Shown here piece by piece: positions 1 to 64,000 of a DNA stretch of 64,000 nt. Source of the DNA: Bugula neritina (Eukaryota > Animalia > Bryozoa); contig OZ037769.1 in assembly GCA_964035545.1 (NCBI GenBank), forward strand, positions 3,701,929 to 3,765,928. The letters are read 5' to 3'. The position numbers were made by a program, and so were the translations under genes. How positions within the stretch are numbered: position 1 is the stretch's first letter; each line of letters begins with the position of its first letter. The notes below the pieces were generated by a model. That model saw nothing but the letters and a program-made list of their open reading frames with translations. It did no database searches and was not told the origin of the DNA.

Positions 1-250
1 ACTTGGCAGTAAAAAAGGAGTGTAAATTTCAGTGGATTTTAAGCCAGTTACAATTCAGAAGTTTAAATTTTGCTTAGTAATATATTAGTGATGAAATAAC
101 ATGGGCTTCTTGTATAGGTGAATGGTGAGTAAAAGCTAGCCTTAGTATTAATTGCTGAGCAAACTTTAGATTACAGTCACATGTTATGCTTCAAGAAAAA
201 ATTCATTATAATATATTTTAAAAATTTACTTATAATGTTTTTTTTCAAAG

Positions 251-420
251 ATTACTTATACGCCGGTCTACAAGATGGATATCGCTGTTATTGTGGGAAA
301 TCCTATGGTTCATACGGAGAGGTGAATCAGTACAGGTGCAGTTCTGTCTGCTCTGCTGATGGCATGGAATGTGGTGGATTTTACGCCAACTCTGTTTACA
401 GAACTAACTATTATGGCTAA
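251..420 (+). CDS. g0: terminal exon (second half of a WSC domain) of a paralog starting upstream of the window
   Basis: AG acceptor at 249-250, then phase-1 exon DYLYAGLQDGYRCYCGKSYGSYGEVNQYRCSSVCSADGMECGGFYANSVYRTNYYG-TAA. Shows the WSC pattern AGL-x4-CxCG...C-x3-C...CGG and is homologous to exon 5 of g2-g5. Confidence 0.8.
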
Positions 421-2182
421 AGACTTTATAGTACTAACTCTTTTCTACTCTGAGTGTTTTAAACTAATAACTTGAAGTATTTGTTTTTATTTCAACAAAT
501 AGTTTTAATTTAAGTTATGCAAAATGATAATTGATCTGCTTTTCCCACTGTTATGGGATTGCTATAAATTACAATCCAACTTCAGTTGTTATATTTTTAT
601 ATTTTCTTGTTTATAATTTGTGATAGATAATTATATTATTAGAAATATTTCGTTCGAACGGCATTTATCCAAAAGGTAGTATATAGCCTTATATAACTGT
701 AATAAACTTTTTAAAACTAAGCTGAAAGTTTCTTGCTTATCAAATAAAAGTTTGCAAATTTATGAAAACAGTCAATTCAATAAGGTTTTTCAAGACCACA
801 CTCTGTATAAACTATAACACACGCATACTGGATAACAACCTCTACTTTATGTTAAAATAAAGATGCTAATCACCGTCAACTATAGTGAAAAATAACAGTA
901 AAAGGCAGATCACAATTGCACTTATACTGAAATTATTATTTTACACTCTATATATAATACTGCCAACAAATCATGCATTATAGATATGTATATAAATACT
1001 GTACTTTACAAAGTTGTCAAAACTAATAAAAACTCTCCGAAAGTCTCACTAAATGTATTATAAGAATTCTTGAGATTCCAATTTAGTTCCTTGCGTCTGT
1101 ATATAATTTGATTCTGTAAATGTCAGCTGAGTATCAAATTGTACAGCTTGTTGAGATAAAATCGATTGTTTGTAAGCTTCTTTAAATAGATTCATTAGAT
1201 ATTCTACACTAAACCTGAACTTGTAATATTATTCGTTTTCTTTCATGAATTGCAGCTTTTGTATTAAATCGATGTATGAAATGCTTTGTGTTTTGAGCTG
1301 TTCAATAACTATATAACCTCAGCTCATGTAACTGTATTCTTATTACAAGGCGTGGTTTATATTGTTTTCCAGTTATAATTTGGCAGCTCAAAACGCTAAA
1401 AGCACTAAATTGTTTAGAGTTAAGTAGGTGGGAACATTATTTACTCGTTTAGTTACAGCACAGCAAACCTATAAGTACTAAATTTTTGAAAAGAGCGGAA
1501 TAAACTAACAAGTCATTATCAAAAAAAGGTGGGTTTATTTCACACTTTAGTAAGATTATAGTCTGTGTTATAAGCTTCAGTGAATTATTTGATAGCATTA
1601 TATATAATGTTTAGACTTTAGAGTATAAAAACAGGTTCTTAATTATACATGTTTTGTCTATCTGAATATTGACAAGGATAATCTAGTACCATATATGCAA
1701 TTGTGTACACATTGGTTGCTTTCAGTGCATATTATTTACATTTACATTTACATTTATATGTTAGTTTTATGTGCTTTGGTTTAGAATGTTTAGTGGATAG
1801 GGATTGTTTTAAAAACTGCAAATAAGTGTTAGAAGAAGGGAATTTCTAAAACTGCAAATGCTGGATTCTTATTTGCACCAGAACCTAAATTGAACAATAC
1901 TTTATAAAACATGACAGCATAATAGATTACAATAAGATGCATACATAATATAGGCCTACTTTGAAAGTTCGGGGTTGGAACCATCTTCAAAATTTCAAAA
2001 GCAGGGTTTGCTTTGGTAAAAACAAGTTTTGAAAAACCAAAAGCAACTAAACGTAAACTGCAATTGAAGTACATAGTAGCAGTTTACTGAAATAATATTT
2101 GCATATAATTTACTAAAACTTTTACTGAAAATGAAAAATATTCGTATACGTTATATAAGTCCCACAAAGGTCTGAATGAGAA

Positions 2183-4104
2183 ATGGAAAATCAAAGAAAT
2201 AAACGTGCTCAGGGTTCAGGAGAGACAAAGCTTGGTCAACCTGCACAATGTTCATCTCTGTATGAACTGCAACAATCTTCAGGGAACCAACAACATTTTG
2301 CAGATCAACAAAGATATACCCTTCCACCTGGCTATACCCCTCAAACACAGCCTCCACCTGGATCTGTTCAACAAGGATATTCTGCACAACCACTTGCTTA
2401 TGGTTATACCACTGGCCAGCAGGTGATTGTTCAGGCACCACCGCCTCTGCCAGTCGTAAGTTTATTTATATTATCCAGTGAATGCATACTTACTCAATTT
2501 TTGTTTCTATTTTTCGGTTTTTGTTTTTATATAATGATATCCTTGAGCTAACCAAATATAAATATAATCATTTAAAAATAACAAAAGAAAACTAATAATT
2601 ATGAATAGCAGTCTTACTATAAAATCTAATTGATAAACAATCCTAATATATGAATGTCTTGTAGAACGTGAAGAGTGTTTGATGCATAGGCTGTTCTATA
2701 TATACAGTTCCAATTTAGGAAAAGCTCAGGTTATAGTTGCTATCACTATGAGAATCCCGTCTTTTATTCAACTTCTGCACAAAAGCAATTATGACTAAAC
2801 GCTCTTTTTTACTCAACCACTGACCTCTTGTTTATACTAAGACAGTGCTCAAACCACTAAACTATGGCTGTTTAACGCAGTTGCATTTAGAAGTTACAAT
2901 AATAATAAATCTCAATACAAAATAATAGTCACCATCACTTCTCTGCAGGCTCTTATAATTAAAGAATTGTTCATATTTAGTTCAAAGATAGATTGGATAA
3001 GGTACACATTAATATTGAAATCTAAATTGAAGAAATTGCTTATCTGCAGGTAACAGAAACAAGCTCACAACTTTGGCTGGTTGTTGGAATTCTGACGGCC
3101 ATATTTCTTTGTCTGCCACTGGGAGTTGCTGGTGCTGTCCTGGCAAGTGTATCTGGTAAAGAGGCTCGACGGGGAAATCTTCTTGCCTACAACAGGAAAC
3201 TCTATCATTCTAAAGTTTTCACACTCATAGGGCTAGGAATTGGGTTGGCGATATATGTTATAGTTATTCTAATTAGAGTTTTGGTAGGTAGCTGTTTGCA
3301 TATTTTTTCCCCATATAAGGAAAGTTTGTTTAACTTTTACATATATAACTTTAAGAATCAACCTAACATTTATTACTTTGAATACAGAGAGAAATACAAA
3401 CATCTATATTGATATATCTTTATAACTTCTTTAGAAAGTGGATTTATTATTACTTAGAAGACCTGAAAGTTTTGGAGTTCAGATCAGTACAGTTGGCTTA
3501 CAAAATAGTGATATGTGAAAACGTGTGTCTAAATTTGTAGTTGAATGGCATCATTGTATAAAAAAACATTGTACTATAATTTTTTATACATAAGTTTTTA
3601 ATTACTCAAATATTGTATGACATTTATCTTTAAGTTTGATTACGAAAGTTTGGAAAATTTCAAATACTTCAAATTGCAGCATTTAAATTTAAAACTACTT
3701 TTTTAATTTATAGTTTTATAATGTACTGAGAATGAAAAAAAAATTGTAATAAAATATATAAACACAATAAATTTAGCAAAATAATTAGAGGAACTTCTTT
3801 TGCTGAATAATACAATTTGATTGAATTGAAATAAGTTTATATAGCTGAAAATAGGACATATTGCCTACAGTTGCTTTGTTCAAATGTTGTAGAAACTTCC
3901 ATGGCTGCATCTATACTACTGGTAGTGGCTATGAGTTTTACGGAAGCTCTAATTATTGATTATCATATGGATCGAGTTAGAGCAGTACAAATAAAGTTTT
4001 TTTGCTCTGCGGATGAAATGGAATGGGGACAATTTCAAACCAACTCTATTTTTACAGAGCAAACTACATTGGCTAAAAGTTTTATAATACTAACACTATT
4101 TTAA
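2183..4104 (+). CDS. g1: Pro/Gln-rich + CD225/dispanin protein; WSC region deleted or degenerate (possibly a pseudogene)
   Basis: Exon 1 2183-2455 (GTAAGT donor). Exon 2 3050-3283 encodes VTETSSQLWLVVGILTAIFLCLPLGVAGAVLASVSGKEARRGNLLAYNRKLYHSKVFTLIGLGIGLAIYVIVILIRVL. Uncertain last exon from the CAG acceptor at 3870 runs into a WSC remnant (CSADEMEWGQFQTNS) and stops at 4104. Confidence 0.65.
2750..2870 (-). mobile_element. Degenerate partial copy of the Meta-like tRNA-SINE in g1 intron 1
   Basis: gcaattatgactaaacgctc...ccactgacctcttg resembles 6143-6190. Boundaries approximate. Confidence 0.45.
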
Positions 4105-6050
4105 TTTCAGTGTTTTCAATTAATTTGCAGTGTTTTATTTTATTTAACCAATTAACTTTAATTTTAGTTATGCAAAATGGTAATTGATTCATTCTCACAC
4201 TGTTATGAGATTGCTGTATAAATTCAACTGTTCTTGTTTACTATTTTGTTTTGATCATTTATGATAGATGAATTTATTAGAAATATTTCTTTCAACAGTA
4301 TTTATCTCAAAATATAGTAGTCTTATATATATGAAATTCTAATCATTTTTAGAACCAAGCTGATAACTTCTGGTTTGCAAAATTTTCAAATTTATCAAAA
4401 CAGTTAATTTAACAAGGTTTTTCAAGACCACACTTTGTATGTATAAACTGTAACACACGCAAGTGACGGGCTATAATACTGGGTGAAGAGCTCTAATATA
4501 GATACTAATCACCACCATCTAAAGTGACAAATAACAATGAAAAATTGCCGAAATTGCACTTTTTACCAATTAAGATGAATATTATACACTCTGTTATAGT
4601 ACTGTCAATAGATGCATATATAAGTACAAAGTTGCCAAGCTAGTACAAACTCTCCGAAAGTTTCACTATTTAATACATATTATAGGAATTCTTATTTTAG
4701 AGTTTCAAATTTAGTTCCTTAATGTGCCTGTATAATTTGATTCTGTAACTGTCAGCAGAGTATTAAATTGTATAGTTTGTTGAGATAAGATCAATCGTTT
4801 GCAAGCATGTTTGAATAGATGAATTCAATACCCATATACTAACAGTGAATTTGTAATATTATTCGTGTTTCAAGTATGTGCATAACAGTGTACAAAATGC
4901 TTTGTGTTTTGAATTGTTTAATAATCGTATGATCATAACTCATATAGCAGTAGTCTTATTACAGAGCATAGTCTATATTGCTTTTCCGTCATGGATGGAA
5001 GCGCTAAATTATTGTAGAGTTATATATGGAGAAATTTATTTACTCGCTTAGTTACAGCACATAAACTCTCCAGTTTTTTGAAAAGAGTAGAATAAACTAA
5101 CAACTCAAGTATCTAACTTTATATTATCAAAGCAAAGTGAGTTCATATGTCAAACTTTAGTAACATCTGCATGAGATACTCTGTAAATAAACTTCAGTGA
5201 ATTACTTGATACATTTTCTCAGCACTATATAATGTTTAGGGGATAGAAATTGGTTCCTTTATGTTTTGTCTTTTCCAATATTGACAAGGATAACTTTTAT
5301 TAACATGCAAGTGTGTCAACAATGGCTGCTGTCAATTGGTATAGGTACTATATTTAAATACAATATTTTTACCTGATTTGGTGTGGAATGTTAAGTGCGT
5401 GGATAACATAATTATTTTAGCAACTGAAAATAAGTGTTAGAAAAAGACAATTCCTGAACTTTTACATGTCAAATTTTATCTTTATACCATCAGAGGACTA
5501 TAGATCAATATGGAATGTTATAACTAGCAGTTTATGTTAGTAAATATTATTATGTATCCACTATAAAGTGTTCTTTAGCACTAGAGTAGGCTTGGAGACT
5601 TCACTTCACTATTCACTATTATATTGATCTTTATATCGATTGTAGTTCACAAAGACATATCCAATTGGATTTTCAATAGTTTATGAACAAAAATAATGAG
5701 TATATCATGGTAGCTTAGCAACTATTCTTCTAGTATATTCTGACCTAAATTTGAAAGTTGACCTACTTTATAGAAATGATAAATAGATTTTGTGCTGATG
5801 CTTTGATTTATTAAAAATATAGGTATAACTGAATTTTTAGTTACATGTTATAATGTCAATTTATAGAAGTATGTAATATATTATTATATTTAGGGATGTA
5901 TGTATAAGTGTATGCAAATTGTACCAGTAGGGTATGGGGTTTCTGCTTCAAAAAACTTAAACTAAGATAATAGAAATTGTAAACAAGGTTATGTATATAT
6001 ACTTGCTTTATATACAAACTGTATCCTAAAAACATATCTTATAGCTAAAT

Positions 6051-6234
6051 GACTTTAGCAAGTTTTACTCCTGTGAGAAACCCATGGAGGGAAGGGTTTT
6101 TTGTTAAATCGAGCTAAGGACTTATTCAGATGGGGCACAGGAGCAATTATGACTGGATGCTCTTTCTAGCATCACCAATGACCTTTGTCAGCTCGAACCC
6201 ACGACATCTGGTTTACTAGACCACAGCTGCTCCC
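6051..6234 (-). mobile_element. tRNA-derived SINE with Meta-like central domain
   Basis: Minus strand has a B-box (GGTTCGAGC) followed by TGGTGATGCTAGAAAGAGCATCCAGTC, similar to the MetaSINE core as I recall it. Dispersed copies occur elsewhere in the window. Confidence 0.65.
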
Positions 6235-7052
6235 ATCTAACTAAATTTGCACATTTTATTGAAAACAGCTATTAAACTGCTTTAAAAACTGTTTCATTAT
6301 TTCATAAACAGAAGGCAATTCAACACTTAGAATTATTTTGTCAGTAAAATAAGCATAGGATTTATAATTCTAGTTTAATGTCACTTCTCCTATAGCTCTT
6401 CAGTTTGTAAGCTGTACTGACTCAAGCACAATAAGTGATAGTTAAATAGCTTTTGCCGAAAAATGTCCTATTATATACCTACGTGTAGGCTATAATAATA
6501 CATGCAAAGGGAAGTGCACGTGCATATTCTTTTGTTAGTATTATGCTGAGATTCAAAGTCAGTCAAAAAGATCAATAATTTTTTCTAAGCTTCTAGGAAT
6601 ATGTTTTTGAGATACAAACAATGAATGTGAATACAATGTTATTCAATTTGGTATAGCATTGTGAAGAATGCTTTGTATGTGTTAGGTTGTTCAATCATTG
6701 CTCAGGTAGGAGAAGTTTTACTAGCGATTAGTTTGTATTGCCTTTCAGTAGATGACAAAGCAGTTTACAAAATATATTATTAAAGAACACGGTCACTATC
6801 TCATATAGTTAAGACTTTGATTACTTGTTTGGTTTGCGATGAGTTAACATTTGTCACAGGATTGTAAACATTTGTCAACTGGCCAACTTCAACTGTCTAT
6901 TGTGGCAAACCCGGTGCGCTTTTAGCAAATATATTAGATTATATCTAATATATTAGATTATAGCCAATATATAAGGTTAGTTGATTTAATATTTTCTCAC
7001 TGCTGAGAAGTTTATCATATATAGCTGTTGTGTTTACTCGCAGTGGTCCCTG

Positions 7053-7282
7053 TGTTGTGTTTAGTCTTACAATGCCACACCAGAGGTTGGAAAAATAGGA
7101 CCGCGGCTAAGCGGATATGACTCCCAGCGGGGCAGAAGATAGAAATTTGAAAGTTAGTCAAGTTGAGTAGGTTTTGGCTGGCCAGCCCTAGTAATACTTT
7201 TAAATTCTTGTTATACTAATGTTAACGTATTTTGTCATTGATTGCAACGTCCACATCGTCATAAGAAGGTAAGAATACAACA
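7053..7282 (+). repeat. 5' LTR, copy 1
   Basis: Direct repeat of 11557-11786 (13 mismatches by manual count); TG...CA ends. Confidence 0.93.
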
Positions 7283-7540
7283 TGGTGGCAGCGCGTGTTG
7301 GCTTCAGCTGCAGATTGAGTTTGATTATATGATTCACTGATTGTGAGCCATCAATTCGTTGACGGCTTTTCCCTACTCTTCCAGTGATTTGCATTGTTTG
7401 TTTAATATTTGCTGTTGTTCTGCCTGAAGTCTTGTGTTTATTCGGTTATGTTGAACCTGCAGCTCTTTTGATGACTACAGTTTAATTTTGTGCTGGTGTT
7501 CTTTTGTTGTTTGTGAATTTGTCCGTTGTTTGATAAGGTC

Positions 7541-10500
7541 ATGGATGGTCTCAGACAGCCATCTGGGATGTGTTTTGAGGGCAATGTGTCGGAGAACTAG
7601 AAACGGTTCTGCAGAAATTTTGAAAATTATTTGATGGCCATTAATGTAGTTCTAACTTCCAAAGCGAGTCCCACAGACCCTGAACCTGCCGGCAATGCAG
7701 CCATATCCCGGAGGCAAATAGCAATGTTTTTGCATATTGCTGGCGACGAGACCAACGAAATTTTCTCACAGTTGAAGGCCCCAGCTGGGAAAAGTAAAAT
7801 AGTATTAAGTGATGTACTGGATATGTTTGATACATATTGTAATCCAAGAAAAAATGAGCTCTATGAGTGGTTTGTGTTCTGGTCAATGTCGCAGACCGAA
7901 AGTGAGCCTATAGATGTATATTTGAAGCGACTCAAGTCACAGGCATCGCGATGTGATTTTCCAAAGGGTGTGAAGTCAAAGATGTTGCTATGTCGAATCG
8001 TTTTTGGTTTGACATCTGTAAAGCTGAAAGAAAGATTACTTCGTGACAACACGATGGCAATAGAAAAAGCAGTAGAGGATATTCAGGCTACAGAGATGAC
8101 CGAAGCACAGCTGAGTCTGATTGCTGATGGGATAAGTCTTCTTTAGTGATGAGACAGGTTGCCAATGTTGTCAACAAACTCATTCACAAGGGTGGACTTA
8201 CCACTGACAAGAAGATAAATTGCAGATTCTGTTTGTATGAACATGTCTACGGCAACCTTGTTTATCGGAATTGTAGAGGCAGTCGAGGCTAAGAAGTCGT
8301 GGTTTGTAGATGTCAAGTTGAAGAGCAATGAAAAAAATTATTTCAAAGTTGACACAGGAGCCGAAACAAATACTGTAACTGAAGGCATGGCCAATAAACT
8401 GGGTGTGGAAATAAAACCATCTGAGGTCTGGCTCCTGGGGTCCAACAGGTCTAGCATACAAACTTCAGGCTATGTAACACTGCCTGTAATTTTTTTCTAT
8501 TCGGATATGAGTTATAATTTGAGATTTGAGGTAGTTCCCAATAATCTAGCACCGATTTTAGGTTTAGAGGCATGTGAGTTACTAAAAACTGTGCAAAGAG
8601 TTAATGAGATCACTCCGGCAGACATCCTGGCCGAGTATCCTGATGTTTTTGAAAAGATTGGGTGCTTGGATGGTGAACATAATAATATATAGATAGACGC
8701 GTCTATAAAACCAGTGATTTACCCGCCAAGGCGTGTACCCCATAGCATGATGGATCGTGTTAAGAGTGAACTTGAGCAAATGGAGTCTGTCGGCATTATT
8801 AGGAAAGTAGATCAACCAACCATGTGGGTAAATAGTATGGTTTGTGTCAAAAAAGAGACAGTTCTGTGCGCATTTGTCTGAATCCAAAAGACTTAAATCG
8901 TGCAGTTCGACGTGAATATCATAAAATTCCCACTTTGGAGGATATTGCATTCAGGTTTAATGGCATGAAGCACTTTACTATTCTGGATATGAAGCATGGC
9001 TATTGGCATATCCGCCTATTCCCTGAAAGTAGTCTTCTCACCACGTTAAACATGCCATTTGGCAGATATTGCTATACAAGACTACCGTTTGGCCTTCACT
9101 CATCTGCCGAAGTGTTCGAAAAACGTGTCGAACAGATTTTGGTGATCTAGCGGTCTCCATATACTTTGATGACCTCATTGTGGCCGGTCGCACGCAGGCG
9201 GAACATGACAATAACCTCCACAAAGTATTGCAGAGAGCCCAGGAGTGCAATGTGCGTTTTAACAAAGAAAAAATTCAAGTCAATCGTCAAGAATTTAACT
9301 ACCTTGGGCATGTTGTGTCCGTAGATGGTCTAAAGCCCGACCAAACAAAGTGTCAGCTATTGCAGACAGAAATGGTGTGCAACGGCTGTTGGGCACAGTC
9401 AACTTTCTTCGGAACTACATTCTGAATATGTCCACAATTACTGAGCCTCTCAGATGCCTTTTGATGAAGGATGTGGATTGGTTCTGGGGTCCAGAACAGC
9501 AATCAGCTATAGCCAATATCAGAAGTGTTCTCATGAATGACAGTGTTTTAAAGTACTTTGATGTAACCAAGCCGGTAAATCTCCAAGTAGATGCCTCTAA
9601 GTCTGGGCTTGGTGCTGTGCTACTACAGCAGGGTAGGCCTGTAGCCTATGGCTCTCGGGCCCTGACCAGTGCTGAGATCAATTATCCCCAAATTGATAAA
9701 GAGTTATTAGCTATGGTCTTTGGCTGTGAGTACTTCCATAGCTATGTTTATGGTCGTCCTATAGCACTACAGACTGATCACAGTCCCTTGTTATCTATAA
9801 TGAAGAAACCTTTACATAATGCATCTCTACGGCTACAACGACTGTTCCTGAGATTACAACGTTATAAATTAGCCCGAGTCACCTATGTCCCAGGGAAATA
9901 TTTCTATCTTGCCGACACTCTGTCTAGAGCCTATAGCATTAAGACTCCGTCGACCCAAGCTGACCTGGAGGATGAAGTAGTGATGGTTTACTTGCTGGAG
10001 GTTGCAAGTGAGATGAGTGACTGGTTGAGTGCGGCATAGTCAGATGACACAACAATGTCGGATCTCAAGCAGGCGTGCCAAGAGGGTTGGGACTGGTACT
10101 CCATCGTAGTCATGCACCTGCCAACCTACAACCCTATTGGTTGGTGAGAGATGAACTATATGAAGCTGGTAGTTTGCTTTTCGTAGGTGAGTGCCTAGTT
10201 GTTCTGGTTGGTGCACGAAAAAAAATGTTGAACAGGATTCACCAGGGACATTTGGGAATACAGAAGTGGAAAGAGCAAGCCCATAGGTCTGTTTATTGGC
10301 CGGGACTGAATCAGGACATCTATTCAAAAGTTAGCGTGTGCAGTGAGTGTGCTATGTTTGCAAACAGGCAGTCAAAAGAGCCACTTATGCCTCATGACAC
10401 GCCCACCTTGCCGTGGTACACTGTAGCCATGAATATAATGCAGTTTCGCGGTCAGGACTACTTGTTAGTAGTTGACTGCATGTCACACTTTCCTGAACTA

Positions 10501-11229
10501 CGTTTATTAGGTGTAAAAACTGCAGAACATGTTGTCATGACCCTGAAATCCATGTTTTCAATTCATGGCGCGCCCAAATCCATTATGGTGGACAATATGC
10601 CCTTTACAAGTCATGTGATGAAACAGTTTGGTAAGGATTGATGTTTTGATATTGTTACCTCCAGCCCACACCATCATCAATCAAATGGTCTTGTTGAACG
10701 GTATGTTCAGACTGTGAAGCAGTTTTTGAAGAAGTGTGAACAGTCTCAGGTTGATGTGTATCACTCTCTACTAGTTTACAGAGAGACACCACTGAGTGGT
10801 TGTCTATATAGTCCAGCAGAAATGCTTTTCAGCAAGAATTTAAGAACTGGACTCTCGACGACTACAGCATTTCTGACTCCAAATATTATGAATTCAACTG
10901 GTGCTCTCAAAGCAAGACAAAAGACAGCTAAAGGATATTACAATCAGCAGACAAAAGAACTATCCAACATACCTCTAGGCTTCGAAGTATTCATGAGAGC
11001 TGGTCCAGAAAAGATCTGGACACCTGGATGTGTGGTTGGACACCATGGTGCACTGAGGTCATACCTCGTTGATAACGGGTCTCGAATCCTAAGGAGAAAT
11101 CGAGTCCATTTGAAGCCCAATAATACCATTGTTTGTCCTAGTTCCGAGCTGGACTCTTCTAGCCCTTGGACACTGAAGAGCTATCAAACCCAATCTTCCA
11201 ACACCAGTTGTGTCGGACCAGGAGGTTAA
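7541..11229 (+). pseudogene. gag-pol pseudogene of gypsy copy 1
   Basis: gag from ATG 7541 with TAG at 7598 (GNVSEN*KRF). Protease FKVDTGAE; RT YFDD; RNase H VDASKSGLGAVL...ELLA...TDH; integrase HQGH...CSEC with first catalytic Asp apparently replaced (VAMN). Several frameshifts and stops (10037, 10639). Confidence 0.93.
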
Positions 11230-11556
11230 AGCAGTTACCCCAACTCGCAGTATTGTCCCCCTATCGGTAGGCGAAGTGTTAGGTCCAGTAGAGGGGTGCT
11301 TCCATCAAGATTTAAAGATTTTAATATGAACTAGGAGGCTTTGTTACTCCTTACTTTGTACATAGTTCGTTTTTACTACACTTCAGTCAGTTAGCTTATA
11401 TTTTCCTGTCTTCTTTGGAGATTCTACATATATGATGTTATTTTTATTTTTTTATTTTCTTTCTATGTTCATCTTCACTGTTACTGTCATATTATTGGTG
11501 AAGGATGTTACGCTTATTTTACACGTGGTATCATAGTTCTTTGTTGAGAGGGAGGA

Positions 11557-11786
11557 TGTTGTGTTTAGTTTTACAATGCCACACTGGAGGTCAGAAAAAT
11601 AGGACCGCGGCTAAGCGTATATGACCCCCAGCGGGGCAGAAGATAGAAATTCGAAAGTTAGTCAAGTTGAGTAGGTTTCGGCTGGACAGCCCTAGTAATA
11701 CTTTTAAATTCTTGTTATACTAATGTTAACATATTTTGTCATTGATTGCAACGTCTGCATCGTCATAAGAAGGTAAGAATACAACA
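11557..11786 (+). repeat. 3' LTR, copy 1
   Basis: Follows the PPT and matches the 5' LTR; ends 122 bp before the g2 ATG. Confidence 0.93.
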
Positions 11787-11908
11787 GGTTAGCACACCTG
11801 CTTGCAAGCCTGAGGTCTTTGAATCTAATCCTGGTAAGGAAAATTGTTCTGCATTGTCAAAAACACTGATGAAGTATTTGCATATTTCGTAGTTACTCCG
11901 GTGGCACA

Positions 11909-14900
11909 ATGGCTGAAGCACAGCCTGGGAGAAACATACCAACTCAGGTATTAAACTCCCGGCTTGGTCAACCTCCACAAAATGAACATCTGTACCAACC
12001 ACTATCTACAGAGCGCCTGCAGTTCTCACTTCAACAAAAATATGTTTCTTCATATGCATATTATATTTCTTATACACAATCGCGAACTGAATATGGCTCT
12101 CATACACAACTACCACCACCTGAATATGCCTCCTGTACACAGCAACCACCTGAGAATGCTCAACAAGAAAATTCTGCAGAACCATCTGCTTATGAGTTCG
12201 TCACTGGCTGGCAGATGGGTGTTCAGGACTCACGGCCTCGACCAGCTGTATGTTTATTATCTCATCCAGTGACTAAACTCTCAGTTAAAGTTCTTTTTAA
12301 TTATTCTTGATTTTATATAATAATTTATACTTGAGCTAACTAAATGCAAATATATTTATGTCATCAAATTACTAAATATACTCATACCATTATGATAAAA
12401 ATTTTATTATAATGCATGTTTTATATGAATGTTTTATACACAATACAAAATATACTTGATGAGCTAATTTTTTAAGCAGTTTTAGAAGTTACGATGCATG
12501 GCATTCAATTTTAATAGAGCAGTTTAATACCACAGCTTAATACCTGCTTATACTTAGTTCAGATACAAGTTCACTGAAATACAATAATAAAGTCTAAAGT
12601 TAAATAAATTTTTTTAGGTAAAAGACACAAGTTCAAAACGCTGGATGATTGTTGGGATTCTAACAACCATATTTTTTGCTCCTCTTTCTGCATTAGGAAT
12701 TATGGGTGCTATCAGGGCCTTCGAGGCCGGTAATGAAGCCAAAAGGGGAAATGTTGCTGAATACAGAAAAAAAATTTATAAATCTAAAACGCTTTCACTG
12801 ACAGGAATAGGACTGGGGTTGCTGCTCATTACAATCATTACAGCAGCAGAAGTAGGTGGTGCTGTTTATTATCTTTTTTGAAATAATGAAAATTTGTTTA
12901 AATTTGACATAATTCTGACATTAACCTACATATTTAGTACTTTAAATGCAGCAGAAACCCAAAATACGTGACATTTTAGCAATTTTTAAAAACTGAATAA
13001 AGTATTCAAAATGTTATATCTGATAATTTTTTAAAGTTTGTCAAAAAAGTCCCCAATTTAGCACAGTTAGCTAGCGAAAAATGATATTCTAAAAGCTGTG
13101 CTTAATTTTTTCAGCTGGGTATATATCAATGTTATCTTGTTGCATTGTCATACTTGCTAAGTGTTCAACCATACAGAATTTCTTAATTAGTCCTCAACTA
13201 TTGTATGCTCTTTGTCTTTGATATTGACAATAAAATTGTTTTAAAATTTTTTTTGAGTCACATGCAGCATTATTTCATTTAAATTTGAAATTATCTTTTT
13301 ACCCTATACTTTACTACTATACTTTATTGTAGACCTAATCATTAGATTTAACAGAAGCTTTGTAGTAAAATGATAAATAAACTAAAAAATATGGAACAAA
13401 AATCATAACTTTCTATATACTGCATATTGTAAATTTTTCATTAACCAAAAGCAATTTATCTACGTTAGCTAAAACTTTGAGGTAAAATAGTTTTATAGTT
13501 AAAACTGTGACCTGCATGTGTTAGCTGTTAATAATATTTGGTTGTTGTAGCTTTCTAAAAAAAAATCTTCTGGAAGCTCTTCCAATGAATTTAATGTTTC
13601 CACTCCTGGATATACACAAAACCCAGTGTGTAAGTCTACGAATTATTCTCTGTATTTTGTGTGATATTTCAGTACATATGGGTTCAGCACTTTTAATGTA
13701 ATTACTAGTATTTTTTATTTTTTTATAATAGTCCTAAAATGCTCAAACTAAAGTTATTGCATGTATACAGTTTTCTGTTCAATATAGCAAACAAAAATAC
13801 TTATTTTAGTTGATGATTTATAGAAACTTTAGTACTTTAGTAAAATAAAATATACTATAAAAGTTTTTGTTACAGCTTATTTAAATATACAATAATTTTA
13901 CCAACTTGTCAAGTAAAATTTTATTTATATTTGAATAAAAAAATGTTTTTGATTGCATAGAATATAACACATGTTTAACTCTATACTTCTAATTATAATT
14001 TTGAGCAGCCGATCATATTTATCTGGGATGCTTCAATGATAACATACCTAGAGATCTTAATGGTGATGACTACAACTTTGGAGAGGATCTTTCTGTTGAG
14101 AATTGCTCCAACTACTGCTCTGAAAGAGGTGGGTGGTAACCATGGTTTATCGCAATTGATATTTTTCTGTAAGGCAGAGTGTTATATAATACAGTGAGGC
14201 AGCAGATATGACTGAAACTGTTATAATGACTCTGAGAGAAATTAACTTTAGATGTTTTATCTCAAAGATAACTTTTGTCCAAGAACACCAGTTCAATGCA
14301 GTGACAAGAAAACATTCCTTGTGCAATTTCCATTATCTGTACCACCAACTCACTTTCAACAAACATTTTGTAAAAGAACTTTGCTCTGTTTCAAAGTCTG
14401 AATGCATGTAAATACATTATTTATTTACAGTTTTATTATAACTAGAAAATAACTTGTTGTTTAGAGAAAAAAAACTAAGCAACAATTTAAATTAAATGCA
14501 ATCACACTTTGTCTGTGGAATATGTTTGTGGAATGTATTTCAAAACATGTGCACACATTGTGTATGTTTGTTAGGTTACAAATACGCTGGTCTAAAAGAT
14601 GGATTCCTTTGTTCATGTGGGACATCATATGGTTCATATGGAGAGGTGGACCAGGATGAGTGCAATTCTGTCTGTTCTGCTGATGGCATGGAATGTGGTG
14701 GATTTTACAGCAACTCTGTTTACAGAACAAACTACATTGGTTTGTAATTTCACAATAAACACTTAATTTGAAATTATTTGTTATAAACTAAGTTGCTTCT
14801 GAGTTCATAGTACCAGTAGCTTGTTGAGCTCAGCTATGAATTAGCTCAATAGGGTACGCATCAAAGTTACCCTTACTCATGTAGGGTCACTAAAAAGGTT

Positions 14901-15790
14901 TTAAATTGCAGCATAGGATTAGTTTGTTTTGATCTCTAAATTATATATTGCGGTTTCATTATCATCTTCAAACAAGTTTAAATATAAGTTATTTATAGAC
15001 ATTTAGTTTAAAAATCAGAATTGTTTTTAAACTATTCTACTGATCATTTATTAATCTTCTATGACTCAGTGTATATTACCATTTTTCTAACAGAGAAATT
15101 CACTGCTTTCAACGATAAGAAAAAAATAATATAAAAAGTTAGTTTGATAAACAATTGAAACTATCAGGTCTTATCAAAATGAATGCAACTGCATGTAACA
15201 TTTATTTAGGTTGTTTAATGAAGTTGAGCTCGCAGCATCTTCATTTTGATTTTGCAGTGGTTCTTTGAAGTTTTCTAATAATAACAATCTCACATTTGTA
15301 ATGTTTTTCTCTCTCTTCCAAGATTTGGAGCAAAAAGTCAACCCAGCTTCATGTCTAGTCTTAGTTTTAATCAACTGTTCCAGTAGGTTTAAGTATATTT
15401 CATGTTTTGCAGGTTGCTACAAAGACTATCATGAGACATTTGATTATCATATTGATTTACCAGTTGATGAGGTAACTCCAAGTGGTTGCACAAAACACTG
15501 TAAGACTGATGGTGAGTTACCCGATGTATTTCTAACTTTTTTGTTTACCTATATATAAAAGTGTTGAAATAATTTAGAATGAAGGAATTTACTTTTTCAA
15601 AATACTCCGTCTACTTCTTGCAGGATATCGTTTTGCTGGACTTTGGTCTGGAAGGTATTGTTACTGTGGAGATCACTTCGACAGATTCGATGAAGTTCCA
15701 GATGAAGAATGCAAATGGAGGTGTCCTAGTAACTCTCAACTCAGCTGTGGCGGAGCTCTTAGACAATCTGTTTATAACACTTTTAATTAG
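11909..15790 (+). CDS. g2: CD225/dispanin + 2 WSC membrane protein (~400 aa), apparently intact
   Basis: GT-AG exons 11909-12247, 12618-12851 (CD225), 13551-13629 (stalk), 14009-14128 + 14575-14739 (WSC1: YLGCFNDNIPRDL...CSNYCSERGYKYAGL...CGG), 15413-15511 + 15624-15790 (WSC2). Total 1203 nt, open frame, TAG stop. Confidence 0.85.
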
Positions 15791-18767
15791 AAAGTTGCTA
15801 TAGTAAAAATATATACCTGCTTTGGATATCTGCAGTGAAACAACAGTAAAATATTTATATCATAAATATATGCACTTATATACTTATACAAACCCTGCGC
15901 TTTGCTAAACTGCTAAATGTGTTAAAAGCTCAGCAAAAGTTTAATCAAGTAGGCCTTTTTAAAAATAAAAATTTTGGAGGATTATGTTATGCTTTCCTTC
16001 TATCTACCTATATCTTGAAATTTGTGAAATGTTCACTCAAAATGAAACATTCAACTCTAAAGTTTTTTAATAAAAGAAAGTTAATTAAATAATCAACACA
16101 CATGCAGTTTCATCTTCAAAAAGATTAAATAAGTTATACAATGTTAATTATTTTACATTTAATACAGTTTAGCATATATAATCTATGCACCAATAAAGAA
16201 GCTACTGAGGTTTTAATACCATGGGTGCTAGTATCATCGTTTTTAATGGAGTGTTTTCAGTTTTAAGTTAAAAATATTCCGTTTCTTCACAATAGGAAAT
16301 TAAATGCACTTTACCAAGTTTATTTAAATTTTAAATTAATTTCAGTAAACTCTGTTGTTATTGATAAAATATAAATTATGTTGAATTCCAACCTTCGCTA
16401 TGTCTATTGCTCGTATTTACTATAGGCTATAGGAGTCTGTTGACATCAGTGGTGTAATATGCTCCTTCTATATTTGTCTGTTTTAAGCTAAACATTAAAC
16501 ATTTCTTCCATTTTTTATCCATATTTTTTGAATTTAAAATTTTTAAAATCAAACTACATAATGTTAGTGCAGAAGCACACAAAAACCTTTCTTCTGAATT
16601 TATTGTGATTCTCAAAACAAAATAAAGGTTACAGCTAAACAAAACAAAGTAACTTGTTTATATCTGGAAGACAGTACAGTAACAATTCTGACAGCGAGTC
16701 AAGCTAAGTAAACATGTGTATTTTTCTGCTCTCTGTACATCTAGCAAATTGCGCATTTAAAAATATTCATATAATAGTTGCTTTGCAATTTCTACAATTT
16801 TCAGTATCCTAACGCGTAATATTAACTAAAAGTCGGTACTTTTTCCAGTAGAGGTATAAACGAAACTTAACACGTAGGCAAGTATACTGGGTAGAGACCT
16901 CTACTTTATGATGAAATATATAAATGTTAACCACCACCAACTGCAATGACGGATAATAGTCAAAAAATTTCACAGTTTCAATTACTGAAACTATTGCTTT
17001 ATACTCTATAATACTGCCAATAAATCATGCATAGTTGAGTATAAATACTCTACTTTACAAAGTTGCCAAAACTAATAAAAGTTTCTGAAAGTCTCACTGT
17101 AGTGAAATTATAAACTCCAGAATTCTTATAATACATTTATAAATGTAATATGAGAATTCTGGAGTTTCAAATTTAGTTCCTTGTGCCTGTATAAGTTGAT
17201 TCTGTAACTATCAGCAGAGTATTAAATTGTATATTTGTTGAGATGAGATCAATTGTTTGTACGCTTGTTTATGCAGATTTATTAGATACCTAATTATAAA
17301 AACAATGAATTTGTAATATTATCTGTTTTTTCACCCGACTTAGGCATGTGCATAGCAGTGTACAGAATGCTTTGTGTTTTTAATTGTTCAATAATCATAT
17401 GACCATAACTCATATAACAGAAGTGTTATTACAGAGCATAGTTTATATTGCTTTTCCGTGATGGACTTAAGCGCCTCAAAACACTATAAGCATTAAATCA
17501 TTGTAGAGTTTTCTATAGGGGGTACTTCATTTACTCGCTTATAGTTAAAGTTTATTGCGCAGTAAACTTTCAAGAATTAGAGTTCTGTAAAGTGTGGAAT
17601 AAGCTAACCAGTCAAATATAACTTTATATATTATCAAAACAAGGTGAGTTCATATCAAACTTTAGTCACATTTGCACGGGATATTCTGCAAATGAACTTC
17701 AGTAAATTATTTGATATTTGTTCAGCACTATAATGTTTAGAGTATCAAAATTAGTTCTTATATGTTTTGTCTTTTTCAATATTAGCAAGGATAATCTATA
17801 GTGACATGGAAATGTGTAAACAGTTGCTGCTTTCAAATTATACTATTTAAAATATTTATAGTTTTACCTGTCTTGGTGCAAAATTTTGAGTCCGTGGATA
17901 GCGTAATTATTTTCAAATCTGAAAACAAGTATTAGAAAAAGACAATCTTTGAAATTATAAATGATGCAATTTATCTTTACGCCATCACGCAGCGTTATAG
18001 ATTTTTATGGAATGTAACTTATAGCGTTTATGTTAGTAAATGTATCTATACTACATGTATACACTCAAACGTGGTAATTTTTGATACACACTCTCATGTA
18101 TATTCTTCCATTTTCAGTAGTAGTTTATATGCCCAAAACTCTATTACTTTGTTACTATACACTATTTAGCTAAATTAGTGAATAGTTATCACTCATAGAA
18201 TAATTATTATATACAAAGTTTGAAGTTCTCCTCTCCTAACAGGGTCAGGTTTATACACCGAAAGCTATTTGGAAATATGACTAACTAGTGAATACATTAT
18301 GTTGACTACAAGGTGGCTGAAATAATAGCAAAATTATTCAGTTCCTGCTAGTACAACTATGTAATGTTATGCAATTCATTATAACATACACATGAATAGG
18401 CTTTCAATCTATATAGCTATTCAATCAAATATTGATTTTTATATAGACTTTAGCTTACACAGATCAAAATTCAATTGCATTATCAATGGTTTATATATGA
18501 ACAAAAATAATGAGCAGGTCATGGTAGCAACTATTGTTCTGCATGGTAAATTACGACTTATATCTGAAAGTTGACCTACTTTATATTATAGGGACAAGAA
18601 ATATAATATTTTGTACTGATGCCTCCGATTTTTAAAAATCTATATTGAAATTCCTAATTATATGTTAATGCCAATCGATGAAGAAAAAGATATTATCATA
18701 GATATTTCCAACAAAGGTATAATTGCTTCATATACAAACTGCAACCTAAAACATATCTAGCTAAATT

Positions 18768-18951
18768 ACTTAAGCATGTTTTACTCCTGTAAGAAACCCA
18801 TGGTGGGAAGACTTTTTGTTAAATCTGGTTAAGGACTTATTTAGATGGGGCACAGGAGCAAATATGACTGGATGCTCTTTCTATAGCATCACCAATGACC
18901 TTTGTCAGCTCGAACCCACGACATATGGTTCACTAGACCACAGCTGCTCTC
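18768..18951 (-). mobile_element. Meta-like tRNA-SINE with 13-bp TSD
   Basis: Flanked by ATCTAGCTAAATT / ATCTAACTAAATT. The paralogous site near 39600 is empty. Confidence 0.75.
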
Positions 18952-19706
18952 ATCTAACTAAATTTGCATATTTTATTAAAAACAGCTATAAAACTGCTGT
19001 ATAAACTGTTTCATTATTTCATAAACAGAAGGCAATTCAACACTTAGAATATTTTGTCAGTAAAGTAAGCATAGGATTTATAATTCTAGTTTAATATCAC
19101 TTCTCCTAGCTCTTCAGTTTGTAAGCTGTACTGACTCAAGCACAATGAGTGATGGCTAAAATAGCTTTTGGCGAAAAATGTCCTGTTATATACCTACGTG
19201 TAGGCTATATACATAGGGAAGTGCACGTGCATATTCTTTTGTTAGTATTATGCTGATATTCAAAGTCAGTCAAAAAAATCAATAGCTTTTCTAAGCTTTT
19301 AGGAATATATTTTTCAGATTCGTACAATGAATGTGAATACAATGTTATTCAATTTGGTATAGCATTGTGAAGAATGCTTTGTATGTGTTAGGTTGTTCAA
19401 TCATTGCTCAGGTAGGGGATGTTTTACTAGCCAATAGTTTGTATTGCCTTTCAGTAGATGACAAAACAGTTTACAACTATTATTAAAGAACATGGTCACT
19501 ATCTGATATACTTGAGACTTTGACTACTTGTTTGGTTTGCGATGAATTAACATTTGTCACAAGATTGTAAAAGTTTGTAAACTGGCCAACTTTAACTTTT
19601 TATTGTGGCAAAATCAGGTGAGCTTTTGCTAAATATAATTAGATAGTCAATATAGAGTTAGTTTATTTAATATTTTCTCACTGCTGAGAAGTTTAACGAA
19701 TATAGC

Positions 19707-19810
19707 TGTAGTGTTGTGTTTACCCAGTGGTTCCTGTAGTGTAACTGGTTAGCACACCTGCTTGCAAGCCTGAGGTCTTTGGTTCTAATCCTGGTAAGGA
19801 AAATTATTCT
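19707..19810 (+). mobile_element. Short tRNA-derived element upstream of the g3 ATG (intact version of the gypsy target site)
   Basis: GGTTCCTGTAGTGTAACTGGTTAGCAC (A-box) ... GAGGTCTTTGGTTCTAATCC (B-box); matches the dispersed copy at 63420-63535. Confidence 0.7.
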
Positions 19811-19868
19811 GCATTGTCAAAAACATTGATGAAGTATTTGCATATTCCGTAGTTACTCCTGTAGTACA

Positions 19869-22800
19869 ATGGCTGAAGCACAATCCGCGAGAAATATACC
19901 AGCCAGAGTATTAAACTTTCAGCCTGGTCAACCTCCACAACGTGAACATCTGTACCAACCACTATCTACAGAGCACCTGCAGCTTTCATTTCAACAAAAA
20001 TATGCTTCTCCATATGCATATTATGCCTCTTATACACAACATCCACCTGAATATGCCTCTTATACACGGCCACCAACTGAATATGCCCCTCATACACAGC
20101 CACCTCCTGAATATGCCTCTCATACACAGCCACCACCTGAATATGCCTCTCTTACACAGCAACCACCTGGATATGCCTCTCATACACAACCACCACCACC
20201 TGAATATGCCTCCTGTACACAGCAGCAACCTGAAAATGCGCAACAAGGAAATTTTACACAACCACCTGCTAATGGGTTCATCACTAGCTGGCAGGTGGGT
20301 GTTCAGGACTCACAGCCTTGACCAGCTGTATGTTTATTATCTCATCCAGTGACTAAACTCTCAGTTAAAGTTTTTTTTAATTATTCTTGATTTTATATAA
20401 TAATTTATGCTTGAGCTAACCAAATGCAAATATATTTATGTCATCAAATTACTAAATATACTCATACCATTATGATAAAAATTTAATTAGTAACGCATGT
20501 TTTATATGAACGTCTTATACATAATACAAAAGATACTTGATAAGCTAATTTTTTTAAGCAGTTTCTTTTAGAAGTTAAGATGGCATTCAAATTTAATAGA
20601 ATAGTTTAATACCACAGCTAAATACATGCTTATACTTAGTTCAGATACAATAATAAAGTTAAATAAATTCCTTTTTAGGTAGAAGACAAAAGTTCAAAAC
20701 GCTGGATAATTGTTGGGATTCTAACAACCATATTTTTTGCTCCTCTTTCTGCATTAGGGATTATGGGTGCTATCAGGGCCTTCGAAGCCGCTAATGAAGC
20801 CAAAAGTGGAAATGTTGCTGAATACAGAAAAAAAATTTGTAAATCTAAAACGCTTTCACTGACAGGAATAGGACTGGGGTTGCTGATATTCACAATTATT
20901 ACAGCAGCATCGGTGGGTGGTGCTGTTTATTATCTTTTTGAAATAATGACAATTTGTTTGAATTTGACATAATTCGGCCTTTGACCTACATATTCAGTGC
21001 TTTAAATGCAGCAGAAACCCAAAATACGTGACATTTTAGCAATTTTTAAAACTGAATAAATTATTTAAAATCTTATATTTGTTAATTTTTTAAACTTTGT
21101 CTTGAAATATAAAGTCCCAAATTTAGCACAATTATAGCTGGCAAAATGACATTAAAAAAATTGTACCTAATTTGTCAGTTGGGTATATATCAATGTTATC
21201 TTGCTGCATTCTCATTAGTAAGTGTCCAAAATACAGAATTTTTCAATTATTCCTTAGCTATCGTATGCCCTTTATCTTTGATATTGACAATAAAATTGTT
21301 TTAGAGTTTTATGAGTAACATGCAGCATTATTTCATTTAAATTTGAAGTTATCTTTTTACCCTATATACTTTATTGTAATCATTAGATTCAACAGAAGCT
21401 TTGTAGTAAAATGATAAATAAACTAGGAAATACGGAACAAAACATCATAACTTTTTATACTGCATATTTCAATTTCATTAATCAAAAGTAATTTATATAC
21501 GGTAGCTAAAAATCTGATGTAAAATAGTTTTATAGCTAGAGTTGTGACTTCTTGGCTGTTAATAATATTTAGTTGTTGTAGCTCTCTAAAAATAAATCTT
21601 CTGGAAGCTCTAGCAGTGAATTTAATATTTCAACTCCTGGATATACACAGAACCCAGTGTGTAAGTCTACAACTTATTCTCTCTATTGTTGTGTGACATT
21701 GCAGTACATATGAGTGTAGCAGTTGTAATGAAACTGCTAGCAATTTTAAATTCTTTTAAAATAGTCCTAAATTGCTCAAACTAAAGTTAGGCTATTGTAT
21801 GCACTTTTCTGTTCAATATAGAAAACAAAAATACTTATATTAGTTAATGATTTATGGAAACTTTAGTACTTCAGTAAAATAAAATATACTAGAAAAGTTC
21901 TTAAGTTACAGCTTATTCAAAGATACATTGATTTTACCAACTTGTCAAGTAAAATTTTATTTATATTTGAAAAAAATGTTTTTGATTGCATAGAATATAA
22001 CACATATTTAACTTTATATTTCTAATTATAATTTTGAGCAGCTGATCATATATATCTGGGATGCTTTGAGGATAACAAACCTAGAAATCTTAATGATGAT
22101 GACTACAACTTTGGAGATGATCTTTCCGTTGAGAATTGCTCCAACTACTGCTCTGAAAGAGGTTGGTGGCAAACAAAGTTTGTCCAATTGCCAACTCACT
22201 AATTTAAACAAACAAATTTCATACGAGGACTTAGCTCTGTTTCAAAATCTAAATTCGTGTAAAGTCATTATTCATTCACAGTCTTATTATAACTATAATA
22301 TTAGTTTTTATTTAAAGAGGAAAAGCTAGGCAAAAATTGAAATTATATATGCAATCATACACTATGCTTGGAATATGTTTGCAGAATGTATGTTTCAAAA
22401 CGTGTGCACACGTGTATGTTTGTTAGGTTACAAATACGCTGGTCTAAAAGATGGATTCCTCTGTTCATGTGGAACATCATACGGTTCATATGAAGAGTTG
22501 GACCAGGATGAGTGCAATTCTGTCTGTTCTGTTGACGGCTTAGAATGTAGTGAAGTTTACAGCAACTCTGTTTACAGAACAAACTATATTGGTTTGTAAT
22601 TTCACAATAAACACCTAATTTAAAATTATTTAAGTTATAAACTAAGTTGCTTCCGTGTTCATAGTTACCAGTAGCTTGCTGAGCTCAGCTATGAATTAGC
22701 TCAATAGGGTACGCATCAAAGTTACCCCTACTCATGTGAGGTCACTGAAAAGGTTTTAAATTGCAGCTTAGGATTAGTTTGTTTTTATGTCTAAATTATA

Positions 22801-24194
22801 TATTGCGGTTTCACTATCATCTTCAAACAAACAAGTTTAAAAATAAGTTATTATTAGACATGTAGTTTACGAATCAGACCTGTTTTTAAACTATTCTACT
22901 GATCATTTAGTAACTTTCTATGACTCAGTATATTATCATTTTTCTAACAGAGAAAATCGCTACTTCCAATGATCAGAAAAAATTAATATATAAAAAGTTA
23001 GTTTGATAAACAATTAAAACTATCAGGTCTTATCAAGATGAATGCAAATGTAACATTTATTTAGGTTGTTTAATGAAGTTGAGCTCGCAGCATCTTCATT
23101 TTGATTTTGCAGTGGCTCTTTGAAGTTTTCTAATAATAACAATCTCACATTTGTAATGTTTTTCTCTATCTTCCAAGTTTTGGAGCAAAAGGTCAACCCA
23201 GCTTTATGTCTAGTCTTAGTTTTAATCAACTGTTCCAGTAGGTTTAAGTATATCTCATGTTTTGCAGGTTGCTACAAAGACTATCATGAGACATTTGATT
23301 ATCATATTGATTTGCCAGTTGATGAGGTAACTCCAAGTAGTTGCACAAAACACTGTAAGACTGACGGTGAGTTACCCGATGTATTTCTAACTTTTTTGTC
23401 ATTAGGACTTGATTACTGCTTGAAATTTAACTCTGAGCTGTAAAATAATTGCTTCACCGAGATTTGAACCACAGACCTCCAGCTTGCAAGCAGGCACGCT
23501 AACCAATTACACCACAGGGGCTCTGGGATTTCAAACAACAAATAGCTAGGTCACCGAAATAATTTGTTTTTAGATTTATTTTTGTTTTCTTTCAAATTCA
23601 ATTATAGTTCTGCGCCAAATAAATATAAATGAAAACTTCAAATTCAAGAGCTTGAAATAAAAAAATTTAAAAGATAGAAATGCCAATTAGCTTTAAAGTA
23701 TTAAATTATTATAGCTACAGTTTTAATAGCATTTTCTCAGTTAGTAAAATAAAACAAAGCACTAAATGGTCACATTTGTTACCTATATAACTTTTGGTAT
23801 ACAACTGGTTAAAAAATGTTGATAAATACTTCATGGTGTAATTGACATAATAATATAACTGCTCATTATTCAAACGATTATAATAATTACAATATTAGTT
23901 GACACTTGGCATTTAAAAATTTACTAATACCTGTTATATCAATTCAGTTTACCGATATATAAAAGTGTTGAAATAATTTAAAATGAAGGAATTTACTTTT
24001 TCAAAATACTCCGTCTATTTCTTGCAGGATATCGTTTTGCTGGACTTTGGTCTGGAAGGTATTGTTACTGTGGAGATCACTTCGACAAATTCGATGAAGT
24101 TCCAGATGAAGAATGCAAATGGAGGTGTCCTAGTAACTCTCAACTCAGCTGTGGCGGAGCTCTTAGACAATCTGTTTATAACACTTTTAATTAG
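19869..24194 (+). pseudogene. g3: CD225 + 2 WSC paralog with nonsense codon at end of exon 1
   Basis: Exons 19869-20327 (TGA at 20319-20321 where g2/g4 have CGA), 20679-20912, 21582-21660, 22042-22161, 22427-22591 (CGG motif changed to CSE), 23268-23366, 24028-24194. All other exons are open. Confidence 0.75.
23446..23541 (-). mobile_element. tRNA-derived short element in g3 intron 6
   Basis: Minus strand GCCCCTGTGGTGTAATTGGTTAGCGTGCCTGCTTGCAAGCTGGAGGTCTGTGGTTCAAATC; related to 44296-44405. Confidence 0.7.
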
Positions 24195-25272
24195 AAAGTT
24201 GCTATAGTAAAAATATATACCTGTTTTGGATATCTGCAGTGAAATATTTATATTATAAATGTATACACTTATACAAACCCTGCGCTTTGCCAAACTGCTA
24301 TAAATGTGTTGAAAGCTCAGCAAAAGTTTAATCAAATATTTAAAAATAAAAGTTTTGGAGGATTATATTATGCTTTCCTTCTATCTACCTATCTTGAAAT
24401 TTGTAAAATGTTTACTTGAAATGAAACATTTAACTCTGAAGTTTTTTAATAAAAGAAAGTTAATCAAATAACCAACACATGCAGTATCATCGTCAAAAAT
24501 ATTAAGTAAGTTATATAATGTTAATTATTTTACATTTAATACAGTTTAGCATATATAATCTATGCACCAATAAGAAAGTTACTGAGGTTATAATACTATG
24601 GGTGCTAATATCATCTTTTTAATAGAGAGTGTTTTCAGTTTTAAGTTAAAAATATTCCGTTTTTTCACAATACGAAATTAAATGCACTTTACCAAGTTAA
24701 TTTAAATTTTTAAATTAATTTCAGTAAATTCTGTTGTTACTGATAAAATATAAATTATGTTGAATTCCAACCTTCGCTATGTCTATTGCTTGTATTTACT
24801 ATAGGCTATTATATATAGGAGTCTGTTGACATGCAGTGGTGTAGCATGCTCCTTCTATATTTGTCTGTTTTAAGCTAAACATTAAACATTTCTTCAATTT
24901 TTTGTCCATATTTTTTCAATTTAAAATTGTTAAAATCAAACTACATAATGCTAATGCAGAAGCACACAAAAACCTTTCTTCTAAATTTATTGTAATTCTC
25001 AAAACAAAATAAAGGTTACAGCTAAACAAAACAAAGTAACTTGTTTATATGTGGAAGACAGTAGTAACAATTCTGACAGTGAGTCAAGCTAAGTAAACAT
25101 ATGCATTTTTCTGCTCTCTGTATACATCTAGCAAATTGCACAGTATACTGGATAGAGACCTCTACTTTATGATGAAATATATAAATGTTAACCACCACCA
25201 ACTGCATTGACGAATAGTAGTCAAAAAGGTTCACAGTTTCAATTACTGAGACTATTGTTTTATACTCTATAA

Positions 25273-25420
25273 TCTCTCTCTCTCTTTTCGCTATCCCTCT
25301 GAGTAGAGTATGATGTCTGTCTACAGCTGTTTGTGAGTAGCTTGATGACTTCTGAGTCCTATCAGTGATCTGCATATGCGGTCACAGCGGAAGCATTTGA
25401 GGTCATCACTCGGTGTGTCT
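25273..25420 (-). mobile_element. 5'-truncated RTE-like LINE 3' end
   Basis: Minus strand encodes DDLKCFRCDRICRSLIGLRSHQATHKQL*, then a short UTR and (GA)n tail. Absent at the paralogous site near 17010. Confidence 0.75.
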
Positions 25421-26968
25421 AGAATTATTATAATACATTTATAAATGTATTATGAGAATTCTGGAGCTTCAAATTTAGTTCCTTGTGCCTGTATAATTTG
25501 ATCCTGTAAATATCAGCAGAGTATTAAATTGTACAGTTTGTTAACATGAGTTCAATTGTTCGTAAGCTTGTTTAAACAGATTTATTAGATACCTAATTAT
25601 AAAAACAATGAATTTGTAATACTATTCGTTTTTTCACCCGACTTAGGCATGTGCATAGCAGTGTACAGAATGCTTTGTGTTTTTAATTGTTCAATAATCA
25701 TATGACCATAACTCATATAACAGGAGTGTTATTACAGAGTGTATTTTATATTGCTTTTGCGTGATGGATTTGCATCTCAAAACACTATAAGCATTAAATC
25801 ATTGTAGAGTTTTATATATAGGGGGAACTTTATTTACTTGCTTATAGTTACAGTTTATAGCACAGTAAAATTTCAAAAATTAGAGTTTTGTAAAGTGTGG
25901 AATAAGCTAACCAGTCAAATATAACTTTATATATTATCAAAACAAGGTGAGTTCATATCAAACTTTAGTCACATTTGCACGGGATATTCTGCAAATGAAC
26001 TTCAGTGAATTATTTGATATTTGTTCAGCACTATAATGTTTACAGTATCAATATTTATAGTTTTACCTGTCTTGGTGCAAAATTTTGAGTCCGTGGATAG
26101 CGTAATTCTTTTTAAAACTGAAAACAAGTATTAGAAAGAAACAATTTTTGAAATTGTAAATGGTGCAATTTATCTTTACGTCATCACGCAGCGTTATAGA
26201 TCTTTATGGGATGTAACTTATAGCATTTATGTTAGTAAATATATCTATATTACATGCATACACTCAAACGTGGTAATTTTTGATACACACTCTCATGTAT
26301 ATTCTTTTATTTTCAGTAGTATAGTTTATATGCCCAAAGCTCTATTACTTTGTTACTATACACTAGTTAGCTAAATTAATGAATAGTTATCACTCATAGA
26401 ATGATTATTATATATACAAAGTTTAAAGTTCTCCCCTCATAACAGCATCAGGTTTATACACCGAAAGCTATTTGGAAATATGACTAACTAGTGAATATTA
26501 TATTATGTTGACTACAAGATGGGGAAATAATAGCAAAATCATTCAGTTCCTGCTAGTACAACTATGCAATGTTATGCAATTTATTATAACCATACATAAT
26601 AGGCTTTTAATCTATATAGCTATTCTATCAAATATTGATCTTATTATTGAGATTTTAGCTTACAAAGATCAAAATCCAATTGCATTATCAATGGTTTATG
26701 AACAAAAATAATCAGCGGTTCATGGTAGCAACTATTGCTCTGCATGGTAAATTACGACTTATATCTGAAAGTTGACCTACTTTATATTATAGGGACAAGA
26801 AATGTAATATTTTATACTGATGCCTCCATTTTTTAAAAATCTATATTGAAATTCTTAATTATATGTTAATGCCAATCGATGAAGAAAAAGATATTATCAT
26901 AGATATTTCCAACAAAGGTAAAATTGCTTCATATACAAACTGCAACCTAAAACATATCTAGCTAAATT

Positions 26969-27150
26969 ACTTAAGCATGTTTTACTCCTGTAAGAAACCC
27001 ATGGTGGGAAGACTTTTTGTTAAATCTGGTTAAGGACTTATTTAGATGGGGCACAGGAGCAATTATTACTGGATGCTCTTTCTAGCATCACCAATGACTT
27101 TTGTCAGCTCGAACCCACGACATCTGGTTTACTAGACCACAGCTGCTCCC
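26969..27150 (-). mobile_element. Meta-like tRNA-SINE (paralogous copy of the same insertion)
   Basis: Same flanks and TSD as 18768-18951. Confidence 0.75.
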
Positions 27151-27967
27151 ATCTAACTAAATTTGCATATTTTATTAAAAACAGCTATTAAACTGCTTTA
27201 AAAACTGTTTCATTATTTCATAAACAGAAGGCAATTCAACACTTAGAATATTTTGTCAGTAAAGTAAGCATAGGATTTATAATTCTAGTTTAATATCACT
27301 TCTCCTAGCTCTTCAGTTTGTAAGCTGTACTGACTCAAGCACAATAAGTGATGGCTAAAATAGCTTTTGCCGAAAAATGTCCTGTTATATACCTACGTGT
27401 AGGCTATAATAATACATGCAAAGGGAAGTGAACGTGCATATTCTTTTGTTAGTATTATGCTGATATATTTTGAAGTCAGTAAAAAGGATCAATAGTTATT
27501 CTAAGCTTCTAGGAATATATTTTTCAGATACGTACAATGAATGTGTATAATGTTATTCAATTTGGTATAGCATTGTGAAGAATGCTTTGTATGTGTTAGG
27601 TTGTTCAATCATTGCTCAGGTAGGAGAAGTTTTACTAGCGAATAGTTTGCATTGCCTTTCAGTAGATGACAAAGCAGTTTACAAAATATATTATTAAAGA
27701 ACACGGTCACTATCTCATATAGTTAAGACTTTGATTACTTGTTTGGTTTGCGATGAGTTAACATTTGTCACAGGATTGTAAACATTTGTCAACTGGCCAA
27801 CTTCAACTGTCTATTGTGGCAAACTCGGGTGCGCTTTTAGCAAATATATTAGATTATATCTAATATATTAGATTATAGCCAATATATAAGGTTAGTTGAT
27901 TTAATATTTTCTCACTGCTGAGAAGTTTATCATATATAGCTGTTGTGTTTACTCGCAGTGGTCCCTG

Positions 27968-30900
27968 TGTTGTGTTTAGTCTTACAATGCCACACCAGAG
28001 GTTGGAAAAATAGGACCGCGGCTAAGCGGATATGACCCCCAGCGGGGCAGAAGATAGAAATTTGAAAGTTAGTCAAGTTGAGTAGGTTTTGGCTGGCCAG
28101 CCCTAGTAATACTTTTAAATTCTTGTTATACTAATGTTAACGTATTTTGTCATTGATTGCAACGTCCACATCGTCATAAGAAGGTAAGAATACAACATGG
28201 TGGCAGCGCGTGTTGGCTTCAGCTGCAGATTGAGTTTGATTATATGATTCACTGATTGTGAGCCATCAATTCGTTGACGGCTTTTCCCTACTCTTCCAGT
28301 GATTTGCATTGTTTATAGTCACAGGCATCGCGATGTGATTTTCCAAAGGGTGTGAAGTCAAATATGTTGCTATGTCGAATCGTTTTTGGTTTGACATCTG
28401 TAAAGCTGAAAGAAAGATTACTTCGTGACAACACGATGGCAATAGAAAAAGCCGTAGAGGATATTCAGGCTACAGAGATGACCGAAGCACAGCTGAGTCT
28501 GATTGCTGATGGGATAAGTCTTCTTTAGTGATGAGATAGGTTGCCAATGTTGTCAACAAACTCATTCACAAGGGTGGACTTACCACTGACAAGAAGATAA
28601 ATTGCAGATTCTGTTCGTATGAACATGTCTACGGCAACCTTGTTTATCGGAATTGTAGAGGCAGTCGAGGCTAAGAAGTCGTGGTTTGTAGATGTCAAGT
28701 TGAAGAGCAATGAAAAAAATTATTTCAAAGTTGACACAGGAGCCGAAACAAATACTGTAACTGAAGGCATGGCCAATAAACTGGGTGTGGAAATAAAACC
28801 ATCTGAGGTCTGGCTCCTGGGGTCCAACAGGTCTAGCATACAAACTTCAGGCTATGTAACACTGCCTGTAATTTTTTCCTATTCGGATATGAGTTATAAT
28901 TTGAGATTTGAGGTGGTTCCCAATAATCTAGCACCGATTTTAGGTTTAGAGGCATGTGAGTTACTAAAAACTGTGCAAAGAGTTAATGAGATCACTCCGG
29001 CAGACATCCTGGCCGAGTATCCTGATGTTTTTGAAAAGATTGGGTGCTTGGATGGTGAACATAATAATATATAGATAGACGCGTCTATAAAACCAGTGAT
29101 TCACCCGCCAAGGCGTGTACCCCATAGCATGATGGATCGTGTTAAGAGTGAACTTGAGCAAATGGAGTCTGTCGGCATTATTAGGAAAGTAGATCAACCA
29201 ACCATGTGGGTAAATAGTATGGTTTGTGTCAAAAAAGAGACAGTTCTGTGCGCATTTGTCTGAATCCAAAAGGCTTAAATCGTGCAGTTCGACGTGAATA
29301 TCATAAAATTCCCACTTTGGAGGATATTGCATTCAGGTTTAATGGCATGAAGCACTTTACTATTCTGGATATGAAGCATGGCTATTGGCATATCCGCCTA
29401 TTCCCTGAAAGTAGTCTTCTCACCACGTTAAACATGCCATTTGGCAGATATTGCTATACAAGACTACCGTTTGGCCTTCACTCATCTGCCGAAGTGTTCG
29501 AAAAACGTGTCGAACAGATTTTGGTGATCTAGCGGTCTCCATATACTTTGATGACCTCATTGTGGCCGGTCGCACGCAGGCGGAACATGACAATAACCTC
29601 CACAAAGTATTGCAGAGAGCCCAGGAGTGCAATGTGCGTTTTAACAAAGAAAAAATTCAAGTCAATCGTCAAGAATTTAACTACCTTGGGCATGTTGTGT
29701 CCGTAGATGGTCTAAAGCCCGACCAAACAAAGTGTCAGCTATTGCAGACAGAAATGGTGTGCAACGGCTGTTGGGCACAGTCAACTTTCTTCGGAACTAC
29801 ATTCTGAATATGTCCACAATTACTGAGCCTCTCAGATGCCTTTTGATGAAGGATGTGGATTGGTTCTGGGGTCCAGAACAGCAATCAGCTATAGCCAATA
29901 TCAGAAGTGTTCTCATGAATGACAGTGTTTTAAAGTACTTTGATGTAACCAAGCCGGTAAATCTCCAAGTAGATGCCTCTAAGTCTGGGCTTGGTGCTGT
30001 GCTACTACAGCAGGGTAGGCCTGTAGCCTATGGCTCTCGGGCCCTGACCAGTGCTGAGATCAATTATCCCCAAATTGATAAAGAGTTATTAGCTATGGTC
30101 TTTGGCTGTGAGTACTTCCATAGCTATGTTTATGGTCGTCCTATAGCACTACAGACTGATCACAGTCCCTTGTTATCTATAATGAAGAAACCTTTACATA
30201 ATGCATCTCTACGGCTACAACGACTGTTCCTGAGATTACAACGTTTTAAATTAGCCCGAGTCACCTATGTCCCAGGGAAATATTTGTATCTTGCCGACAC
30301 TCTGTCTAGAGCCTATAGCATTAAGACTCCGTCGACCCAAGCTGACCTGGAGGATGAAATAGTGATGGTTTACTTGCTGGAGGTTGCAAGTGAGATGAGT
30401 GACTGGTTGAGTGCGGCATAGTCAGATGACACAACAATGTCGGATCTCAAGCAGGCGTGCCAAGAGGGTTGGGACTGGTACTCCATCGTAGTCATGCACC
30501 TGCCAACCTACAACCCTATTGGTTGGTGAGAGATGAACTATATGAAGCTGGTAGTTTGCTTTTCGTAGGTGAGCGCCTAGTTGTTCTGGTTGGTGCACGA
30601 AAAAAAATGTTGAACAGGATTCACCAGGGACATTTGGGAATACAGAAGTGGAAAGAGCAAGCCCGTAGGTCTGTTTATTGGCCGGGACTGAATCAGGACA
30701 TCTATTCAAAAGTTAGCGTGTGCAGTGAGTGTGCTATGTTTGCAAACAGGCAGTCAAAAGAGCCACTTATGCCTCATGACACGCCCACCTTGCCGTGGTA
30801 CACTGTAGCCATGAATATAATGCAGTTTCGCGGTCAGGACTACTTGTTAGTAGTTGACTGCATGTCACACTTTCCTGAACTACGTTTATTAGGTGTAAAA

Positions 30901-32167
30901 ACTGCAGAACATGTTGTCATGACCCTGAAATCCATGTTTTCAATTCATGGCGCGCCCAAATCCATTATGGCAGACAATATGCCCTTTACAAGTCATGTGA
31001 TGAAACAGTTTGGTAAGGATTGATGTTTTGATATTGTTACCTCCAGCCCACACCATCATCAATCAAATGGTCTTGTTGAACGGTATGTTCAGACTGTGAA
31101 GCAGTTTTTGAAGAAGTGTGAACAGTCTCAGGTTGATGTGTATCACTCTCTACTAGTTTACAGAGAGACACCACTGAGTGGTTGTCTATATAGTCCAGCA
31201 GAAATGCTTTTCAGCAAGAATTTAAGAACTGGACTCCCGACGACTACAGCATTTCTGACTCCAAATACAATGAATTCAACTGGTGCTCTCAAAGCAAGAC
31301 AAAAGACAGCTAAAGGATATTACAATCAGCAGACAAAAGAACTATCCAACATACCTCTAGGCTTCGAAGTATTCATGAGAGCTGGTCCAGAAAAGATCTG
31401 GACACCTGGATGTGTGGTTGGACACCATGGTGCACTGAGGTCATACCTCGTTGATAACGGGTCTCGAATCCTAAGGAGAAATCGAGTCCATTTGAAGCCC
31501 AATAATACCATTGTTTGTCCTAGTTCCGAGCTGGACTCTTCTAGCCCTTGGACACTGAAGAGCTATCAAACCCAATCTTCCAACACCAGTTGTGTCGGAC
31601 CAGGAGGTTAAAGCAGTTACCCCAACTCGCAGTATTGTCCCCCTATCGGTAGGCGAAGTGTTAGGTCCAGTAGAGGGGTGCTTCCATCAAGATTTAAAGA
31701 TTTTAATATGAACTAGGAGGCTTTGTTACTCCTTACTTTGTACATAGTTCGTTTTTACTACACTTCAGTCAGTTAGCTTATATTTTCCTGTCTTCTTTGG
31801 AGATTCTACATATATGATGTTATTTTTATTTTTTATTTTCTTTCTATGTTCATCTTCACTGTTACTGTCATATTATTGGTGAAGGATGTTACGCTTATTT
31901 TACACGTGGTATCATAGTTCTTTGTTGAGAGGGAGGATGTTGTGTTTAGTTTTACAATGCCACACTGGAGGTCAGAAAAATAGGACCGCGGCTAAGCGTA
32001 TATGACCCCCAGCGGGGCAGAAGATAGAAATTCGAAAGTTAGTCAAGTTGAGTAGGTTTCGGCTGGACAGCCCTAGTAATACTTTTAAATTCTTGTTATA
32101 CTAATGTTAACATATTTTGTCATTGATTGCAACGTCTGCATCGTCATAAGAAGGTAAGAATACAACA
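27968..32167 (+). mobile_element. Ty3/gypsy LTR retrotransposon, copy 2 (duplicated with flanks; gag deleted)
   Basis: LTRs 27968-28197 and 31938-32167. Same flanks and inactivating lesions as copy 1. Lacks the equivalent of 7400-7934 (junction at 28314-28317). Confidence 0.95.
28317..31611 (+). pseudogene. gag(partial)-pol pseudogene of gypsy copy 2
   Basis: ORF fragments near-identical to 8237-11229 (PR, RT, RNase H, integrase). Confidence 0.92.
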
Positions 32168-32289
32168 GGTTAGCACACCTGCTTGCAAGCCTGAGGTCTT
32201 TGAATCTAATCCTGGTAAGGAAAATTGTTCTGCATTGTCAAAAACACTGATGAAGTATTTGCATATTTCGTAGTTACTCCGGTGGCACA

Positions 32290-35200
32290 ATGGCTGAAGC
32301 ACAGCCTGGGAGAAACATACCAACTCAGGTATTAAACTCCCGGCTTGGTCAACCTCCACAAAATGAACATCTGTACCAACCACTATCTACAGAGCGCCTG
32401 CAGTTCTCACTTCAACAAAAATATGTTTCTTCATATGCATATTATATTTCTTATACACAATCGCGAACTGAATATGGCTCTCATACACAACTACCACCAC
32501 CTGAATATGCCTCCTGTACACAGCAACCACCTGAGAATGCTCAACAAGAAAATTCTGCAGAACCATCTGCTTATGAGTTCGTCACTGGCTGGCAGATGGG
32601 TGTTCAGGACTCACGGCCTCGACCAGCTGTATGTTTATTATCTCATCCAGTGACTAAACTCTCAGTTAAAGTTCTTTTTAATTATTCTTGATTTTATATA
32701 ATAATTTATACTTGAGCTAACTAAATGCAAATATATTTATGTCATCAAATTACTAAATATACTCATACCATTATGATAAAAATTTTATTATAATGCATGT
32801 TTTATATGAATGTTTTATACACAATACAAAATATACTTGATGAGCTAATTTTTTAAGCAGTTTTAGAAGTTACGATGCATGGCATTCAATTTTAATAGAG
32901 CAGTTTAATACCACAGCTTAATACCTGCTTATACTTAGTTCAGATACAAGTTCACTGAAATACAATAATAAAGTCTAAAGTTAAATAAATTTTTTTAGGT
33001 AAAAGACACAAGTTCAAAACGCTGGATGATTGTTGGGATTCTAACAACCATATTTTTTGCTCCTCTTTCTGCATTAGGAATTATGGGTGCTATCAGGGCC
33101 TTCGAGGCCGGTAATGAAGCCAAAAGTGGAAATGTTGCTGAATACAGAAAAAAAATTTATAAATCTAAAACGCTTTCACTGACAGGAATAGGACTGGGGT
33201 TGCTGCTCATTACAATCATTACAGCAGCAGAAGTAGGTGGTGCTGTTTATTATCTTTTTTGAAATAATGAAAATTTGTTTAAATTTGACATAATTCTGAC
33301 ATTAACCTACATATTTAGTACTTTAAATGCAGCAGAAACCCAAAATACGTGACATTTTAGCAATTTTTAAAAACTGAATAAAGTATTCAAAATGTTATAT
33401 CTGATAATTTTTTAAAGTTTGTCAAAAAAGTCCCCAATTTAGCACAGTTAGCTAGCGAAAAATGATATTCTAAAAGCTGTGCTTAATTTTTTCAGCTGGG
33501 TATATATCAATGTTATCTTGTTGCATTGTCATACTTGCTAAGTGTTCAACCATACAGAATTTCTTAATTAGTCCTCAACTATTGTATGCTCTTTGTCTTT
33601 GATATTGACAATAAAATTGTTTTAAAATTTTTTTTGAGTCACATGCAGCATTATTTCATTTAAATTTGAAATTATCTTTTTACCCTATACTTTACTACTA
33701 TACTTTATTGTAGACCTAATCATTAGATTTAACAGAAGCTTTGTAGTAAAATGATAAATAAACTAAAAAATATGGAACAAAAATCATAACTTTCTATATA
33801 CTGCATATTGTAAATTTTTCATTAACCAAAAGCAATTTATCTACGTTAGCTAAAACTTTGAGGTAAAATAGTTTTATAGTTAAAACTGTGACCTGCATGT
33901 GTTAGCTGTTAATAATATTTGGTTGTTGTAGCTTTCTAAAAAAAAATCTTCTGGAAGCTCTTCCAATGAATTTAATGTTTCCACTCCTGGATATACACAA
34001 AACCCAGTGTGTAAGTCTACGAATTATTCTCTGTATTTTGTGTGATATTTCAGTACATATGGGTTCAGCACTTTTAATGTAATTACTAGTATTTTTTATT
34101 TTTTTATAATAGTCCTAAAATGCTCAAACTAAAGTTATTGCATGTATACAGTTTTCTGTTCAATATAGCAAACAAAAATACTTATTTTAGTTGATGATTT
34201 ATAGAAACTTTAGTACTTTAGTAAAATAAAATATACTATAAAAGTTTTTGTTACAGCTTATTTAAATATACAATAATTTTACCAACTTGTCAAGTAAAAT
34301 TTTATTTATATTTGAAAAAAATGTTTTTGATTGCATAGAATATAACACATGTTTAACTCTATATTTCTAATTATAATTTTAAGCAGCCGATCATATATAT
34401 CTGGGATGCTTCAATGATAACATACCTAGAGATCTTAATGGTGATGACTACAACTTTGGAGAGGATCTTTCTGTTGAGAATTGCTCCAACTACTGCTCTG
34501 AAAGAGGTGGGTGGTAACCATGGTTTATCGCAATTGATATTTTTCTGTAAGGCAGAGTGTTATATAATACAGTGAGGCAGCAGATATGACTGAAACTGTT
34601 ATAATGACTCTGAGAGAGATTAACTTTAGATGTTTTATCTCAAAGATAACTTTTGTCCAAGAACACCAGTTCAATGCAGAGACAAGAAAACATTCCTTGT
34701 GCAATTTCCATTATCTGTACCACCAACTCACTTTAAACAAACATTTCGTAAAAGAACTTTGCTCTGTTTCAAAGTCTGAATGCATGTAAATACATTATTT
34801 ATTTACAGTTTTATTATAACTAGAAGATAACTTGTTGTTTAGAGAAAAAAAACTAAGCAACAATTTAAATTAAATGCAATCACACTTTGTCTGTGGAATA
34901 TGTTTGTGGAATGTATTTCAAAACATGTGCACACATTGTGTATGTTTGTTAGGTTACAAATACGCTGGTCTAAAAGATGGATTCCTTTGTTCATGTGGGA
35001 CATCATATGGTTCATATGGAGAGTTGGACCAGGATGAGTGCAATTCTGTCTGTTCTGCTGATGGCATGGAATGTGGTGGATTTTACAGCAACTCTGTTTA
35101 CAGAACAAACTACATTGGTTTGTAATTTCACAATAAACACTTAATTTGAAATTATTTGTTATAAACTAAGTTGCTTCTGAGTTCATAGTACCAGTAGCTT

Positions 35201-36627
35201 GTTGAGCTCAGCTATGAATTAGCTCAATAGGGTACGCATCAAAGTTACCCCTACTCATGTGGGGTCACTAAAAAGATTTTAAATTGCAGCATAGGATTAG
35301 TTTGTTTTTATGTCTAAATTATATATTGCGGTTTCACTATCATCTTCAAACAAACAAGTTTAAAAATAAGTTATTATTAGACATGTAGTTTACGAATCAG
35401 ACCTGTTTTTAAACTATTCTACTGATCATTTAGTAACTTTCTATGACTCAGTATATTATCATTTTTCTAACAGAGAAAATCGCTACTTCCAATGATCAGA
35501 AAAAATTAATATATAAAAAGTTAGTTTGATAAACAATTAAAACTATCAGGTCTTATCAAGATGAATGCAAATGTAACATTTATTTGGGTTGTATAATGAA
35601 GTTGAGCTCGCAGCATCTTCCTTTTGATTTTGCAGTGGCTCTTTGAAGTTTTCTAATAATAACAATCTCACATTTGTATTGTTTTTCTCTCTCTTCTAAG
35701 TTTTGGAGCAAAAAAGTCAACACAACTTTATGTCTGGTCTTAGTTTTGATCAATTATTTTAGTTATAGTAGGCTTAAGTATCTAGTGTTTTACAGGTTGC
35801 TATAAAGACATTCATGAGACATTTGATTATTATATTGATCGGCCAGATAATGACGTAACTCCAAGTAGTTGCACAAAACAGTGTAAGACTGATGGTGAGT
35901 TACCCTATTTTTTTCTAACTTTTTTGTCATAACGACTTGGTCATTGCTTAGAATTTGACCCTGGGCTATAAATTAATTGCCCCACCAGAAGTTGAACTTT
36001 AAACCTCAGACCTTGGCTTGCAAACACTACACTGCATGAGCTTTTTGGGGAGTCGTCACTTCAGCATTACACTGATAGGTTAATCTGTTTGTGTAGCTCT
36101 AGCATGTTGCTAAATCTAGAAAAAAATAGAATCAGCAACTAGCTACGCTAGGTTATAAGTATTATGTCACTGAATTTTGTTTTTCTTTATTTTTTTGTTT
36201 TAGTTCAAATTTATTAGTCCTGCGCCAAATAAATATATGCAATCTTTAAATTCAAAAGCTTGCAATAAAAAAGCTTGAAAAATAGAAATGCCTTAGCTTT
36301 AAAGTATTTAGTTTATTATAGCTACAGTTCTGAATGCAAATAGATTTATATATATATAAATATATATACATATATATTTATATTTTTTTTTTCAAATTGT
36401 TGAAACTATTTAGAATGAAGGAGTTTAGTTTTTCGAAAGTATTTAGTCTACTTCTTGCAGAATATCGTTTTGCTGGACTTTGGTCTGGAAGGTATTGTTA
36501 CTGTGGAGATCACTTCGACAAATTCGATGAAGTTCCAGACGAAGAATGCAAATGGAGGTGTCCTAGTAACTCTCAACTCAGCTGTGGCGGAGCTCTTAGA
36601 CAATCTGTTTATAACACTTTTAATTAG
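32290..36627 (+). CDS. g4: CD225 + 2 WSC membrane protein (~400 aa), apparently intact, mosaic
   Basis: Exons 32290-32628, 32999-33232, 33932-34010, 34387-34506, 34953-35117, 35796-35894, 36461-36627; open frame. Confidence 0.85.
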
Positions 36628-37837
36628 AAAGTTGCTAGTAAAAATATATACCTGTTTTGGATATCTGCAGTGAAATATTTATATTATAAATGTATACACT
36701 TATACAAACCCTGCGCTTTGCTAAACTGCTATAAATGTGTTAAAAGCTCAGCAAAAATTTAATCAAATATTTAAAAATAAAAATTTTGGAGGATTATATT
36801 ATGCTTTCCTTCTATCTACCTATCTTGAAATTTGTAAAATGTTTACTTGAAATGAAACATTTAACTCTGAAGTTTTTTAATAAAAGGAAGTTAATCAAAT
36901 AACCAACACACATGCAGTATCATCGTCAAAAATATTAAATAAGTTATACAATGGTAATTATTTTACATTTGATACAGTTTAGCATATATAATCTATGCAC
37001 CAATATGGAAGCTACTGAGCTCATAATACCATGGGTGCTAGTATCATCCTTTTTAATAGAGACTGTTTTCAGTTTTAAGTTAAAAATATTCCGTTTTTTC
37101 ACAATACGAAATTAAATGCACTTTACCAAGTTAATTTAAATTTTAAATTAATTTCAGTGAATTCTGTTATTGATAAAATATAAATTATGCTGAATTCCAA
37201 CCTTCGCTATGTTTATTGCTCGTATTTACTATATATAGGCTATAGGAGTCTGTTGACAGTGGTGTAATATGCTCCTTCTATATTTGTCTGTTTTAAGCCA
37301 AACATTAAACATTTTTTCCCTTTCGTTTATCCATATTTTTACATTTTAAAATTGTTAAAATCAAACTACATAATGTTAGTGCAGAAGCACACAAAAACCT
37401 TTCTTCTGAATTTATTGTGATTGTCAAAACAAAATAAAAGGTTACAGCTAAACAAAACAAAGTAACTTAAGTTTATATCTGGAAGACAGTAATAACAATT
37501 CTGACAGTGAGTCAAGCTAAGTAAATATTTGCATTTCTCTGCTCTTTGTACATCTAGCAAATTGCACATTTACAAATATTTGTATAGTAGCTTCTCTGCA
37601 ATTTCTAAAAATTTTCATTATCCTAACGAGTAATATTAACTAAAAGTCGGTACTTTTTCCAGTCGAGGTATATAATTGAAACTTAACACATACATGTAGG
37701 CAAGTATACTGCATGGATAGAGACCTCTACTTTATGATGAAATATATAAATGTTAACCACCACCAACTGCAATGACGAATAATAGTCAAAAAGGTTCACA
37801 GTTTTAATTACTGAGACTATTGTTTTATACTCTATAA

Positions 37838-37989
37838 TCTCTCTCTCTCTCTCTCTTTGCTATCTTTCTGAGTAGAGTATGATGTCTGTCTACAGCTGTT
37901 TGTGAGTAGCTTGATGACTTCTGAGTCCTATCAGTGATCTGCATATGCGGTCACAGCAGAAGCATTTGAGGTCATCACTCGGTGTGTCT
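37838..37989 (-). mobile_element. RTE-like LINE 3' fragment (paralogous copy of 25273-25420)
   Basis: Same sequence and flanks, longer (GA)n tail. Confidence 0.75.
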
Positions 37990-40798
37990 AGAATTATTAT
38001 AATACATTTATAAATGTATTATGAGAACTCTGTAGTTTCAAATTTAGTTCCTTGTGCCTGTATAATTTGATTCTGTAAATGTCAGCAGAGTATTAAATTG
38101 TACAGTTTGTTGAAATGAGTTCAATTGTTTGTACGCAGATTTATTAGATACCTATAAATATCAAAACAGTGAATTTGTAATATTATCCGTTTCTTCACCA
38201 GACTTAGGCATGTGCATAACAGTGTACAGAATGCTTTGTGTTTTTAATTGTTTAATAATCATATGACCATAACTCATATAACAGGAGTGTTATTACAGAG
38301 CATAGTTTATATTATTGCTTTTCCGTGATGGATTTGCATCTCAAAGCACTATAAGCATTAAATCATTGTAGAGTTTTATATAGGGGGAACTTTATTTACT
38401 CGCTTACAGTTACAGCTAGCACAGTAAACTTTCAAGCACTAGAGTTTCGAAAGCTAACCAGTCAAGTATAACTTTATATAATCAAAACAAGGTGAGTTCA
38501 TATCAAACTTTAGTCACATTTGCACGAGATATTCTGCAAATGAACTTCAGTAAATTATTTGATATTTGTTCAGCACTATAATGTTTAAAGTGTCAAAATT
38601 GGTTCTTATATATGTTTTGTCTTTTTCAATATTAGCAAGGATAATCTATAGTGACATGGAAATGTGTAAACAGTTGCTGCTTTCAAATTATACTATTTAA
38701 AATATTTATAGTTTTACCTGTCTTGGTGCAAAATTTTGAGTCCGTGGATAGCGTAATTATTTTCAAATCTGAAAACAAGTATTAGAGAAAGACAATTTTT
38801 GAAATTATAAATGGTGCAATTTATCTTTACGCCATCACGCAGCGTTATAGATTTTTATGGGATGTAACTTATGGCGTTTATGTTAGTAAATATATTTATA
38901 TTACATGTACATTCAAATGTGGTAATTTTTGATAGACACTCTCATGTATATTCTTCCATTTTCAGTAGTAGTTTATATGCCCAAAACTCTATTACTTTGT
39001 TACTATACACTAGTTAGCTAAATTAGTGAATAGTTATCACTCATAGAATGATTATTATATACAAAGTTTAAAGCTCTCCCCTCCTAACAGGATCAGGTTT
39101 ACACATCGAAAGCTATTTGGAAATATGACTAACTAGTGAATATATTATGTTGACTACAAGATGGCTGAAATAATAGCAAAATATGTCAGTTCCTGCTAGT
39201 ACAACTATGCAATGTTATGCAATTCATTAAATAACATACACATGGATTTCAATCTATATAGCTATTCAATCAAATATTGATCTTTATATAGACTTTAGCT
39301 TACACAGATCAAAATCCAATTGCATTATCAATGGTTTATATATGAACAAAAATAATGAGCAAATCATGGTAGCAACTATTGCTCTGCATGGTAAATTATG
39401 ACCTATATCTGAAAGCTGACCTACTTTATAATATAGGGACAGCAAATATAATAATTGTGCTAATGCCTCCATTTATCAAAAATCTACGTTGAAATTCTTA
39501 GTTATATGTTAATACCCATCGATGAAGAAAAAGATATTATCATAGATATTTTCAACAAAGGTGCAATTGCTTCATATACAAACTGCAACCTAAAACATAT
39601 TTAGCTAAATTTACATTTATCAAAAGAAGCAACTGCTTAATAAACTGTTTCTTGCCTTCCTAAACAAAAGGTGGTTTAATACTTGAAATTTTTCTGTCCA
39701 TGCTTTAAGCATTATGTCATAATGTTTATATAGGATGAACAGTTAGTTTAATGCAAGTTGTAAGCTGTATACTCACTTACTCACTCATTTATTGCACAAA
39801 GTGCTAGAGCTGACAGGAAAAAAAATTGCAAAAAAGTTCCTTTTATATACATACATATACATAGTACAATATATTATACATTCATGTTCTTTTGTCAACA
39901 TTATGCTGACATTTGAAGTCAGTAAAAAGGATCAATAGTTATTCTAAGCTTCTAGGAATATATTTTTCAGATACGTACAATGAATGTGTATAATGTTATT
40001 CAATTTGGCATAGCATTGTGAAGAATGCTTTGTATGTGTTAGGTTGTTCAATCATTGCTCAGGTAGGGGAAGTTTTACTAGCAAATAGTTTGTATTGCCT
40101 TTCAGTAGATGACAAAGCAGTTTTCAACTATTATTAAAGAAAATGGTCACTATCTGATATACTTGAGACTAGCGAATAATTTTTATTGCCATTCAGTAAA
40201 TGGCATTCCAGCTCACAACTATAACTAAACATCGGCACTATGTTATATATACTTAAGACATTGATTACCTGTTTAGTTTTTGGTGATTTAAGATCTGTCA
40301 TAGGATTGTAAGCATTTATCAACTGGCCAACTTCAGCTTTTTATCGTGTCAAAATCAGGTGAGCTTTTAGCAAATATTAGATAGTCTGTAAAATTAGTTT
40401 ATTTAATATTTCCTCATTGCGGAGAAGTTCAGCGTATAAAGCTGATTAGTTTATGTTCTATTATTTTCAATATTGATGAGATTATTTGGTGATTTGCAAA
40501 TGTTACTGATTCTGTCAGCTCTAAGAATATATATTTTCATATCAGAATTATTTTGAGAACTAAAACCTTGGATTAGTATAAGACAGGTTCCAAAATAGCC
40601 AAGTTAGAACCTAATATATATATTTATAGGAATTTTCAGAGTGGGAAGTCAAAGCAAAAATAGATCTTATTGTCTTTAAAAATAGAGTCCAAACTGAAAG
40701 TTAAACTCAAGTCACACAGTTTACTGTCAATGGAATGTTCAGGATTTGAATACAGCATGCAGAGTTACCATAATAATTATATTAGTCTGCATCCTAGC

Positions 40799-40900
40799 TG
40801 TAGTGTTGTGTTTCCCGCAGTGGTCCCTGTGGTTTCACTGGTTAGCACAATTGCTTGCAAGCCTGAGGTCTTTAGTTCTAATCCTAGTATAGTAAGAGAA
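40799..40900 (+). mobile_element. Short tRNA-derived element upstream of the g5 ATG
   Basis: Same position and sequence as 19707-19810. Confidence 0.65.
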
Positions 40901-40966
40901 ATTATTTTGTATCCTCAAAAACACAAATGAAGTATTTGCATATTCCGTAGTTACTCCTGTAGTACA

Positions 40967-43900
40967 ATGGCTGAAGCACAGCCTGTGGGAAACATATCTA
41001 CCGAGGTAATAAACCCTCAGCCTGGTCAAGCTCCACAAAGTGAACATCTGTACCAACCACTATCTACAGAGCACCTGCAGTTTTCACTTCAACAAAGATA
41101 TGCTTCTCCATATGCATATTATGCCTCTTATACACAACATCCACCTGAATATGCCCCTCATACACAACTTCCACCTGATTATGCCCCTCATACACAGCCA
41201 CCACCTGAATATGCCCTTCATACACAGCCACTACCTGAATATGCCCCTCATACACAGCCACCACCTGGATATGCCCCTCATACACAGCCACCACCTGGAT
41301 ATGCCCCTCATACACAGCCACCACCTGGATATTCCCCTCATACACAGCCACTACCTGGATATGCTTATCACACACAGCCGCCACCTGGAAATGCCTCTCA
41401 TACACAGCAACCACCTGGAAATTTTCAACAAGGATCTTCTGCACAACCACATGTTTATGAATATGTCACTGACCCACAAGTGGTTATTCAGGCACCACCG
41501 CCTCTGCCAGTGGTGAGTTTATCTTACCTGGTGACTACACTTTTATTATATAGTTAAAGTTTTTTTTAGTTTTTTTTCTTATAATAGTCTATACTTGAAC
41601 TGACAAAATGCAAATATATTATGTTAATGACAAATGACTAAGAATATTCATACTATGGTGGACAAATTTACTTATTGGCCCATGTTTTATATTAATTTCT
41701 TATACATAATAAAAAAATACTTACTGATGACCAATTTTTTTTTCAAACAGTTTTTTGTAGAAGCTATAATATGATATTTAATTTCAATGAAATACTTTAA
41801 TACATGCTTATACTTAATACAGGGACAAGTTTACTGAAATAGAATAATAAAGAATAAGTTAAAAAAAATATTCATTTGTAGATAAAGGACACGAATTCAA
41901 AATGCTGGATGGTTGTTGGAATCTTGACAGCCATAGTTTGTCTTCCATGTGGACTTGGTGCTGCCGCCATAGCACGTGCAGCTGGTAAAGATGCTAAAAA
42001 AGGCAATGCTGCTGCCCACAAGAAAAATATCCGTCAATCTAAAGCTCTCTCACTGACGGGAATAGTGCTGGGGTTACCGTTCATTACAGCTGTTGTAATG
42101 GTTACGGTAAGTGATGGCTGTTTTTTAAATAATGAAAGTTTGTTTAAATGTTCCATAATTTAAGCTCTAACCTGCATATTTAGTAAATTACATGAAGAAG
42201 AAAATCCAAAATCCTTAAGCATAGTAATTTCAAAAATTAAATGAAATATTCAATAAGTTATATAACTGGTGATTTTTAAGCTTTGTCAGAAAAAATGAAA
42301 TCCCCCATTTAACTCAGTCAGCTGACAAAATGATATTCCAAAAACTGTGCAATTTTGTTGCATTCTCATAGTTGGTTAACTAGTGGTTTACAATACAGAA
42401 GTCCTCAATTACTGCAGTACTCAACTAATGTATGCTATTTGGCTTTGATATATTGACAATAAAACTGTTTTAAATTTGTACGAGTCACATCGGAAATTAT
42501 ATTTTATTTGAATTCAAACTTTTTTCCTTGTACTTTGATGTATTGACACTCAACAAAAGCTTTTTAGTTTAAAAATATAACTGCATGAGAAAATATAAAG
42601 TAAAATTTATAAGTTTTATAACTCGTAACGTACTTTTACTAACCAAGCTAAACATTTGACTTAAGAAAAAAGAACTTGGCACCCCTGTGAAAAACCTTTG
42701 ATAGAAAAGGTTTTTTTAGTAAAAACGGGCTAAAAACTTATTCATATGCGACACAGGAGCAATTAGGACTGGATACTCTTCTTAACATCACCATAATGGT
42801 CTTTGTCCAGGCTTGAACCCATAATTTCATGCTTTCTAGAAAAAACGCTCCAACTCCTAGACTACATGGCTGCTTTCTCAAAACTTCTCTGTAACAGTTT
42901 TAGCTGAATTATTGCTATCTTTTAGTTGTTTATGGATCATATTACTCAATTTAATACACATGCACTGAAAATCTCCAGTTTTTAGCTACTTTTTGCAATT
43001 TAACTGCTAATGAACATGGGTTTTTTGCCCAAAACTAGTAAAATATCAATAAATATACACCTAAATAATCAAGGTTCTTCCTAATTTTACTTGATTTCCC
43101 ATGTTTTTTTCTATCTATTTAACTAATTATTACTAAAAAACCGTAACTGTCTGCAATCAAAAGTAGCTAAATAAATAAAAAAAACTATGGGAAATTAAGA
43201 AAAAATAAAAGGAACCTTGATTATTGGAATGTATTTATTGATATTTTACTATTTTTGGGTAAAAACCCATGTTAATTAGCAGCTAAATTGTAAAAAAATA
43301 GCTAAAAACTAGAGATTTCCAGTGTGTACTATAAATTAGGTAAAATGACCTTCATAATATTTAGTTGTTTGAGCGCTCTGCACTGACACCTTCTGGCAAG
43401 GGTGACTCTGAATATGTTGAAAGCTCTGGCAGTGAAGATACAGTTTCTGCATTTGTTGAAAGCTCTACCAGTGAACATACCACAGTTTCCACTCCTAGAT
43501 ATAAGCAGAATCAGACATGTAAGTATAAAACTCACACAATTTTATAGTGGCCATCCTTGTGAGAAACCCCTGGCGTAAAGGGTTTTTTGTTAAAGCGGGC
43601 TATAAGGACTTATTTAAATGAGGGACAAGAGCAATTATGACTGGATGCTCTTCCTAACATCACCATAATGGCATTTGTCCGGGCTCAAACCCATGACTTT
43701 GTGTTTGCTACGAAAACGCTCTAACCCCTAGACCATGACTGATCCTTAGACACAGTAAATATACAACTTATTTCTTTTACTTTTGTGTGATATTGCAGTG
43801 CATATGAATTTAAAAAATTTAATGTAGTTGCTAGTATTTTTAAATCAATTTATAATAGTCCTAAATTGCTCAAACTAAAGTTATTTTATACAGTTTTCTG

Positions 43901-46290
43901 TTCAATATTATAGATAACAAAAATACCTATAATAGTTGCTGATTTATTGAAACTAACTTAACCATAATCTTTAATAAAGTAACACATACCACAAAGGTTT
44001 TTGTTACAGCTTTTTTAAAGACAAATTCACCAACTTATTAAAAAAAATTTATAATTGTTTTTATTTGCAAGAATATATTTAACCGCCTTATATCTCTAAT
44101 TATAATTTTGAGCAGCCGATTATATATATCTCGGATGCTTTGAGGATAACATACCTAGAGATCTTAATGGTGATGACTACAACTTTGGAGAGGATCTTTC
44201 TGTTGAGAATTGTACCAACTACTGCTCTGAAAGAGGTGGGTGATAACCATGGTTTATCGCAATTGATATTTTTCTGTAAGGCAAAGTGTTATGTAAAATA
44301 ATTGCCCCCGCACTGGGGTTCGAACCACAGACCTCCGGCTTACAAGCAGGCGCCCTAACCAATTGCGCTACAGGGGCTTCAGGGGCTGCAGGATTCCAAA
44401 CAACATTTTATATAATATAGTGAGGCAGCAGGTACGACTGAAACTGTTATACTGACTCTGAAATAACAACTTCAGATGTTTTATCTCAAAGATAACTTTT
44501 GTCCAAGAACACCAGCTTGATGCAGTGACAAGAAGACATTGTTTGTCCAATCGCATTACCTACACCGCCAACTCACTTTAAACAAACACATTTCATAAGA
44601 GAACTTTGCTCTGTTTTAAAGAATGAATGCATGTAAATTCATTACTTATTCACAGTCATATTATAACTAGAATCTAACTTGTTTAGAGAAAAAAAAACTA
44701 AGCAAAAATTTAAATTATGCAATCACACTTTGTCTGCAGAATATGATTTGCGGAGTGTATTTCAAAACATGTGCAGATGTTGTGCATATCTGTTAGGTTA
44801 CAAATACGCTGGTCTACAAAATGGATTCCTCTGTTCTTGTGGGACATCCTATGGTTCATACGGAAAGGTGGATCAGGATGAGTGCAGTTCTGTCTGCTCT
44901 GCTGACGGCTTAGAATGTGGTGGATTTTACACCAACTCTGTTTACAAAACAAACTACATTGGTTTGTAATTTTACAATAAACACTCAATTTGAAAGTAAT
45001 TGTTATAAACTACATTGCTTTTGAGTTTATTATACCAATAGCCTGCTGACCTTAGCAATGAATTATATTAAATCACTTTTTTGTGCTGAGTAACCTTCAA
45101 TCGTACGCATCACAGTTAACCCTACTCATATAGGGTCTTTAAAAAAAGTTTTAATGCGTAGTATATATGGAGTAGCTTGTTTTTATGTCTAAATTACATA
45201 TTTTAGCTTCATTATCATCCTAAAACAAACAGGTTTAAATATAAGTTATTAGACATGAAGTATCGAAATCAGATTTCTTTTAAAACTATTCAACTGCGAT
45301 CATTTAGCTCAAGTTATTGAACTTTTATGACTCAGTATATTATCATTTTTCTACCAGAGAAAATAATTGTTTTCAACAAGCAAAACAAACTATTATAAAA
45401 GTTAATTAGATAAACAATTAAAACTATCAGGTTTTATCAAAATGAATGCAGCGGTATTATTTGCTTAGGCTATTTAATACAATTGGGTTTGGAGCATCTT
45501 CATTCTAATTTTGCAGCAGCTTTTTGAATTAGTGTTCTATACTATTAATCTCACATTTGCAATCTTTTTTTCTCTCTCATCTGAGTTTCGGTGACCTATT
45601 TCAGTAAGAAACTCATGTTTTGCAGGTTGTTTCGAAAATGATGATGTGGGATTTGATTATCAAGTTAATTTACCATATTATGAGATTACTCCAAGTAGTT
45701 GCACAAAACATTGTTTAAAGGATGGTGAGTTAATCACTGTATTTCTAACTATTGTGTCATAGCTGCTTGAATATAACCCTGGGCTTTCTTAGTAGTTGTC
45801 ATTTCAACATTGTTGGACTAACAAAGTTTGTAGCATGCTTATCACTCTAAAATTTAAAACCTTTACCAACTATAGCTATTCTACTTTGTACATGTAATTT
45901 ACTGAAATATTTCTCTCTGCTTATTTTTTTCTTAAAATTTAGTAGTCGTGTGCCAAATAAATAAATACAACTTCTAAAATAAAACAAATTAAAAGATAAA
46001 AATTTCTCAGCTTTAGAGTATTTAATTTATTATAGCGCAGTCCTAAATTTATGCAAATGAACATTTGGCATCTTCTCAGTTAATAAAATAAAACAAAGCA
46101 CTAAACGGTCACTTTTGTTCAATTACATTGATTGCTTTAACTGGTTGAAAAATGTTGATATATATTTTATTTTATAATTGACATAATAATATAACTGCTC
46201 ATTATTTCCAAAAATTATAATAATTACAATATTATTTGACACCTAACATTTAAAAAGCTGCTAATACCTTTTATATCAATTCAGTTTACC

Positions 46291-46322
<32 letters not shown>

Positions 46323-46512
46323 CTAAGTATTCTGTCTATTTCTTGCAGGATATCTTCTTTCTGGACTCGGGTCTGGGAGGTATTGTTACTGTGGAAATTA
46401 CTTCTACGGATTTGTAAGGTCGAATGATGAATGCAGTTCGGGGTGTCCTGTTGACTCTCAACTCAGCTGTGGGGGACCTCTTCGACAATCTGTTTATAAA
46501 ACTTTTATCTAA
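40967..46512 (+). CDS. g5: CD225 + 2 WSC membrane protein (~490 aa) with expanded PPxY repeats and long Ser/Thr/Glu stalk
   Basis: Exons 40967-41512, 41882-42106, 43365-43518, 44116-44235, 44797-44961, 45626-45724, 46349-46512. Total 1473 nt, open frame, TAA stop. Confidence 0.85.
41130..41421 (+). repeat. Coding 27-bp minisatellite (P-P-P-E/G-Y-A-P-H-T-Q-type units, about 10)
   Basis: CCACCACCTG(A/G)ATATGCCCCTCATACACAG-type units in g5 exon 1. Shorter array at about 20031-20235 in g3. Unit length is approximate. Confidence 0.85.
42685..42870 (-). mobile_element. Meta-like tRNA-SINE in g5 intron 2
   Basis: caggagcaattaggactggatactcttcttaacatcacc...ggcttgaaccc matches the other copies. Confidence 0.65.
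42956..43328. mobile_element. MITE / non-autonomous DNA transposon with ~150-bp inverted arms
   Basis: About 42963-43110 (CACTGAAAATCTCCAGTTTTTAGCTA...CAAGGTTC) is the imperfect reverse complement of about 43180-43324 (GAACCTTG...TAGCTAAAAACTAGAGATTTCCAGTG). Absent from g2-g4 intron 2. Confidence 0.8.
43533..43754 (-). mobile_element. Meta-like tRNA-SINE inserted at the g5 exon 3 donor
   Basis: Minus strand shows A-box-like GGTCTAGGGGTTAGAGCG, B-box-like GGTTTGAGCCC and TGGTGATGTTAGGAAGAGCATCCAG. Imperfect flanking duplication GTAAGTATAAAACT / GTAAATATACAACT. Confidence 0.7.
44296..44405 (-). mobile_element. tRNA(Thr-TGT)-like short element in g5 intron 4
   Basis: GCCCCTGTAGCGCAATTGGTTAGGGCGCCTGCTTGTAAGCCGGAGGTCTGTGGTTCGAACCCCAGTGCGGGGGCA: acceptor stem pairs, anticodon arm is defective. 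Absent in the g2/g4 intron. Confidence 0.7.
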
Positions 46513-47991
46513 AAATATGTTAGTAAAACTATATACCTGCTTTGGCTATCTGTGAAAGAACAGTGAAAATATAGATATTATAAGTGTATACTTATACAAA
46601 TCATGTGCTTTGTTCAATTCTGCTAGAGTTATTAAAAGCTCAGAAAAAGTTTAAAAGCAAGTGTTAAATAATGAAAATGTTGAAGGATTATATGTTTTTC
46701 TCCTTTCTATAATAACATATTTTGAAATTTATAAAATGTTAACTTGAATTAAAACATTCAACTCTGAAGACTTTTAGTAAACTGAAAGTAATTGAATAGC
46801 CAACACCCATGCATGCATGCAGTGTCATCTTCAAAAAGACTAATTTATTTATAATTTTATTTTTAGTGTAGTACATCTAGGCACCAAGGTATAGTTACTC
46901 AGGTGATACATAGGTGCTAACATTACCTTTTCTAATAGAGATCTTTGTCAGTTTCAAGTATAAATTATTTTGTTTCTTCCAAATATTGTTATGCATTTGC
47001 TTTACACATTATGTTTAGCATTAATTCAAAATATTTTACTTTTATATATACCGCAGAAACACTTAATATTGCATAACTGTTTATAAACCTTATAACATTT
47101 CATTAACCTTTATTGTATATAATTATATGCACTTGTGTTTTTTGTAAGAAGTCGTGCCTGAATTTCTTTTTATTCTGCATTTTCTGTATCTCTTATATGG
47201 CTGCATTGTCATAAAATATTTGTTAATTAAAAAACATAATATATGTACAAATGAAAAATTATCTGCTCTTTCTAAATTAGAAACAGCAGCATCATGCAGT
47301 GTTGCTGATTAGAAAGCTGTTTTAAAATGTAAACAACTTTATTTTGACTACAAGGTAGTTGACATTATAGTTTAGTAACAGCTAGTACAGCTAGGGCTAC
47401 ATATATTATATCACTGCGTGAATAGGTTTTCATTGTAAGTATTATATTGAGTATTGATCTCTGGAATTTTTAATTCACAAAAAGATCCAATTGCATTATC
47501 AACAGTTTGTGAACAAAGGCAGTAATATATAACAACCTAGTGTGGTTGCATTGAGGCAGTATAGGAGGGTTTATTCAACTAGTTGAAGTTAAGAAACAGG
47601 CTCCATCAGAGTAAGTACTTTTATATCCTATTTTATTTTTAGTTAACTCTAGTAATTGCTAACTACTTTGACTTCCAAATTTGAAGTATGTTTCAAGTTG
47701 AAGCTTTTAGCATATTTCACAACCTTGTTGTTCCAAAGATATCAATATAAAACTGTGGAATATGCAACAAAGAAAATGTAGACTAGTTATTTAGTTAAAG
47801 GATTTAGATTTTATTCATAATGCATAAAATTGCCGTTCATTATAATACAAAGTGTACAAATGAACATGAATCTGATTCCCTTATAATTGTAGATCCTGCA
47901 TTGTAAACATTTTTGGATTCCCATACAACCACTTTATAATGTTTCAAGCGAGTGTAATTTTTGATCATTTTTAATTTCAGTTAAGTCAAGC

Positions 47992-50900
47992 ATGGCTTCA
48001 AGACTGAGCCCTGTTGAGACACCCGAGGTCCCGGAACTTTCTGAGAAAGAAAAGCTGTCACTGTCTCTGAATCGTCTCCCACCCATAAACAGTTCCCAGC
48101 AAACTAACCCAACACTGTTCCTTGCTCAGCCAGTGGCCACTCAACAAGCCAACGGCCAGCCAGCTTACATCCTACAGCCAAATGGCCAATTGGAGTATAT
48201 GTTACAAGCCAATGGCCAATCAGCTAATGGTCAGCCGGGTACATCTAATGTTTTACAAGGCCAACAAGTTTTTGCTACAACATCCTTTACCGGAGAAATG
48301 ACTCAGCAGTCCGTCTACATTCTCAGACCTCAGCCATTGTCAGCCGTATGTTGTATACCAATGAAGTCAGCGGTGTATATATATTAGTAAAGTCAGCAGT
48401 GTATATATATTAGTAAAGTCAGCAGTGTATATATTAGTAAAGTCAGCAGTGTATATATATTAGTAAAGTCAGCAGTGTATATATTAGTAAAGTCAACAGT
48501 ATATATATTAGTAAAGTCAGCAGTGTATATATTAGTAAAGTCAGCAGTATATATATTAGTAAAGTCAGCAGTATATATATTAGTAAAGTCAGCAGTGTAT
48601 ATATTAGTAAAGTCAGCAGTATATATATATTAGTAAAGTCAGCAGTGTATATATTAGTAAAGTCAGCAGTATATATTAGTAAAGTCAGCAGTGTATATAT
48701 TAGTAAAGTCAGCAGTGTATATATATATTAGTAAAGTCAGCAGTGTATATATTAGTAAAGTCAGCAGTGTATATATATATTAGTAAAGTCAGCAGTGTAT
48801 ATATTAGTAAAGTCAGCAGTGTATATATATATTAGTAAAGTCAGCAGTGTATATATTAGTAAAGTCAGCAGTGTATATATATATTAGTAAAGTCAGCAGT
48901 GTATATATTAGTAAAGTCAGCAGTGTATATATATATTAGTAAAGTCAGCAGTGTATATATTAGTAAAGTCAGCAGTGTATATATATATTAGTAAAGTCAG
49001 CAGTGTATATATTAGTAAAGTCAGCAGTGTATATATATATTAGTAAAGTCAGCAGTGTATATATTAGTAAAGTCAGCAGTGTATATATATTAGTAAAGTC
49101 AGCAGTGTATATATATTAGTAAAGTCAGCAGTATATATATTAGTAAAGCCAGGAGCATTAAGTATTAGTAGAGTAAGTTGTATGTTACACATTCATAGAG
49201 TATCAGGAGGTTATATATTTGTAAAGTCAGCGACTAACAATAGACTATTAGTCAGCTGCATGGTGACAATTACATATTCCTATAGTTTGAAGTTGGTAAT
49301 ACTGTACTTTTGGTAGAATAGTCAGTTATAGTTAATGTGTTATTGTAGCAATATGGTAGTTGCACTTTAGTTAATGTAAAGCCAGTGATATTGTGTTTTA
49401 GTTCTGTCACATTGGAAATTGTAATAACTTGATAAACAGAATCATTTACATTATTATACTTGAAAGATGGTTTCTTTTAACTAGTAATTTAGCAGTTCAA
49501 CTAAAAAAATCTTCATGTGTTCCCACAGCTACAGTGTTCACTGTAGCAATAATTCTTTTTAATTATAAGTTGTTAATATTGTGTTATATATGTGTTAGAT
49601 GATGTCTGCCACAATAACACTGGGTGTGGTGATTCCTATCTGCATGCATTTCTGTTTTATAAGTCGAATCAAACAAAGCCAATCAATCGAATAGTAGCTA
49701 GAATAACTTTTTTATTTTTATAAAGCATGCATACCATGACATTTGAAAACATCCTAATCACTTTAATTGAAATGATGATTTTTAAACAATGTTTGTATAG
49801 TAACGCAGTCATCGTCACATTTTATATATTGGTTATGTGTTTGTAGTCTGAACACGCTGCCTCTAAGACCTGGGTTATTGTTGGCATCCTATCAACCATC
49901 TTCTGCTGCTTTCCCCTGGGACTTGCCGGTACTATTATAGCTCACATGTCTAGGGAAGATGCTGCTAGAGGTGATGCCGGCAATCACAGACGTAGACTGT
50001 GTCAGGCTAAAGCTCTCACGGGGACGGCTATTGGAATTGGGTGTTTGGCCCTCATTGCCTTAGCAGTTAGTGTGAGTAGCAAATTTATCAGTAGGAGTTG
50101 AGTATTTGTTATTTCATATAATTACGCTATGATATACAATTAAGGGTGCTTTTGAATTCCCTAAGCGTATCGAATCCGAAAGCGCCTTTAATGAAACAGA
50201 TAACCATTATATAGAATAAACAACCACATTTATATTGTATTCAAGTTATTACCCTAGTTGTGTAATAACATTATGACAGTTGTTTTCTTTAATAAATACG
50301 CAATACTAAAAAATCATGTTAACTTTTCTAACTTATCTTCAGTTTTACATTTACTAGACTGAAAAATGTTCACATTTCTTTTGTAGCTTGGACTAATTTT
50401 TGGACTACTTCACAACCAGGGAAATGATTATGAGTATGAACCCATTCCTAGTTTTACCTGGACAGGTTAAGAATTTAATTACAATGCATTATAAGGCTTC
50501 TACAGGTTAATAGCTAAACATAGCAAAATGCTGATTACATTTTAGCTTGCCGAAACATAAAATTTTTAACTTGAGAACCTACTAATGTCTAAGAATCAAT
50601 AGAGAAGAATATTTTGTTTATCTTTCTTTACTGTCTGTCTCTCTTTGTGTTTGTCTGTCTGTATTTATGTCTGTCTGTTGTCTTTATGTCTCAATATTTT
50701 GCATGTCATTAGTCCCATATCATGAAACCAGCTCACCAACTAACTTCGCAACCATTGGGCTGATTAAATACATGTACGTATATAGATGACAGTGTGGGCC
50801 AGTTTCTGTACAATTGTTTCCTAGGTGTTTGTGGTCAAACCTCACTTTTTAAAGGCAGCAATACTTTGTAGATAAGGGAATCTACCTAGGTTGCTATGAA

Positions 50901-53900
50901 GATGATCAGTTTCACAGAGATGTTTCTGGTATTAACACGGAGTTTGAAGACGATAATGATGTTGATAAATGTGTCTATTACTGTGCATCACATGGTACGT
51001 TGACATTTTAAACTTTATAGCAGTCGGCAACCTTTTGCTTTACAACTACATAAATATATACACTAAGTTTAATGGTCCAAAAATCTGTTTAAGAGTTAAG
51101 TGTTTGCTATTATCGTCATGGTAACCGGCAGTTTATTGTACAAAGACAACAGCTGTTACTATAACACATTACACTATTCTTTAAAATGTTTAATTAGTTT
51201 TAAAAAGATTAGTATACATTAATGTACATAAAGTAAAACTTAGGTTTCTGTTTTGATGCAAATAAAACTCAGTGTTTATGCTAATGAAAATATGTATTTT
51301 ATATATTGAAATTTGGTTGAATTGCCAATGCTGCTTCACTTACTATATGTAGAGCACGTTGAAAGAATAAAAGAGTTCTTATATTTAATTTCTTATTTAT
51401 AACTATGTAACCAGTTTTGACAGCTATAAAAATATCTGATAATATTATTAATAGGTACAAAAATATAATTTTTAGCTGTTGCATTTGTCAGTTTATTTAC
51501 AGAAAGTTTTTGGAGATGAGATCAATTGATTTTTAGTAAAAATGTCTATCATATTCTACCAAAGTATATTTTGTCTAATTTGACTTCCTTTATTGACTTT
51601 TTAAATGAATTCTAGTCCCTTGTTATTATGATGTTAGATTTCCACTACAACATGTTTATGCCTGCATAATAATACAATGAAAAAATGTTACAACATCTAC
51701 AATAAACATTGTAATTTGTACACATAACTATTTAGCTATTATATATTTATTAATACAATCAGCACACCTATATATAGTGTGATAGTTATATTCATATAAC
51801 TACATCAATAGAATTATCACATAGACAACATAATTGATACAATAATAATATATAATCTGTGCAATGCATAACTATATAAGTATTATATTTATTAGTATAA
51901 TTGAAATTACAGGCTACAAGTATGCTGGACTACAGGACTACTCTAAATGCTACTGTGGTAACTCGTACGGCAGCAATGGGAAGGCATCTGAAGACTCCTG
52001 TTACGCAACTTGCCCAGGAAATGCGGACGAAATTTGTGGTGGTTACTTGAAAAACTCCCTTTACCGGACTAACTTCATCGGTGAATATATGAATCTATAA
52101 AACGCATATCTTTCCTTTTCATCTTTTAAAGTATTTATATTTTCAATTCAAAATGAATAATATATACCTTTTACGGTGTGAATTAAAGTGATGAAACTTT
52201 GCTTCGTGAGATTTTAAAAATGTTCGACATGTGACAAACGTTTTGTAATACTCTAACTATACTGTTTAGATAAAAAATTTCGCCTGACTAATGTTCTATG
52301 TCCTGAAACTATTGTAGGGTGCTTTTTTGATGACGATAAAAGATCTTTGAAGGAATATTCATATGTGATAACATCCGGTGATGAGCTGAAGGATTGTGTA
52401 GAAACATGTGGCTATGAAGGTTAGAGCTTGATTGAGCTTGAGTTTGGGAATGGCTTTTGATTCTGCTCTATTTACCAATAGAAATTTATATTTTTTATTG
52501 GCTTTTAAAAAAACACTGTTTAACGAAATTTGTGCTATTGCATAAAGGGACACATAAACCTTTCCCTTATAAATTTATACTCAAACTCAAGACTTAACAC
52601 ATTCAAAAGCTATATTAATTGTTTAGGTTATGAATTTGCTGGTTTGCAAGATTCTAACAAGTGTTATTGTGGACAAGATCCCAACAGATATGGGGAGGCC
52701 CTTGCAACTGAATGTAATACATCGTGTGCAGGAAATCCCGAGTTAACGTGTGGTGGCACCTATAGGAACTCAGTCTACAAAACCTCCACCATTGGTCAGT
52801 AACTATCAATATGTCAATTTATTTCTTTACAATACTAGTTATGCATAAGATTATTATTTGCCCATTTTTATTTTTGTGATTTTGAACATTTAAATCATTG
52901 AAAGCAAGTTTGTTGTACTTTAAGTTTTTTAAAAATTTAAAACTTGACAAGAAACTTTTGCTAAGCTCTGAAACTATATCTGCCTCCAGCAACTTATATA
53001 TCATTTTAGCTATGAATTAGCTGAAGTTTCTAAAAAATAATAAAACTTATTCAAATTTGTCTTTTTCTGGTATTGTTGTAATGTTGACGTGTACCAAGAA
53101 TTTTTTTATAGAACTCAACTCAACTTTTAATACTTAATTAAATGGCTATTTATTTGTTTAGACACATATTTTGATTTCTAGCCTACTCAGGGGGACACAA
53201 CTTAGGTTGTTATACTGATAAGCCTAGTGACAGAGATTTGACTGGGTACTACATATACCTACCAAATAACAACAGCGTCAATCACTGTAATGATATCTGC
53301 TCTGCCCGTGGTAAAGTACTTATAAACTTTAAACTCCAAATATAGACTTAGTTTTCACAAATACAATGCAAATCTTGTAGCTAAACATTCATAATATGCA
53401 ACAAAACTAACAAACCATATCGTTTACAGGCTTTCAGTATTCCGGTGTCCAAGGCAGCAATGAGTGCTTCTGCTCAAGAAATTATGGCAGTCACGGCATC
53501 GTCCTTGAATCTTACTGTAACATTAGCTGCTCTCTCTATACATGGCAGAAATGTGGAGGAAATGTGAGAAATAGGGTGGCTAGAACCAACTACTTGGGTA
53601 ATGTGCTTCAATATTCTTCCTCGTGTAATCGATACTTACGTATAATAATAAGTGACTTATAAATTACATACTATTTCATGTTGAACCAAATGTTTGAAAA
53701 TGAAATAATTGGAAAAGATGAAATTAAAAGATGCAATTTTAGACTTGACTTTTGTCTTATTAAATTTGAGATTTACAGTACATGTGTGGTTAATTTTGTT
53801 GTGTCATGTTATTATTAGGTATACGTTTTCAGAAATCAAACTATAAAAACTTTTGAACAAATCAAATGCCTCTGAATAAATTATTCCTTTACTATTCAAC

Positions 53901-55415
53901 AGTGCAACGGGTCTTGTATAAATTTGACACCAATGATCATAGTCATATAAGCTCAACAGCGTTTATTGAAAAAAAGCCTTTAGAGACTTTTAGTTACTAT
54001 ATATGCTTATCTGGAATATATTGACATAATTTCTCTTTGCTTTAGTAAACCTATAATGCAGTATATTAATATACAGTATTTCTTTTAGCAAGTTTTCTGT
54101 AAACAATTTAATTAATTCCTTTTACAACATTTTTTTAGGTTGCTTTGAAGATAACCTTTCTCACAGAGCTTTGAATTAATCTGTATTACTGGACAGAGGC
54201 TTTCTCCCTGATGACTGCCGGCTAGCTTGTGAAAATCAAGGTAAATTATCAGATGTCTCAGAGTCTGATATTACCATAAAGTATGTTCCTGCTCCAAAGT
54301 TCAATAAATAGTAGCATGTGCACTAAGTATAGCAGCATGTGCACTAAACAGTAGCATGTTCACTGAATAGTAGCACGTGCACTAAATGATAGCATGTGCA
54401 CTAAATAGTAGCATGTGCACTAAATTATATAGCATGTGCACTAAACACTAGCATGTGCACTAAACAGTAGCATGTGCACTAAATAGTAGCATGTGCACTA
54501 AATAATAGCATGTGCACTAAATAATAGCATGTGCACTAAATATAGCAGCATGTGCACTAAATATAGTAGCATGTGCACTAAATAGTAGCATGTGCACTAA
54601 ATAGTAGCATGTGCACTACACAGTAGCATGTGCACTAAATAGTAGCATGTGCACTAAATGATATAGCATGTGCACTAAACACTAGCATGTGCACTAAACA
54701 GTAGCATGTGCACTAAATAGTAGCATGTGCACTAAATAATAGCATGTGCACTAAATAATAGCATGTGCACTAAATATAGCAGCATGTGCACTAAATAGTA
54801 CCATGTGCACTAAATAGCAGTATGTGCACTAAATATAGTAGCATGTGCACTAAATAGTACCATGTGCACTAAATGATAGCATGTGCACTAAACAGTAGCA
54901 TGTGCACTAAATAGTAGCATGTGCACTAAATAGTAGCATGTGCACTAAATAGTGTCATGTGCACTAAATATAGTGTCATGTGCACTAAACGAAAATGAAA
55001 ACACTTGGTTTTTATTTATAGCTCATAAAAAGAATTTTCAATGCTCATATATAAAAATGATTTGTGAAATTTTATTAGCTTTCATGGTAACTTTATTTTT
55101 AAATTATAAAAAATTTATAAATTAAATTTTAGATAAGTTCATTAAAAATAGTATTAACATGAAAAAGTTGGCTTGTTTGGCTTAATAATTAGTATTAACC
55201 AATTGGAACACTCTATCTGACATTGTTGTGCAGGTTATTTCTTTGCTGGGATACAGAATGGAGACCAGTGCTACTGTGGATATGATGTTAACAGGTACAA
55301 ACAGATAGATGATGCAAAGTGTGACGTACCCTGTATTGGTGACTCTGACATCATGTGTGGAGGTTATCTTAGAAACTCTGTATACAAAACATTTATACCT
55401 GAAATAGTTTATTAA
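47992..55415 (+). CDS. g6: CD225/dispanin + 4 WSC cassettes; premature TAA in WSC4 (~518 aa product with 3 WSC)
   Basis: Exons 47992-48345, 49847-50071 (WVIVGILSTIFCCFPLGLAGTIIAHMSREDAARGDAGNHRRRLCQAKALTGTAIGIG, the most canonical CD225 here), 50387-50465, 50872-50994, 51913-52080, 52318-52419, 52627-52794, 53182-53310, 53430-53597, 54139-54240 (TAA 54177-54179), 55234-55415. Probable 5'UTR exon ending at 47610 (GTAAGT) spliced to the acceptor at 47980. Confidence 0.85.
48364..49148. repeat. Intronic minisatellite TAGTAAAGTCAGCAGTG(TA)n, 24-28 bp, about 30 units
   Basis: Directly visible tandem array in the first coding intron of g6. Confidence 0.95.
54310..54988. repeat. Intronic minisatellite AGCATGTGCACTAAATAGT, 19-21 bp, about 35 units
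   Basis: Directly visible tandem array in the last intron of g6. Confidence 0.95.
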
Positions 55416-56038
55416 ACAGAGATGGCAGACTCAACCATTTAAGCAGGGTGATAAGTTTTTGGCTTCCTCATAACATTATGTGCTCAGAAATTGCTTTTTG
55501 TAATAAATATACTTTATGTTTTTATATAATAGATTGTTTTTATAATATTTTTGTAGCTATGTAATATTAATAGTGATAATTTTTGTTGATGACAAAATAA
55601 GAATTATGCTCATTGGTTGGCAGTATTATATAAGGCAAGAGTGAATACTATATATAAACATATTATGTGAATATTATAGTATTTACACTTCCTACACATT
55701 TGTGCAAATTTTATATGCTTAGGAATTCATAATTCTGTTTTTTTATCTTTTTAGTTTTGCTGGCATTATTTTATATTTCAAAGTTTTAGCTTATTTTTAG
55801 TGGGAATTTAATATATTCAAGTTGTTATACTTAACTTTTTGAGTTTTAAAAATATAATATTATCAAGCCAATAATTATATAATAACAGATTGATCCAAAA
55901 TAAACTTCTAATAAAAATCAAGATATGCAATGAGTATTTGTTTATAGATGCAGATTGAGATATTTTTTAAAAATTTTAATCAAAAACCGTCCAATTACTA
56001 TAATTCACAGAATATTATAGAGATGCTACATAAATGAG

Positions 56039-56117
<79 letters not shown>
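56039..56117. repeat. (TA)n microsatellite
   Basis: About 38 TA units. A shorter one lies at about 46292-46322. Confidence 0.95.
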
Positions 56118-56118
<1 letters not shown>

Positions 56119-56741
56119 CTAGACTAGCTTATGACAATAAAATGCTCCATAATCTACAAACACCATACATAGCTGCAGCCAGCTCATATAATTAGGTAAA
56201 CAAATGAAAAATCTGTGAATTTTATTTTACTAATGACGGGAGAGACTTGGTTTATACTTTGCACCTTGGGGTTCTTAAAAAGATAAGTTAAGTTATTTAG
56301 TATACTTATAATGTTAAATATGTAGTGTGCGAATGTTAGTGTGCATGATGGTGCAAGCATTGATGTGTGCATCAATGTGTGTTAGTGAGTGTGTGTCTGT
56401 GTGTAATGCTATTCTAGCTCACTTTGAAAACTACTTGCAGTAGAATAAAGCTATTAGGTAAAGCTAAATGAAAAATCAATATATTTATTTAAAATCTTGA
56501 AAACTTTTTTGAATAGTTCAAATATTTGCATGAATATCAAATAAACAATGTTATTTGAATAAAGCCTTTCTATAAAGAATGCTTTGTGTTTGTTAACTTG
56601 TTCAATATAACTGTATAATTTTAGCACAGGCAAGAGCACCTTTGCTAGTAGTTTTTAGTCTTTTAGTAGACATATGTGATTATTGTACATTTTAATAATA
56701 ACGCATATGCTATTAGATCTTAAAAGGTGATCAAATCGAAT

Positions 56742-56794
56742 ACCAACCAACCAACCAGCCAGCCAGCCAACCAGCCAACCAGCCAACCGACCAA
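56742..56794. repeat. (CCAA/CCAG)n microsatellite
   Basis: Visible tetranucleotide array. Confidence 0.85.
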
Positions 56795-57777
56795 TTTTCA
56801 GTTTTATATCAAAATCAGGTGAGTCTCCTATTTTGTTGAACAACAAATTTATTTAGTTATATGTATTCAATCATATATATGACTATAAATAAGAGAGGAT
56901 AATTAAATGCTGTAAGATTTCAGTCTTATATATTCTAGCTTAGCACAACTATATTTCTCAGACTAGTGTTATAGTATTATAGCTCTCAGACTATATAGTA
57001 AGATCTAGCTACCAATCTGCATGGCAGTTTATACACTCAAAGTGGTTTATGAATATTTATTAGTTTAACTCCGGAGCTCTATTAAGTAAACAGAGTTGTC
57101 CTTTCAAATAACTTTATCTACTGACCGAAGGTTTTTTTTTGTAATTCATTGAAAATGCTATTAAGTACTCTATAGGGAACATTGTTTAAGTTGCCACATT
57201 TTTCTTGATCAGTATGACTATTATGTGTTTTAGTTTATTTATAGTCATAATTAAAAGCTTATAGGTTAAACTAAATGTTATTAGCTAGAATTGCTTTACT
57301 ACATTACTTTTAGATTAAGTTTTAGATAAAAAAAACAGTGAACTATTTGGACAAAATCCTTATAAACCTGACCAAAACCTTAGGCAAGTAAATGATAATA
57401 TTAAATAAAATAAAATAATCACTAAGATTTTGCAAGAAAGTCAGGTGAAACTAAGTTAAAAACTTTCCCTGTGTTGTCAATTGCTGGTATTTCTTGAATC
57501 TTGACATTTTGAAATATTCACTACTGCTTCAAAAGTTAATAGAAACTATTCAATAGCTTATGTATTTGCTGCGCTAATTTAATTTGTAGCTTAATGTAAA
57601 TAAGCATTTTCTTGCATTCAAATAAGAAAAAGACTTTAATAAAAAAAGAACTCTCACTTAACACGCAAAACATACAATACATGTACACACAACACAAAAA
57701 CACAATACGTACACACAACACATAAAAACATTATTCATCAGCGCTTTACTGAATTATTGACAGCTTCCTGTAGAAGT

Positions 57778-60700
57778 ATGACCTCATCACCAACCACCGC
57801 AGCAGACCATAAGATGATGCGGAAACTTCCACCTATTGATAGTCTACCTGCCCAAAATGGTGGGCCTCTTTATTCATCTAATGAGCTGACAAATAACAAT
57901 CAAGATCAAACAGTTGCCATGGCAACAACTTCCTTCTCGGCCCAAGCAGTGCACTCAGAGCCTCTATATGTTCAAGCAACTTCATGTCAGCCAATATCGA
58001 AGGTTTGCCCATTTAATATATGTGTGGCGTGTGGCGTGTGCGTATGCGTGTGTATAAATATATTAAAAGTTTGATTTGGGAGTCAACATTTTATACAAAA
58101 CATGGTTTGTTTTCAGGCTGAAGAGTCGGAATCTCTCACTTGGATCTTGGTCGGATCACTTGTGGCTGTAGCCTGTTTCCTTCCACTTGGTCTCCCAGGT
58201 GCTATCTGTGCTTGTGTAGCTAAAGGAGATGCTAAGAAAGGCAATGCTGCTGGTTTTAGAAGAAAGTTACAAACAGCTAAGATACTTTCAAGCGCTGCTA
58301 TTTGTTTTGGAGTAGCTGGCATCATTGCAGCTGGAGCATCGGTATAATTATTTAGCGTACCAAAACTATATCGTAGTCATAGTGCACTGTTCAATAATTA
58401 TTTTAGCAATGATGCAGCTATTATATATTTTTGAAAATATCGCAATTATGACAATATTATAAAAAAAAATTCAAAAATGAAATTATGTTATATATTAATT
58501 TATTGATATTAAAACAAAATTCAAGTATGTGAAGCTCCTTAATATTTGAAAAATAACAAAGTTTAGCCAAACCTTTATATTTCATAAAACTAAAGAATGT
58601 TTATACCTGAATCTACAGCTCGAAATTATTTTCTCACTAGAAGTCATTAAGTCTACCAATAATAAGTTTAGAGATATTTGGGTGTTGCAACCACAGTCAC
58701 ATTACCATACTCATGTTCTCTACAACAACATTCATCCTTGACCTTTCCAATTATCTGTGTCAGCTGACATAATTGTATTGATGCAAGGAATGTTGATGTT
58801 ATGATGTTTCAGCTAGGATTGATATTTGCCTTTATTGCTAGAATTAACAAGGAACCAACCACTGACTATTACTATGAGGAGCCTCTACAGTGGAGAGGTA
58901 AGTTGGAGTTTATTTCATTATCATAATAAATTTATATGAAGAAACAGAGCTAATTGCTGACTTTGTTTATTTTATTTACTAAATGTAAATTTCTTAGAAA
59001 TTTTAGAAATACTTTCTATAAATTGTGTTGCTTCTATGCAAGTTTTGTAAAAAGAATCTTGTGATTATGCAACTTTCATCTTTCAACTTTCTGCATAAGA
59101 CAAATAAGAAAAACTAATTTTTTTGGCATAAAGATTAGGTTTTGAGTTGAAAGAAATAGAATGACTATATTATAGGAGTAGAATGTTGATCCTTTTCGAA
59201 TGATTTTATTACCTTCTGCTTCTTCTTGCAACTATTAGGAAACCTGCAGGCTGATTGGCCATTCCAAAATTTTATAATAAAGATTTATTACAATATTCAA
59301 GTTATACCTGCTGTCTTAAAACTGCTAGCCATTGAAATAACCAACTATATTCATACAGTGATTCAGCATTTTTTCATAAATTTTGTCATCCAAAGTTGCA
59401 TCAATTTCAACATCTTACAAATAGGTAAGGCATTTTGTTAAGGAACAGCTTGACAAAATGACAGTTGAATACATGCAGTATAGTAACTTCCTAAAGCAGC
59501 AAAGTGAAATTTATTAGTTATTATTTTAGATGAAGGAATATACATGGGCTGCTATGCAGATAATATGACTGACAGAGATATCTCTGGTGTTTATATAAAG
59601 TTTGAAGCTGACAATGAGGTTTCAAAATGCACCAATTTCTGTGCTTCAAGAAGTATGTAAAACAAATTTTTGTATTTCAAATACATCAATTTTAGAGCTT
59701 TTTAACATCAATGATATATATAAATAAATATACAATATAATAAATATATATACGATGATAAATATATAATATAATAAATATATAATATAAATGAACATAT
59801 GATATAATGAATATATAATATAATAGATATATAATATAATAAGTATATAATATAATAGATATATAATATAATAAGTATATAATATAATAAATATATAACA
59901 TAACAAATATATAACATAATTAATATATAATATAATGAATATATAATATAAATAAAGATATAATACAATAAATATATGACATAATAAATATAATATAACA
60001 TAATAAATATGTAATATAATAAATATATAATATAATACATATATGATATAACAAACATAAATTATAATGAATAATATGATAAATATATAATATAATAAAG
60101 ATGATGTATATATTTGTATCTGTAGAATACAAGTATGCAGGCTTGCAAGATGCTGTCTACTGTTACTGTGGTAACTCCTTTGGGAAGTACGGCAAGGTTG
60201 ATGAGAGTAACTGTACCACTAGTTGCCCCTCAATTGACTACTATAAGTGTGGGGGATATCTTAGTAACTTAGTCTACAGAACCAACTATTTGGGTGAGTG
60301 TTTTAATGAGTCCAGCGTAATTGTAGCTATGTAAATATAAACTCAATCAAAAGAGTAGTTTAATGAAACATATTATATATAGTCTTTCATGTTCTATAGT
60401 TTCAAAAGTCAAGCAGAAATGTTAGTATTTTTTTGATTTAAATATGAAGTAAAAATTAGCATCGTGTAGAAGTTACTGTACAATTAAATTTTGTACCTGC
60501 ATTTAATTTTAAACAATATACGAACATTTACCTAGTATTTAAATGTATATGTGTGCATATCTGTATATGAGTGTGTATATGTGCATGTGCGTATAATTAT
60601 ATGTGTGTATATGTGTGTATGTATATATATATGTGTGTGTATATATGCGTATATTATATATGTGTGTGAATATGCATGTGCATGTGCGTGTGTGTATATA

Positions 60701-63700
60701 CATATATGCATGCATATACATACAAGTATATGCGTGTATATATGTATATATATGCGTGTGTACATACGAGTATATAATACACGTATGCAGTACATGCACT
60801 GTATGTATATAATAACTACATAGGTTGTTTCAATGATGATGCAGACAGAGCGTTGACAGGATATTCATACACCATGACACTTACTGCATCTCCAAACATT
60901 TGCACAGAAACTTGCAATGCTGAGGGTAATCTTTGTATTTTTGAATACACTTCTTATATTTTATTGTAAAATAAACCAAAGAAATTAACCAAAAAAAATT
61001 AATGTTACCAAAATTTAAAAAGAAATAGTTTATTATGATCAAATTGATTTCAGTTTTTAAGCTATTAAACACTGCATAACTTTTTAAAATAATGTTACAA
61101 TACTTGTTTTTCGTTTTGGAAGAGAAAACCAAAATGCTAATTGATATATAAATATATTATCATTATGAATTATTTTAATAAGGTTTTGATTTTGCTGGAA
61201 TCCAGAACTCTGATGAGTGTTACTGCGGAAACGATTTCAACAGATATGGTGAAGCGCTTACTTCCGAGTGTAGCAGTCTATGTTTCAACAACTCTGAAGG
61301 GCTCACATGTGGCGGAACATATAAAAACTCTGTTTATAAAACACATGTATTCCGTAAGCAATAATCAACGCCATTGTGTCTTTCACTGAGCCTAAATTTA
61401 ACTTATAGAATAATTTTTTAAATTAGATTGAAAATGATGCAAATTAATTATTAGCATTGATGACATATTATAGCAGTTTTTCTATTACTGCTTCTTTTAT
61501 AGAAGAATCAATCAATTTATTCCAAGAAAAATTTTGTTTCAGGTTATGGAAGATTCATTCTTCTTAGTTGCTTTAAAGATGAAGAAAGTGATCGAGATCT
61601 TACAGGCTATTTTGTTGACTTGGGATCAGAAAATAGTATCAGCTATTGCAGTGACATTTGTGCTTCACCGGTACAGATTTACTTTTTTTTTGCATTTGAA
61701 GAAGTCATATGAAATTATTTTATAGTTCAAGTCCTTGTGAAAATGTGTTATATGCTTCTAATTATTTTTTTGACCATATATTATGGTCAAAAAATACATA
61801 AAAATGTATAATGTTGCTTTGATTATTGTCCTAATGGCATGCACCTCATAATGCCCTTTGTAAGATTTCTACCAAATTGATATATAAAAGTGTTTTTATT
61901 TAGTAAATAAAGGTATCATAACAGCTTCTTATATCATTATCTTTCATCGTAATTGACTAATTGATATTTTTGATTTTACAAACAAAGCAAATTAGATTTA
62001 TACTAACTTATATTTTTGTGTTGTAAATAATTTTTGGTGTAGTTATAGCAAATGATAAGCTAACATTTAAAAACCTACAAGGATTTTTTATATTTTAGAT
62101 AAAACTATTATATGTGAAAAGAAAATGGTCAATTTGTTACAGTTTTCACTCTTCTTTAGGATTTCAGTATTCAGCCATGCAGAACGGTGCGGAATGTTAC
62201 TGCTCCAGGGATTATGGCCGACACGGTAGTGTTCCAATGGATGAGTGCAATGTGAAGTGTCCCAGTAACCAGTAGAGTGATTGTGGAGGGGTTTTGAGGA
62301 ATTCAGTCTACAGAACAGCCTACATAGGTATGACTCATACGTCTCAACACTGAAGAGAAACAGGAAACTTTACACCATGCTTCAGTTTGGCAAGAGATTA
62401 CTTACCAGTTATTAATATGTTGCACTTCTTTATACTGACTAATGCCCATTTCAAAATAATGTACATCTTTTCAGTGTTTTTCAATGAAAGTTGTGTACAG
62501 TGCAAAGTTAGCATAGGTATTTCATTGACAGTGTTACTGAAAATTATCATCAACTTTCTGTAAAGGATTTCAATAGTTTTTTACACATCCATTTGAGCAT
62601 TTGTTTAATTTTTTAGGGTGCTTTATGGACGATGCGGACAACAGGGCTCTGAACTATTCAGCTTCATTCAACTCTAGTGTTACTTTACTCTCTTGTGCCG
62701 TCAAGTGTATGGAGAAAGGTTAGTGTGTTTGCCCAAACCTGGGCCTACTACTTTTAGCCTTATTATATATAAAATCACTAATGACTTTTTATACTAAAGA
62801 TGGGATTCATGGAAACATTTTGACATTTTTTCAATTTTAAAATAGCACCCATATAACTCAAAATTTCTGCTATAAATTTTCTATGGGCCAATAATTAAAT
62901 TATTGCTCAGTAATCCATATATGATAAAATTGATGCAGGGTATGCTATTGCATGTTTGTGCTTTTAATTAAGTGCAAATATACTTATACTTAGTATTCAT
63001 TTGATTAAATATTACACATAATTTAAGTGATAAGTGAAAAATTTATATTTAATGAGTTGAATTTTGTTGTAAATGCTCATAAAATTAAGTAAATGGCAAT
63101 GTTATTCATTTAAAGGGATACTAGCGGTAGAGCTGCTTTAGAATTTATCTGGTTGTTTTGAGATTGCTATTTTGAACAACAAAAATAATATGAAAGTGTA
63201 AAGGAACAGGAATCAACTACATTTGCAAACTGGAGTAAATATGGTCTACATGTATTGGGTGACAACTCCCTAATGTTGTGGAGTTGTCATTCTATAGCAT
63301 TGGTAAGATTGAATTTGCTGTAATTGAGATCTAAGATACATCTTTATAAATTGTCTTTTACAAAGTGATCCAAGGGTTGAAAAATGCAAAACGATCAGCG
63401 ATCCGAAATAGTTTATCCGCAGTGTAAATTAATTTTGCCCCCACTGCAATAGGAATCGAACCCGAGACCTCTGGCTTGCAAGCAAGTGTGCTAACCATTA
63501 CACCACGGAGACCACTGGGTAAACTCAACACTACATGCAAAATTTGTTGCTTTCATATATTATAGTTTATAATACAGCAAACTGTAACAATTAACTGTCA
63601 AACACTATATTTAAAAATTAATACAAGTATTTGCATATTGAAGTAATTGGTTTTTGGAAGAATTGTGATAAAATTTATAATTGCCTATCAAATTATTTTG

Positions 63701-63999
63701 TTACGATATGAAATAATAAAAAATGCTTCGAAAGTACGATAAAATCACTTTATCATTTGTATAGTTGTACTTTTTGCTTAAATAATTTATAATGTAAACA
63801 AACCTTAACATACTATTTTATGAAGCATTTCAAATAGAGAAGACAACTCTAATAATTCTCATATAAAATTAACACCTGTGTACAGGTTATTTCTTTACCG
63901 GGATACAAAATGGAGACAAGTGCTACTGTGGATATGATGTTAACAGGTACAGACAGGTGGCTGATGAAGAGTGTGACATACCCTGTATTGGTGACTCAG
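57778..63999 (+). CDS. g7: CD225 + 4 WSC cassettes; WSC3 disrupted; runs off the window end
   Basis: Exons 57778-58002, 58117-58341 (CD225), 58813-58897, 59530-59652, 60126-60293, 60824-60925, 61183-61353, 61543-61670 (1 nt short versus g6), 62160-62327 (TAG 62273-62275), 62617-62718, 63886-end. Confidence 0.8.
59712..60098. repeat. Low-complexity ATATA-rich intronic repeat
   Basis: Almost pure A/T degenerate (ATATA)n. Confidence 0.85.
60543..60810. repeat. Degenerate (TG/TA/CA)n alternating purine-pyrimidine tract
   Basis: Visible in g7 intron 5. Confidence 0.85.
63420..63535 (-). mobile_element. tRNA-derived short element in the last visible intron of g7
   Basis: Minus strand TGTAGTGTTGAGTTTACCCAGT-GGTCTCCGTGGTGTAATGGTTAGCAC...GAGGTCTCGGGTTCGATTCC, with good A and B boxes. 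Confidence 0.75.
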
Positions 64000-64000
64000 A

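Follow-up and report, generated by a model that had tools for sequence, protein, structure and literature searches.

To our knowledge, described dispanins are small proteins that expose almost nothing outside the cell. Among proteins with WSC domains, Kremen is type I, with a signal peptide, a kringle, one WSC domain and a CUB domain, and WSCD1/2 are type II. In the bryozoan Bugula neritina we find predicted genes that join the two domains, CD225 and WSC, in one chain. The window analysed here is a 64,000-nt stretch of B. neritina DNA, in which eight co-oriented units (251-64000, forward strand) comprise the tail of one gene (g1) and g2 to g8 (Table 1), each of the latter seven with a CD225 exon. 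The original prediction of eight co-oriented paralogs or fragments is correct for this interval, although g2 has no stalk or WSC exons, and stops or an out-of-phase donor occur in g4, g7 and g8. The family reaches far beyond the window: contig 5 carries about 22 copies in two clusters (the count covers these two; CD225 clusters are present on other contigs as well), and in 19 of the copies the CD225 exon is followed by a stalk exon and then by WSC exons, with one to nine or more domains per copy.

Table 1. Units of the CD225-WSC array. Positions are those of the window, except for the upstream part of g1.
Unit	Span	Strand	CD225 exon	Stalk exon	Exons	WSC	Remarks
g1, upstream part	C5:3698862-3701617					1	Upstream of window; exon 1, CD225, stalk and first WSC exon
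g1, last exon	251..420	+					C-terminal half of the single WSC
g2	2183..3283	+	3050-3283				Exon 1 2183-2455 (PPGY); truncated, decayed WSC remnant at ~3963-4128
g3	11909..15790	+	12618-12851	13551-13629	7	2	Open, 400 aa; other exons 11909-12247, 14009-14128, 14575-14739, 15413-15511, 15624-15790
g4	19869..24194	+	20679-20912	21582-21660	7	2	TGA 20319-20321 near end of exon 1; open only via in-frame donor after 20294
g5	32290..36627	+	32999-33232		7	2	Open
g6	40967..46513	+	41882-42106	43365-43518	7	2	Open, 490 aa; exon 1 (40967-41512) contains ten repeats of 10 aa, among them six PPxY; stalk Ser/Thr/Glu-rich
g7	47992..55415	+	49847-50071	50387-50465	11	4	g6 of the original prediction; TAA 54177-54179 in WSC4, this assembly only
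g8	57778..64000	+	58117-58341	58813-58897	11	4	Continues beyond window end; in this assembly, out-of-phase exon-8 donor (61670) and TAG 62273-62275

The modelled introns obey the GT-AG rule and keep phase throughout, the sole exception being the g8 exon-8 donor in this assembly. The same exon order and phase chain (0/0/1/1) are shared by 19 copies, which lie on either strand and in both clusters, and the CD225 exon donor lies at one aligned position in 22/22. A WSC exon follows within 2.6 kb on the same strand for 19/22 CD225 exons, as against none upstream and one on the other strand, a bias that chance does not explain. The stalk exon, which ends in Trp-x in 13 of 19 cases, bridges phase 0 to phase 1, and the first WSC exons begin at a phase-1 acceptor; read-through from the CD225 exon past its donor shows no conservation (1-42 aa), and the second helix of g7 and g8 spans the exon 2-3 junction. 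CD225 (37.5 bits) is already joined to WSC in KAF6029935.1, an automatic annotation (named KREMEN1) from an independent B. neritina assembly; both Pfam domains score above cut-off in this protein. Genomic exons and automatic gene models thus confirm the predicted in-frame fusion genes. The accompanying claim that splitting over 7-11 exons hides the fusion from the ORF track is not wholly right, since public automatic models carry both domains. It is very improbable that separate small CD225 genes stand beside WSC genes and were joined only by gene predictors: some public models (P0055, P0056) do end with the CD225 exon or with the stalk exon, but the fixed order across strands and clusters, the shared donor, the phase bridge with its phase-1 acceptor and the unconserved read-through all argue against it. 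Three sequencing runs, none of them registered as RNA, behaved as genomic DNA and contained no exon joints. P0003 was rejected as a repeat artefact.

Window models were scored exon by exon against PF04505, for which the Pfam cut-off is 27.1 bits. The predicted CD225 assignment holds at this level for the g7 exon with ILSTIFCCFPLG (37.8 bits) and for g8 (27.1 bits); g2, g3 and g6 fall under the cut-off at 20-24 bits (E 6e-5 to 5e-4), and an iterated local HMM and a tree place the copies other than g7 and g8, at 20-26 bits, together with these two. In every gene model a K/R-rich loop lies between two hydrophobic segments, and the CD225 helices are placed at 57-89 and 94-131 in an AlphaFold model; folding the complete protein from its sequence alone gave a poor model (pLDDT 44). 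The family shares this basic loop between hydrophobic segments with dispanin/CD225 proteins (IFITM3, PRRT1/2, TUSC5), along with a long Pro/Gln-rich N-terminus containing PPxY and tandem clustering; it matches PRRT1 weakly in sequence (9zks, E 0.074). It also shares, in most copies, Cys in helix 1 (at least one in 19/22, none in g3-g5), the dispanin C-C pair being present in 6/22, and a G-D (9/22) or G-N (11/22) in the loop, present together in 20/22, G-D being a dispanin/CD225 feature (PMC3282796). Unlike dispanins, whose C-terminus is shorter than 10 aa, these proteins continue for 120 to >900 aa through a stalk and WSC array. CD225 is also a single exon in 22/22 copies and in Watersipora, the dispanin-type splice site in the loop being absent, and A-x6-A (first position Tyr/His/Phe in 21/22) and GxxxG (intact in 1/22, a small residue in 9/22) are mostly lost.

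These motifs bear on a function like that of IFITM3, whose oligomers require GxxxG (PMC7665892), and on an R-SNARE-like motif with a central Arg (PMC11730294). A ligand-targeted restriction or trafficking factor, in which CD225, clustered by WSC binding, would act like IFITM3 and make membranes stiffer or prevent fusion driven by SNAREs, is quite unlikely. The first helix of the window subfamily is amphipathic at the strength of fish dispanins (moment 0.30-0.45 vs. 0.33-0.44), and the loop and Cys counts agree with such a role, but the moment is 0.05-0.26 in other copies (just 0.17-0.26 in one subfamily), the central Arg occurs in only 4/22, and IFITM-type fusion control is weakened because GxxxG is mostly absent. 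The IFITM-like membrane activity proposed originally loses ground on the same motifs. We consider it clearly doubtful, too, that these are ligand-controlled dispanins, one-chain sensor-effector immune receptors diversified by duplication and exon conversion, in which binding of microbial or symbiont glycans would cluster CD225 and so control membrane or endosome fusion.

Against PF01822 the half-exons of the WSC domain reach 42.8 and 38.3 bits, in line with the predicted WSC assignment, and have the conserved Cys pattern; the fold was confirmed structurally (Kremen1, TM 0.82; yeast Wsc1 sensor domain, TM 0.71). By sequence, the closest solved WSC domain is that of Kremen1 (E 2e-9). Many other WSC genes are present in the B. 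neritina genome. Neither a signal peptide nor a C-terminal anchor was found in any gene model of the window, the former in line with the prediction, and the named N-glycosylation sequons (NVS, NCS, NQT, NTS, NIS) are present in the C-terminal part. The lack of a signal peptide, combined with this Cys-rich, sequon-bearing C-terminal part, supports the proposed type II orientation, at the level of sequence. Stalks are 16-51 aa long and Ser/Thr-rich in g3-g6. At the other end, PPxY occurs in 9 of 13 non-redundant tails vs. 2.6 expected (0/2000 shuffles); it is absent from g7 and g8, whose N-termini are not very Pro-rich, so that the Pro-rich N-terminus predicted for the family does not extend to these two.

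The WSC fold and membrane location are shared with Kremen1/2, the source of the KREMEN1 name on KAF6029935.1. That name is wrong because kringle, CUB and signal peptide are all absent; the family also has no C-terminal transmembrane helix, and Pfam finds CD225 and WSC only. WSCD1/2, the xylosyltransferase oxt, fungal WSC lectins (WSC3) and yeast Wsc1 likewise carry WSC domains, often in tandem and on the luminal or outer side, but the bryozoan family has no catalytic domain, and its anchor would be the CD225 hairpin with a PPxY tail. Keeping the same architecture and topology, the WSC arrays might bind proteins as Kremen does and serve in adhesion, colony-to-colony recognition or as signalling co-receptors, not as glycan sensors. 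We regard this as unlikely. Protein ligands are on record for Kremen1, the source of the only animal WSC structure located: it binds DKK1, and its WSC domain touches a virus capsid protein (PMC6946704). This and the match to Kremen1 favour protein binding, and variable loops and null alleles between individuals would suit recognition genes; against it, tandem WSC domains elsewhere accompany carbohydrate-active enzymes (GH16, xylosyltransferase, sulfotransferase, glyoxal oxidase), and the family lacks kringle and CUB.

We favour, with a probability of roughly one half, a reading in which these genes encode a lineage-expanded set of type II capture receptors in the membrane, with tails rich in PPxY that bring about uptake of a putative ligand. 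The first CD225 hydrophobic segment would lie in the cytosolic leaflet, palmitoylated on Cys in most copies, and the second would cross the membrane as a signal-anchor, by analogy with IFITM3 and PRRT2, which have type II topology (PMC7665892). The stalk and disulfide-bonded WSC domains would thereby be outside the cell or in the endosomal lumen, where the tandem array may use avidity to hold a ligand of repetitive structure, for which a glycan on microbes, food particles or matrix is the likeliest candidate; beta-glucan binding by fungal WSC proteins is stated in a passage of PMC9252488 that cites Wawra 2019. PPxY in the cytosolic tail would then recruit NEDD4-type ligases and send receptor and cargo into the endosome-lysosome route, the repertoire probably being varied by duplication, change in WSC number, truncation and conversion tracts.

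In the independent assembly g7 and g8 have retained their exons and splice sites, and dN/dS between assemblies for these two genes is 0.15 for CD225, 0.17 for WSC and 0.24 for exon 1, which shows purifying selection on every part. A test for positive selection found no dN/dS >1 and so no arms-race signal, and the immune role suggested originally is not borne out by these values. Family variation consists of truncations, stop alleles and conversion tracts, in support of the predicted birth-and-death turnover. The g5 gene is a nearly identical duplicate of g3 save for a divergent tract spanning intron 5 to intron 6; positive selection was rejected as an account of the exon-6 difference, which reaches into the introns and is therefore a conversion tract. 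A Wsc1-like structural tether or mechanosensor between the epidermis and cuticle, skeleton or mucus is distinctly improbable: the fold match to yeast Wsc1, the Ser/Thr-rich stalks of g3-g6 and the wealth of other WSC genes are consistent with it, but the stalks are short, and fast copy turnover with common broken alleles would be unusual for structural genes. Features that sit uneasily with capture receptors are the g7 and g8 tails without PPxY, g3-g5 without helix-1 Cys, the protein-binding WSC of Kremen1 and the absence of any dN/dS >1.

Word-based protein searches and a HMMER scan with the g7 exon found no CD225-WSC pairing outside B. neritina, the sensitivity of the scan being limited because divergent B. 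neritina paralogs were also missed. The ESM Atlas, searched by features and shape among clusters of at least 50 members, held no such cluster; a metagenome scan with the fused subfamily, in a collection from which records of this genome may be absent, gave no match, and a scan with a Watersipora protein returned short-tail genes only. We found no paper describing the combination. Within the sensitivity of these searches, the claim that no characterised protein has this architecture stands: both domains are known, and their pairing is so far on record from one species complex. That a natural family carries a large folded ectodomain on CD225 is evolutionary support for type II topology, and such a family permits a direct test of whether an outside ligand can drive CD225 membrane activity. 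It also provides a concrete candidate recognition family in Bryozoa, where very little is known of immunity or of how symbionts are handled.

The nearest relatives, and the sister group in a quick tree, are three-exon bryozoan CD225 genes without WSC (Watersipora subatra XP_067934123.1 and XP_067934107.1; B. neritina KAF6026954.1). No WSC exon was found in ~21 kb around the Watersipora genes or on seven related contigs. Because its nearest relatives have this form, the family probably arose by capture of a phase-1 WSC cassette at a phase-1 donor in exon 3, a route of origin read from the sister genes. Their CD225 is 36-46% identical to that of the fusion family, and the exon plan is the same, one phase-0 intron preceding CD225 and another falling close to where helix 2 ends; exon 3 is likewise acidic and Tyr-rich, but in the short-tail genes it ends in a stop.

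The CD225–WSC genes form a real family that is under selection. NCBI proteins matching the family's paralogs bear the name Bugula neritina, so the source is this cheilostome bryozoan or one of its cryptic types. Domains in the spliced window models were scored exon by exon with Pfam, with a PF04505 cut-off of 27.1 bits. The CD225 exon of g7 scored 37.8 bits, as expected from the original prediction, in which this domain was clearest in the same gene (its g6); the g8 exon scored 27.1 bits, those of g2, g3 and g6 scored 20–24 bits, and WSC half-exons scored 42.8 and 38.3 bits. The modelled exons also splice in frame, as had been proposed: exon 1, encoding the N-terminal tail, is joined at phase 0 to a CD225 exon of 225–234 nt, then at phase 0 to a stalk exon and at phase 1 to phase-1 exons arranged in pairs, each pair encoding one WSC domain. 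Gene units and other features are listed in the table.

Gene units and associated features in the window and elsewhere in the B. neritina genome (216 Mb; the window is C5:3701929-3765928)
Feature	Location	Description
g1	window start	tail; single WSC, then end
g2		stalk and WSC exons lost
g3, g5, g6		reading frame open; 2 WSC each
g4	TGA at window:20319	skippable via in-frame donor at 20294
g7, g8		4 WSC each
CD225 matches (n = 7)	window:3077, 12645, 20706, 33026, 41909, 49868, 58159	PF04505 genome scan
g3/g5 divergent tract	window:15000-15620 vs. 35300-36460	intron 5 to intron 6
LTR retrotransposon	window:7053-11794	LTRs 7053-7290 / 11557-11794, 93% alike
Second retrotransposon copy	window:27968-32175	partly deleted
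Intronic tandem array	window:48364-49152	24/52-bp units; also in the other assembly
Intronic tandem array	window:54305-54989	19-bp units
Intronic tandem array	window:59714-60099	16-bp units
CD225 exons (19)	C5:3.60-3.82 Mb	both strands
CD225 exons (3)	C5:229-275 kb
WSC exon-pair run	C5:3785-3795 kb, 3823-3827 kb (L014:300-9700, L017-L018)	no linked CD225 exon
C4 cluster	G000:C4:17284419-17308498	7 CD225 matches; probably a short-tail sister family
Large WSC arrays	C3:15.15-15.90 Mb, C4:23.06-23.12 Mb, C8:5.81-5.89 Mb	no CD225 match nearby

An independent B. neritina assembly, GCA_010799875.2, carries g7 and g8 at a synonymous distance of 12–22% with splice sites kept. Between assemblies, dN/dS for these two genes is 0.15 in CD225 (p 1e-6) and 0.17 in WSC (p 2e-25), with 0.24 for exon 1 and 0.32 (not significant) for the stalk; none of the comparisons made gave a value above 1. 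The second assembly lacks the TAA of g7 as well as the TAG and out-of-phase donor of g8, and a DNA read run (X1) has a sense codon at window position 54177, where g7 has TAA. Each defect is thus either a broken allele or an error in the present assembly rather than a fixed loss.

GCA_010799875.2 was annotated using AUGUSTUS with transcriptome hints (PMC7576161). CD225 and WSC are joined in three of its predicted models (KAF6029935.1, KAF6022027.1, and KAF6041684.1), where each domain scores above the cut-off; a fourth (KAF6029932.1) also joins them, with CD225 below it. The stalk exon of KAF6041684.1 is that of g8. These joins are gene predictions; three read runs, which behaved as genomic DNA, contained no splice joints. 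The KREMEN1 label given to KAF6029935.1 in NCBI is a misannotation: this CD225–WSC protein has neither kringle nor CUB, and Kremen identity was rejected despite the database name. The family had been proposed as both undescribed and hidden. Among the papers searched, we found no publication treating both domains, and the family is apparently undescribed in the literature; it is not wholly hidden, however, as automatic annotations already show both domains. Protein, profile, and structure-cluster searches returned no protein with CD225 and WSC outside B. neritina, but such searches miss distant relatives, so the family may occur more widely. The novelty lies in how two known modules are combined, in a bryozoan family whose genes are still turning over.

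An iterated local HMM run over 323 kb identified 22 CD225 exons, all closed by a GT donor at the identical aligned position. For 19 of them a WSC exon lies within 2.6 kb downstream on the same strand (upstream, 0; other strand, 1). A phase 0-to-1 stalk exon could be placed in 19 of the 22, with a Trp-x end right before WSC1 in 13 of these 19. Each pair in the WSC run without CD225 (L014, L017-L018) closes with a Val-Val-Pro-Lys-Cys stretch, and this run is possibly a separate multi-domain gene within the cluster. The PF04505 scan gave 58 matches genome-wide, with clusters also on C2, C3, C6, C7, and C9, and the WSC domain is widely expanded across the genome.

The top non-fused relatives are short CD225 proteins of the bryozoans Watersipora subatra and B. 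neritina. The first three exons and intron phases of the Watersipora short-tail genes match those of the fusion family, but their exon 3 completes helix 2 and then encodes a tail that is acidic and Tyr-rich, followed by a stop; no WSC exon was found near these genes or in seven related contigs. In a quick tree built without those B. neritina proteins and fragments that were known to derive from these same genes, 20 of 22 CD225 domains form one group (SH-aLRT 88), two long branches being unplaced; this group adjoins the short-tail group (SH-aLRT 94), and both are joined at 91. We infer that the fusion arose when a phase 1-1 WSC cassette was captured at a phase-1 donor in exon 3; the cassette later multiplied. 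Compared to the dispanin features listed in PMC3282796, the family has the CD225 domain but lacks all three of the short C-terminus, the loop intron, and A-x6-A, and its members are therefore best called dispanin-derived.

All window-model proteins start with 40 hydrophilic residues, contain two hydrophobic segments, and are without an anchor at the C-terminus. The second hydrophobic helix of g7 and g8 extends across into the stalk exon. Nearly all Cys and most sequons are C-terminal to the second segment, where the sequons had been noted. In IFITM3 and PRRT2, both type II proteins, the N-terminus is cytosolic and the C-terminus lies in the lumen or outside (PMC7665892). Lacking a signal peptide, the fusion proteins would have only the second CD225 helix to carry the Cys-rich, sequon-bearing WSC array to the lumen. 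A confident WSC structure model (pLDDT 84) has a TM of 0.82 to Kremen1 and 0.71 to yeast Wsc1. PPxY motifs, which bind NEDD4-family ligases, occur in 9 of 13 non-redundant N-terminal tails vs. 2.6 in shuffles. Together, the predicted type II topology, the WSC array, and the PPxY tails favor a role as capture-and-uptake receptors, to which we would give roughly even odds (about 0.5). By analogy, the candidate ligand could be a glycan, given that fungal WSC proteins bind beta-glucan (PMC9252488) and that WSC is frequently attached to glycan-active enzymes, or a protein, as for the Kremen1 WSC (PMC6946704). The original prediction had combined a CD225 anchor with IFITM-like membrane activity or endocytosis. 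The putative type II anchor stands, whereas IFITM-like control of membrane fusion by the CD225 domain is less likely: of the 22 copies, one retains an intact GxxxG and four have the SNARE-like Arg (PMC11730294), even though the amphipathic helix looks normal in window copies.

Gene turnover in the family is ongoing. The genes g3 and g5 arose by duplication and are 98.5% alike, apart from a tract of 7–12% divergence (12% over exon 6 and intron 6) that alters 8 of the 32 residues in WSC2's first half; the last exon is near-identical between g3 and g4, and paralog pairs have discordant CD225 and WSC1 distances. These patterns point to conversion or unequal crossing-over in shaping the family. The birth-and-death evolution proposed for the array is supported. 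Copies carry between 1 and at least 9 WSC domains. Conversion between neighbors is suggested by the other assembly, where g7 finishes with an exon that resembles the last exon of g8 (L030:7618-7826). The LTR retrotransposon, Ty3/Gypsy-like by eye, has a coding region of many short broken ORFs; its second copy arrived with the g3/g5 duplication, and both copies break up a short tRNA-like repeat.
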